NCBI GenBank assembly: GCA_008632985.1
Contig: QPGO01000117.1
Location: 124,001-188,000, forward strand
Source: Psammoneis japonica
Lineage: Eukaryota
Length of the DNA stretch: 64,000 nt
Reading direction: 5' to 3'
The position numbers were made by a program, and so were the translations under genes. Numbering within the stretch: the first letter of the stretch is position 1; each line of letters begins with the position of its first letter. The notes beneath the pieces are model-generated. The model searched no databases, was not told where the DNA came from, and was given only the letters and a program-made list of their open reading frames with translations. Shown piece after piece: positions 1 to 64,000 of the stretch.

Positions 1-831
1 TTCCGCTTGGAACTCATGTTCAGTCCAGGCGCTACAGGGACTCCGATGCACATGAGTGAGCTTGTTAGAGATCTCGACAGTACGCGCTTTGACACTAGTG
101 GGCTAGAGGATATCGGGAAAGATGGATTGACTTGCGAAGAATTAGTGGAGGCTTTTGATGAGTCGATTCAGGCCGGCGTAACCGAGTGTGATGATGAAGA
201 GGATGCACTCGCAGTCGACGACAATACGAAAGGGGATCCCATAGTTGACAAGAAGGCCGCAGCAGCGAATGACAAGGAGTCTGTCCCTCCAGCACCGAAC
301 GCACCCTTGTTGAATTCTGAAGCTGAAGAAGGAGGTGGGGAAAGGAACCCATCAGTGCGAGAGCTAGACACTGTTGAGACACCTGAACAAGCGTTACTCT
401 CCAGAAAGGTGTCGCATTCTTCTTCAAAAGGAAATGGCATTGTCGGGGTGACAAAATCTGCTCTTCGAGTGAAAGAAGATGAAAGCAAACAAGAAACTTC
501 TGACAAAAGCGTCTCTTGGTCAACCTCTGAGGTTCTGTCGTCGAAGCACGACTCTGAAGTTAATTCTCCGTCTGAAAAAACGGAGGAATCACGAAGCGAT
601 GATCGAAAGCTACTTAGTAAAGATGATCAAGAGGTCCAACGCAGTGGAAAAGAGACAGAAGATTACGAGAGCGAGGAGGAGCGCATCGAGCGATTAGCAA
701 GAGTTCTCGCCAGACAATACTTCTGGAGGTCGGTTGCTGTTGTGAGTTTCGTTGCAGGACTCGGCTTTCTCTTTCTAGCGCGAAACATCGCCGAGCCCCC
801 AAGATATGCCCGACGGGGTACACGTAGGTAG
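1..831 (+). CDS. 3' part of an acidic low-complexity protein with a C-terminal transmembrane anchor (probably starts upstream of the window)
   Basis: Frame is open from base 1 to TAG at 829-831. D/E/S-rich, ending in hydrophobic SVAVVSFVAGLGFLFLA plus a basic tail. Normal TpA content. Confidence 0.7.
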   Translation, partial: FRLELMFSPGATGTPMHMSELVRDLDSTRFDTSGLEDIGKDGLTCEELVEAFDESIQAGVTECDDEEDALAVDDNTKGDPIVDKKAAAANDKESVPPAPNAPLLNSEAEEGGGERNPSVRELDTVETPEQALLSRKVSHSSSKGNGIVGVTKSALRVKEDESKQETSDKSVSWSTSEVLSSKHDSEVNSPSEKTEESRSDDRKLLSKDDQEVQRSGKETEDYESEEERIERLARVLARQYFWRSVAVVSFVAGLGFLFLARNIAEPPRYARRGTRR

Positions 832-1041
832 ACCTAGATCAGAGCGGATGTGCCATGACCATTTGTAAAGTCGAGTCAAAGAAAGTCTGTCGAGTTATTT
901 GTTTTGTGCGTGGCATCACCCTACAGCAATCGTTTTTTAAAAATCACATGTACTACAAAATAACACAGTGTGCTCATCGACACTATCAGTCGTCGTCGCC
1001 ACCGCACCATCATCCATGTTTTCATCTTCATGAGTGTAGTC

Positions 1042-2166
1042 TTAAAATGGGGCTTCCTCGACATCTGGCTCATCAAAACTGAGCTGAACGGGTAGTTTTT
1101 TGTCGTCATTTTCGGGAGATTCGTCGATGCTCAATTCGGACATCACCCACACGAGGGACCTCGCATTCTCGGCCGCCATCTCGACCGATTGACAGGTGAC
1201 AATCATAAGGAGGTACGTGAGGCTTCCAGCTTCTCGACCTTCTTCAACACGTGCCAATACAATGTAGATCAAAATTGCCGCCGGAGTACCCACCAAAATC
1301 CCGTTCAAGAGTATTGCACAAAAATTGAAGCATACGACCATGGTTGCCACATTGCATACTGTGAGGCAGCATACAACCAGAAGAAACCCTTGCGAAACCA
1401 CTTGAAGGATTATTGATATTCGCAGAAACTTCCCATTCTGTGGAGAAAACGCAGAGGGCGCAAAATAGTCCGTTTCCCAGTTCGCTTTGGAGAAAGCGAT
1501 TATCGGCAGAATACCAACAAGAATTATGGCGACCACCAAAGACTTGCCATAGCTGCACTTTGCGTTTTTCTTTGTCAGTGCTAACTTTTTCCGAATCGCC
1601 CGAGCCTTTTCCAAATCATTGTCATCATCGGCCTTCTTTGCCTTCTTTTTCATGTTCTTGTACTCCCGGACAGTTTGGAATGTGAGCACCAAATCAAGGA
1701 TCTCCAGAATGCAAGCCATGCAGAACGAGAGAAGAAAGGTAAGCCTGTCATCCTCATACTGGACAGCGGCGTCCACGGTGTAGTCATTGATAACAAACAA
1801 TGCGAGGGCGAGGCCTGAGCAAACAAACTCAAGGAAGGCAAAGAAGACGTGCCAATTGGAGTATGTTCCACAAGCCATCATCGACTTCAATACGCTCAGT
1901 CCAGAGGATATCAGAATAAGAGCATCCTGAGCATTGGTTTGAATGATGAAACTGTTGTCCGAAGGGATCCCATCAGTCGGCAAATTTGATTGAGCATTCG
2001 TCTGCTCTAAAAGAGAAACACTGTCTTCTGGGCGGTTTTCTCCGATACTTGTCACAAGAGCAGGCAAAGTGACAAGAAACAGGGTGATGGTCGCAGAAAA
2101 GGTGCGTTGGTGGACAAATTGAAATCGGCATTGCCTTTGCCATAATTTGCCACTAGACAGGTACAT
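1042..2166 (-). CDS. Multi-pass membrane protein of unknown function
   Basis: 374-aa ATG ORF with an N-terminal hydrophobic segment, about 6-7 further hydrophobic helices and an acidic C-terminus. Confidence 0.7.
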   Translation of the reverse strand: MYLSSGKLWQRQCRFQFVHQRTFSATITLFLVTLPALVTSIGENRPEDSVSLLEQTNAQSNLPTDGIPSDNSFIIQTNAQDALILISSGLSVLKSMMACGTYSNWHVFFAFLEFVCSGLALALFVINDYTVDAAVQYEDDRLTFLLSFCMACILEILDLVLTFQTVREYKNMKKKAKKADDDNDLEKARAIRKKLALTKKNAKCSYGKSLVVAIILVGILPIIAFSKANWETDYFAPSAFSPQNGKFLRISIILQVVSQGFLLVVCCLTVCNVATMVVCFNFCAILLNGILVGTPAAILIYIVLARVEEGREAGSLTYLLMIVTCQSVEMAAENARSLVWVMSELSIDESPENDDKKLPVQLSFDEPDVEEAPF

Positions 2167-2189
2167 TATTTTGGTTGTGTCGATTCTCT

Positions 2190-4900
2190 TTGCTATGCGT
2201 CACTGCTTTGTTTTTTTCTTTTTCTTTTTTAATGTTGTGCGCCAAGATGTTGCTTGTTGTTCTTTGCATGCATGCACCTCGCATCGTCGCCTGTTTCCGA
2301 CGCACGACTGGACCAATCGTGGATGTGCGCAGACTCGACTCGACTCGACTTTAGTGTGTTGCGTTGTTGCTGCCAAAGACTTGTGTGTGCCCCACTCGCT
2401 CTCATCCTCTCTCACCCTCTGGCGACTGCTCTTTTTTCTGTGGTCTCCAGCCAGAACTTGACACAAGCCTCAACAAAACCTGGATTGAGCCGCTGGCAGC
2501 CAGTTTTGTCACCCAGGCACATGGATGGGGGCCACAATTAATTGCCCGGCCTTTTTGGTGACAGGACCTTGCCAAGCAATGCAGCTGCTCTTGGGCCCCA
2601 ACCACTGCTGCTGACCACCAGAGCAGAGAGTGCCAAGAAGCCCCGGTCATTCCACAGACAGTTTTGGAAAAAATCAACCACCGCAGCACGTGCAAGCAAC
2701 AAGCAATTTCACAAAGCCCCAAATGGGGCACTGGTTGGCCACAAATGGTCAGTGCCTCAATCTGCTCTGGTGGTGGAAAAAGCCCATGTGCCAAAACACT
2801 GTGCTCTGGATCCACAGCAAGCATTGCCAACAACCAGTGCAGCTCAACAGCGGCTGGTGCCCTTGAGCTTGCACCAGCTGCACAGCACAAGTGCAGTCTT
2901 GGAGCATGCCAACACTCATTGGCAGCACACATGACCAAGTCAAACACCTTTCTCTTGCCCTGTCCTTGCCAGATTGTGTGACAAGGTTTGAACAGGATTG
3001 CAGTTGTGTGTGATTTGTCGTGCTCTGTTCTGGCTTGTTTTGTGAGCAGAGGCACGTGTGCTTCTTGGCTCCACATGCTCTCAAGCCACGTGGTTCACAA
3101 GAACAATGACAGCAGTGCCAATGTCACAATGCACATCTCTTGGCTCCTGCAACAGCCTCTGCATGGAGACTCATCTGCTGTTTTGACAGCAGCAAGGAGT
3201 GCTGTTTCCTTTCTCCATGCTTGTTTTCAACTTCTGTCAGATCAACAGTCTTGCTCATTGTCTCATCCATTGAGTGGTCAACGCTGTTGCTGTTGCCATC
3301 TGATGACACCTGCTGCATTGGCAGAAGTCTGTACATGAGTTGCTTGTTGCCGGGCATTGCTTTTGATTGGCTCAGTTGCTCCAGATAAGAGCAGGTGTGT
3401 CACAGAGCTGTTCCAGCAGTGCATTTTTTCAAGGCAGCCACCTGACACCAGCACTTGAGCATTTGATTTAGCAGCAATGCCAGTGCTGTTTAAAGTCGCT
3501 GTTGCAGCAGCTGTTGTTCAAATGCTTGGCTGCATTGGGTTGCAGCATGCTTCCAAAATGCTGCAAGCTGGGGCTGCTGTGCATGTCAATTGCTGCTCCT
3601 GCTGGGAACAGCCACCTGCCAGCCAACAAGTTCACCCAACCAATGAAGGGGCAGCTTGCCCATGCTTGTCTTCCAATCTGGGTTGACAAAACAATGAGCC
3701 TGATCTTTTGCAACAACACATGTTGCACAGAGAAGCTGAGATTTGAAGTCTTTGGCAAGCAGCTCTGGCAGGCACCACAAGCTGCATGCCCCAAGAACCA
3801 AGGCCAGTGTTTGCAGCTGTGCAGCATTCAAGGGAAAGCATGGCATGGCAGTCAAGCCATCCAAAGGTGCACACAGCAGTGCTTGAGTGCATCTTGGCAT
3901 TTCAGATGCCACCATCTCATCAGTTGCAGGCATTGAAAAGGTGTGCTTGGTGCACCTTGTGCTTGCAAGCTTTCCAAACATGCAAGTCCAATGATGCCCA
4001 ATGTCCTTGCACATGTTGCTGGGCTTCTTCAGGAGCAGAGCTCTGGTGGGGGGTCATCTTTCCCAATGGACAGGCACCCAGCAACACAGCTCTGGCAGTG
4101 GCTTCTCCAATTGTCTCTTCAGGCAGCACAAGGGGCTTTTTGCACTGCTTTCCTGGAAGCAGTGAAAGTGCTCAAGAGCTGCACCCCCTCTCTGACAAAA
4201 GAGGTTGAAGACACTCAAAGTGTGAAGGGCTGCACCACATTCCATGAAGGAGCACAGATGGAACACCTTTCTCTCCCACCCCTTCAACTGTTGCCGCCAT
4301 GTTCTGCAAGCAACAAGAGCACCAACAGAGACAGCACAGGTGGTTGCAGCACTTCTGAGTGACGTTGTTGGAAATGGGAGCAGGGTGGGGTCTTGGAGAC
4401 ATCCCTGTTGCTGCACTTCTACCCTGAAACTCTGGAATGTGTCCCATCACACCAGAGAGTGCTGCCTCAGAGGTGCTCATCATGGCTCCTGAGTGCTTCG
4501 CATTGAGGACAGTTGAGCGCATCTCAAAGGACCAAGCCAGAAGCCAGCTGGCCAGTGGCTGCTCTCACTGCAGTGGCTGGCTCTAGAGAGAGAGACAGTG
4601 TTTCTCTAGAGGCCCACTCCAGCAGCTGGCCCTTGCCACTGGGGCCCTGGTGCTCCAGTTGGAGGGCCCTGTTCACAGTCACAGTGGAGTGAGCTCAACA
4701 CCGTGATGCTCAACACCACCTGATCCTTGGACAAGCAAGATTGATGCACTGTTCCGACTTGTGCAAACCATCTGGCCCCACAACTCACATGACAGGCAGC
4801 AAGATGAAAGCAAGGAAGACCCCACTGGAAATGGAAACAGGATGTCATGGTTTGGGACACGAGTGCCATCGCCGCGAGTGCCGCATCTTTGCGATCTTTG
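2190..4900. mobile_element. Degenerate repeat/TE-derived domain depleted of both TpA and CpG
   Basis: Very few TA or CG, with TG/CA excess. 2979-3340 is a diverged copy of the repeat at 59764-59991 and 62720-63120. No credible intact ORF. Confidence 0.65.
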
Positions 4901-5152
4901 CTCAATTGCTCATGAGTCCTTCGTATCGAGGATAGTTGAGCGCGCTACAAAGGACCAGGCCATGATCGATCACATCGCTCGATCTTAGGGCCTATTATCT
5001 ATCGCTCGCTCGCTCGCTATCGCTCGATCGTATCGATCCTGCGATGCTATTCTATGCGATGCTCTGACCACTTGATCCTTGGATGGACGAAACTGATAGA
5101 CGCTCGGGTTCCGACTTGTACAATCCATCCAGCCCCATGACTCGCCTATGAC
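4490..5152 (+). repeat. Local direct duplication spanning the domain boundary (4490-4538 ~ 4913-4961; 4718-4795 ~ 5069-5152)
   Basis: tgagtgcttcgcattgaggacagttgagcgc vs tgagtccttcgtatcgaggatagttgagcgc; gttccgacttgtgcaa vs gttccgacttgtacaa. Confidence 0.75.
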
Positions 5153-5275
5153 AAGAGAAAGTCTGCTAGAAGACAGAAGCCAATTGTGTTGTCCCTGAAT
5201 CCCTGGCTACTCTTACAGTTTCCAGAAATAAACAATCTACCACAAGGACTTGGAATTCTTCAATTCTACAGATTT

Positions 5276-6199
5276 CTAAAAGTCATACACCCGCTTCATA
5301 TTAACCTCGCGCCAGGAAAAGTTATAGGCATCGATCCAATTCAGTACGCACACGCCATCTCTATGCAAATGAAAGTAGGGACAATCGTAATATGGATTAC
5401 CAAGACAGCCGTCCCACAAGAACATTTCGTCCCGACTTTGTCGTTCCCATTCCACCCCGCCATCTTTATTGCGAACTTGAATGGTTCCATTTGTCTCGAG
5501 CCAAAAATACCAGTCCTCGACACCCACCGCGTCGGCGTTGGGGCTAAAGAACTCTATCGTCCTCCCTCGGTTTTGACAATCTACCCACATTAGGGCACCT
5601 TCATAGCTTAGTCCAAAGGCATAACGATACCCTCCCTTGGAGCACAGAGCTCTTCCTGCACGCAAGGGACTTTGATTGCCGTGTCGATCAGCGTGGCCTT
5701 GACCGAGTCCGTCTGTTAGGCACTCAAAGTCGTTGGTGCAAAAGGGGAATATCGTTTCTCCCCGCGTGGGATACTCTGTCGGAAACACTGTGGGCGAAAA
5801 TGTGGGAAAGGTTCCAAACGATGGTGACAGGGATGGTTCCTCTTGAGTTATGGTTTGCGATGGTGATAATGCAGGAGTCGGTGTAGGTGAAACCACAACC
5901 GATGGAGTTGCAGTGCTGTTGGAGATCCCCCCGGACCCGGACGTGCCGTTCGATCCAAGGCTGTTGCTGTTTGCTTCTGAATCTTTATTCGAGTCACCAC
6001 TGTCATTGCCTGTGGTTACTACTACAATGGCCGTGACAGCGCCTGCAATAAGTAGAGCGATAACTCCCGCTATAGAAAGCCGAAAAAGGAGCCGCTTACG
6101 CTCATCAGGTGCAAACTTGGAAGAATTTCCTTCCGTCTTGTTCGTCTGTTCAGGCTTAATTTCGTCCACCTCCTTGTTTCCACTGGAATCATCGTTCAT
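5276..6199 (-). CDS. Type II membrane protein with a Ser/Thr/Pro stalk and a C-terminal beta-rich, bulb-lectin-like domain
   Basis: ATG at 6199 (MNDDSS). Single TM (IAGVIALLIAGAVTAIVVV), PT/SP stalk, then segments FGLSYEGALMW, FWLETNGTIQV..VEW and FHLHRDGVCVL resembling B-lectin repeats. Confidence 0.7.
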   Translation of the reverse strand: MNDDSSGNKEVDEIKPEQTNKTEGNSSKFAPDERKRLLFRLSIAGVIALLIAGAVTAIVVVTTGNDSGDSNKDSEANSNSLGSNGTSGSGGISNSTATPSVVVSPTPTPALSPSQTITQEEPSLSPSFGTFPTFSPTVFPTEYPTRGETIFPFCTNDFECLTDGLGQGHADRHGNQSPLRAGRALCSKGGYRYAFGLSYEGALMWVDCQNRGRTIEFFSPNADAVGVEDWYFWLETNGTIQVRNKDGGVEWERQSRDEMFLWDGCLGNPYYDCPYFHLHRDGVCVLNWIDAYNFSWREVNMKRVYDF

Positions 6200-6592
6200 T
6201 TCAGATATATGCGAAATATTTTGAAACAAAAAAGGAAGTTATTCAAAAGATAGTTCGTTCCATAGCGACGCAAGCAGCAACCTCAAACCGTTGGGATTGT
6301 GATTTTCCGTGAGCACGAAACGCAAAAATTTCGAATTCAAGGAGCGCGGGAAAGGAATGAACGTAAACAGCTTTGAATACAGAATATGCCGCGGAGTTGT
6401 CCACGCCTATTTTTGACCGCGACACACATCGCAGAGGACCAAAACAACAGGATCAAGCCGTACTTTACGATAGAGAGAGCCTTCGATTAGCGGAAGGTAA
6501 CATGGCGCCGCATGGAGAATGCGAGAGACCTCGTAGTAGCAAAGCCACGAGAGAGGGTCTTCGGGAAGAAATTCTTGCAGTTGCCGTGAAGA

Positions 6593-7036
6593 ATGCAAGA
6601 AGGCGGTTCTTCATCCCCAGCACGGACAACGCTGTTGGTGGCATCAAATACAAACTTTGTCATGATTGACAGCGGCTGCAATAGCATGCTCCTACCTTTT
6701 CTGAGCAATGCAGATGATCTGCGCCTTTTCGAAGATGAGATTTTCACGTGGCAAACCTTCTGGTCGAAAGGCACGGGAACAGTCCATGCCCTAGTCATCA
6801 GTCGCATCGATAGACTAGCCGTGGGAGATTTTATTTTGGCTGTTCGAAAAGTGATTGAACTCCCATTTCTACGATTTCACCTTGAAGGTACGTCTGCACA
6901 GGCGATGGTCACTCATGAGAGACTAGATGAACAAATGGCCTCAAACTGGTCACTAAGAGTATCTAACCGCCTGCCTCGTCGTTGCCGTCTTATGAGAGCG
7001 GCTTCACAATCGCCAAAACCCCCGTCCGTTCTCTAG
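6593..7036 (+). other. Short ORF with an aspartic-protease-like motif (VMIDSGC); possible fragment
   Basis: Only the hhDSG motif is recognisable. Confidence 0.25.
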
Positions 7037-7094
7037 ACATGGAAACACCTATTGTTACATCATTAGATCCAATGGATAAAGCAGTAGCATTGAA

Positions 7095-9788
7095 TCATGG
7101 AGGAAGCGAATGAAGGAAACGACAGCTCTCCCCTTGCGTGCAACCACCCCCGCTTGTCAAGCCGAAATAGTGACGACAGGCGTTGGGAGTTGCACGCACT
7201 CGCTGCATTGTCTTTTCGTCGAGACTATTCTTAGTGGTCACCTTTGAACGATCGCGGCTCTCTAAAGCCTTTCGACGCTTTCTTTCTATCCAGGCGGGAT
7301 CCGCTCGACGTGCCTCGTCAAGCTCTTGCAGAGCCCGCTTGCGTCTCGCTGACTCCTCTTTGCTCAGGTCGGATCGGGTCTCGTCCGTCGTGGGAAGCAG
7401 CTTTGTCACCCGTAACTCAGCAAGTGACCTGCATACAGTCACTGTGTCTTTTCCTTTGGATGCCTGTTTCGTGCTGGCTTTGCTGAGTGCCTTAAGCGCT
7501 ACCTCCGAGTCTCTCCAGCCTCCACAAAACCAAATTCCGTCAAACGGTGCCTCCTGTCGGGACTTGACGGCGGCGACAAAGGAGTATCGTTCAGGCGGGC
7601 ATACAAAAAAGCACCCCGCTTTCTCCTCAAGCCGCTCCGAAAAGGCGCCAACCCTTGTCGCCCGCTCTCCCCGTCCCGCATCTTTAAACGTGACACCAAC
7701 TTGACCCTTTTTCAGCTCCACCAGGCACCAGAGAAACTGACGCCAAGCAAGTTTTGAAGCCGACCACGCTGGAAGGAGCAATAGGAACGGCGCATCTCTT
7801 TCTTGGGCTTCCCGTTGACGTTCAAGCAAAAATCGAAACAGCTTTTCCTTGTGGTCACTGGAATAGGGCGGATTGGTCAAGAGCACATCGTGGTCGGGCA
7901 CGGAGCCTGCACCAATATCAGCGTAAAAGTCTCGCTTTGCATGAATGACAGAGGGAAACCCAAGCTCCGTCAGAAGGCTCACGACGCGACCTCGGCAATA
8001 GTAAGGATCGTAAATTCGCAAAGATTTATTTTCCAAATCAATCGTTTTGGCGTGTCTCTTCAAAAGCGGCTTGACATGAGCATAAGCCACTTTTGGTGTT
8101 TCGTAATGGTCTCCAAAATCCGTGTCCTGAAATGGCCACTCCATTGCTGCTTCCGAATCGTTTGAGATTAGTCGAGAAGAAGGCTCATTATCTTTAGGAC
8201 TGGGCTGTTTAGAACTCTCGTGAGAAAATGGACAGGTATCACCCTTGGAGCAGTTCCCAAACTTTGAAAAATGAAAACACGGCTTGGTCTTTCGTCGCTG
8301 TTCAGAAAATAACTTCTTCATGGACTCCACTTCATTAATGGCACGGGACAAGTCCTCTGGCAAGGTGCCGATGGGAGGAGAGCGGCCTTGAAAGAGACAC
8401 GGAATTGGCCGGCAGTTGTCACGAACAAGGAGCGGGTCAACCTCGCGAGCCGCCCACGACTGCCTCAAACGCTGTCGTTTTGTCAGTCCTCCCCAAAGAA
8501 CGACAGTCTGTTCAAGAAGTACTTTCCCCTTTTCCTTGCTATGTTGATTTTCCCCGTTTTGCGCTTGGCGACAAAGCTGCTTGAACCTTTCAAGAGTCCG
8601 CTGCTCCAGTTGTAGCCAGAGTGCTTCTAGAGAAGCTATTCTGTCGCGCCACCACCCTCCCAACCGTTTGGAATGCTCAACCCCTTGTCCGTACCATTGT
8701 CGGATCCATTCAAATTCTAGCTCTGTCAGACAAGCCTGCTCTTCTTGCCACTGCTCGGGCGTCCCGTCATTGGATGACGACGAGAGTGCCTTTTCGGCTC
8801 GTGCCTTGACGGATTGTACCGTGTGTCCCTCGACTAGACCGACCCGGTGGGTCGAGGAGTAACGGACACATCCCCTTCCTTGAAGCACGGCATGCTGATG
8901 ATGGTGGTTGAAACTACCAGTCATGTGATAAATATCTCCGTCATGGATAGGTACCGCCACGGCGGGTGTTGTGTTGTCGTCACGTTTCTTCCGTTCCTTT
9001 TCGAGCGCTCGCATGGATGGTCCTTCGACATTTTGTACAAGACGCAACGCCACTCTCCATGGTTCGGATGATGATTCAGGTGGAACAGGACAAGTGTTCA
9101 GCTTTGAATCATCTGTGGCATGGTGTGCGACATAGACCGATATTGTCGAAAAATCTTGCAAACTCGAATCGGCATGCCAACTGACAGAACAAGGACCCAT
9201 TCCAAAAACCTTCTCGGGCTTGGCTCCAGCTCCTCCTACGACATCATCTGACGGATCCATGCGATTGATGAGAGTCAAATTAAACTTTGTCAATCTTTTT
9301 GATGGTTGCTGTTTGGCTCGTTTTTCCAGTTTCTTGGAAAGTTTCTTGAGGCGCTTGGCCGCCTTGGTGGCTTGCGGTCCAGACCAGGGATGCGCAAACA
9401 TTCGCACTCCGAGATAACGATACGTGATTCCGGGTTGACCCACCAAACAGCGGCGAACACGTGTGCGAGCAAGTGGTGTATTATATCCCATGGGTTGTGT
9501 ATAGTCAAAGATGAAACATTTGTTGTCATTCAGTGCGTTCAAGGCCTTTCGAAAGCGCTTGTGAAACTTGTTAGGGACGTGTGACGCCGGTTCGTGAACA
9601 AATCCATCGTACGAACGCTTCAAGCAGTCGTTGAAACTTGCATGATCTGGAGAAAGAAAGGTAGAGGTGTCATCGGATGGCAAGGAAAAGGGTGGCGGTG
9701 GAGTATCGTCCTCGTCTCGCTGTAGCTGTTGATGATCGGCCATGGCGTCACGGCTCTTCAGCATGTTCTGAGATTTTTTCTTTGCCAC
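7095..9788 (-). CDS. FTO: FTO-family 2OG-Fe(II) demethylase fused to a CCCH zinc finger, an NPPY-type amino-methyltransferase domain and a second CCCH finger
   Basis: Uninterrupted 897-codon frame (first ATG 9764). FTO motifs GITYRYLG, FNLTLIN, VSWHADSSL, HHHQHAV, RYSSTHR, LEFEWIRQWYGQG. CCCH CFHFSKFGNCSKGDTCPFSH (~8220-8282). MTase DHYETP..IYDPYYCRG..DFY..VLLTNPPYS..PFLLLLP (NPPY at 7863-7874). Terminal CRHYF..CTQGESCRFLH. Confidence 0.88.
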   Translation of the reverse strand: MAKKKSQNMLKSRDAMADHQQLQRDEDDTPPPPFSLPSDDTSTFLSPDHASFNDCLKRSYDGFVHEPASHVPNKFHKRFRKALNALNDNKCFIFDYTQPMGYNTPLARTRVRRCLVGQPGITYRYLGVRMFAHPWSGPQATKAAKRLKKLSKKLEKRAKQQPSKRLTKFNLTLINRMDPSDDVVGGAGAKPEKVFGMGPCSVSWHADSSLQDFSTISVYVAHHATDDSKLNTCPVPPESSSEPWRVALRLVQNVEGPSMRALEKERKKRDDNTTPAVAVPIHDGDIYHMTGSFNHHHQHAVLQGRGCVRYSSTHRVGLVEGHTVQSVKARAEKALSSSSNDGTPEQWQEEQACLTELEFEWIRQWYGQGVEHSKRLGGWWRDRIASLEALWLQLEQRTLERFKQLCRQAQNGENQHSKEKGKVLLEQTVVLWGGLTKRQRLRQSWAAREVDPLLVRDNCRPIPCLFQGRSPPIGTLPEDLSRAINEVESMKKLFSEQRRKTKPCFHFSKFGNCSKGDTCPFSHESSKQPSPKDNEPSSRLISNDSEAAMEWPFQDTDFGDHYETPKVAYAHVKPLLKRHAKTIDLENKSLRIYDPYYCRGRVVSLLTELGFPSVIHAKRDFYADIGAGSVPDHDVLLTNPPYSSDHKEKLFRFLLERQREAQERDAPFLLLLPAWSASKLAWRQFLWCLVELKKGQVGVTFKDAGRGERATRVGAFSERLEEKAGCFFVCPPERYSFVAAVKSRQEAPFDGIWFCGGWRDSEVALKALSKASTKQASKGKDTVTVCRSLAELRVTKLLPTTDETRSDLSKEESARRKRALQELDEARRADPAWIERKRRKALESRDRSKVTTKNSLDEKTMQRVRATPNACRHYFGLTSGGGCTQGESCRFLHSLPP

Positions 9789-9800
9789 CGTCTTGTATGT

Positions 9801-9919
9801 ATACGTTCACGTAGATGTTAATTTCCGTGTTGGAGGGAAGTCTGTCCTGCACCCACATTTATGGATATATACGTACACTTAGATGTCAATTTCCTGGTCG
9901 GAGGGAAGTCTGTCCAGCA
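9801..9919. promoter_or_regulatory. ~51-bp imperfect direct repeat in a short divergent intergenic region
   Basis: atacgttcacgtagatgttaatttccgtgttggagggaagtctgtcctgca (9801-9851) vs atacgtacacttagatgtcaatttcctggtcggagggaagtctgtccagca (9869-9919). Regulatory role is inferred from position only. Confidence 0.5.
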
Positions 9920-9996
9920 TCAGCGTCATCTATGATCCAGAAGATCTTGGATCTTGATCTTTGATTTTTCAGCGGTGCGACGATGACGACGCAAAA

Positions 9997-11748
9997 ATGT
10001 CAGAACCCAAGATGAACGACGAATCAGCAAGAAAGAAGGCAAAGACGGCTCATGATTTGGAAGAAGTTGCAAAACAAGCGTTTATACTGTTTCGCAATCA
10101 CTTGGATTTGACGGACGATGACGACCAGGATCTCAACATGGGACAGCTCGTGAAATTGATCGAATCATCTCCAATCGAACCATTCCGAAAGGCTCTTTCG
10201 TCAGTTACGTGTTCTCACGATTTCTTGGGTATTGTAGCTTCCTTGGTTTACTTTCAGTTGGCTAGCACAGCTATTGAAACGTTTTTAAATCAGGAGGACG
10301 GTTCGTCCGAACCATCCATACCTCAAGACTTTATTGACAAGTCCCTCATGTATTATTCCAAAAATGCTGCGTGTCGATCCATGGGAGCCAACTTTGGACG
10401 AATCAGCGAAACACTGTCTAAAACAAAAATCACGGAATGGTATCAGCAAGCAGCGCAAGACGCTCAGCAAATACGAACTGAAACAATGGAACTACTAGAA
10501 ACCGAATACGAGGATGAGTCCATCAAGGAATGGATGGAGACGCTTTTATTGAATCATATTTGTGGAGTAGAGTATGTTGAAAACGATGAGCAAAATGCAG
10601 CAGCAGAGGATGGCTACTTTTCAGCTTCATCAGTGGAAGGGACTTGTTGCTTCATGGCGGCCACCTTGCTTTCTCGAGATGGGCATCACAACGATGCCCT
10701 ATCGCATCTGGAAAAGTTCGACTTGACCCATCGATTGCATCCCAATATCTGGACTGGTGAACAGGGTAGTCTTCAGCTGCAACAAGGCATACAAACAACA
10801 ACCCCGGTTTATGTCGAAAACGCCGTGCCAAAGATTTTGTATACCGAGATTTGTCGCGTGTTTGGCCCTGCGGCCTCATTTTGGAAAGAGAGTGACTACG
10901 CCAATCGTGGGTACTACTCCTTCTTGGACGACATTGACGACCGCTTAAGGCCAAAGAATTTGATTGACGAAGTTGTTGTGGGACACCTGCTTCCATTTGC
11001 AGAAATCTACTTGCGCAATCATCTGAGAATCACGGATGAGCGGATTTGTCAGTACGAGTGGTGGGTGCATTGCCGACAGGGCAGCTTGGGACACATGCTT
11101 CACTTTGATACAGACGAGGCCAATCTAAAGGATGCTCGAACAGTACATCATCCTGTGATATCGTCCGTGCTGTACTTGTCGGGAGATGAAACTTCTGGAC
11201 CAACCATTGTTTTGAATCAAACGCCGAATTCTTCCGATGACGCAGAGATTTGCTGGCGAAGCGTTCCTCGTGAAAACACCTTTATGATGTTTCCAGGCAA
11301 TTTGTTACACGGTGTATTGCCCTGTCCCGGAAACACATCACCCAAACAAGACTCTAGTAATGACACACATTCTCACTGGATAACAGATCCGTCTCCATCC
11401 AAACGTCGCATAACCTTTATGGTTGGATTCAAGACGCGACGAGTTCCAGATCAGCGTCAAGGCCAATGTCTTTATGGTCCTTGTGCTCCTCTCCCAGAGG
11501 AGGGACAAGCGTGGGTAAAAGACATTAAGATAGGCTACAACGTGCCTCGCGTTTTACAGCCATGTCCGGTGAGAATGCATTTGAACGAGTTGCCTCAAGC
11601 TACACCTGCTTGGGAACGTATAAACAGAAAAGACCGCAAGGACGAGCCACCGCTGCCCTTGCCCCGGGGCATTGATAATCGTTTCTTTGTATCGGATGCC
11701 CCGGAGTGCTTTCGGAAGACCTTATTTGAAAACGACGACGATGAGTGA
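9997..11748 (+). CDS. 2OG-Fe(II) oxygenase (P4H-like DSBH domain) with a helical N-terminal region
   Basis: EWWVH..HMLHFDTDE (HxD), SSVLYL, FPGNLLHGV (distal His), RRITFM (2OG-binding Arg). ATG at 9997. Confidence 0.8.
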   Translation: MSEPKMNDESARKKAKTAHDLEEVAKQAFILFRNHLDLTDDDDQDLNMGQLVKLIESSPIEPFRKALSSVTCSHDFLGIVASLVYFQLASTAIETFLNQEDGSSEPSIPQDFIDKSLMYYSKNAACRSMGANFGRISETLSKTKITEWYQQAAQDAQQIRTETMELLETEYEDESIKEWMETLLLNHICGVEYVENDEQNAAAEDGYFSASSVEGTCCFMAATLLSRDGHHNDALSHLEKFDLTHRLHPNIWTGEQGSLQLQQGIQTTTPVYVENAVPKILYTEICRVFGPAASFWKESDYANRGYYSFLDDIDDRLRPKNLIDEVVVGHLLPFAEIYLRNHLRITDERICQYEWWVHCRQGSLGHMLHFDTDEANLKDARTVHHPVISSVLYLSGDETSGPTIVLNQTPNSSDDAEICWRSVPRENTFMMFPGNLLHGVLPCPGNTSPKQDSSNDTHSHWITDPSPSKRRITFMVGFKTRRVPDQRQGQCLYGPCAPLPEEGQAWVKDIKIGYNVPRVLQPCPVRMHLNELPQATPAWERINRKDRKDEPPLPLPRGIDNRFFVSDAPECFRKTLFENDDDE

Positions 11749-11890
11749 TCATTACAGTAGGCAAGAGCCCGAAATATGAAACACCTGATACTATCTAATC
11801 TCAGATCTAGTGGAGAGTGGATTGATTAGAATTGATCTCTAACAGAAGTATACAGTAGATCAAAAAGTGGCTGTCGCCTGGTCCTAGAAA

Positions 11891-12898
11891 TCACGTTGAA
11901 GAAGATGCCTCCCTGGAGATTGTGGCGGCAAGACGTTGAGTGAGGTATTCATGAGCATTGATCGGCGGGTATTTCGTCGCGCTCTCATCAGTAGAGCAAG
12001 CATCGAGGCATTCAAGGAGCGTGTCTTTATTGGCATTGCAGAAAAAGGCAATCGAATAACGCTCCGGAATAATTCTGGTCTTTCCTCTGCTCTTGCAATC
12101 ACGAGACGCCACGTCCACCACTTGGTGAGGAGTAGCACGTAGTTTGTTGGCACACCACCTCTCGAGCATGTCACCAACATTCACCACAATTCCACCAGTC
12201 ACTGGACGAACAAAGACCCACGATCCATCCAAGCGCTGTGCTCGGAGGCCTCCCACGTCGTCTTGCGTCAATAGCGTAATAGTACCAAAGTCTGTATGTA
12301 CATTGCCACGAATAATGGTATCTTCGGCATGCTCGTCATCTTCTTCTACAGATAAAGATGGGTAGTGCAGAAGCCTCATGTTTTCGTGCTTGGCGTTACA
12401 CCTCTCAACAAGGAAATTCTCGTCTGGCAACCCAAGTCCAATAGCGAGCAACCTCATGATTTTCAAATGCAGCGCGTCAAAGGCATCAAAATAGGCTAAA
12501 ATGTCGTTTCGAAACTCCTCGCCCGATTTTCCTCTTGGCGCAGTCGGCCAGTTGTTTTCAAATCCAACTTCGTCTTCGTTGCCGATATCAAATGTCTCCT
12601 TTTTGTCGGGTTTTATATCGAGACTCCCATCGTGCTTTTCGAGCCCCAGAGGAATGAACCCGCGATTCGATTCGTAACCCTGAAATTTGTAGCGCAGTTT
12701 TTCTTCCGCGCTTAGTTCAAAAAACGACTTGGAGGCGTCAAAGCCTCGCGAAATGATCTTGGGATCTACACCATGATTGGTGAGCGTCGCAAAGCCAATG
12801 GTGGTAAAGGCTTGAATAAATTGCAACGCCACGCTCTCATCGTCCAGAGACATGTCAATGACCGGAACTCCGTCTTGAATCTGCTGTTGAGTCGTCAT
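11891..12898 (-). CDS. IPNS/DIOX-family 2OG-Fe(II) dioxygenase
   Basis: VPVIDM, GFATLTNHGV, MRLLHYP, HTDFGTITLL, VNVGDML, PHQV, RYSIAFF. ATG at 12898. Confidence 0.92.
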   Translation of the reverse strand: MTTQQQIQDGVPVIDMSLDDESVALQFIQAFTTIGFATLTNHGVDPKIISRGFDASKSFFELSAEEKLRYKFQGYESNRGFIPLGLEKHDGSLDIKPDKKETFDIGNEDEVGFENNWPTAPRGKSGEEFRNDILAYFDAFDALHLKIMRLLAIGLGLPDENFLVERCNAKHENMRLLHYPSLSVEEDDEHAEDTIIRGNVHTDFGTITLLTQDDVGGLRAQRLDGSWVFVRPVTGGIVVNVGDMLERWCANKLRATPHQVVDVASRDCKSRGKTRIIPERYSIAFFCNANKDTLLECLDACSTDESATKYPPINAHEYLTQRLAATISREASSST

Positions 12899-12955
12899 GT
12901 TGATTATCACGGAAGCAAAACTATGAACGTCGGCAATTGGTAATCGACACTCAAT

Positions 12956-13012
12956 ATAGCGTGGCTACTCCACGATCCCGAACAAATAGAGAGTAATAGC
13001 GTGGCTACTCCA
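12956..13012 (+). repeat. 17-bp perfect direct repeat at the edge of the TpA-depleted domain
   Basis: ATAGCGTGGCTACTCCA at 12956-12972 and 12996-13012. Confidence 0.8.
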
Positions 13013-13356
13013 GCGTTTCACGTTTCACACGGCTCAATAAACGCCATCGCCGATTGACAGGTTTTGTCAGTGATTTTCGAAATATTTTCGAATTTTCGTT
13101 TTCGTTTTGTTAAAATTTGGATGACGTCATCATGACGTTTCAAGTGATGCACGTCATACATGCAGTCGGACGATTCAAAGATGCTGTATCCAACATGCTG
13201 CATTGGCAAGATCCAATGTTTCAAAAAGATCACAGAAAAAATGCGAATCCGAAAGAGGGAGAAGGGATCAGGGCCACAGGTGCGATGCGGTGGCTGTCGA
13301 CAAAGAACAGCGCAAAAGCTCTCTCCACTCCAGTGGCAGTGAAAAAGCGAAACGCC

Positions 13357-13818
13357 ATGTTTGTTTCCAAATCCATGCACACGCCAATCATTCGGCGATC
13401 TTTTGCTTCTGTTGCGACTGTGGTCAAGGAAAAAGCACCTGGTGCAGGACATCACATCTTGCTTGAAGATGATGGGTCGGGCCAGCCCATTCCGAAACCA
13501 ACTCCACTGGCCAACGTCAACGAAACCTTGCATGCATTCGATGTGATCTGTCCACACATGAACACGTCCATGGAAAAGGGAAATGTCTGTGCAGACATTG
13601 GCCCAGATCCGGAGATTCACTGCTGCGTCCATAATTCACGGTTCAACATGCGAGCCGGTGAGTGTGCTCAATGGGTGACGGGTGCCCTTGGTTTTGAGAA
13701 CCAAGTGGTGGGTGGCTCAGCGCAAAAGGTGGGAGGCAAAAAGCAGAGTGTCAAGGCACACAAGGTGGTGTCCAATGAAGATGGATCCTTGACGATTGAC
13801 GACGACATGACAGCCTGA
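13357..13818 (+). pseudogene. Rieske [2Fe-2S] ferredoxin-like gene, eroded by Tyr->His/Cys changes
   Basis: HAFDVICPHM (CxH) and CCVHNSRFNMRAGEC (CxxH..F...G), VKAHKV. No Tyr where Rieske ferredoxins usually have YA and Y-x-V. Frame still open; start uncertain. Confidence 0.7.
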
Positions 13819-14799
13819 GACAGTGGATGACATGGTCACGAGTGTGATGAGAGAAGTTCAGACGACAGTTTGTCGTTTGTCAGCACAAAAAGTGCGCTGG
13901 CACAAGGCCCTGAGACAGCACTTCACTTTGCATGACTTTGCCATTGAGCAGGTTCGCCCTCCTTGGTGACGATTGAGGACATTGACCTTCTTGTGACAAT
14001 TGAAACTGAGACACTGGGCAGAAACCCACCATCCACACTGAACCCAGATGTTGGGTGAGGCATGCAGCATTTCTCTGCGCAGTGGTGGTGCCGCAAGCAG
14101 GAGCTCCTTCGCTGACTTTAACGTCAACTGCGCGTGAGGTGCGCCAAAACAAAAGCTGTCAACACCGCGCTTTGGCCCATTCTCGCGTTGCAGATGCATC
14201 ACAACATCACATTTCTCATCTTTGCTGCTGCTTCATTGAGGCCTCGGCATTGTCATTTTTGGGAATTTCAACATGCCCCCCCCCCCCCCCAGCTTCCGAC
14301 AAGTTCTGAACGTAAAACATGCATTCCAGCTTCTCAACGCTGTGCCACACTTGATCCTTTTTTAGTCTTGGTGGGGCCTGCAATGCAAGCACAACTGAAT
14401 GTCCTCTCAGACTGTGCCCCTCTGCCACTGCACCGCGAGTCGGCCATGTGGCTCGACGATGACGACAGCCCAGCGAATCTAGCAGCCTCGATTGGTTTCA
14501 AACTGAACAGCGGGGGACCTCACCATGTCAAGGCTGGAGCATTTCCTGAGCTGACATCTCCATGAGACCCGTCTCTTCATTCAAACGTGGGAGGAGGAGC
14601 CTGGCTCAATGATGCGGAATTGACGCCAAATCCTTTTTAAGGGGGCGGCCTGCGAGCACGTACAAGTTGGAGTTCCAGTTGCAAAAAAAAACATTCATTT
14701 CGCATTTCACTCCTCCTGACACGATTCTGATTTCTCTGCATGGCAATCAATGCAGCATTGATGCTTTCAATCAGGATTTCCTGCAGGGGGCACTTCTCC

Positions 14800-15929
14800 A
14801 CATTGAAAAACCTTCAGACAGGACATCTCCAATGTTCTAAAAGAGGACATGAAAGGATCAATGTCATGTGGCAAAATTTTCACAACATCAAATTCCAGGA
14901 TGACATCTGTTCCCTTTTAACGCATCACCAAACTCTGTCAACAGTTCACCGGAAACCTCATTCCCATGAAATCCAATTCATTGCATGGACGACGGCAGAG
15001 ACGCTTGACTTTGTCCAAATGAAACTTGGCACCAATGTCTCCAATTTGGTCATCTGCCACATCCAGGTAAAGCACATTTGCTGCATCAGATTCTGCAAGT
15101 GTTTTGACAATGGCAGCGAGGGTGTCATTGCCAATGCGGCAGAAATGGAGGTGGATGCGCGTCAGTCGAGAAATGATGGGGTGCAGCACCATGCAGCCTT
15201 CAGCACCAGTCCCTGTGTTGACCAAAAGAAGCAGATTGTAACCTTTCAATGAGGGTTTGATGCAATCGCAGCAAATGCAGCAGGGAATCCATCGACCCCA
15301 TGAGAACATTGATGAATGAAATGATCCTCAGCTCTGTCAGCTGTGCCAATGCATTTGACAACAAGACAACGCCACTGTCTCCGATTTCATTCCCATTCAC
15401 AGACAGTGCCTGGAGTTGTCGAAAGTCACCCAAAAGAACTCTCTGAGTCAACGCATGGCAAAAATGCAGTTCAATCCTGTTGTGTCCGGCATTGAGCACC
15501 ACAGAGTCTTGAGAAAATCTTCCAAGCGATTTCATCATCACCATGGCACTTGCAGTTCCCCACCCTGACATGCCACATTGCACGTCACAGGTGTGAGTTC
15601 CTCTGGAAGTGGCCGATGAAGGTGTGGTCACAGAGTTTGCCAACAATTAGAAAGTCTTTGTGTCCATTGGTAAAAGACTTTTCATCTCTTCTGAGAAGTG
15701 AAGTGGAGGTCATTGCATCCTCCGATCATTGAGGTTGCCCAACGTGATTCGGCAAACGTCCAACCGCGGTCATTGTAACCCACTGCATTTGCTTCTGGTG
15801 GTGGGTCGTAATCATCTGAGCAATCAACAGAAAATGAGGTCGGAAGAAGCTCCAGGCTTGGTCGGAACAGGCAGTTGGCCGAGAGTGCTGAGAATTCAAC
15901 CACTTCCGGTTAAAAAATTCAGCAGCCAT
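14800..15929 (-). pseudogene. RNI-like leucine-rich-repeat protein, frameshifted
   Basis: LQALSVNGNEIGDSGVVLLSNAL, LTRIHLHFCRIGNDTLAAIVKTL and VLYLDVADDQIGDIGA fall in different frames. Confidence 0.7.
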
Positions 15930-16657
15930 GTTGTGTCATTGTTTGTTGTGGCAAGGTTGTGAGGTGTTGTGGAGATGTTACAAGGTCAACAGAAGTGCCA
16001 TGCCGGAGGCATGTGAACAGCGGCAAAGTCATTTTTGCCATCATTGAAAAATCTTGACACTAAAAACACTTGTCGAAAATCGGCTTTCGTCAGTCACTAA
16101 AACACACCCAGTTGCAGCGACTGACGAAAGCCTTTTTTCAACATCTTCAGTTGTAAGAGCTGCAGAGCAAGAGCAAAGCATGTGGAAACAAGGTGTCCCA
16201 TGAGTGACTTGTGTGGCATGCAATCCTGGATAAAATTTCGGAACTCCGGATTAAATGCCAAATTCATGACATGACTGATGATTGAACACAAATGTGAAGA
16301 TCAATTAGAAAAAGGCGAACACAACCGTCATTTTTTCTTAAATGAACGCCAAATTTTCAACGACAAACATTCGCTTTCACTCACTCCGACCGATGCAACA
16401 TGCATTTGACCTTGTTCAGCTTGTCGGGAGCTTGGGGTCTGTGAGGCGATCCTGAAAAAAAGTTCGCTGCTGTTCACATGCCTCCGGGTGCATGAAGGCG
16501 GCAGATTCCGGATTCTGGATTTTTGACGAAGACGCCATCTTCGGCATCTTTTTTTTTCATTGACCACTCAGCGTGGGTTGGGGATGGATGTGCAAACCCA
16601 GCAGGGCCAAGGAATCGGAAGAAGCATTTTGGGCACTGCAGAGGACAGAAAACAAAG

Positions 16658-19275
16658 ATGTCAAGAAATGAGCGAAACATGTCCACAAACAAGCAGGGAA
16701 CGGCTTTGGCGACCACAAAGACTCCTGCCAAAATGCTGAGTCCACATGCTTCAGTCAGTTTCAACAATTTGGATGAGGAGGACAGTGACTGGGAGGATGC
16801 CAAAGCGCATCATGTCGGCGACCCCCCCAAAAATGTCTGTTGTGGCCTCCAAGAAGCTGCTAGAAATGCATGGTGCGAAGGCGTTGTGCCCATTTGTTGG
16901 ACAAAACTCTTCCTTGTCGGCCGGGGTGGATCTGGAAAAACAAGTTTGGTGCATGTGCTGCTGGGCAAGCCACACATTGCCACTCACAAGTCAACGCGAG
17001 GGCACGAGCTCACCACAACAAATGCAGTGAAATGGACAGAGGATGAAGCATGCATTCAAAATCTCCTTGAGAATGGTTGGAAGAATTCCATGGATTTGGA
17101 GTGTCGTTTTGAAGCAGCGGGTAAACCTTGGGGTGAGATGGAAAACCTGGCTGGCAAAAATCACGCCGCCACTGCGAGAGCAGCTTCCACACCTCCTCTT
17201 GGGAGAGTTCAATCCCAGAGTCTAAAAGAGCCCCGGCTTTCCTCCCGCATAGACTGTTGGAAATGTGAAGGAAAAAAAGGCATGCGGGAGGGACCCCGGA
17301 ATCCATCGTCTCACTCACCAAACACAACCTGTTCTGTTTTTGACTTGGGAGGGCAAGAAGAGTTTGCGGCCATGCATCAATTGTTTCTTTCTGATTGTTG
17401 CATCTTTCTTCTCGTGTTTAGCCTGTGAAGTCTTGCTGATGAATTGGATCGTAAAAAAGAAATTGATGCGCTTCGCTTTTGGCTGCAGTCCATTCACCTG
17501 CAATCCAAGGGAGCGACCGTTGTCCTCGTTGGCACCCACTTGGCTGACCGAAGCACAAAAGCACTGGCAGAGGTCGATGAGTTCTTGTGGTGCAATCTCA
17601 AGGATGAACTTGGGAAAGTCAACTGTCAGCTCAACAAACCCGCCAAGCTGCCATTTTTTCCTACGGAGAACAACTTGCCTGACCAGAATCGAGCTCAAGG
17701 TCCGCGCAAGGCATTGGATGCCCTTTTGGCCGACGAAGAACGACTTGCACATTTGATGGCTCCAATTCCGGTTCGATGGCTGTGGGCAATGGAACAGCTG
17801 CAAGAGTCGGAACATCCCACTTGGTCTTTGGGCAATGTTGCGGGTGTTGCCCAGGCTGTCAGCATTGAACACAGAGAGGTGGCCACCATGCTCTGCTTTT
17901 TCCACGTGGCTGGCCTCCCCATCATTTGTCTTGACTGCACGGAGGATCTGGCCAAGATGGCAGTGACAAAACTGCAATGGCTTCTTCAGAAACTTTCCAG
18001 AGTGATGTGCAACACGTCTCTTCACACTCACGGGGAAGCGTTTAAAATGCAAGAATTGGGCCTTTCTGATGAGTGCGACAACCTGCGCAATGACGCCATT
18101 GCTTCACAGTCCATTTTGTCTGTGCTCTGGGATTGTGAGGACATCAACAATGTGAACTGCATTGTTCACCTTGTGGAAGAAACGCTCCTTGCTTGTCCAT
18201 CGAAAGAGGAAGGGTCATTCATGGCACCATGTCTCTTGCCAAACGCCCCCACAGACATTCGGGAAACAGCAGCTGAGCAATTTTCCGGGGGGAAATTGTG
18301 CTGGTTGTGGTTCAACTGCTTGCCCTTGGGATTTCAGCAACGTCTGCTTGTCTGATCATCGAAAACTTTCGTGCCTGCGTTGACATGGACTGTGTCTTTG
18401 CCGACTTGATTTGCTTGCATTTTGGAGAGACTCCGGTCTTGATTGAGATGGATGACAAGACACATCAAATCCTTTTCCACTTTCACGAAACGGCCATCAT
18501 GATCTCAAAGGTGGTGGGTGAGCCATCCGAAATGGCTGCATTGGCAGGAAGGGGGTTTCACGAACGCGGTCAAGGCCACATGCAGTTTGAACTCATTCTC
18601 AGTGCCGACGGATCCAAGGACCCGTGTCAGTGTGCTCTCTGCCAAAATGTTGCCACAGCTTCCAAACTTGTCAAAAGCATTGCAAAGGTGGCATGCTTGG
18701 ATCGTCACTTGTTTGATCCATTTTTTTCAGATCGGCACAGTCATTTGTGCGAAAACGTTTGAAGGGCATTTTTGAGCCACACGGGACAGGATGTGTTTGC
18801 CGCCATTTTTGTCAATCTCGTGGCAGAAGAATTGGCCATCAAACATGGAATCAAAGCATTCCTGGATTCGAAAAGCCTGAAGCCTGGCGACCCCTTTGAA
18901 CAAGTCATTCATGACAATGCTCGCAGCTGCAAGGTGTTTCTTTGTGTGCTTTCCGAAACACACTTTTCGAGATGCTGGTGCTTGCGCGAACTTGACGACG
19001 CCCTCCATTCTACAGCTGGGCCGAAGGTTTTGCCCGTTTGTCATGATCAGGTCAAAACACCCGAGGAAGAGCATGAAGCAGTCGAAAAGATGGAGATGGT
19101 GCTCAAGAACAAGCTTCGTTCCATTGACCAGAGCATCCGTGAACGTTGGCGCGGCAATCTTCACAGGCTCAAGTCGATCCAAGGCATTCGCAACCATTCC
19201 ACCCACAAACACAGCATGACTGCCTTTTGCACCACGGTGGTTGAAAAGATTTGTGAAGCTCTGCACTCTGATTGA
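16658..19275 (+). pseudogene. Roc GTPase-COR-TIR (Roco-type) protein
   Basis: G1 KLFLVGRGGSGKTSL, G2 STRG, G3 FDLGGQEEF, G4 VVLVGTHLAD; COR IPVRW..QWL; TIR FLSHTGQD..AFLDSKSLKPGD..VLSETHFSRCWCLREL. In-frame TGA at 17426 and 18760, and a frameshift near 18350. Confidence 0.88.
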
Positions 19276-20877
19276 CATTTTCAGAGACGCCTGCTGCTGC
19301 TCGTTTGTTTGTAGCTGCCTCCATGCTTCATCAAATTGTCAGGCGAACAGGCAGGCACAAGCGATGAACCGTTTGCCGATGCGGTGTGGTGGGACTTGTC
19401 CAGAATTTCCTCAAAAGCGCTCACCAGCAAGGTTGCAGGAGTCACTACAACGGATGCCACAGAAGCAAGAGCGGCGGTTGTGGGACCCCATCAAAATGGA
19501 TTTGAAAACCGTCACGTCTGCAATGGCAGCGCTCCGCCGCCGACGTCGCATCCTCCCGCACCACCACTTTCCAACACAACAAAAAGAGCACAATCATGCC
19601 TGCATGGTGGGTGACGCAGCCCAAGATGGCAAGACACTTTGCAAACTGGAACATTCCCCCCCCAAGTCTCTGAACGACTTGCCACAGTGCAACAAACTTT
19701 TTTCGTGTGTTTCCACATCACGGCTGTGAGTGGAGTGAAGGGGCACAAAAGGCCACGCATTGAACAAGAAGCATCTCAATGAATGGAGATGGCCAACGCG
19801 GGGGGGAGCATTCATGCAGAAGGGGCTCAAGTCAAGTTGATCAGTTCTCGCATGGCTGCAGCAGAAAACAACAAAGAGTGCATCTTCCCAGACTTGGGTT
19901 GGACATCACTGACACACTTGTCACTGTGCCACGGATTGGGCCAGACTTTGACAATCTGCTGTCGCAATGCAACCAAACGACATTGACCCGAGCGCTGCAA
20001 AAACTTTCGCGGAAGCCTCTGCAGCTGCACTGCAAAAGGTGGTGTCAGAATCATTCTCCTCTTCACCTGTCTCCACGAGCCGGCTGTTAGACCAAGTGAT
20101 TGCATCGGGGTGTCACATTGACGGGATCTTTGTCATGGATCGGGTCATTGACAAATGCCCGATGGAAGCTTGTTCCCAGGCCCCATCTCAGTGGAGATCA
20201 CAAACTTGAGTGCAATTCGCAGGCATGCACTTGTTGGCTGCCAAAGCAAAGATCCAGCCAGTCAGCGGGGATGTCGGCTTGGAGATTCACAGTCCTGGCT
20301 TCCCTTCTCTCAACCTTGTCAATTTGTCTTGTGGACCTGCCATCAGCATTTCCAATTGCTTTGCATGGCAAAGAATGGCACAACCGCAGCGAGGTTTGCA
20401 TTGACACACAGACCAAACATTGCAGTGATGTTCTTGACGCTTTTTTTACAACCGCACGCAAGTGAAAGAATGCATGACATTGCCACTTGCGCAATTCAAC
20501 GCATGCTAAAAGCCTTTCTTGACAGATTGTGCTGGAGCGCTCTTCGCTTGTTCATTTGTGTGAACTCCGAATTGCCCACTCATCAGAGTGCACGAAATGT
20601 TAAAAATGTGTAGATTTGCATGATGACAATGTGTCAAAACATTGCAAAAAATTGTTGTCATGCAGTTAAAGGCCAACCTCTGGTCACAAGTTTGTTGTGC
20701 GAACATTGCAACAACTTGTCAAGAATTGTGCATGCCATTTTTCACCATGTCCACATCACTGTTTCTGCCTCCACCTTGTTGCCATGTGCCAATGCATGAT
20801 TGCATTGCCACACAATCCTTGGTTTGTCAATTTTCACAAACATTGTTTTAAACAAGAAAAGCATTTCATTGGTTGAG

Positions 20878-22181
20878 TCAATCCCTTGTTACGTCTGCAG
20901 TGCAATGACCAAGTGCCATGTTGACTGTGCACACATTTTCTTGCTGCAACTCTCTTAAACTGAGCCAACGATCATCATCGGACTCGTCTCCATCGGACTC
21001 GTCTCCTCCATTGTCCGTTTTGCCTTTTGCGCCTTCCTCCTGCTCATCGTCGTTGCTGTTGTCGTCCCTGCTGCTCTCCACCATCAGGCTGTTCATTGCC
21101 TTCACCTTCTCCGCATCACCGGTCAGTGCTTTCTTCATCTTCTTTTTTGCTTCTCCGGACTTCTCGCACTCGCTTTTCTTGATCTCCACGTGCCACTTTT
21201 CAAACTCCTTGCCCTCCTTGGAGTCTCTGTCTTTCGTCACCTCTTTGCACAAATCGTTGAACCGATTGATTCCGTCATCTCCCCAAGACACTCGTTGTTT
21301 CTTTGGCTTCGTGCACCGAGGGGCAGGCCTTGTTTCTTCGGGCTCCATTTCCTCACCCAATTCTTCCACCGCCTCCTCCTTGTTCCTGCATGCCCACACC
21401 TGCCAACGATTCTCCACAGCCAATGGCGCCAAAGCTTCATCACCGACCGTAAACAACTGTGAGACCTGTGCATTCCCAGTTTTGACGGTGCTGCTCCATG
21501 CCTGCTTTTGCTTGGTTTGAGGTAGGATGTGATCACAGAACCACTTGCACGCCTGCTTGTTCCTTCGTTTACCGCCGGTGACAGTGTCCAGGCCAAACGG
21601 ATCCCATGTCGGCACAAACGGGGTGTCATTCTCTTCATTCTTGTCACGGCTTGACTTTTTCCTGCCTTGCTTTTTCTTCCTGACTGCCGCCTTGAGTTTC
21701 TTTTCTTTTTCCTTTCCCTCTTCCTCAGTGGCGACGCCTGTGCAGACAAAGCACCACCCTCATCTTCTTGTGAGATGCGCGCAACTCTCGAATCACACAC
21801 ATTGGTCACTTGACTCACGGGCCATTGCCTCCGCCCCGATGGCCGAACACACCGTGTTTCTGCGATTGTCAATTTGCCTTTTTGCCGCCTTTTTTGCCCA
21901 TTCCTCCCAAGATCCTGACCAATTTGAAGTGTCCACATTGCCACCAGCAATCTGTTTCTTGACAAACATTGAGACGCTCCCATTGCTTGCCAATTCTGAC
22001 AGACTGAGAAACTTCACCTGTGGAAAGAGATCATTTCTAGCCACCTTCTCCACTTCTGATTTCAATGCACCATGCTCTGCCTGCACACCTGTTCTCTTCA
22101 ACACTGCCTGAAGTCTCGGACTCATTGGCTTGACAGTCTCATTTTTCTTTCTCTTCTTTGCTGGTGGCACTGGAGACAACA
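20878..22181 (-). pseudogene. Hypothetical, probably transposon-associated gene (likely intron near 21745-21817)
   Basis: ORFs 21793-22293 and 20878-21615 read as a coherent protein (LFPQVKF..W..RR; TVGDEALAPLAVENRW..SWGDDGINRFNDL..DR; acidic tail). Tyr-free. Confidence 0.45.
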
Positions 22182-22832
22182 TCTTGATCTTTTCACGGCA
22201 ACAAGGAGAGGAGTGGCACTGTTTGACAGTGCAACCGTCGTTTGGGTCGTGTTGAGACAGCCAGCCACTCTGTTTTTCTCTATGACATTGCACAAATTGT
22301 TGTCAGCAACATTGAAATTTGAAAATTTGTTCACATGCAACAACAAGTGGTCCAACTCACTTTTTGATGTGGTTGTCATTGCATTTCAATGGAGATGATG
22401 TCCTGCATTTTGACAGTCAACAAAAAACACAATGTTCATTGTGAATGCCAGATAAAAAATCAAAATGCAGACACGCCACACCTGTGAGAATCATCCAAAT
22501 CTGGAAGATGATGCAATGTTTGCCAATTTCCCGCCATTTTTTGCGTGTTGTTCTTCTTTTCCCTTCTCATCCACAAGACAAGGACAATGAGTGTGAGTCT
22601 TGATGAAGGCCCTGTCAACATTGTCTGATTGACAATGGACGGAAACCCTCTTCTCTGTCCCGGTTGTGGCAAAAGTTTTTTGCGAACAGCCTGCCATTGG
22701 AGACACTCACCAACGTGTCACTCAGTTGCCCAAGATTTGCACACCCAAGATCCAATCCCAGATCAAAGCAACATTCCTTTGTTTCTAAAATGGGATGCGC
22801 ACATCAATCTGTCATTCACTCACAGTGATTTC

Positions 22833-23792
22833 CTAACTCTTTCTTGCAAACATGATGAATTTGATCCTTTCAGAATCGGCAAAGTCGTTGTGGCACACGT
22901 GAAGCAGTGCGGTGCGAGCACCTTCCATTGCTTTTGTTCTGATGTCTTCTTCTGAAACTCCAAGACAAGCTTCTTCCTGATTGGAAGGCTTTCCCAACCA
23001 CCATTCTCGTTGTTCTTGGGTCACAAGGTTGCTTGCAAAGAATGTGCTCGTACGGCTCTTTGCAGCATCATTGTCCATTGTGCACATGTCGAACACAGCC
23101 GACAATTTCTTCCATTGTCTGACAACCTGGAAGAAGGTTGCAAGAGCAAAGGGAATCACCACATCCCCCCCTTCTCCGTTTTTGGAGAGTGAGGCCCAAA
23201 GATCAATTAGATTCTGGAAAAATTGAGTCGTCCCAAAACGAGAATCGCACCACTCTCCATCTGGCATCCAGTGGCAGACCAACATGATTTGGTCGAACCC
23301 ATGATTGTCGAAATCAACAACATTCTCAAACTGCTGCTTGACTCTCTTGGCGAAATCTCTTGCTTTCACATTGCAATTTAAGTGCAGATCAGGATGGCCA
23401 TCTTGGAGAGAAACTGTTGGAACGACGTTTGTGATTCTTTTGTCAGTTTCCTCAAATGCCATGGCGCGTGCCTCGTCTCGCCTGTGTTGGTCGGACGTCG
23501 CTGAGGCCACCCCCTTCTCAGAGCACAATTCTTGAGAAGATGGTTGCCTGGCATTGAGCGGACGGGTCATCCCCAACCACAGCACATGGTTTGTTTCCCC
23601 GTTGGTTTCATCAGCTGCGAAACAATCTCCCAAGCAGCTGTGGTCCTCTTCACCCTTGGAGCAATGTGCAACTTGGTTGTGCTCATCATCAATGGGCTCT
23701 TTGCTTTTGTCCTCTTCACCCACGCAAGCAGTTGGAAGTTCGCTTGTTTTCTTGTCAATTGACTCCTCCTCGCAATCGTCACTTTTGTTCAT
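22833..23792 (-). pseudogene. Hypothetical protein, possibly a Rossmann-fold methyltransferase
   Basis: ATG 23792, acidic leader, then VLWLGM ... FDQIMLVCHWMP ... GDVVIPF, spaced like MTase strands. Tyr-free. Fold assignment is tentative. Confidence 0.4.
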
Positions 23793-25511
23793 TGCGAATG
23801 ACAACAAATCACCGGCGGCCTTCTTCCTGTTAGAACAAGAATTCAATGTGACAATGTCAGCAAAATCAGACAAAAAACAAATGTGATTGCCATGAAAAAA
23901 GAACCTCTCTTTGCCGCTCCAGTTTGGCTCAAACTTCATCAATTGACACGAATGGGACTGGCTCCCATTCACACCTTCCAAACCGCTTGATCATTGATTG
24001 CCCATCAGAGAACAAGAGCAATGGATGCTGTCCGCAACAAAAGACATTGCAGATTCCCATCTTTTCATGAGCAACACTCAGGTCACATGGCAAAGACTCT
24101 GGACCATTCTTTCCACAGTCTTCCAAATCAAAATCACCCTCTGTCTGTTCCAAGAGTAAATCGTGCTCCTCCACCGGGACCTTCATTTCCTCCATTTGCT
24201 TTGCCGCTCCCAACTTTGCTGCCGGATGGACAAGATTGCGAAGGTCAGGGTGAGGATGGATCCCTGTGCCACACAGCATCAACATCTGTGTAGAGTTCAT
24301 CAATCTGAACTCTCCACAATCAGCACCTGCATGATCCCATGTTTAGACCACGGCTTTAAACATGTCCTCGATCGCCTTGTGGTCAAACGTTGGCTTGCCA
24401 ACATTGTCATTGATCCAGTCCATGATGACAACCAGTCCGCCAACAAGCAAGTCCATCAAACCGTTGAGTTTCGTCCCGCACTCTGCCACATGAATCTCCT
24501 CGAAATTGAGCCCCGGGCTCTGCATGCATCGGTCATTGCGATCCGGCGCAATGCTGCCGAATGGCCTCGTGGCTTCTCTGAAGCAATGAAGGACACAATC
24601 GCCAGCCACGAAAGGATGCTTCACAGCATCTGTGTTGCACAACAAGTGGCAAAAACGGGAGAATCTGGTTTGATGCCCAGCCACAATGGCGCAACAAAAG
24701 CAACAGCACACACCAACCTCATCGATGTTGTCGATGATTGCCGAACAACCGCACGAGAAATTAAAGTCCTTCACGATGGCAAACAGAAGACGTTTCCTCG
24801 GCATGACAACAACGGGATGCTCAACTTTGTCGGACGGAAGATTTGGCTTGCCAATTTCCTCTTCCACCCACACAGAGTGAGGGTCAAGGAAAAAATCTTT
24901 GATGTTTCTGTGGGTTGGCTTGCCCGATGGAGGACGATGAGGGCCACGGTGTCTCATCATTTCTGCAGCATGTGACAGATCAAGTTTTGCAAAATGACCA
25001 TGCACACGCGATCGGAACTCGGCATGCCCATGTGCCGAACTGACACAGTTTCCAGCATTGCCTTTGGATGCAGTGACAACCTTCAACAACCAAGAGCGAC
25101 CAACAGCATCTCGTAGTGTCAAGCAAAGAGCACCAGTCTTGGTGTGCCCATCCATGTCACAATCCTCTTTGTCAGTGTGTGGCTCGGTGTTCGAATTGAC
25201 GGATTTTTTGCTGGACGACGAGATGCACTTGACTTGAATTTCCACGCCTTCCCTTCCAATGTGCTTGGCTCCAACCATCTTACGGAGCTCAGCCGCGAAA
25301 AGACTGTCACGGTGCGGGTCATGGAAGGAACGCATTTCTTTCAAAGCAACAAGATTGATTTTGTCTTCGCAGAGTTGCACGGCGTCCAAGATTGAGGCTG
25401 TCATCAGCTGCACATCCTTTGGAAGCTTCTCCCACTCATCCCTGCCAAAGACAGCACCAGGCTTGTGAGTGGGTCCCACTTCAGCTAACTCACCATCTGC
25501 GACTTCGTAAT

Positions 25512-28282
25512 GGAGACCAGGACATTAAAAAAATGGGTGACAGCGCGCCGCGTGTGCGAAAAATCGAAAAAAGATAGCACCACATCAAAAGATCCGCAAC
25601 ATCAAGCAGTTGCAAGAAAGTCAGTTGACAGCATTGCCAGAGACAACAAGATTGAAATGACTGCTGCATTGCCAGTGTAAAGAAGCAGTCATTATCATTG
25701 AACCTTTACATTGCAGGCTTGTGCATAAAATTTGGCTGGAACCTAAGGTGAGCCACACGTCACATCATGCTCGTTCCACGTCGTCGCTCGAGTTGACCTT
25801 GATGCCACGCTGGGCGTATCCAGACAGCTTCGAGACACATAAAACGCGTTCATTGCCAGACATTTCTACTGCCACTGATGACAATTGGATTGCTTTGCAT
25901 GTTTTGAATTTCCCTTCATTCCGAGAAAATGTGGGTGCACAAAGTGCTGCTGGGATGACTGGAGAGAGCCTTCAACATTCCTCCCGCCAAGGATAATCTC
26001 AGGAAACGCAGTCCCACCATGCAGTGACAACTTTCCGAGGAGTTGTTTTGGCACTGAATTAGAATGTTTACGATAAAAGAACTACATAAATTATCGATTT
26101 TCTGTCTGATCTGAGGCGGAACCGTCATCCAGTTCCTCGACAATGGAACCCGACAACAAGACCGCACTGCCATCGTCCGAAATACGAACTTGTCATCCCA
26201 CATCTTCCACCAAATCTTGCACTTGATCCAAACACAACGTCCAAAGTTCCTTGTCGGTAATTTTGTAAATCTCTACATTGCCACTCTTGCCGGGCGGTGG
26301 TTGGTTGGCTCCCACCACCAGTGCCCAGTGCCGTACCGTCACTGCTCAAATCGACCGATTGTCCGAAACCATCAAATTCGGCCGTCCCGTGCAAGTCTTG
26401 TCCGAGTTGCTTGCATTGTTGGTCGTCACAGCTCCACGCAAAGACGCGAACCATTCCAAGATTTTCGTCCGGCGTTTCATCTATCCCCACCGCCACGACG
26501 GATCCGTCCTTGGACATGGCCACCGACAATGTGTGCTGAACTTCTTGTTTGGGCAATTGATCCAAATCTCCCACGTGAGCATTGATTTTGGCATCGGAAA
26601 AGGGATCGCAAATCGAAAAGCTAGTGCCATTCTTGGTAGTAGTTGTTGTTGGATTCGTCGACGACGATGGTATTTTGCTCTTGCCATCATAATTAATTCC
26701 ATAAAAGGCCACGACACGTTCGGATCCCACAGCGGCAATCTTTCCATTTCCCGACAGACGGAAAAAGTCGCCCGGTACACCCATATGGACCGCCCTGGTT
26801 CCCTTGCCGACAATGCGCCACTTGTTTTTCTTATCTTCCGTCCTTGTCACAACCACCATGCTTCCGACACACTCCACGTCCTCACCAATCCACCACGTGT
26901 CATCATTATAATCTTCACGACTCGCCACAATACACGCCACTTGACCATTGCTGGCAACGTGGTGGCAAGCTCGACACTAAAATCGCCGCACAATTCTTGA
27001 AAGGCCAAGGTGCCGTTTCAACTTTGGGAATAATCAACCAATTGTACCATGTTTGTAATTTTGGATTTTGTCGTGTTAGTGTTGTCACAAAAGGCGGAAC
27101 AGGCCACCAAATCACCGTCATGATCCATTTGGACAGATTAAATCCAATAATAAACTTCATTTTCGTCTTGACGAAACGTCGTGCTCTTTTTGGATTCCGC
27201 CTTCCGCTCGTCGGCATAAAAATCAAACTTGTACAGCAAGACACCAAATTGTGGATCGGCAATACTGAGTTCTTCCCCATTGTCGGACAGTGACAATTGC
27301 GGATCATAGTCATATCCATCGGGATATTGTACCGTACAGACAATATCCGCACCCTTGGTGGTCCACAGACGCTTATCGGGATTGTAGGCAAAATTGCGCA
27401 CCACAAAACTCGACGAATTGGTCCACGCCAAGACACTGAGGGTCTGTCCCGCATTACTCAAATCAATCTCATTGCCCAATTGACAATAATCGTAATCCGC
27501 ATATTCCAATTCTTGGATCGTTTGTCCCAACAATTGCCAACGATTCGTTTCGTCGTCATCAAAATAATACACTTGCACAAAGCCCGTCCCACCGTCGTAG
27601 TAGGATTGGGGTGCCGCCATGACCTTGCCGTCGGCCGACGAACTAATACGATGACCAAACTGCTCATTTTCATTGCTGCCCATAAGATCATGTCCATAGA
27701 CGGGAAGTATTCTCAAGACTCGATGCAACCACAGTCCCGGTAGTGTCGATATATGCTTGTGCAAAAACCACGTTCTTCCGATTCACAGTCGGAACCGACA
27801 TTGGGATCTTGCCAAGCATTGGGATCTTGCCAAGCACACGCACAAAAAGGAATCCTGAAATAAATAGAACGGTGTCGACTGCAAACCTTGGCGAAAATAG
27901 CAGCGACCCACCGAACGAAGCGTCTCTCCACAACGCACCGTCGCTCTGTGTGCCGCAGTGCCGCAAAACAGTGTGCATGAGTGCTTGAGTCATAAGTCAT
28001 CAAACGACATTCGATTCTTCTCGAGAAGGCGACACACAGGTGATCGGCAAACTTGTGCCCATGGCAAATGAAATGGGGGTCTGATATGCCATACAGCAAC
28101 AATACAGGCCATCGGGATGAGACGGATGCAACAAACTGACGGCCATTGCGAGGTGAGCCGACCTGCAGTACAGTGCAGTACAATAAGTACCGGTACGTAC
28201 AAACGGTTGATTTTAGAATCAGCATATCTGAATTTTTGTGCGCGTGCGTGCTGTCACCCGTTTTTCAAATGTCCTGGTCTCC
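25512..28282. mobile_element. Non-autonomous TIR element (GG..CC ends, 2-bp AT target duplication) carrying captured gene fragments
   Basis: GGAGACCAGGACATT..GGGTGACAGC at 25512 matches the reverse complement ending at 28282 over ~50 bp. AT at 25510-11 and 28283-84. Excision restores the host frame. Confidence 0.8.
26125..27920 (-). pseudogene. Chimera of an acyltransferase-3/NRF-6-like fragment and an FG-GAP-like beta-propeller repeat gene
   Basis: FAVDTVLFISGFL and LHRVLRILPVYG run directly into HDLMGSNENEQFGHRISSSADGK, WQLLGQTI, VAMSKDGSVVAVG, GQDLHG..FGQSVDLSSDG. Frameshifts and an 18-bp tandem duplication at 27799-27834. Confidence 0.7.
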
Positions 28283-31200
28283 ATTCTGGCCACAACAACC
28301 AAAACAGATCCGACAGCGCAACTTGCATTCTGGTCCATCCCTTTTTTCGTTCGGCTCGCCATGTTCCAACACTGCACGGAGTGTCGATGACACACTGACT
28401 CGCAATCCAAAAAAGCATTTTTGATGCATCTTGTCCGTGCATCACAAACAAGTGACCACGTCAGAAAAATGAGAGGTTGGCTGGGTCGGGCAAGTGATTG
28501 CAACCATCGATTCTTGCGCCGGATTGTTGGGAGCTGTGCCGTTTTCAAATCCATGCACAAACTTGCAGAGGTGATTCACCAAGTGGAGGTCAGAGATGCT
28601 GTGGAACAACTGGTGCTTGACACAGTTCCCCTTGAAGGAACCGGAAATGGGGGTTTCCTCAAAGACGACAAGGTGAGAATGTTGTGACTTCACCTCACCC
28701 GGAATTGCAAATGGAGATGGTTCAGGAAACACTTTCACAAGCTCTTCTTTTGTGAAATTGTCTGGCGGAGGAGGAGGTGACTGACAAGTCATGCCGAGGG
28801 TTGGCCACTTTGTTTGGGAGTGTTCAAATTGTTCCTCGAGAGTCGGCACATCTTGGAGAATCAGCGATTCATTCTGAGAAACATCAGAAGGTTCACCATC
28901 TTTGGGGTTTTTGAGACTGGGGCTTGAGGAGCAAAGGGAGGTGGCTAAAGAGGTGGCAAGAAGAACAGAAGAATTAGAGACAAGAAGAGGAGCATGGACA
29001 ATCAATCAAACAATGTGATGGATTCACACCATTTGGATTTTTTTGTTTCCGAGCATTTTTCGTAACGGATGGAATTGCATTGCCAATTTCTTTCTTCTTG
29101 TGCTGAGTGGCAAAGTCACAAAGCCTGGCTTTCCACATGGCCTCAAAATGATCCCTTGTGGCCTTGCTTTTGCCAGAATCGTCAGCGGCAGAAACCACAC
29201 GATCAATTTTCACACATCTTAAAAGAGTCTCATCGACATGTGTTGCACACATTTGTTCTCACTCGACATCAAGCATTGCCAGTCGCGTGGGCTTTTCCCA
29301 AGAATTTTTGTGTTTGTGGAACAATGACTTTACAAATTCAGGGAAGGACACAGGGCATTCATCTTTGGTTGTCTCACAGTGACCAAGAGCCAGGAAATTC
29401 TCCAAAAAGTTGATGCAAGTCGATGTCTCGTCACATTTGCCGAACAGGGAGCAAAGCCAACAATCGCAATCACCATTCCTTTCAGGTGCGTGCGGCAGAA
29501 TCTTGTCACAAAGAATCAAAAAACCAACATGAAGGCATTGCATGCAATGCAAAACCTTCCCTTCAAAACTTCTCAGCTTGATGTGCTTGACAAGTGGCTC
29601 TCCCTTTGGGTTGCACAATCCGGGATCATGGAGAAGCTTGCACAACATGGAAATCTTTGCCATCATGTTGGTTGCAATGTCTGTTAATTTTGCCTTGTCG
29701 CTGATGACTTTCACATCCTCTGCTTTGGGAGCACGGCAACACTCCAATGCATGAGGATGTTTGGCGCCTTGGCTGGAACAACTCCATCCTTTTGCGGAAA
29801 GAAAGTGCAGCAAGCTCTTGCACCCAAGTTCCTTTGCAACAATGCGGTTCACAGCCATTGGTTCTGCAAAAAAATGAGGTCTGCCCTTTGACTTTTGCCA
29901 CACATGGGCAAGCGCGATCCAATTCGGAGAGGGATCACAAGTGGAATCGCGGTGGAACTGAACCTTGGATTTCACCGTCTTGATTGTTGCTTTGACATGG
30001 CTCTGCTCGTTGCTGTCAATCACTCCAAAACCATTGGCAAAGTGAGATTCAAATGCGGCCTCCTCGAGGTGGGAACCATTGTTGTCTTGCAACAGAGAGG
30101 CGACCGACAGGTCACGCGGCGCCATGGTTGCTGTTCCAACACCAAAAAATCTGGTTTCTGTAGAAACATGCCAGAGTGGTGCGTGGGAGAAGTTACATGC
30201 GTGCCTGGCAGGATTTGGAGTTTTTAACACAAAAACCTGCCAGACGCGCACGCAACTTCTCCCAGGGAAATCCTGCGTGAGATTGTGCCGGGAAAGGGCA
30301 ATGCGGAGTGCAGAATTGATGGAAGAAAATGTTGTGCGAAACAGCATCAGGAGAAAGGGTGCATGCACTGGAAAACAACATGGATTTCTGCACACGCGTC
30401 AAGGTGCATGAAGAACACGTGGGTGCCTTCAAGTGACGCATGTGAACAATCATCACAAAGAAACATTCGGAAATGGAGATGGCACAGAGAGAAGTCAGAA
30501 ACATGGATCCAAAACAAAGTGACACACAACAGAAAAAAACAACAACAACAACAAGAGTCAATAAAGGCGACGGCAATGGGATCAATGAAAAAGAAGGATT
30601 CGGATGGAAAGACACCGGAGACGGTGAAAACAGGCGGCGCCAAGATGAAGAAGAAAGAGAAAAATGGGACGGGCAAAATGAAGAAAGAGAAAAAGAAGCC
30701 GATGACACGACGTCAAGAGGGGAGCAGCGATGCGATTCTGCACTTCGAGGGACCTCTTCCTCTTGATGATGTTCACCCAAATGCAAGAAATGCAGTGTGG
30801 CTTTTTTGGAACGGTGACAAGGAAACATCCAACGCGGCAGCGGCACATTTGAAATTCTTGCAAGAGAGTGGACAAGACATGTGGAATGAAGAGGACGATG
30901 CGGACAACCAGGCAAATTGGAGCACAGTTGTTGATTGAACAATTGGCGCACACTTTGTTTGCATGATGAAAATTTCATTGCACGCAATTGCAATGTTTGG
31001 CTTGTCGTTAAAGACCATCAGTTGTTGTGAAAAAGGCAGAGCATGAAAATTAAAAAGCATCTGTGTTCAAACATGAAGAACAGCAGGAGATCAACAATTG
31101 GCCAAATGACAAAAACCGTTGTGTGCAGACAAGCAAATTTTATAATGTGGCAACATGATTTTATCATGTGTGCAGATGTTACGATGTCGTGCACTCTGAT

Positions 31201-32611
31201 GCTGCCAGAGACCTGACACATGAGATTCTTGAAATTTTTCCAACAGTTGATGCTCACTGCCCATTTGCTGCAGCATGGACCAAGTCGAGTCAGGCTTCCC
31301 TAGCCTCACCAGCTCTCACCTCATCCAGTCAAGAAAAGCTCTGTTCAACTGCATGTTGCAGGGGTTTAAGATGTTGTGCTTGAATCTCTAATCACCTTTC
31401 TTCTCACCAGAAACATTGATCGCTGACCCACGATGTGAGGGAGAGGATCAAACATCACCAAGTTTTGACAGCCTTGAAGAATCACACCTTTTCATGCTCC
31501 TGCAGCACTCTCTCTGCCAGAGAGAAGGTCCAGTTCACACAATTGTTGAAACTTTGCGTTTGCAGTCATGACACCCAAAGAACCTCTGAGAACAAACATT
31601 CATGTTTCCGGCGTGCACTTGCCACAAATCATGCCATCCCTCGAAACAGCAAAGCAGAGATTGACTGCAATTTTAGAAGAAAAGACACTCATTTGGTGAC
31701 TCTTTTTGACATGAATGAAACAATTCTCATGGGTGATGAAGCAGGGGGGTGACACATGAGAAATTGTTTCAACAAGATCGTCGCCAAGTCCACCTTCTTC
31801 ACTCAATGTCATGAGGGCAACTTGAAAACCTTTGAGTTGACTCATTGGCGGGGCAGGACACCCACTGGCAAAAAGTGCAGTGGCACGCCACTGCCACTCT
31901 GTGCCAGATGGCACTGGCCTCCCAGGTGTTGTCCCCGTTGTTGAGATTCCTTCAAGAAGCATTTTCCGAGCAAATGACGTGCCATGACAGTGCCGTTTGC
32001 AAGCCTCTCTGTGAGAAAATGGAAAGATGCCTGACCTTGGCAGAACTGTCAAGTCCACCCAATGTGTTGTCCCACATGATTCCCGCCATTTTTCATGTGC
32101 TTCAAGAACTGACTCGATGCGAGCAACGGTGCTTCAGACCTTTGAGACAGATTTGTTGCTTGATCGCAACCCAGGAGAGTCTTGGAGAAGGACCATCTCT
32201 GCTGTGGACACTGGAAACAGACAAAGAATGACACAAACAGCAACAGCAAAGATGACGTGCTCTGTCAGCTGTGGACCATGAATGACAAGAAGGAAGACCG
32301 AACCTTGATGGCGAGCGGAGATGCAGAAATTGTTGAGCTTTGAGCTGCTGGAATCAAGAACAATTTTTGGCACTCAAGAAGATGACTGCGACTTTTGGAG
32401 TCAACACAAGTGCAAACCATGGACAGCAAAATTTTCTAGTTACATGACATTTGCATGTGTCGAGCAACAGTTGTAAGACGTCAAACCGCGTGCATTGCTC
32501 ATGTGGCCATTCTCCAACCCCTCACACTTAGCACCGTGCTTTCACCACGTGATTTTGATTTACAACACGGTAAAGTGTTGACGTAGATTTCTACGCACTG
32601 TTTTGTATTTA

Positions 32612-32917
32612 CTGCAAATTGCAAGACAATTGCGCGATTCACGTGCCCGAAGGTGGAATGTCATTGCCCGAAGCAACATTCTCCCTTCGCGCAGATGTCA
32701 TTTCTACGTATGATGTGGTGTCAAAATTTTCATTTTGGTCGTCTAAATCGTCCCAGTCATTTCATCAAATGACCTTGTGGCACTCTCCACGTGATCTACG
32801 CAAATCGGAGCTTCGGGCTGGCTGGCACATTTTCTGCAGGCTCTACGTGCGCGAAGCTCGAATTTCAACAATCACCCTTCGGGCACGTGAATCGCGCAAT
32901 TGTCTTGCAATTCGTAG
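32612..32917. mobile_element. ~306-bp MITE-like element with a probable TA target duplication
   Basis: Perfect 36-bp inverted repeat (32617-32652 / 32877-32912) extending to ctgca / cgtag. Flanks are TA (32610-11) and CA (32918-19). Confidence 0.75.
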
Positions 32918-33132
32918 CATGTGCGCCACATGCTGTGGTTTTTTTCCAGTTTTGGGTTTGGCCTTTTTCTGAAAACTGAAAGCTGAAAGGGTTTGTCCAT
33001 CACCATCCCCGACACTGTGAACACCGGAAAACCCGACCAAAACAGAGACAACTTCGACTGACTCGCATGATGACGACAGCCGAGATGGCCAATCGAGCAT
33101 TGTTCTGCCGCACATTTTAATCGGGACTGACA

Positions 33133-35185
33133 ATGATGAATCAGGCAGAGCTGGTGCTTGTGGAGGAATTCGACAGGAGAGCTGACGGCGGACGCCTCTT
33201 TTCTCCCGTTGATGCCAGAACGCCTGGAACGAGTTTGACAAATGCCGAGGTCACCGAGCGAGAAAATTGGATCACAGAGAAGGAAACACTTTACAATGTT
33301 CATCTGCCCGGATTGCAGCATATCGTCACTTCGCAGGAGGGCCTGCTGTCCATGCGAGTTCTGCCCCCGGTGCTCGCCACCGAAGGAGCCGCCAACCGCA
33401 GCAAAACAAGCGACAAACGGGCAAAGAGAGTGCATCCAAACGCCATTTGCCATTGGACTGAATTTGAGGGTGGAGCAAACGCGTTTGAAGGCAGTGGCGA
33501 AAAAGATCTGCCTGTTGTCCAGAACCCAATGTTGGCTTCCCTTGCAAGCACGGGACCTTGTCGCGAAGAAGAGGCAGAAGCGTTCCATCTCTGGGAAAAA
33601 GTCCTTTGCCCTTTGAATGAAGCGAATCTCACAAGCTGCCAAAACCACGTAAGGGGTAAAATTATCAACGGACTTCCTGATGGCATCATGTTTACACGCA
33701 GCAGTGAAGATGTCGTGAAAGCATGTGTTGAATTCAAGACTGCTCAGAATCTCTTACTCCCGCACACTGTTGAGGATCTGATTGGTCAATGCAGAGAGGC
33801 AGTTGATGCCAAACAATGGAGTAACAAGCGACCTCTCTTGTGGTCAAGAGTCTCTCATCCTGTTGGTCAATTGGCCGGCTACATGGTGGACAACAGAGTT
33901 TCATGTGGTGTTCTTTCATGCGGCACAAGGACCCACTTTCTTTTACTTGACCGAGATAACTTGAAGATTGCACATGCTTGGTTCATCGGCCAAGCAAATT
34001 ATCTCCGCGCCTGGGCCTGTTTTTACCAAGTGGCGGAGTCGAGGCCACAACTCTCCACAAATGAGACACCGGCGAATTGGTTCGAAAGTACACCATTCCC
34101 GTCTCCGGAGGAGGTCAAGGATTCTGTCCCGAACGTCTCTTCGCCAAGCACGGATGAAGAAGATTATGGACTTGTCGGGAAAGCTGAAACGAAGAAAGGA
34201 TGCAAGACGAAGAAAAGTTGGCAAAGTCAGCCTAGGACGCGCAAGAAGAGCAAGCTCAGTGACGCGATGAATGACAACAAGGTTGCAGAAGCCGCAATGC
34301 ACCCATTCACGCCTCAAGATGCCAAGTTCGATTCAGACGGTGTCGAATTCAATCTGACATCTCTCCTTCCATTTGTCGATCTATCACTCCTGAAGCACAA
34401 GTCTGTCCTGGGATGTGGCCGAAATGGCGCCACATTTCGTGCGACCTGGAACGATCGTCAAGTCGCTGTGAAACAGTTTGATCTCTGGAAGAATGCTGAC
34501 GGACTCCAGAGTGAATCTGAAGCTTGTTGTTTTCTCAGAAAGGACTGGGGTCGCTCAGTTCCTTTATTTTGGAGCCAGTCATGGTCAGGAAACGTGGTTT
34601 ACTTAGGCATGCAACTTGGGTGCCCTACATCCCTGCTTGTTTTTCACGAGCTCTAATTTGCACAGAAGCCACATGCTGGTTTCTGTGCATTTACGTAGAT
34701 TTTGTGCCAATCGCATCGTAGAGGGGTGCTGTTCGCCGGCCCTGACGAGCTCTTTCTCAGACATGAAATACTTTTCACGACGGCCGGCACATGACTGCCG
34801 GCTCGGTGGACACGTTTCGAGTGCGTTTTCACATAGATCCTACTGCAGATGCAGGCACTCAGATTTAATTCGGTACAAATCTACGCAGGATTTTGCGCAG
34901 GGTGCACACGAACCACCAGGTGGTTCGTGTGCACCCAAAAATGCACACGAGCCACCAGGTGGTTCGTGTGCACAAGCAGGGATGTCAGAGAGTTCCATGA
35001 CGGAGAATCAACACGCGTCATGTCAAAGCACACTCCGAGTTCTGCAGCGGAAGTGTGGCTTCCACCATGAGGATTTGTCTGACAGAAACTGCACTGCTGT
35101 GATGGGGGAGGATGGCGAGGAGCATGTGGTCATGGTTGATTTGGAAAACTGGGAAAGTGGAGTGAAGTTGTGTTCAAAAAACTGA
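33133..35185 (+). pseudogene. Crinkler-effector-like PD-(D/E)xK nuclease plus protein kinase, interrupted by a MITE
   Basis: GLPDGIMF..CVEFKT..GQLAGYMVDN..GVLS; kinase LGCGRNGATF, VAVKQF, then after the MITE GFHHEDLSDRN and VMVDLE. Removing 34631-34985 restores the frame. Confidence 0.82.
34631..34981 (+). mobile_element. 351-bp MITE, CCCTGC..GCAGGG termini, inferred ATAT target site (copy 1)
   Basis: TIR ccctgcttgt/acaagcaggg, flanks acat/atgt, internal palindromes gtgcacacga..tcgtgtgcac. Homologous to 40502-40853. Confidence 0.88.
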
Positions 35186-36927
35186 TTCGTCGCAGGATTC
35201 CCGGGACATCATTTTGCATGCATGCACTTTCCCATTTTCTTTGCATCAGATCAAGATCTGACAATTCACAGATCAAATTGTCTCTGAATTTTTTTCTTGC
35301 GATGGAGTCGTTGCGGGCAGTGCTTTTTCCTCGAGGCTCCATCTGAACTCCAAGGGCCACGAGTCAACCTAGATCCACTCTCCAGCTGGGATCCATGGCA
35401 CCAGTGAGACGTGCCTTGCAGATCTTGGCTGAACGAAATCAAGGACACACCCAAGTCCACTTCCTGAAAGGATGCGTTTTTTGAAAGATGGGCAAAATCA
35501 CAGATGGGTGTGAATTGGCAACTGCTGTGCACCGAAATGATGTCAAAAGGACCCGATGTCCATCAGGTGATGATCGCAGACATGCAAAGCAGTGGAGTGA
35601 AGTGGCAGCAATGACTGGTGCAGTTTTTGACATGCACGTGAAGCCTCCAAATCCTCTCGTCTCCATGCTTTCGTAGACAAAATGATGATTGGTTTCCCCT
35701 TCCATCTACCTTGTGACACCGGCGGTGTCTTTCTTGCACTCGTTGAGACACTTTCTAGCTTCTTTGATGAAACACTCCTTTTCCTTTGCAAGCTTTTCTT
35801 TTCTGTCCTTTTCAATCGTAGAAATCGCCTTCTTTGCAGCCTCGAGTTCCTTGCGCTTGTCAGCAATTGGTTTGCGTTTTTCCTCAAAAGCCTTTCAAGC
35901 TCCTGGCAAAGATCGTAGCAAGTCCTTGTGCAACAGAACAACTTGTTGGCAGCACTGAGACATTTGTGTTTCTTTGCCAACTCTTTCAAGCAGGTGTCTG
36001 ACAGAGGCACGAGTGAGTGTGGCTGAACATGTCAATTGTGCCACAGCCAAAGCAAGTGCTGGCATCTTGGGTGGCTCTGTCTGTTTTTCTTGTTCCTTGT
36101 CATTTGCAAATGAGGTGCTGGTGATTTGCCCACCTCTGCTGACAATTGTGTGAGTTGGACCTTTCTGATTGACTTTGTTGTTGGTGACTTGATGTGATCT
36201 GTGTTGTTTGACTGGCACAAACATGCCCCAAGAAGACAACATTCTTGACACTGCACTTGATGAACAAATCTTCCACAAATTGCCCTGGGCTTGATGAGAT
36301 AAATGTCTTGGTGATGATTGTGGCATGTGTTGTGTGCAGGTGTGTGCATTGTGACAAAAAGAGCCATGGAGTTAGACTCTGTGATCTGCTGATTCCAACT
36401 TGAGCACAAGCCATTGGTGTTGGTTTGACCCAGGATTGGCACAATGTTGTGGGTGACAACCCTTGAAGGTGAAGGAGTGGAAGGAGTTTCTGTGCAATCA
36501 CAGTCAAAAGAACAGGGAACATCCTCAAGGCAAAGTTAGAGAGGCAGGAGTTTTCTGGATTGACAAACTTGCACGATTTCATTTCCAGACCTTTTTTTGT
36601 GCTTAGAGCATGAAAAGCCTGTTTTCGCATTGACAAGGCAAGTGCAAAACACAACACATGGGATGTGTGCAAAAGTCAATTACAATGGGGGCCATCAGGG
36701 AAATTGTTGAACGGCTCCAACAAGAATTTGTCATCCACATTCTCATCTCAACATTGTGGTTCCCTGCAGCAGTCTGCGTGGGCAACTCTGAAAAGGCCAG
36801 GAGAAGAACTCGCCCATTTCTTCAAACCAATTGTCCCATCCATGTGGACCTGACATTGGGTTTGCAGTGTCACCTGCAAGTGTGACCATGCTGATTTCCT
36901 CATGTGACAGGATTTGAACAAGAATGA

Positions 36928-38085
36928 CTCACTCTTGCTCTTCTCCGTCATTCAAGCGTTGATGATGTCAGGTGGACACGGTGAGCAGAACTCTGGCCCA
37001 GACCTGGTGCAACACCTCACTGCTGTCTACATGGCAGATGAGTCTCCATGCAGAGACCATCACAGGTGCCCCTGTGAACAATGGGGATGTGTGTTCCAGG
37101 GTCAGGAACAGCATTTGGTCTGGCCAGGTGGAGTGCCTGGTCTCATGCCTGTGGTGGCATGCCCGGATGTTCAGACACCCAGATGGCTGAGACACGCAGT
37201 TGTTGTTGACTCAAACCCAAGCCCACTTTGGAATTTGCACCAGAATGTGCAATTGTTGCCAACAGATTTCCATCTCCCAACCAAGGAATCGAGTGATCTG
37301 TTGGCATCTGTGCTCTGCTGATTCACCACTGTCACCATTCACTGTTTTCTCATTCATTGTGAAGGTTGACTGCCAAAATGCAACTCTTCTTTGATTTCTG
37401 TCACTCCTCATCAACCTGACACTGTGAATGTCATTCTTCCATTTCTCTCTCAAGTGGCTTCTGGCTTTGCTGTCAAACGGACCCCAGAATCAACTCCAGT
37501 CACCACTTGTGCACTTGTGTCCTTGCAGTGTTCTTGTCACTTGATGAGAGCTCATTGCACCAACAAGGGTCATTGAGATTGTCAATCTGACAGAATTCAC
37601 ACAAGAGCACCTCACTCTTGCTCTTCTCCATCATTCGAGTGTTGGTGGCGTCAGGTGGACACAGCAAGTGGAGCTCCAGCCCAGACCCAGCACAACACCT
37701 TGCTGCTGTCTGCATGGCAGATGAGCCTCCGTGCAGAGACCATTGCAGGTGCCCCCATGAACAATGGGGACATGTGTTCCAGGGTCAGGAACAGTTTTCA
37801 GTCTGGCCAGGTGGAGGTGCCTGGTCTTGTGCCTGTGGTGGCACACCCGGATGTTCAGACACCCAGACGGCTGAGACACGCGGTTGGTGTTGACTCGAAT
37901 CCAAGCCCACTTTGGAATTTGCGCCAGAATGTGCCATTGTTGCTGATGGATTTCCACTCCCTGACCAAGGAATGGAGTGATCTGTTGGTGTTTGCACTGC
38001 CAATTTGTCACTGTTGCCATTCACCATTTTCTTGTTCATCGTGAAGGTTGACCGCTGAAATCCAACTCTTCTTTGATTTCTGTCA
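36928..38085 (+). repeat. Diverged direct duplication of a ~470-bp unit (36928-37400 and 37610-38085)
   Basis: Both start ctcactcttgctcttctcc, share cagagaccat..caggtgcccc and cccggatgttcagacacccaga, and end caactcttctttgatttctgtca. Confidence 0.85.
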
Positions 38086-39167
38086 TCTCATGTGTTGGTT
38101 GGAAATGGCAGCCTCTGTGTTGTCTTGGCGGTCAACAAGAAAAGAAACAGGGCAAATTGCATCATTTGTCACAAATCTTTGCAACTGCCACTGTCAAAAT
38201 TTTGTGAGGGATTCTGTTGTGTTTGTTTTGCAGATTTTGTTGCAAAAGAGGCCATTTCAGTTGAATTTGTGAGCACCGCATGCTCAACGAATGATCATGC
38301 ATGTTGCTGATTTTTTTGTTTTGCGGGCAGTTGTGAGCCCAGAAGTCTTGTGTGTTCATGTGCTGTCACATGCTTGCATTGTGGCCCTGCACATGAGTGC
38401 AGTGCCGGCATTGTTCAAAAAATTCAGGAAGCTGACATGCCTTTTTTCAAAGACATTTGACGCCAATCGCATCAGACGCTTGACGCGCAATTTTGCGCCC
38501 CGCATCTGGGCCACAAAATTCTTATCGCAAATTTTTGTGACCCACATGTGGGCCACAAATTTGCCATGATTCTTAAAATGAAGCTTGTCTCATTGCTGTT
38601 TTTGAGCGGGAACAATCAATGTTGTAAGAGAGCGATGTGACATCCTGTCATTTGTTGACAAAAGTGTTGTTTTGCACCGCTTCTATTTTTGTGTCGAGCA
38701 TCGAGCACTGAGCACTGTTGACGTGGACAGTGATCATGAGCAGAACATGCGTGATGACGTGTGCAAGCATTGTTTTGTTGTCGCTGAATGTCGTTCTTCT
38801 GTCGTTGTGCCAACTGCAGACTGCTGATGCACTCCAGCTCTGGGTGGGACCTCGCACTGCTGAACTGTGACATCAACAGTTTTTTGGATTGTGCCGCATG
38901 TCGCGCACGCAGATGGCTGCGTGTGAAATTCTACGAAATTGTTTCACACTTCCCATTTTGCGAAGCCAAAGGCTTTCTATTTTCAACATTTGTGACAATG
39001 AAAATGCACTGGGTGTGTTCTCCAATGTCTGCAGAATGTGCCCATGCAAGCTGTTGTTGATGTGCTTTGAGTGTGAAGGAGGAGACACGTTCGTAAAATT
39101 GCCTCTTTTTCTGTTGGCAATCATTCACATTTTCATTGCTTGACAAATGTGCTGTGGAGTTCGATGT

Positions 39168-39235
39168 GGAATTCTGTGGGCCCAATGTCACACGGAGTCC
39201 CACCTGGGATTGGAACCCATCTGCTTTTTTCATCA
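39168..39235. repeat. Dispersed repeat with an inverted copy at ~48855-48920
   Basis: gaattctgtgggcccaatgtcac..ggagtccc.cctggg..tggaac occurs at both sites in opposite orientation. Confidence 0.7.
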
Positions 39236-40501
39236 TTTGTTTTCTGCAGCTGCCGTCATGACGTCTTTTTGGGCTGCATTTGACAGCAAATCCAAAGCGT
39301 CCATTCTGAGTGTGTCATTTGTCCCTGCCGACAATGGTGTCACCGCGAGTCCATTTCTCTTCTGTGTGGACACCTTGGCCATCATCAACATTTTGAGCTG
39401 CCAGACTGCATTCATCGTGAAATTCACGATTTGCACCCCCAAACCCGTGAAGAGCCGCACACGGGTTTTAAATCCAATGGGGAGGACACAGACTGGGCTC
39501 TCGTCATGCAGCTGTTTTTTTAATTTAGCCAAACCAATCAACTGCTGGCCTGCTGTGCATGTCTTTGCAATGGCTGCATTTTTTCAATCCACCAAAACAG
39601 ACGCAACATCTCTGCGGAAAGTGGTTTTCCAATGGTTGTTCCTTGGCTGTCGACATTGTTCTTCAACTGTTCCAATGGCCCCATTTTGCTGTGTGCTAAA
39701 ACAGATGCAACACAGCTGCAAAAATTTCTTTCAAATGGTTGTTCCTTTGGTGACTGATCTTTTGCCTCCACTGCCTCCAGTTGCAGCAACGGCGGCAGCA
39801 GAATTTCTTTCACTCTCTCCCGATTCCAACTTGTCCCCTCCTGCAGTGCTTCCCTCGCCACGATGCCAAGCCTCTCCTTGGTCTGCGCCTGTCCTCTTTT
39901 GAACCATTTGATCTTGAAAAAATTGCAGTTTGCTTTTCTAGGACACTCCAGCATCTCCCTGTGAACTTCCATGCCATTGATGCTTTCCTCGGCGGCACAG
40001 ACCGGCTGGTGTTGAGGATGCAAGCACATCATGTCAGAAACAATCAACTTTTGTTTCACAAAGCTGAGTTACACTCGAGCTCTCTTGGCCACTGGCGGCT
40101 GCACAGGAAGACTTGGAGGGGGGGAAGCACTGGAACAGAGGGTGCTTCGGGAGCACTCGGTGATGCCGGGTTTCACTGCATGTCTTGAGCAGGCGAAAAA
40201 GACATGTCTGTTCCCGCTCCAAGCAATTCTGACACATTTGGCATTTCCCTGACAATGTTGTCAGGCGTCTGAGGTTGCTGGAGTGAATGTCCTTCCCCGT
40301 TGGGGCCAGCCGCAGGGTCCGCTGTGGTGGAGGGAGAAATCGGCAAAAAATTGCGCGAAAACGCAAACACATTTGAGAGGCCACCAGAACAACCAGCGGA
40401 ACTTTTTTGACAGCTGAAGTGTGGATTCCTGTGTTTTCGGGCATGGAGAATTCGACTGTGGGGTCTGTTCATCGATTGTCTGTGCCGGCACTGTGTCACA
40501 T

Positions 40502-40853
40502 CCCTGCTCATGCACACGAACCACCTGGTGGTCCGTGTGCATTTTTGGGTGCACACGAACCACCTGGTGTTTCGTGTGCACCCTGCGCAAAATGCTGCGT
40601 AGATTTGTACCGAATTAAATCTGAGTGCCTACATCTGCAGTAGGATCTACGTGAAAACGCACTCGAAACAGTGTCCACCGAGCCGGCAGTCATGTGCCGG
40701 ACGTCGTGAAAAGTATTTTATGTCTGAGAAAGAGTTCGTCAGGGCCGGCGAACAACACCCCTCTACGATGCGACTGGTATAAAATGTACGTAAATGCACA
40801 GGAACCAGCATGTGGTTCGTGTGCAAATTAGAGCTCGTGAAAAATAAGCAGGG
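40502..40853 (-). mobile_element. 352-bp MITE (copy 2, inverted)
   Basis: Reverse-complement match to 34631-34981. Ends ccctgctcat/ataagcaggg, flanks acat/atat. Confidence 0.88.
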
Positions 40854-40981
40854 ATATCTTTGAGGATTTGAAAAAATTTGCGGCAAATTCAAATTTTATC
40901 ATAAAATATTCAGACTTTTTAAATTACTTCTATCTTCAATCGCTTTTCATCCACAGAGAATGTGTATGGATACCGGTACAA

Positions 40982-41004
40982 CGCGCGCGCGCGCGCGCGC
41001 GCGC
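40982..41004. repeat. 23-nt alternating CG tract
   Basis: cgcgcg.. run about 70 bp upstream of the ATG at 41072. Confidence 0.9.
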
Positions 41005-41071
41005 AAACTGAAAACGGCACCGGCGTCTTTTTGTCATTGCGTTGCTTTTGCCGCTGCTGTGCAGACATACC

Positions 41072-42121
41072 ATGGTAAGAGATTGCTCTCTCACAAGTAA
41101 CACCACACATGATATCGAGATCTTGTTCTTACGCTTGTTTGATTTGCTCTTCTGCGTGTTCAGCCTCCAGTTCTGGATCCCGAAAAGTCCAAGGTGGACG
41201 GCCTTGCCTTTCTCGGCTTGTCGCTGACCCGTCATTCCGAGGTGGGTCACCCCGACTCCATTACGCATCAAACCGCCTTTGATTTAAACGACGTTCTGGA
41301 TCGTGACTATGAATTCCTTCAATCCACCAATGACGATGGCTGGTTGGTGGGCGGAGGCGAACCGGGACCTCCCACGACGTATAAGCTTGCAGCAAAGGAT
41401 TCGTCTCATGTTGAAATCATGAGGATTGGTACGTATCGTCCCGAGTGGGGAGGAGTATTGGAGAAAGATATCATTGATGCCATTGAGTCGGGTAAAATTC
41501 TTATTCCCCAAATCGAGGTTCTGCCAACGGCGGTGGTTGCAAATCCCGATACTCCGCCCGAGTTGGAGATCCGCTTTGATATGGATCCGTCTGTCCCAAA
41601 CTTTGAGGATGCGAGTGCACCGCTTCCCACTAATTGGGCGTTACGGTTTATTCACAACCAGCTTTTTAAGCACTTTGAATTTCCCAGTCGCTTTTGCCCC
41701 GGTGCCTTTCACTCTACCATTCTTCGAAAGGCAGACTTTCGTTCAGAAAAGGTATGCTTTTGTTTTCTGAGAGCTCGGGCTCCGTGCGCAAAGATCGTAT
41801 CTCACTTTCTGTATCATATTCGTTCCTTAGCACCGTGCTGCATACTTTGAAAAGTGCGACAAGGCTGTTCAGAAATGGCGTGAGGTTGGACCAAAGCCTC
41901 TGAATGAAGGAGGGTGGGATGTGGATGGCAACAAGTTGAAGGACGCTGGCGAATACACGAGTGGAATTTGGCTCTTTGTCGACCGCGAAAACATTACCCA
42001 TTTCTTCAAACCCAACTTTCTTCCTCCCTACGACACTCCCGAGAAACGCAAGATTATTCTCGATATGCTCAGCGAAGAATGGGATGAAAAGACTCTATCC
42101 TGGAAAAATGTCAGGACGTAA
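41072..42121 (+). CDS. Three-exon hypothetical protein, possible 2H-phosphoesterase-like fold
   Basis: ATG|gtaaga; introns 41075-41163 and 41752-41830 join in frame to give MPPVLDPEKSKVDGLAFLG..KNVRT*. Motifs SHVEI and FHSTIL. Confidence 0.8.
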
Positions 42122-42231
42122 ATGCGTTGAACTACCATATGAACTAAAGTACGAACACAGCGGCTGCTTTTGCAGAGAAGGAAAGAATTTTAGAGACTAG
42201 AGGAGAGAGGCGATCTCTAAGTAGGCAACTA

Positions 42232-43470
42232 TTACTTCTTTCGCTTTGTTCTCTTCTTTCCCTTCTTAACATGAAGCTTTTGAGTTCTCGCGTCGGATGT
42301 AGGCTTATTTTCGTCTGTTGCGTCAGCCGCGTCCTTGTAAAAGACAATCTCATCGTTTTGTTTTTCGTTGGGTTGCTTGACCTCGTTATTTTCTTTTTCC
42401 TCTTTTCCCATGATGGACATGATCTTGGAGTACCCTACATCAATTAATGTCCTGCTCGATTGAACTGCTTCTTTGGGTACGGAATTGATGCCTAACTTTT
42501 TCATTACAGCGGGCTGACTCATCCAAACGGATTGCCCAATTCCCATCATTGTATTGGGGATCCAAAAACAATGCACCGATGCCGGAACACCCATGAGTAT
42601 GGGCGTAAGAATCACACGAACACTTCTCCAAAACCACAATTGTCTCCAACTCAATTCCTTCGACGGGCGTCCCATACTGTCGGCTCCCAATTCACCATGC
42701 ACAAAAAACGCCATGGTGCTCCAAATGGGCAAAAAATAAAGCTGATCGGGTTGGGACAAGTCAACAAACCACAAGACACCGCCAGTCGCCATTTCGGTTG
42801 GATAGTATTCTCCCATCCAACGTAAGCCATACCACATGGTGATAAAGGTACCAATCGTCACGAAGGGAGCTGCAAAACGAAACCGCGGATTGTATCCAGA
42901 TTGCTCAAACAAGGCTTTAATCTGCCCCGCGAGCCGTTGCTTGGTTTTTCCGTCGTGCGTTTTTTGGATCCTGTCATGCAAGGCTCTTATTTGTGGTTCT
43001 ACACTGTCGCGACGACTCTGATTTCGACGAGACCAAACGCCAATGGGTAATAGAAACACGCGTCCCATGATTGTCACAATGACAATCGATGAAGCATACG
43101 TCATGCCCGTCACGTCGTGAGCGAGATGAACCGCGTTCATGACGTATTGTCCCAGATTGTACCAACTCATGGGTTCTACTGGAGTATGAATCATGTCGGA
43201 TGATGTCGCCATGATTTCTAGCAACGTGTTGTTGTTATTGATTGGGCACGAAGACGACACGAGCTGAGACGCAACAGAATCAACATCATCATGATTGATT
43301 GGAACGCCACTGCTTGAGAGGCTCCGAACAAAAGTGTGATTATCCCAAAAATGTCTGGTAATTCCTCTACGATAAGACCCTCTGTCAAACTTGTACGTCG
43401 TTAGAGACGTGGCAAGGTTTCCTCTGGATGAGAACAATCGACCGGTTTTGTGAAATCGGGACGCCATCAT
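42232..43470 (-). CDS. Mitochondrial Oxa1/Cox18 (YidC-family) membrane insertase
   Basis: Arg/Ser-rich presequence from ATG 43470; SIVIVTIMGRVFLLP, TGGVLWFVDLSQPD..LP, VPASVHCFWIPN..Q; basic tail. Confidence 0.88.
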   Translation of the reverse strand: MMASRFHKTGRLFSSRGNLATSLTTYKFDRGSYRRGITRHFWDNHTFVRSLSSSGVPINHDDVDSVASQLVSSSCPINNNNTLLEIMATSSDMIHTPVEPMSWYNLGQYVMNAVHLAHDVTGMTYASSIVIVTIMGRVFLLPIGVWSRRNQSRRDSVEPQIRALHDRIQKTHDGKTKQRLAGQIKALFEQSGYNPRFRFAAPFVTIGTFITMWYGLRWMGEYYPTEMATGGVLWFVDLSQPDQLYFLPIWSTMAFFVHGELGADSMGRPSKELSWRQLWFWRSVRVILTPILMGVPASVHCFWIPNTMMGIGQSVWMSQPAVMKKLGINSVPKEAVQSSRTLIDVGYSKIMSIMGKEEKENNEVKQPNEKQNDEIVFYKDAADATDENKPTSDARTQKLHVKKGKKRTKRKK

Positions 43471-43748
43471 GGTCAATCGGCAGGTCGTCGCAGGGCGAAG
43501 TTCAAAGTGCAAAAGATGATGCGAGGGTTGTCGGCTGTGCGCGTCGCGCACGCTCGTCCACAAAGGTCGGACGGCGGACGGGCGGCGCGCGGATGTGTCG
43601 TTTTGATGACGTCATACTATGAGTGGAAAACATACGTACAAACCGCGTAGAAATGACAAAATCTTTGCGCGACTGTTGCGTTGCTGGTGATGCGGTGCCT
43701 GCCGCAAAAGCACAAAAGCAACAGCAAACAGCTTGTTGAAGGGCGGCA

Positions 43749-46700
43749 ATGAGGCTCACAGAGTTATTTACGTTTGCAATCTCTTTGATCACAGTGCTCC
43801 ATGGTGAGATTTGTCTTGATTTTCAAGTTTGAGCAATTCAAATTTCCTCTAAAAATTCGCTCAACTTTCGTGATTGCCTTTCGTTTTTGCGCAGTCGCGT
43901 TTGCAGTGGAAAAGTTCAGTGCGATAGACGATGAAAAGGTGCTCAACATTCATCTCGTGCCTCACACACACGACGATGTCGGGTGGCTACGAACCGTCGA
44001 TCAGTACTACAATGGATGGAACACTTCCATTGTCAACGGGAAGCACAACGAATCTTCGGTAAGATCCATCTTGGATAGCGTCATGCAAGAGCTGGCCAAG
44101 AACGAGAACCGCACCTTTACCTATGTCGAGCTCAAATTCTTTTCCATGTGGTGGGACGAACAAACAAACGCAACAAAGGCGACTGTACGCGATCTCGTTT
44201 CCAAGAAACAGCTTGACTTTGCCAATGGGGGGTGGTGCATGCACGATGAAGCCACTACTCATTTCATGGAATGATTGATCAAACAACATTGGGACACGCG
44301 TTTTTGAAGAATCACCTTGGTATTGTTCCTACCGTGGGGTGGCAACTGGATCCTTTTGGACATTCTGCAACTCAGGCATCGCTATTAGCTGGACGGGTTG
44401 GATTTGATGCCCTTTATTTTGGTCGGATTGATTATAGAGATTTGGAGAAGAGGAGGGAAACGCAAGAAACCCATGGCTTGTGGGAATCATCTCCCAATCT
44501 GCGTGAACAAGTGTTTTGGGGTCTAACGGGAAGTTATTCAGGCAACTATTATGCACCCAAGGGTTTCAAGTTTGAAACCAGAGATGGTCCCCTGCCAGCA
44601 GCGAATGAGACAGTACTCCTTGAAAAGATGAAAGTCTTTATGGAACGAGCAAAGACGCAAAGCGATGAAACCAAAGGAAACAACATCATGATGACCATGG
44701 GTGGTGACTTTGAGGTACATATTTTCTTGTAGAGATTACTGGTTGCTAGTGTGGGGTAGTTTGAGCTCACTCTTTTGTCTCTTTCTCGCTTCAAGTATGC
44801 AAACGCCTCGTTCAATTTCGGCAACATTGAACTCCTCATAGAGTCGGTCTCAAAGTATCAGTCTGATGGGTCCATCAATGTATCTTCAATTCTTGGTCCT
44901 CGGTTCGAAAGCGTCAATCTATTCTACTCGACGCCTGCCTATTTTACTCTGCAAAAGCACAAGGAAGGCGAAGCGTTCGCATCATCCAACGACGGGACGT
45001 TGCTTTGGAAGTCTAAAACAGACGACTTTTTCCCATATTCCAATTGCAAAGATAATTGCTATTGGACAGGGTACTTTACGTCTCGCGCCGGATTAAAGCG
45101 CATGGAACGGGTGGCGTCGTCGTTTCTTCTTGCCGCACGACAGATTGAGTCCCTCCCGGGAGAAACCATCGGCACGCCGCTGTTGAAGCTGGAGGATGCC
45201 GTCGGCGTTGTACAGCACCACGATGGCGTGTCTGGTACTAGCAAACAACATGTAGCATATGACTACGCCAAGAAGATACAGGAAGGCATGGATCGGGCTG
45301 CAAAAATTGTAGAACTCAAGCTAAAGCATCATCTTTTGGAAGATATCGATTCACTGGATCTTAATCTTTGTCAATTTCTGAACGAGACAATGTGTACTAC
45401 CGATGATGTAAGTACTGCATGTATTTGAAATGGGAGTTGGCTCAAAATTTCGCCTCTGCATCTTTCTGAACGCAATGCTACTTATCTCCTAGCAGGCACC
45501 GATTTTTAAGTATGACGATTTTTTCGTGGTGGTTTACAATGCTCTTTCGCAACGCCGCTCGTCTGTTGTTGGTATCCCTGTGCCAGAGAGTGCCACGTAT
45601 GACGTTGCAAAGGTAAAGCATCTTGGGGTCGACGATGAACATAGCGAAAATGTGACGTCGTTTGTTGTTCCACCGTTAAAGGACGGCAGTGACGACCTGC
45701 ACATTGCCTATTTCGAAACGGGTCCAATCGATCCTCTGGGAGCTTCTGTTTTCCTCTTCAAGAAAACTGGAGATGCTGCGAATGTGGAAACGAGTGCTGC
45801 TGAACTTGCTGATACGGCCGACACATTTGATGTATCGAACGGTGTCCTAACTGTCCATTTCAACGCGTAAGTGCGATACAGGCTACGACATGAAATAAGG
45901 AATCACAATCAGTCCTCAAAATTGCTTTGTGTCTATGTTTACAGGACGACTGGAAAAATGACTAAGATTCAAAACAACGATGACGGATCAACCCTTGACA
46001 TCTCACAAGAATGGGGCTACTATTGGTCGTACAACAAACCTGACGGCGCATACAGGTTTGTCCCGGACTCTGACGATCAGGCACCCACTATGCTAGAAGC
46101 GAAGACTGGAGTTTCGAAGGTGATCGAGACGGACAGTGCAGTAGAAGTCCATGTCGAATACGAAGAACCGTGGGTCAAGCACGTGACTCGTATCCTCCGG
46201 AAGCAGTCTTATGTTGAAGTCGAGTTCACAGTCGGACCCGTTCCCGTATCTTTGAACACGTCCAAAGATGTCATCACTCGTTACATCACTCCAATTCAGA
46301 CGAATGGAACATTTTATACAGATGCGAACGGAAGGGAATTCATGAAGCGTGTGCGAAACTTTCGCCCGTCGTTTGAAATCAATGAGACAGAACCAGTATC
46401 TGGCAACTACTACCCTATCAATGCTGCGGCATACATTGAAGACCCTGATGCATCGCTCTCTGTAGTTATAGATAGATCCCAGGGTGGAGCATCATTGGTA
46501 GACGGATCAATTGAGCTCATGGTACAGAGACGAACAACACTTGATGATCATCGTGGTCTGTATGAAGCCCTGAATGAAACAGACGGAGGCATCGAAGCTT
46601 ATCCACCATATGGCAATAGTGAGAGAAAAGGTGAAGGGGTCATGATCAAAGGAAAGCATCGGCTTGTGGTTGGAAAGGGATTTGGTGGTGCTAGCGCTGC

Positions 46701-47502
46701 TCGTTCTCAAATGGACGATGCGTTTTCCTCTCCTGTTGTGTTAATGGCATCTGCTCCTCCGAACAAAGTGGTGGATTTCAAAGATACTTCCCTCTCTGCT
46801 CTCCAGTCATCACTTCCAGATAATATTATGCTTGTCACCTTTGCTCGAATTCACCATGTACCTGCACTGACGTTTTTGGTTCGGCTTGGACATCAATACG
46901 GACAGGGTGAGGATTCAGAACTGGGAAAGCCCGTTGTCATTGACATGGACAAGCTCTTTGCACACTACAAAGTTGTTTCCATGACGGAGAAGACCTTGAC
47001 GGGCAATCGAGATTATTCCGAGTGGATGGAAAAAAGACTGTCTTGGTCGGTGGCCCCGGATGACGAGTGGAACGATGCACACGAACGATCAAATGATGAC
47101 GGCAACAAGATTGAAATGAAACCAATGGAGATCCGAACGTTTGAGGTTATCCTTGAGGAAACGTCAAGCCACGCGCCTCTCCCGGTTACTCCCGCCCCGT
47201 CAACCTCTGGTTCGATTGCCCCTTCGTCATCTCTTCCACCTGGATCATCTCCTCGTCCTACGTCACGTCCCAAGCCACCTGTTGAACAGCAAGGCACGCC
47301 TTCAAAGGCTTCTTCATCGTCTTCGGATTCTCTTCCCGTGCCCCCGGCTGTCATTGCTCTGATTGCCGTGGCCGCAGTGTTTACGTGTTTTTGTGGAATA
47401 ATATACTGCAGAATGAGAGACAGACAAGAAACCTTGCCGCAAGGGGTTGGAGGATTGGCAAGACCTGATTATAGCACGGTGTTTGAGAATGAGTTAACGT
47501 AA
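43749..47502 (+). pseudogene. GH38 lysosomal-type alpha-mannosidase with C-terminal TM, copy 1 (1-nt frameshift at ~44269)
   Basis: VPHTHDDVGW, GGWCMHDEA, GWQLDPFGHS, YWTGYFTSR, QHHDGVSGT, FYTDANGRE, GNYYPIN. Introns 43804-43894, 44715-44795, 45408-45495, 45867-45944. catgga vs catggga in copy 2 could be an assembly error. Confidence 0.85.
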
Positions 47503-47544
47503 GCAACGAGAACTGCGGTCAGCAAGTAGAACATAGATAAGAAG

Positions 47545-47850
47545 CTAAGGAGACAGGTGCAGAGTAAAGTTGCATCTTAAAATTTGTGCCGAGAACGAGG
47601 CAACGATTTTCCAAGCATTTCCTTGAGACGATGCTTTCGACACTAACAAAACCATTCCTAATGTCGACAGCATGGTTCCGGCCACATGCGAAGCGGCATT
47701 GAAAACCTCGTCGGTTGCGTGTATCGATCCATCTCGAGAAAATTCTCCAACACTACCAACATCTGTAATGGCCCAAGTCGGGCCATAACTTTGATTCTTA
47801 CCATCGTCATGTCGATGATGGTCGCTCGTAAGGCTGTCTTGCTGTGCCAT
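47545..47850 (-). pseudogene. Hemolysin-III (PAQR) family gene, copy 1, with most of the gene deleted
   Basis: DEVFNAASHVAG..GNAWKIV then jumps to 3' flank sequence; ~650 bp present in copy 2 is missing. Confidence 0.8.
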
Positions 47851-49137
47851 TCTTGCAGAAAAGAAACAGAACGAACGTTGAGAAAAAAGTGCCGACTGCA
47901 GAAAAGTTCAAAAATTCGCAAGAGACGATGACGCGGATGCAAAGACAGACTGCGCTTTCGTTTCTGCAAAATTCTCACGTGCCGGTAGACGGACGGAGGT
48001 TTGCATCTTTTTTGCTTGTTTCTTGGTGCAGTCATTTGGTGGCTTTGCCAACACCACTCTTCTTCCAGGCAGAGCAGACAACAGCAGATCTGGCAGTGCA
48101 CTGGCGAGTGGCGAGTGACTGCGCAAGTGTGCTCCACTCAAGCTCTGGAGAGTCTGATGAGCTTCAACTTTTTTGTTGCTCTCCATCTGTGTCAGAGTCA
48201 GCTGATGCGGCAAAGGTGACCTGATCTTGTCCTTGGAATCACCCACCTTGTGCCAATTGGGCCCCAGTTTCACAGTGCCATTTCCCAACAAAAGACCTGA
48301 TGAAAGCCATGTTTTCTTCAATCTCCTCAGCACCACAACAAACAAGAATGCCCAAGGTTGCAGAGAAATGGCAAAGGTGCATGTGCGCACCTGCAAGTGT
48401 GCTTCTTTTTCAACCTCCCTGTGCTCCAAATCATTGCCAGCACTGTGTTGGAGCATTGGGGTGAGAGGCAGGTTTTGCAGCACAGACAGACAGTGTTGCA
48501 ACAAAAGACATGCCGATGGCTTTGGAAGAAGCAACAAATTTGGTCTTGTGGCTTGGGTTGTGTCATGGGTCTTGTGCTCACTTTTCAGCTTCTGCACCCA
48601 GCCAACATGATGACAGCAACTGACAGCACTGGGGACATGTTTGCAAGCCACATGATGAGTTTGGGGCTGGCAAGACCAAGCGTGTGCCAGCCGGCAAGCC
48701 GTGATTGAGTCATGGCAGCATGACACTCAAAGGAGTGGTGTCATTCTAAAACAGGCTGGAAAGTCATCAGGATTCCAAAGACGCAGGCTGGGAAGTCATC
48801 AGGAATCCAAATGTGTGTCTCATGTTGGTGGACTGTGACAAACAAACCAGCTGGATGAGGGCAAATGATGTGTTCCAGCCCCAGGCGGGACTCCTGGTGA
48901 CATTGGGCCCACAGAATTCTGCGAGCGAGCTTCGCAGTGCAAGAATTTGGTTGGTGGACATGTGTGTCTTTAACATCAAATGAGCAACCAAGTTTGTGGT
49001 GCAATCATGCCTCTTGCCACTTGATGTTTTTGCAAATGCACCTGCTCTGCATCATGGCTCTCAAGACCTTTGAGAATCATGCTGTAAAAAAAATGTCAAG
49101 AGTTGTTGAATGAAACCTTTGCAACTGCAGGTCCACA

Positions 49138-49845
49138 ATGGGACACAGTTGCATGTTGGCTGGTGCTGCTGTTTCTTTCCGGAACAAGAATCAGTCAGTG
49201 ACTCCTGTTGTGAGCTTCACAAAAGCAGAGTTCTGTGCTGCCAGCACGACCACCGCCAAGCACGCACTTTGCCTTCATCATGTTCTTCATGAACTGGGGT
49301 TCTCCCAGAAGGGGCCCACTCCTTTGTTTGTTGACAACAAATTGGTGATCAAGATCATCAACCATTGTGGCCTCATTGAGCACTCGCAAGACATTGGCAC
49401 TCAGTTCTTCGTGATCCAACATTGGATGGAGATGGGCAAGATTGTCACACGACATGTCCCTGGCATTGTCAATCCCAGTGATGACCTCACCAAGGCTCCA
49501 GGATGGGCACTTCATGCCCGCCATGCTTGATGCACAATGGGACACTGCCATTGATGTTTTTCCCTTGGTGGCCTCCCTGCTTCAGATTGCCCCCCTTGTT
49601 TGTTGTGCACTGGGCTTGGACACTTTGTTTTGTCCTGTGGTCTGTTCTCCTGCATTGTCCCTGTCATTTGGATTGATCTGCATTGTTTCTACATTTGGAC
49701 ATTGCAGATCAAGGGAGGGTGTCAGTCCACCTGTCGTGCTGTGGACAGACTGTGTGCAGATGATGACCAGACCATTTGAACAGACAAGCAGATCTCTCTG
49801 AGATCTGCCTCTCACTCTGTTCTGCTGGCACTCATGATGTCACAG
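49138..49845 (+). mobile_element. 3' end of a Ty1/Copia element: RNase H remnant, PPT and probable LTR
   Basis: GAAVSFRNKNQ..TKAEFCAA..PTPLFVDN..NPSDDLTKA; polypurine AAGGGAGGG followed by TGTCAG at 49720. LTR end is uncertain. Confidence 0.78.
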
Positions 49846-50449
49846 TCCCAGTGCTCAGGGAGTCCACCATGTTGTTGTCCTCATTGCCCTTCAGCATTCT
49901 GTCAGGCCTGCAATGGGGGGGGGTGCTTTTCTGCAGTGGTGCAATCTGTGCACTTGCACACAGAGGCAAGGAGACTGTCTTCTCTTCTGAGTGAAATCAG
50001 GAGCACAGGAGATGGTCACCTGTGCTCCATGTGTTGAGGTGTTGGCAGCATCCTGATGTTTCATTGGAGGGAAAGCATCAATGGTTGGAGGATGATCACT
50101 TGTTGCAGCTGTTGCACTTGTGACAGGCTTCCAGAAGCAACCCACTTCCAGAAGCAACCAGTTGGTTGTGTCATCTGCAAAAACTGTGAGTGGCTGAGCC
50201 CATCCAGCCATCAGAGCCAAATTGTGGCTTGTGTTTGGTGAGACAAAAAGTGATGAACAACAATGTCATTGTGGTGGTCATGATGTCATTGTGGCAGGGT
50301 GTCATGATGACAACAAATGTCAATCGACCAAAGGGTGTGCATTCTTTGTCATTGCCTGGGATCAGTGCATGCACAAGCAGCAAGGACACAAGATGAGTCT
50401 CCATGCTTCAATTGGCTGCATGTTGTCGTCAACATGATGTGAACACATC

Positions 50450-53400
50450 ATTCACAACATGACACACACTTTCTCACATGCCTTTGCACCTCTGCTGGGG
50501 TGGGCATCATCATGGCAGCTGCTGCTCCAGATCCAATCAAAACAGCTCTTGATGGGATTGCATTTGCTGATCCAGCTCAACAAGTTTTGCTCATGGCAGA
50601 TTTTGCATCATTTGACAACTTTGAGGACCTCAAAGAAAACAAGAATGTTGACTCAGTTGCATCTTCCTGCACAATGAGGTGGATGGTTGCTGAAGGGTGT
50701 GTTCACTTTGGACTGGCCCACAGTTGTCATCTCAAGTCTCTCATCCATTGGGTGCAGGATTTTGGTCATGTGAGTTTGACTCCTGCTCTTGGAGGATTGA
50801 GCCAGGCAACCTTCTGTGCTGCACTCGAGATGGCACACAGTCATGCTGAGATTTGCTCTCAGACTCAAGACATGGCAGATTCTCTTGGCAAAGAGGCATC
50901 TCGTGGGATGTTGGAGAGCAAGAAAGATGGGTCAAGTGGAGCAATGGTCTTGCAAACATGCTTGGCATCATGCTTGGAGCATCCAGAAGTCCATCAGTTC
51001 ATTGCATTTGCCCAAATGAGGCCACCAAACCTCATGTTCACAACACTTTTATCCAGAACTCTGTTGGATGTGCACCTCCTCTTCAAGGTCCAGCTTTCAA
51101 AGTGGACACTTGCGCCATTGTTCATTTGTTGATTGAGTTCCTTGCAGTGGAGACGCTGAGTGAGCAATGATTGAAAGACCACAAGAGCAAGCAGAACAAT
51201 CATGTGGACTGTCAGGCTCTCTGCAACCACTGCCAGGGGGGAGGGCAACACCTCCCGTTGCATTTCTGAAGCCAAGTGCTTGGAGAAAACTCTCCATTGT
51301 AAGAGTGAGTGTGCTGCATCTTTTGAGTCATTTGTCAACAACAAACTCATGCCAGGAGATGTTCAACATCTTTTGAGGAAAATGACAAGCCAAAAATGGA
51401 TGCCCATGAGTTGCACATTCTTTTTGAGAAGACCCAGCACCAACAACCCCAGAGTGTTGTTGAGACCTCAAGGGCAAAGAACAAGTTTGGAGGAGGCATC
51501 ACATTTGCCACCATGGCCAATCATCTTGCCGCAAATGTTGCCACCCTTCCAGAGACTCTTGTGCATTGTCATGCAATTGCTGAAGTTGCCTCTGGAGGAG
51601 GGAAAGCAAGAGCACAATGCACCATTTGCATTTCTGATGGATCCATTGACACTTGATTTTGAAAGAATTGACACCAGTTGAATGAGGAGAACATGCAGAA
51701 TTCATCAATGAGAGCATGCCTCTGGGGATCAGCAAGAAACCATGAAACCCCAAGTGTTGCACTGCATCTGACAAGTCACTGATGAAGAAGAGTCAGAAAC
51801 TGTCATCACAGCTTGAGGAAGCAAACCAAAAAATCTCCGCTCTGAATACCAGCACCAATTCTGATTCAGGTGAGGGCAATTCAAGAGCTGCTGGGAAAGA
51901 CAAGAACAGCGCTGGAAATGCACTTGGCAGATGCAGCAAATGATGCATGGGATTGCACAAATGACTGCCAAGCTGGGATCTGCTCAGCGGCATTGTTGAC
52001 TTCATTTTGTGGTTGCTGCATTGGGGCAGGGGACAGCCATGTGGATCATTCAAGGATTTGGCATGCAAGGGTCATCAAAACATCCTTGAGATCACTGCCT
52101 TGATGAGACACATGGCAATGGCATGTTCTGACCTCCATGGAATGCCCACATTTGCAACATGAGTCAGGTGAAGCATGGGCACATTGAGTTAGATTCACAT
52201 GCTGACACCACTGTTTTTGGTCAAAACTCTGCCCTCTTGGGTTGTTCTGGGTGAGAGTGTGGCATGTTGCCTTGCCATGAGGGATGCAAGTCCATCAAGA
52301 GTGTTCCAATGGCCTTGGCAGCCACTGCACCATGGATCACCAACTTTGGGAGCAACACTCATTCTGGTTTTCCATGAGGGCTTGTGGGTGCCTGATTCCA
52401 TGGAGCACTCACTGGCGAACCCCAACCAATTGTGGCATTTCAGTGTCAGAGTTCAGGACAACCCCTGCTCTGCTTTGCCACCTTGTGTCCTCACAGACAA
52501 TGTGTTCCTGATGCAACTCAAGCCAATGGGAACCAGCATTGTTGCAGCTGCTTGGACTCCCACAGACCAGGAGCTCCACAAGTGATCCCACACATCCAGA
52601 TGACCTCCCAGCATCCTTGGAATCCACACACTGCCAAGTTCCAACAAACAGGTGCACAATGATCTGTTGAAGAGGAAATGGAGTCATTCCAGTCCATCTG
52701 GTTCATTGCAAGTGTTCCAACCAACTTGACACATGAGTTCAGTGCTGATCCTGCTTGCAGTGACCTTCAGAGTCCATCCAGGGACTGTCATGACAAATGA
52801 CAAGCAATTCAGTTGTGGCATCAACCAAGTTCAATCAAGACCAGCTGCAGAAGTCAAAGTTGAGTCAGAGTCAGAAGTTTAGATCTCAGCTGTTGAGACA
52901 ATTGGTGAAGAACCTGAAGATGTGGCTCACCAGAAAACCTTCATGTTGAAGGAGAGGTGTGGTGACGTGACTGTGGCTGACTTGAGCAAGCATGGGTGTG
53001 TTGGGATGAAGCAAGCAGTCAACACACTCAAGAAGATCACTGAGAGGCTTGTGTGATCAGTGCTGACACCTGCAGGCAGGTGCTGCCAAGCTGATTGGAT
53101 GTTCACAAAGCCACAACTGCGCGGCAAGTGGGCAACCAACATGGTGGATTGGCAAGGTGGTCTCATCACAGAGGGCAATTGACATGCCCAGATCTTTACA
53201 AACAAACAGTGTTTTGCTGTGATCCATCCCATGGACAAGAAGGACAAGGCTGAAGAATCTCTCAAGATGTTCTTCCAAGAACTTGGAGCTCTGGAGAACC
53301 TTTTGATGGATGGCTCCAAGGAGCAGACCAAGCATGGCACTGAGTTCAATGAAAAAACAGTTCAAAAGGAGGGCGCTGATTGCCGCATCATTGAGCCTGA

Positions 53401-54068
53401 TCAACACAACCAGAATCCTGTGGAGGGAGCAGTCCATGAGGCTCAATGTGTGTGGTTCCACATCATGGTCAAGAAGCAAGCACTGCGGTGACCATGGGAT
53501 CACGGATTGGTGTGGCAGCATGAGATCATGTCTCGCGCCATGTTTCTTTTTCAGAGCACATCATTTGGATGCCAGAGTGCCACTTGAAAGCATTCTTGGC
53601 AAGACTGCTGTGGACATCTTGAAGCATTGTGACTTTGAATTTTGTGATTGGGTCTGGTGCAGGGAGAATGCGGGTCTTGGCAACGAGAAACTTGGCAGGT
53701 GGCTTGGTGTTTCTCATCGAATTGGGAGTCTCATTTCGTGCCCCACATTTTAAAGGAGAATGGCAGCATCATCTTGAGGACTTCCGTTCAATGGGTCACC
53801 AACTTGGAAGGTGCTGCACAAAAGAACAAGGCCAAGTTCGACAGCTTTGACAGGGAGATCAAGCATTGGCTGAACGAACAGGATTTTGCGGAGGACAAGG
53901 AACACAAGATCAGTGGCCCCGAAGACTGGAAGGACTGCCTTGGATGCGATGATGAATTCTTGGATGCTTCAAAGGAAGCAGTTGACAAGGATGATGACAA
54001 GAAAGACAAGGAGTCTCACCGGAGGCGGCTGACTGGGGACACCTTCATGTGGAAGTGGCCCTTCCCGC
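50450..54068 (+). mobile_element. Degenerate diatom-type Copia (CoDi-like) gag-protease-integrase, truncated before RT
   Basis: Gag LKSLIHWVQDF, protease ELDSHADT (~52186), HSLANPNQL, integrase DGSKEQ..IEPDQHNQNPVEG, DFEFCDWVWCRENAG..GRWLGVSHRIG. Many stops and frameshifts. Confidence 0.85.
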
Positions 54069-54328
54069 CCCCCAGGGACGATGATGGGCCGAGCTTGCCC
54101 GCGATTCAACCCTGCCGCGGTAAGGTTAACCCAAACCACAACCGTGAGCGCACTCTCTGTCCATGCTGTGCCGTGTACCGCATGCGCCCTGCGGCTGGAG
54201 AGAGAGTGAGCAGACTGTAGAGAGTGGGCACGTAATAAATGGTTTCCCCCAAGGGTTTCCCTTGTGCCGGTAACCTGCACAGTAATGCAAAAGCAACAGC
54301 AAACAGCAACTTTTGTTGACGGGCGGCA

Positions 54329-57300
54329 ATGAAGCTCCCAGAGTTAGTTACGTTTGCAATCTCTTTGATCACAGTGTTACATGGTGAGATTTTATGTTGC
54401 TTTACGCACAAGTTTGAGAAATTCAAATTTCCTCGTAAATTCACTTAGCTTTCTTGATTGCCGTTCTTTCTTGCGCAGTCGCGTTTGCGGTGGAAAAGTT
54501 CAGTGCGATCGACGATGAAAAGGTCCTCAACATTCATCTCGTGCCACACACACACGACGATGTCGGATGGGTACGAACCGTCGATCAGTACTATTATGGA
54601 TGGAACACTTCCATTAGCAATTCCATTATCAACGGGAGGCACAACGTATCTTCGGTAAGATCCATTTTGGATACCGTCATGCAAGAGCTGGCCAAGAACG
54701 AGAACCGCACCTTTACTTATGTCGAGCTCAAATTCTTTTCCATGTGGTGGGACGAACAAACAAATGCAACAAAGGCGATTGTACGCGATCTCGTTTCCAA
54801 GAAACAGCTTGACTTTGCCAATGGGGGTTGGTGCATGCACGATGAAGGCGCTACTCATTTCATGGGAATGATTGATCAAACAACATTGGGACACGCGTTT
54901 TTGAAGAATCACCTTGGTATTGTTCCTACCGTGGGGTGGCAACTGGATCCTTTTGGACATTCTGCAACTCAGGCTTCGCTAATGGCTGGACGGGTTGGAT
55001 TTGATGCCCTTTATTTTGGTCGGATTGATTATAGAGATTTGGAGAAGAGAAGGGAAACACAGGAAACCCATGGCTTGTGGGAATCATCCCCCAATCTGCG
55101 TGAACAAGTGTTTTGGGGTCTGACGGGAAGCTACTCGGGAAACTACAACGCACCCAAGGGTTTCAGGTTTGAAACCAGAGGAAATGGTCCCCTGCCAGCA
55201 GCGAATGAAACAGCACTCCTTGAAAAGATGAAAGTCTTTATGGAACGAGCAAAGACGCAAAGCGATGAAACCAAAGGAAACAACATCATGATGACCATGG
55301 GTGGTGACTTTGAGGTACATATTTTCTTGTAGAGATTACTGGTTGCTAGTGTGGGGTAGTCTGAGCTCACTGTTTTGTCTTTTTTCTCGTTGCAAGTATG
55401 CAAACGCCTCGTTCAATTTCGGCAACATTGAACTCCTCATGGAGTCGGTCTCAAAGTATCAGTCTGATGGCTCCATCAATGTATCTTCAATTCTTGGCCC
55501 CCGGTTCGAAAGCGTCAATCTATTCTACTCGACACCAGCCTATTTTACGCTGCAAAAACACAAGGAAGGCGAAGCGTTCGCATCATCCAACGACGGGACG
55601 TTGCTTTGGAAGTCTAAAACAGACGACTTTTTTCCATACTCAAACTGCAAAGATAATTGCTATTGGACGGGGTACTTTACGTCTCGCGCCGGATTAAAGC
55701 GCATGGAACGGGTGGCGTCGTCGTTTCTTCTTGCGGCACGTCAGATTGAGTCCCTCCCGGGCGAAAGCATTGGCACGCCGCTGTTAAAGCTGGAGGATGC
55801 CGTCGGTGTTGTACAGCACCACGATGGCGTGTCTGGTACTAGCAAACAACATGTAGCATATGACTACGCCAAGAAGATACAGGAAGGCATGGATCGGGCT
55901 GCAAAAATTGTGGAACTCAAGCTAAAGCATCATCTTTTGGAAGATATCGATTCACTGGATCTTAATGTTTGTCAGTTTCTGAACGAGACAATGTGCACTA
56001 CCGATGATGTAAGTGCTGCACGTATATGAAATTGGGTTTCGCTTCATTTTTTGCATCTGCATCTTTCTGAACGCAATGATGCTATTCTCTTTGCAGGCAC
56101 CTATTTTTAAGTATGACGATTTTTTCGTGGTGGTTTACAATGCTCTTTCGCAACGCCGCTCGTCTGTTGTTGGTATCCCTGTGCCAGAGAGTGCCACGTA
56201 TGACGTTGCAAAGGTAAAGCATCTTGGGGTCGACGATGAACATAGCGAAAATGTGACGTCGTTTGTTGTTCCACCGTTAAAGGACGGCAGTGACGACCTG
56301 CACATTGCCTATTTCGAAACGGGTCCAATCGATCCTCTGGGAGCTTCTGTTTTCCTCTTCAAGAAAACTGGAGATGCTGCGACTGTGGAAACGAGTGCTG
56401 CTGAACTTGCTGATACGGCCGACACATTTGATGTATCGAATGGTGTCCTAACTGTCCATTTTAACGCGTAAGTGCGATACAGGCTACGACATGAAATAAG
56501 GAATCACAATCAGTCCTCAAAATTGCTTTGCGTCTATGTTTACAGGACGACTGGAAAAATGACAAAGATTCAAAACAACGATGACGGATCAACCCTTGAC
56601 ATCTCGCAAGAATGGGGCTACTATTGGTCGTACAACAAACTTGACGGCGCGTACAGGTTTGTCCCGGACTCTGACGATCAGGCACCCACTATGCTAGAAG
56701 CGAAGACTGGAGTTTCGAAGGTGATTGAGACGGACAGTGCAGTAGAAGTCCATGTAGAATACGAAGAACCGTGGGTCAAGCAAGTGACTCGTCTCCTCCC
56801 GAAGCAGCCTTATGTTGAAGTCGAGTTCACAGTCGGACCCGTTCCCGTATCTTTGAACACGTCCAAAGATGTCATCACTCGTTACAACACTCCAATTCAG
56901 ACGAATGGAACATTTTATACAGATGCGAACGGAAGGGAATTCATGAAGCGTGTGCGAAACTTTCGCCCATCGTTTGAAATCGATGAGGCGGAGCCAGTAG
57001 CTGGCAACTACTACCCTATCAATGCTGCGGCGTACATCGATGACCTTGATGCATCGCTCTCTGTAGTTATAGATAGATCCCAGGGTGGAGCATCATTGGT
57101 AGACGGATCAATTGAGCTCATGGTACAGAGACGAACAACACTGGATGACCATCGTGGTTTGCATGAAGCCCTGAATGAGACAGACGGAGGCATCGAAGCT
57201 TATCCACCATATGGCAATAGCGAGAGAAAAGGTGAAGGGGTCATGATCAAAGGAAAGCATCGGCTTGTGGTTGGAAAGGGATTTGGTGGTGCTAGCGCTG

Positions 57301-58103
57301 CTCGTTCTCAAATGGACGATGCGTTTTCCTCGCCTCTTGTGTTAATGGCATCAGCGCCTCCGAACAAAGTGGTGGATTTCAAAGATACTTCCCTCTCTGC
57401 TCTCCAGTCATCACTTCCAGACAATATTATGCTTGTCACCTTTGCTCGAATTCACCATGTACCTGCACTGACGTTTTTGGTTCGGCTTGGACATCAATAC
57501 GGACAGGGTGAGGATTCACAACTGGGAAAGCCCGTTGTCATTGACATGGACAAGCTCTTTGCACACTACAAAGTTGTTTCCATGACGGAGAAGACCTTGA
57601 CGGGCAATCGAGATTATTCCGAGTGGATGGAAAAAAGACTTTCTTGGTCGGTGGCCCCGGATGACGAGTGGAACGAAGCACACGAACGATCAAATGATGA
57701 CGGCAACAAGATTGAAATGAAACCAATGGAGATCCGAACGTTTGAGGTTATCCTTGAGGAAACGTCAAGCCACGCGCCTCTCCCGGTAACTCCCGCCCCG
57801 TCAACCTCTGGTTCGATTGCCCCTTCGTCATCTCTTCCACCTGGATCATCTCCTCGTCCTACGTCACGTCCCAATCCACCTGTTGAACAGCAAGGCACGC
57901 CTTCAAAGGCTTCTTCATCGTCTTCGGATTCCCTTCCCGTGCCCCCGGCGGTCATTGCTCTGATTGCCGTGGCCGCAGTGTTTACGTGTTTTTGTGGAAT
58001 AATATACTGCAGAATGAGAGACAGACAAGAAACCTTGCCACAAGGGGTTGAAGGATTGGCAAGACCTGATTATAGCACGGTGTTTGAGAATGAATTAACG
58101 TAA
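54329..58103 (+). CDS. GH38 lysosomal-type alpha-mannosidase with signal peptide and C-terminal TM, copy 2 (apparently intact)
   Basis: MKLPELVTFAISLITVLH|intron 54384-54478|VAFAVEK; same motifs and four intron positions as copy 1, no frameshift seen. Confidence 0.92.
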
Positions 58104-58227
58104 GCAACGAGAACTGTGGTCAGCAAGTAGAATATAGATAAGAAGCTAAGGAGACAGGTGTAGAGAAAAGTTGCATCTTAAAATTTGTGCCGAGACTCGA
58201 CAGGCAAACAAGGCGAACGCCACCTCG

Positions 58228-59099
58228 TTATCCTCTGACTGGAAGAACGTAAGCGTACATTAGTAGCCAGTGTGTGGCTGCGGCGAGAAGTACAGCCACA
58301 TGCCATATCTCGTGAAAGCCAAAGCGACCAGGCCAAGGATTAGGCTCCTCTACGGTATACTGTGTAAGTTGAAATCGACAAGCGGAGTTGTGAGGATATG
58401 AAATCCGAAAATACTCGACCTGAACAGAAGATGTACGAATAATGAGTAAGAAAGCTTACCACATAACCTCCTGCGGTATAGAGAACTCCACCAAGTAGTA
58501 ACAGAGCAAAGCCACCCCATGTTATAACTGGAATCAGCCAATACGCCATACATGCTCCAATCCATCCCAACGTCACGTACATAGTCATGAAAAACCATTT
58601 CGGTATTCGTTCAAATTGTGTCGCTGTCAAAGTCATTCCCAGCAGTGCAATACCCCAAACAACACCGAAAAACGTCCATCCAATCACACTGTCATGAAAA
58701 AAGACCAGACACAGTGGCGTAAATGTGCCTGCAATCAATGGGTAAATCGCCAAATAGTCCAGCATTCGAAAGAGACCTTCGCATCGGCCAACGACTCCAT
58801 GATGAAGCGTGCTCATACTGAAGAGAAAAATTAGAGACGTTCCATAAACAGCAAACCCAACGATTTTCCAAGCGTTTCCTTGAGACGATGCTTCCGACAC
58901 TAACAGAACCATTCCTAATATCGACAGCATGGTTCCGGCTAAATGCGAAGCGGCATTAAAAACTTCGTCAGTCGCGTGTATTGATCCATCTTGAGAAAAC
59001 TCTCCACATTAACAACATCTGTAATGCCAAGTCGTGCCATAATTTTGATTCTTGTCATCGTCGTTCATGATGTCGTCTAAGACCGTCTTGCTGTTCCAT
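58228..59099 (-). CDS. Hemolysin-III (PAQR) family membrane protein, copy 2
   Basis: STLHH, LDYLAIYPLIAGTFTP, YVTLGW, GGVLYTAG, intron 58360-58459, GFHEIWHV..THW, TAA at 58228. The first ~100 nt carry several 1-nt deletions relative to copy 1. Confidence 0.8.
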
Positions 59100-59763
59100 T
59101 CTTGCAGAGAAGAAAAAGAAGGAACGTTAAGAAAAAAGTGCCGACCGACCGACTGCTGAAAAGTTCAAAAAATCGCGAGCGACAATGACGCGGATGCAAA
59201 GACAGACTGTTTCTGCGAAACTCTCACGCAGTCTAATTCTTCACTGTCATGGCATGCAACATCAATGACAGAGTTCTTCTTCAGCACATGCCCAACCTGA
59301 GGCATTTCTGGCAATTGACCTGCTTCTTCTCATTTTGCGCAAAGCTTGTCCCCTCAGGTTTCTTGCTGTGGACCCACATGCTGTGTCCAACACCTGCAGT
59401 GCCTCCTCAGCCAAATTGGGGCAACCATCAATCCCCAATGCAAGCTGCCAGTGCAGGTCTTTCAAGATGCACCAACATCAGCTGGCACCTCCCATTGGCA
59501 GTGCAACTGACAACTTGCTTGTTCCTTTCTCTCTTCCAGGTGTCATCAGCACCCTTGCAGAATTTCAATGACGCTCGTGAGCCAACTGCAAGAACAACCT
59601 TGAAGTGCCTCTCCTTCGTCCTGACAAATGAGTGCCAACTGCTGCCAACCCTCAACCACCTGGACATGCAAGCAGATTCTCTTGTTTGCATCAAACAAGA
59701 TCAACTTGAGAATTTCCAATGGCGCCTCCATGTGCCCCACTCTCCTTTGTGACACTCTCAAAC

Positions 59764-59991
59764 TGACAGGATTTGAACAGGATTTGGGTGCGCGCGAAAT
59801 GTCGCGCGCTGTTTAGTTTACTGCGCACAGTTTTGTGTGCTTTAGTTCCGCGCGTTCGCGCGCGATGTAGTTTGCTTTCGAGCCACAAGGCTCACAAGAA
59901 TGACAACAGCAGCCCGATCACACCGACTTGCACGTCTTTCGGCTCCTGTGACGGTCTCTGAGCGGAGACTCATCTGCTGTTTAGACAGCAG
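59764..59991 (+). repeat. Dispersed repeat starting TGACAGGATTTGAACAGGATT
   Basis: Near-identical to 62720-62950; diverged copy at 2979-3200. Confidence 0.85.
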
Positions 59992-60414
59992 TAACCCCCG
60001 TGAAGATTTTCGTCTGTTTTTTGTCCGTTCGTGCCCACAGGGGCACGAAAGGAGGCTACGTAGGACTGCACCAGCAAATCCTGTAGATGCACGTTTCCAT
60101 GCCAACAAGATTCATGAACCTCTCAAACGAAAAGAGACAATGGCGTCGTTCTGGATCAACGCCGTAGTTGCTGCGTCTGAAACCGCAGCGCGCCGCTTTT
60201 CTGCTCGTAGACTTGTGCGCTGTCCTGGTGCAAAGGTCATTGCATGCACAGAGTCTACGACGAGGTCATGCTGAAGGAAGAATTCTCGAATTTGAATTCT
60301 CAGCAATCAACCAAGTTTGTGTGCTTTCTATTTTTTTATGCTGCCAACCAAGTCTTACAATCACACATCCCTGATTCTACCTGCATAAGACGACACTGAG
60401 ATTTCAGTCCATGC

Positions 60415-62607
60415 ATGAGTTCACTTGCACCAATGGATGAATCGGCGTTGTGCTCGGTGACGACGTCCGAATCAGATTGGGTGGAGCATTTCAATCCAAC
60501 AGAGGACTTGAATTTTTGCGACGAGGATCTCCACTTGATTGAGGACAGCTTGATGGACAAGTGTGATGGAACCGAGCAGTCAAAGGACCGTCCAAAATGG
60601 AAAGTGGACAATGATGGGAAAGATGTTAAGATCACCTTTAGCCAAGCTCCCCAAAAGGTGTGGGAGACGGCCAAAGCCGAGATTCAGGGACATCGCGAGA
60701 GGGTGCAAAAACTTACAGGAAAAGAATTCAAATCGATTGATCCCACTGAGGACATTGCGTCACTGTTTGTGGGCAGTGCACGTCCTCTCATGCAACTTCT
60801 GGAGTCAGAGTTGTCGCTCAAGTTTCAAGAAGCTTCTCAATTTCTTGCTGCCTGCTGCAAGCAAAAGGCATGTCGGTTGTCAGTTGAAGAGTTGTGCGAT
60901 GATGACGACACAAATTGTGCTGGGCCAATGACTGAAGAGAAGTGCAAAATGGTGTGGAAGTTGATGGGCCGTTCAGGCAATGCGTCATCGTCAACGGCTC
61001 GTAAGAAAAAGCCACTTTTCTTCCACCACTCAAAGGTGAGGCGGCGGAGCTCTGTAGATTGGGACATGAGATGGAAGAACAGTGCGGAAAAGATTTTCTT
61101 GGTGTTGCAAGTGGCGAAGGAGTGCGACTCGAAAACGGATCCGTGTTTGTTGCAAACAATCTCTTCAGAGCCGGCCTGCTACAGAAGCAAAATCGCCCTT
61201 GTCAAAAGGACAGTCCAGACTTCCTCTGCACTGGAACAACAGACGACAAGCGAATCGTAGCGGTTGTCGAGATGAAGGCGCGTTGCAAATCTACCACCGC
61301 CGCCAAGGAGCGTCAGCGCATCTCCGAAGTTGGTGAATTTTCGTTTGCATCATGTGATTCGCCTGAGTTGCGCAAGTTCACACTTGAGCGTTCAGAGGCA
61401 GTTCAGGTGAGCTGATGCACGGAATAACTGTTTGACACTGTCGTTGTAACGGCAACTCACCTCAGTCTCCACGACTTCCTCGCTGCAGTGCGCTCATCAT
61501 GCAAGCACCCTTGGAGTCAACCACGTCATTCTTGCCACTGGAGACAGAGCAGGCCTTACAGCAATGGTGGTTATTGAGTGCTCCGACGAGTTCCTTGAAA
61601 ACTGCGAAAAGTGCATCAACGACATGTGCGAGTCGGCATTGAAGTGGGCGTACGAGGAGGGCGTCGACATTCCAACCGAAGAGCTCAAGGCTGCTGTGAA
61701 AACTGCACGAGCAAAGGTGGACTATGAGTCATTTATGAAATCGGTTTACTTTTGGAAAGAACTGACGAAGCCTCAGCACTCACCACTCCCACCGTGCGAG
61801 AGGATCATTCCCATGCAGGATGCGCACTGGAACAACACCAAGCATGGGTCGGACGTCAAAACCCAGCACTGCCAAAACCTGTCAGCCCCAATTCCTGTCA
61901 CATCTGCCGGAGCTAAGGCATGCGACCGCATGCAAATGACAGCACTGTCCGACATCCACAAAGGCGCTACCATGTTTATTGCCAAGGAAGATCTCAACCA
62001 GTGCAACTCCCTTCACGACTTCAGAGACGATGCAAAGCACAAGATGAGCTTCAGAAAAGCACTCCTTCGATTGTCTAAGTTTTTCAAGAAGCTGAGCCAG
62101 CAAAATCTCCAAAGTGGAATTGGCTCTCCTTCGTCTTTTACAGGGATCGTTGCACCATCACCAGCAACTCCAGCACAGCCGCCGAGGTGGATGCGCGGTG
62201 AAATTCAAAAGGAGCCAACCAATTTTGTGGCAAAAGGAACTGGAAAGTCTCCCAAGCGCTCTCACCTAGAAGCTCTGCTGAAACCAAAGGACAGTTCTGA
62301 AGAGGTCCCTTCCAAGCGATTCAAGAGTTGTCGGGGTGCACCTGTGTTCAGAGCAAATGAAAACAATGGAAGTGAGAAAGGGAGTGGAGCTTTGGCGCGA
62401 TGCATCATGTGCGACTCCAAGACACATTGGCATTGCTCTGGCTGTCGTCAATGGCATTGTTGCGATAGTCCCCGTCCGCAAAGCGCTGGAGTCCCACACT
62501 TTCAAGATTCATCAACGCACCGTGATGGGAAAAACAGGGATCGACCAATCGCCGGCGTGTGCACATGCTTTGTGCACTGTCACCCATCCATTGTGAACCA
62601 GGGATAG
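60415..62607 (+). mobile_element. Degenerate piggyBac-like transposase gene containing a YqaJ/lambda-exonuclease-like domain
   Basis: GLLQK..DSPDF..VVEMKAR..Q|intron 61407-61488|CAHHA; HWNNTKHGSDVKTQ (cf. piggyBac YNxxxxGVD); C-terminal CIMC..THWHCSGCRQWHC..CFVHCH resembling the piggyBac cysteine-rich domain. Frameshift or deletion near 61040. Confidence 0.6.
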
Positions 62608-62719
62608 CAACATGCATTTGCATTTAGTGAATGTATCATCTTTTTGACCACCGGCGTAATTGTGGTGCTTTGGAGTGTCATTTGTTTCAAGTGAATGTGC
62701 GAATGTGTGAAATTTGCGC

Positions 62720-63120
62720 TGACAGGATTTGAACAGGATTTGGGTGCGCGCGAAGTGTCGCGCGCTGTTCAGTTTGCCGCGCACAGTTTTGTGTGCTTTA
62801 GTTCCGTGCGTTCACGCGCGATGCAGTTTGCTTTCGAGCCACAAGGCTCACAAGGATGACAACAGTGGCCCGATTATACCGACTTGCACGTCTTTCGGCT
62901 CCTGCAACGGTCTCTGAGCGGAGACTCATCTGCTGTTTAGACAGCAGCAAGGAGTTGTTGTTTGAATTCTTGCCATTTGCCTTCAATTTCTGTCAGATTA
63001 ACAGTCTTGCTCATTGTCAACCCATTGAGCAACCGCCATCGTCGTCGTTGATTTACCGACGACGCTGTTTCAATTCTGCGTGGACCTCCGCATGCATTCT
63101 ACATACATCGGCAAGTCTAC
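62720..63120 (+). repeat. Longer copy of the TGACAGGATTTGAACAGGATT repeat
   Basis: Matches 59764-59991 and continues in register with 3190-3340. Confidence 0.85.
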
Positions 63121-63184
63121 GCGCGTTCAATGCCAGGCATCGGCAGGAATTTAACGTCACCGTCAAGTCTCCTTACCGCTGGAT

Positions 63185-64000
63185 GTCTGGATTGATTGTG
63201 CCACCTTTGATCGCTGAAGACATGCATCAACGGTCACATCCAAGTCTGTCCTTGATCCTCATCCCTTGACATGCCCATTCAACGGTTAACGGTCAAGCAC
63301 CCTGCACATTCAAGGACCTTCGTCGCTGAAGACATGCACACACACACATCTTCACGGCCAAGGACTTGAACCCACTCTTCGGACTGCGGTTTTGCTGCCA
63401 CTCTACAAGCACACCGAGTCCATTGTACCTGATCTACCCCGGACTGCTGGTGCTCCACAGTTCTGCCAGGTCCACGAGGACAACTGTGAGAGCAAGCAGC
63501 CGTGATTGCAGCCTGCGTTGGGGCGAGGGTGCTTTCCCGCATTTGTTCGTTCGTCCACAGCGCCTGACGCCTACGTCAACTGGCCAGCCTGATCGGGAAA
63601 TCCAACCGACATAAAATGAGAATGGTTTGGGGGTCTTGTTCACCTCTAGTCAGCTCACCTGCAGGGGTTTACAACCCACTGCTCTGCTCGCAAGCAACCC
63701 AAAGCGCCGCTGGCTGCGGGTTCAGACGTGCCGGCACAACTCTACGGACCGGATAGGAAGTTCAGCACTTGACAACGAACGGGATGGCACAGCCCGGCGA
63801 CTTCTGATTTTAAGGTGGTTCAAGATTTCAAGTCAAGTCTGTTTCAAGTCAAGTCTGTTCTCACCCAAGTTTCAAGTCTGCCTTCGCTCCCCATGGTTCT
63901 CACTCGTCAGCAACAAACCGATGGTTTCGAGCACGTTGTTGGAACCGTGCTTGCCCAAGGTGCTGGGAGCCCTCTTCGTTTGGCTTTGGCCCAAGACGGC
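63185..64000 (+). mobile_element. Probable 5' end of another Copia-like element (LTR/leader plus gag start at 63893)
   Basis: Leader with tandem tttcaagtcaagtctg; ORF MVLTRQQQTDGFEHVVGTVLAQGAGSPLRLALAQDG runs off the window and resembles diatom Copia gag starts. LTR limits are a guess. Confidence 0.5.

What the first reader, a model, noticed from the sequence alone, without database searches (positions are those of the whole stretch)
13100..40600. Domain-wide TpA -> TpG/CpA hypermutation: candidate 'reverse-RIP' genome-defence or DNA-modification system
Seen: TpA is nearly absent over most of ~27 kb here and in 2.2-4.9, 47.9-54.1 and 59.2-64 kb, while flanking genes are normal, with transitions within a few hundred bp. 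Seven real-looking ORFs (16523, 17444, 18772, 20878, 22833, 24343, 29259; ~2,150 codons) contain no Tyr. Cys/His stand at positions that are normally Tyr: TIR SETHFSRCWC, Copia FCDWVWC, kinase LGCGRNG, Rieske HAF/KAHKV. CpG is largely kept in 13-35 kb, so 5mC deamination does not explain it. Established: fungal RIP and 5mC decay are C->T, and RIP creates TpA. Inference: a region-targeted, strand-symmetric T:A->C:G process acting on TE-rich chromatin, via adenine deamination or thymine oxidation (the sequence cannot tell which base is hit). I do not know of a description of this.
Basis: partly seen in the sequence, partly recalled or inferred. Interest (0 to 1): 0.95.

Follow-up and report, generated by a model that had tools for sequence, protein, structure and literature searches.

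The report
TpA-erasing hypermutation of silent DNA
In this unidentified protist, silent repeat-rich DNA between working genes has had nearly every T-A step rewritten to T-G or C-A, a genome-editing signature so far reported only once, in an unrelated alga.

Summary
In 38,225 bp of blocks (2.2-4.9, 13.2-25.5, 28.3-40.5, 48.0-54.1, 59.2-64 kb) TpA o/e is 0.10, against 0.51 in the 25,775 bp of flanking genes. TpG and CpA rise by the amount that TpA plus CpG fall. Edges are sharp, within 100-250 bp, and lie next to gene ends.

Contigs of a separate run reproduce the TpA-poor sequence, so a base-calling artefact is unlikely. Domain relics lack Tyr and carry extra Cys and His. Repeat pairs differ mainly at TA/CG-derived sites. 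The process is strand-symmetric and independent from site to site. It prefers 5'-TAT > TAC > TAG > TAA and runs about 3-5 times faster than CpG decay in the same blocks. It spares a 95%-identical gene duplicate yet hits single-copy DNA, so it is not RIP-like.

It is not undescribed. A 2026 bioRxiv preprint shows TpA->TpG/CpA hypermutation in Bigelowiella natans. This window is not B. natans, which makes it a second, much more saturated case. The enzyme is unknown: adenine deamination is favoured, and thymine oxidation is the main rival.

The parts
2200..4900 (.). TpA-depleted block A (TA o/e 0.065, CG o/e 0.21)
   Evidence: no Pfam family in its ORFs
13200..20300 (.). Single-copy TpA-depleted block (TA o/e 0.081, CG 0.61) holding gene relics
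   Evidence: X1 contig depth 57-60, the same as the flanking genes, apart from two bins (15.7-17.0 kb) at 197-226. 36 TA in 7.1 kb.
13114..13815 (+). Rieske-domain relic, Tyr-free
   Evidence: PF00355 E=5e-8; Y=0
16496..19272 (+). Roc-COR-TIR gene relic, broken by in-frame TGA codons and a frame change; Tyr-free
   Evidence: Roc 1.5e-10; COR-A 2.4e-6 (27.9 bits, below its 35.3 cut-off); TIR 1e-16. In-frame stops are all TGA. 326 homologues; Cys stands where homologues have Tyr.
20301..25500 (.). High-copy repeat, TpA-depleted (TA o/e 0.080)
   Evidence: X1 summed word depth 3,600-23,000 against about 58 for single copy
25501..28299 (-). Spared island with normal TpA: low-copy, Tyr-rich gene(s) of unknown family
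   Evidence: TA 5-12 per 250 bp; ORF 27141-27782 has 16 Tyr; depth 92-190 in three bins and 778 in the last (27.7-28.3 kb)
28300..40473 (.). Mosaic of TpA-depleted sub-blocks of different decay (TA o/e 0.056-0.19; CG 0.31-0.85). 28.3-31 kb is high-copy.
32401..32949 (.). Small island with near-normal TpA, containing a 45-bp inverted repeat (32617-32661 / 32868-32912); probably a young insertion
34629..35009 (+). 382-bp MITE-like element, copy inside the domain; it has lost 5 TA relative to its twin
40474..40855 (-). Twin MITE-like copy at the domain edge (92% identical); no TA lost relative to the other copy
36902..38085 (+). Two tandem ~500-bp copies (83.5% identical) inside a saturated block; 25 TG<->CA double differences
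47980..54100 (.). Most saturated block (TA o/e 0.030, CG 0.17), lying between the two GH38 gene copies
59200..64000 (.). Partly depleted block (TA o/e 0.23, CG 0.79) with 232-bp direct repeats at 59763-59994 and 62719-62950
43713..47594 (+). Internal control: GH38 alpha-mannosidase copy 1 with normal TpA
   Evidence: 95.3% identical to 54288-58195; TA 141 against 140; 0 TG<->CA doubles in 159 mismatches
54288..58195 (+). Internal control: GH38 alpha-mannosidase copy 2 with normal TpA

Best explanation
What it is. The blocks are old, silent repeat and pseudogene DNA that fills the spaces between active genes. Their CpG decay suggests they are 5mC-methylated. A DNA-level process directed at this chromatin converts TpA to TpG or CpA.

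How it behaves. It acts on either strand with equal chance and independently at each site. It has an extended preference 5'-TAT > TAC > TAG > TAA. It is about 3-5 times faster than CpG decay in the same DNA, and it is still acting or acted recently. This is the same mutational signature as the TpA hypermutation seen directly in Bigelowiella natans.

Inferred enzyme step. Adenine in 5'-TpA is deaminated to hypoxanthine by a nucleic-acid adenosine deaminase of the TadA/ADAT type, recruited to silent chromatin. Replication then fixes A->G, which reads as T->C on the other strand.

Shown here: the signature, its polarity, its symmetry, its context, its borders, and its independence of copy number.

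Inferred: targeting by chromatin state, the defence role, and the enzyme.

Odds: about 0.85 for a real, targeted TpA->TpG/CpA process; about 0.45 that adenine deamination is the chemistry.
For: Budget. TA+CG lose 5.60 points and TG+CA gain 5.45, with nothing else shifting comparably.

Polarity.
- Pfam-backed relics (1,022 aa) have Tyr 0% against 2.96% in normal genes, Cys 3.72 against 1.94 and His 4.50 against 2.75. TAT/TAC codons are 0 and TGT/TGC/CAC are up.
- Where 150 Roc-COR homologues have Tyr, the window has Cys in 15.0% of cases against 1.5% in a homologue-versus-homologue control, and Tyr in 0% against 14%.
- The tandem pair 36902/37585 has 25 TG<->CA double differences (50 of 84 mismatches). 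The unmutated GH38 duplicate has 0 in 159.
- The direct repeats 59763/62719 differ at 15 positions, all transitions, 6 of them TA<->TG/CA.
- The MITE copy inside the domain lost 5 TA; its twin at the edge lost 0.

Reality. X1 contigs reproduce 13.2-20.6 kb, with 23 differences on the three long contigs (2+6+15).

Ongoing activity. The differences listed in 13.2-20.6 kb fall on 4 of 34 TA sites and 18 of 277 CG sites, but on only 4 of about 7,000 other positions. There are none in 11.0-13.2 kb.

Symmetry. The TG share is 0.48-0.52 per block, with no autocorrelation and var(z)=1.04.

Context. Survival of RTAY is 1.9%, of mixed contexts 13-14%, and of YTAR 43%. The partly decayed block shows a similar order, T lowest then C, though A and G swap places.

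Targeting. Spacers between active genes keep TA o/e 0.60. The 3.9-kb 95% duplicate is spared while single-copy DNA is hit.

Precedent. In B. natans mutation-accumulation lines, 230 of 231 mutations in the hypermutable regions are A->G or T->C, all at TpA. That paper names an ADAT2 homologue as candidate (Results and Discussion read).
Against: - No deaminase gene lies in the window and no genome was available, so the enzyme step has no direct support.
- The 3'-T preference is not that of ADARs (3' G, recalled). It only partly fits TadA's UAC context (recalled).
- Silence and methylation of the blocks are inferred, not measured.
- The library type of run X1 is not on record and X1 may be the assembly's own sample, so the check is not fully independent.
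- Tyr polarity from distant homologues (25-34% identity) rests on a few columns. At Tyr columns His is not enriched (10.9% against 9.4%).
- Copy number was measured only for 11-31 kb.
- No viral hallmark was found, unlike the B. natans targets.
Confidence: 0.45

Rival explanations
1. Same targeted process, different chemistry. Thymine in TpA is hydroxylated by a TET/JBP-type dioxygenase as a silencing mark on repeats (5hmU, possibly oxidised further). The modified base mispairs with G or is repaired wrongly, giving T->C, which reads as A->G on the other strand.
For: In the dinoflagellate Amphidinium carterae, 5hmU is enriched in transposable elements and helps silence them. Older work found 5hmU preferentially in TA and TC dinucleotides (PMC11572971; passages seen). 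The best named relative of this window's FTO-like gene is a dinoflagellate protein (Polarella, 42%), so an alveolate-like host is possible. The palindromic TpA target fits either base.
Against: There is no clear sign of TpC loss: TC o/e is 1.06 against 1.16 and CC is unchanged. No TET/JBP domain is in the window. The mutagenicity of 5hmU/5fU towards T->C is recalled, not checked. Dinoflagellate-type gene arrays are not seen here, since genes lie on both strands.
Confidence: 0.3
2. TpA is hypermutable everywhere that is untranscribed, for example through a TpA-specific lesion. Active genes look normal only because of transcription-coupled repair and selection. On this view there is no targeting system.
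For: Blocks end at gene borders. Run X2, which covers only some stretches, lies only on normal-TpA parts, but its kind is unknown.
Against: 3,157 bp of non-coding spacer between active genes keep TA o/e 0.60 and CG 1.14. Selection could not hold synonymous and intronic TA against a rate that exceeds methyl-CpG decay. In B. natans the rate jump is confined to two regions and to some lines.
Confidence: 0.08
3. RNA editing (ADAR-like A-to-I at UA) of retroelement transcripts, copied back into DNA by reverse transcription.
For: A 5' U preference is typical of A-to-I editing (stated in the B. natans paper's Discussion).
Against: That route would give A->G on the sense strand only. Here TG and CA are equal with no runs. 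A single-copy host pseudogene block is as depleted as the repeats. Copies keep mutating in place.
Confidence: 0.03
4. Artefact: systematic miscalling of a modified base at TpA during long-read assembly, or a polishing error.
For: The pattern is region-specific and could follow a regional DNA modification.
Against: Contigs built from exact 31-letter words at depth about 58 in run X1 reproduce the sequence; I infer that noisy long reads would not give such depth. The sites are polymorphic, not uniformly converted. CpG decay, Tyr loss with matching Cys/His gain, and TG<->CA doubles between copies are evolutionary signatures.
Confidence: 0.03
5. Foreign (viral) DNA that was TpA-poor when it arrived, or selection against TpA.
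For: In B. natans the targets are integrated giant-virus and virophage DNA.
Against: Eukaryote-type domain relics lack Tyr altogether. Decay differs from block to block and correlates with CpG decay. No viral relative or family was found.
Confidence: 0.03

Closest known systems
TpA->TpG/CpA hypermutation of integrated NCLDV and virophage DNA in Bigelowiella natans (Mettrop et al., bioRxiv 10.64898/2026.01.13.699255, 2026; outline, Results and Discussion read)
   Same: Only TpA is hit, giving TpG or CpA according to strand. It is regional, with a huge rate contrast to the rest of the genome. It leaves TpA-poor, CpA+TpG-rich clusters enriched in transposon-type and unannotated genes. The enzyme is unknown.
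   Different: Different organism: the best protein matches are only 50-58% identical, none to B. natans, and the genes are intron-poor. Depletion here is near saturation (o/e 0.03-0.1 over blocks of 2.7-12.3 kb, against 0.45 for their NCLDV region and a cluster cut-off of 0.43). The targets here are high-copy repeats plus a single-copy host pseudogene block, with no viral hallmark. CpG decay runs alongside, and there is an extended TAT>TAC>TAG>TAA preference; the text I read reports neither. I have no de novo mutation data.
Repeat-induced point mutation (RIP) of fungi
   Same: Transition hypermutation that ruins repeats and leaves dinucleotide-skewed, gene-poor blocks with sharp borders. It can leak into neighbouring single-copy DNA (recalled).
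   Different: The chemistry is opposite: RIP is C->T at CpA and creates TpA (established knowledge). Duplication is not the trigger here: a 3.9-kb 95% duplicate is spared and single-copy DNA is saturated.
5mC deamination decay of methylated transposons
   Same: CpG->TpG/CpA loss is present in every block (CG o/e 0.17-0.85 against 1.03) and co-varies with TpA loss.
   Different: It cannot remove TpA. TpA is lost 3-5 times faster than CpG in the unsaturated blocks.
5hmU marking of transposable elements in dinoflagellates (PMC11572971; passages seen)
   Same: A base modification aimed at repeats. Older data, cited there, place it preferentially at TA.
   Different: It is described as an epigenetic mark, not a mutator. 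The TC preference has no clear counterpart here. The modification is untested in this organism.

Membership tests
B. natans-type TpA hypermutation | Substitutions confined to TpA, yielding TpG or CpA | tested here: met
   TA falls from 3.52% to 0.64% and the TG+CA gain equals the TA+CG loss. Repeat pairs agree. Tyr->Cys/His in domain relics.
B. natans-type TpA hypermutation | Both strands hit (A->G and T->C in equal measure) | tested here: met
   TG share 0.48-0.52 per block, no autocorrelation
B. natans-type TpA hypermutation | Confined to particular regions, with a rate far above the rest of the genome | tested here: met
   Edges within 100-250 bp. Differences from X1 are listed across 13.2-20.6 kb, against 0 in 11.0-13.2 kb.
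B. natans-type TpA hypermutation | Targets are integrated viral or other foreign sequences | tested here: inconclusive
   20.3-25.7 and 28.3-31 kb are high-copy repeats. No Pfam, viral-contig or Atlas match. A single-copy host-type pseudogene block is also hit.
B. natans-type TpA hypermutation | De novo mutations seen in mutation-accumulation lines, and only in some lines | not testable with these tools
   No genome and no lines were available. The only proxy is the set of differences between the window and X1 contigs.
Fungal RIP | C->T at CpA, raising TpA | tested here: not met
   TpA is removed and CpA rises
Fungal RIP | Triggered by sequence duplication | tested here: not met
   GH38 duplicate (3.9 kb, 95.3%): TA 141 against 140, 71 of 159 mismatches are transversions. 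The single-copy block 13.2-20.3 kb is saturated.
ADAR-type RNA editing fixed through retrotransposition | A->G on the transcribed strand only, in tracts | tested here: not met
   No strand bias and no runs
5mC deamination | Loss limited to CpG | tested here: not met
   CpG loss is present, but TpA loss is larger and faster
TET/JBP 5hmU marking of repeats | 5hmU present at TA (and TC) in the blocks, and a TET/JBP enzyme in the genome | not testable with these tools
   No modification data and no genome. No such domain in the window. The TC signal is weak.

The most novel reading that the evidence does not exclude
A chromatin-guided DNA base-editing defence that erases TpA (hot motif 5'-TAT) is not a peculiarity of one chlorarachniophyte. 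On this reading it is an old, widespread protist system that works alongside cytosine methylation, keeps acting on whatever lies in silent domains (repeats, young MITEs and trapped host genes alike), and outpaces methyl-CpG decay. Its enzyme, either a DNA adenine deaminase or a thymine oxidase, would be a natural A:T->G:C editor of double-stranded DNA.
Probability: 0.35. Interest if true: 0.9.

Novelty: new member of a known kind. Interest (0 to 1): 0.66.

Why it matters
Targeted A:T->G:C hypermutation of nuclear DNA was unknown until a 2026 preprint on one alga. A second case in a clearly different organism would suggest a general eukaryotic genome-defence principle that mirrors RIP and APOBEC editing.

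This case is also saturated. It gives a sequence motif (TAT>TAC>TAG>TAA), a link to CpG-decaying chromatin, and natural reporters in the form of a MITE pair and repeat pairs.

The enzyme would be of direct interest as a natural adenine or thymine base editor.

There are practical consequences too. In such genomes TE and pseudogene annotation fails (Tyr-free proteins, lost TAA/TAG stops, spurious long ORFs), and dinucleotide-based scans can map silent chromatin.

Tried and rejected
- Whole genome: none is held, so genome-wide profiles and TE family consensus sequences could not be made.
- tRNA and Rfam scans: nothing found.
- Pfam: 61 ORFs of at least 150 aa from across the window, and 112 of the 180 remaining ORFs of at least 90 aa (those in and next to the depleted blocks up to 51.4 kb). 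The repeats gave no family. The only hit in the second batch is a sub-threshold LRR at 15203-15646.
- TIR against solved structures: aligns to bacterial-type TIRs, with no informative Tyr column.
- Taxonomy: GH38, Oxa1 and FTO searches give best identities of 54%, 50% and 58% to unnamed environmental proteins. Named hits are diatoms for GH38, and a dinoflagellate, oomycete, brown algae and diatoms for FTO. I could not place the organism beyond 'SAR-like protist, not B. natans'. The GH38 search could not have seen proteins longer than 951 aa. A features search of the Atlas with the FTO ORF gave no taxonomic help.
- Relatives' DNA: 4 metagenome loci with a 45-47% FTO relative (GC 65%, up to 18 kb) show no depleted block. 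This is one gene-dense lineage and is uninformative.
- Viral origin: 2 ORFs of the high-copy repeat were scanned against viral contigs. One found nothing and the other a 19-residue chance-level match. The Atlas did not recognise ORF 24346-25524 (recognition 1792).
- Three-way alignment of the 3076 / 59763 / 62719 repeat: too short and gappy to polarise.
- Expression: no RNA holder is listed. Run X2 (kind unknown) lies only on normal-TpA parts. I do not use this as evidence.
- The contig joint 25505->28283, which would make the spared island an insertion, rests on 21-23 letters on one side. I rejected it as too weak.
- Earlier notes of this scan: nothing on this genome or on look-alike stretches.
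- Literature: eight searches found only the B. natans preprint for TpA->TpG/CpA hypermutation, and nothing for diatoms.

Full report
OBSERVATION

Per-kb dinucleotide profiles show TpA o/e of 0.00-0.23 in 2-5, 13-25.5, 28-40, 48-54 and 59-64 kb. Elsewhere it is 0.38-0.78. TpG and CpA reach 1.4-2.2 in the same places.

Pooled, the blocks hold 246 TA in 38,225 bp (0.64%, o/e 0.10). The normal parts hold 908 TA in 25,775 bp (3.52%, o/e 0.51). The binomial p is about 1e-305.

- CG falls from 5.86% to 3.14%.
- TG+CA rise from 14.63% to 20.08%.
- The loss (5.60 points) equals the gain (5.45 points), and no other dinucleotide moves comparably.

Borders are sharp, within 100-250 bp, and sit within a few hundred bases of the ends of normal genes. 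Non-coding spacers between normal genes (3,157 bp) keep TA o/e 0.60 and CG 1.14. So it is not simply 'non-coding DNA' that is affected.

IS THE SEQUENCE REAL?

One public run of the same coded organism (X1) holds 87% of the sampled words of 11-21 kb. Its contigs, at word depth about 58, cover 11.0-20.6 kb. There are no differences in the normal 11.0-13.2 kb. The three long contigs over 13.2-20.6 kb show 23 differences (2+6+15) in the TpA-poor part.

The TpA-poor sequence is therefore reproduced from exact 31-mers at high depth. I infer that this is not what error-prone long reads give. The library type is not on record, and X1 may be the assembly's own sample, so this is strong support but not independent proof.

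POLARITY: TpA WAS THERE AND WAS LOST

(a) Pfam finds Rieske, Roc, COR-A and TIR relics in the single-copy block. COR-A scores 27.9 bits, below its gathering cut-off of 35.3. Their 1,022 residues contain no Tyr, against 2.96% in ten normal ORFs. Cys rises from 1.94% to 3.72% and His from 2.75% to 4.50%. TAT/TAC codons are 0 while TGT, TGC and CAC roughly double.

(b) The Roc-COR ORF has 326 homologues. Pooled over the best 150, where a homologue has Tyr the window has Cys in 15.0% of cases, against 1.5% in a homologue-versus-homologue control. It has Tyr in 0%, against 14%. His is not enriched (10.9% against 9.4%). One column where homologues mostly have Arg holds Cys here, consistent with CGY->TGY. 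The signal rests on a few columns, such as 167, 244 and 297.

(c) Repeat pairs give the clearest contrast.

- The normal-TpA GH38 duplicate has 159 mismatches, 71 of them transversions, and no TG<->CA double difference.
- The tandem pair 36902/37585 has 84 mismatches, of which 50 form 25 TG<->CA doubles and only 8 are transversions. This is expected if both copies resolved ancestral TA or CG sites independently.
- The direct repeats 59763/62719 differ at 15 positions, all transitions. Six are TA<->TG/CA, three are CG<->TG/CA and four lie in two doubles.

(d) A 382-bp MITE-like element with terminal inverted repeats occurs twice at 92% identity. The copy inside the domain (34629-35009) has TG or CA at 5 sites where the edge copy (40474-40855) has TA. 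The reverse never occurs.

(e) Long ORFs are more frequent than stop-codon loss alone explains. There are 5 and 3 ORFs of at least 290 aa, against 0.14 and 0.06 in Markov-1 simulations. So coding relics are present.

PROPERTIES OF THE PROCESS

Strand symmetry. The TG share is 0.48-0.52 in each block. There is no autocorrelation between neighbouring TG/CA sites, and 500-bp bins show no overdispersion (var z = 1.04). Events therefore hit single sites on either strand independently. That excludes RNA editing followed by reverse transcription, and it excludes strand-processive tracts.

Context. Surviving TA depends on the base 3' of the adenine on each strand.

- Survival in the strong blocks is T 0.04, C 0.10, G 0.18, A 0.29.
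- RTAY survival is 1.9%, mixed contexts 13-14%, YTAR 43%.
- An additive two-strand model fits the 16 contexts.
- The partly decayed 59.2-64 kb block shows a similar order (T 0.18, C 0.43, A 0.58, G 0.62), with A and G swapped.

Rate. Assume the blocks started like the normal DNA. Then ln(TA left)/ln(CG left) is 3.0-5.0 in the six unsaturated blocks and 1.3-1.8 in the three near saturation. TpA thus decays several times faster than CpG in the same DNA.

Ongoing or recent activity. Of the 40 differences between window and reads that were listed (154 more were not shown), 23 are CG<->TG/CA and 6 are TA<->TG/CA. In the single-copy block this amounts to 4 of 34 TA sites and 18 of 277 CG sites, against 4 of about 7,000 other positions.

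Targets. Copy number was measured for 11-31 kb only.

- 20.3-25.7 and 28.3-31 kb are high-copy, with summed depth 3,600-23,000 against about 58 for single copy.
- 13.2-20.3 kb is single-copy, apart from two bins at 15.7-17.0 kb (depth 197-226), and is equally depleted.
- A 3.9-kb gene duplicate at 95.3% identity, 10 kb apart, is untouched (TA 141 against 140).

Duplication is therefore neither necessary nor sufficient. The 2.8-kb island at 25.5-28.3 kb, with a Tyr-rich gene of unknown family, is spared between two high-copy blocks.

WHAT IS KNOWN

A full-text search found bioRxiv 10.64898/2026.01.13.699255. I read its outline, Results and Discussion and searched passages.

- In B. natans mutation-accumulation lines, 231 of 302 nuclear mutations fall in one integrated giant-virus region and one virophage region.
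- The rate there is about 6e-7 per site per generation, and 230 of the 231 are A->G or T->C.
- All of those fall on TpA.
- The genome also has 124 clusters of TpA-poor, CpA+TpG-rich windows.
- An ADAT2 homologue is proposed as the enzyme.

Seven further searches found no other description. The text I read mentions no other species, no CpG link and no wider motif.

WHICH ORGANISM?

No genome is held. The FTO-CCCH-Torus ORF has a best match of 58% identity and the Oxa1-like ORF 50%. Both best matches are unnamed environmental proteins, and no B. natans protein appears. The GH38 exon matches at up to 54%, with diatoms as the only named hits. Exons are long: 903, 596 and 543 codons without a stop. 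I recall B. natans genes as intron-rich; that point comes from no call.

I conclude that this is a poorly sampled, SAR-like protist and not B. natans. I could not place it further.

MECHANISM

Shown: a TpA-specific, strand-symmetric, site-independent transition process with a TAY preference. It is confined to blocks that also lose CpG and end at active genes, and it is independent of copy number.

Inferred: targeting through a silent, methylated chromatin state, and a defence role.

The chemistry is open. I favour adenine deamination at about 0.45. A 5'-U/T is intrinsic to tRNA-type adenosine deaminase substrates (recalled), and this is the proposal for B. natans.

Thymine oxidation stands at about 0.30. 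It is backed by the dinoflagellate finding that 5hmU marks and silences transposable elements, and by older data placing it at TA and TC (PMC11572971). No clear TpC effect is seen here.

Artefact, RNA editing, native viral composition and an untargeted process each stand at 0.08 or less, for the reasons given under rival explanations.

VERDICT

The finding is best filed as a second, far more saturated instance of the newly reported TpA hypermutation, in a different protist. It adds new details: the motif, the coupling to CpG decay, a single-copy pseudogene among the targets, a spared duplicate, and decay of a young MITE.

Noticed in passing
window 7098-9806 (-): Uninterrupted 903-codon ORF that fuses an FTO-type dioxygenase (catalytic and C-terminal domains) to CCCH zinc fingers and a Torus domain. 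The best relative is 58% identical with the same architecture, from a metagenome. A second 2OG-Fe(II) oxygenase lies next to it at 11894-12964 (-). Both sit just outside the depleted domain, and nothing links them to it.
   Followed up: partly
window 43713-47979 and 54288-59228: Tandem duplication of a GH38 alpha-mannosidase plus HlyIII cassette (95.3% identity over 3.9 kb). Copy 1 keeps only a 5' fragment of HlyIII, and its N-terminal GH38 ORF is split in two where copy 2 has one ORF, so copy 1 may be decaying.
   Followed up: partly
window 16496-19272 (+): Roc-COR-TIR architecture (an NLR-like immune-type gene) surviving as a Tyr-free relic. The best homologue is a 1,621-aa protein with two Roc-COR units.
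   Followed up: partly
window 34629-35009 and 40474-40855: 382-bp MITE-like element with terminal inverted repeats and an internal GC-rich palindrome. Two copies lie in opposite orientation. A second small inverted-repeat element sits at 32617-32912.
   Followed up: partly
window 26128-27782 (-): Tyr-rich ORFs with repeated S-x-D-G-type motifs (beta-propeller-like by eye) and no Pfam family. They lie in the spared island between two high-copy repeats.
   Followed up: no
window 11001-31000 (run X2): A small run from the same sample covers only the normal-TpA stretches (11-13 kb and 25.7-28.2 kb), at uneven depth. It could be RNA, but its kind is not on record.
   Followed up: no
depleted blocks, whole window: TAA and TAG drop to 2.5 and 1.7 per 1,000 trinucleotides (from 7.9 and 7.0) while TGA rises to 23.9 (from 19.3). 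Gene finders will therefore call spurious long ORFs on both strands here.
   Followed up: yes
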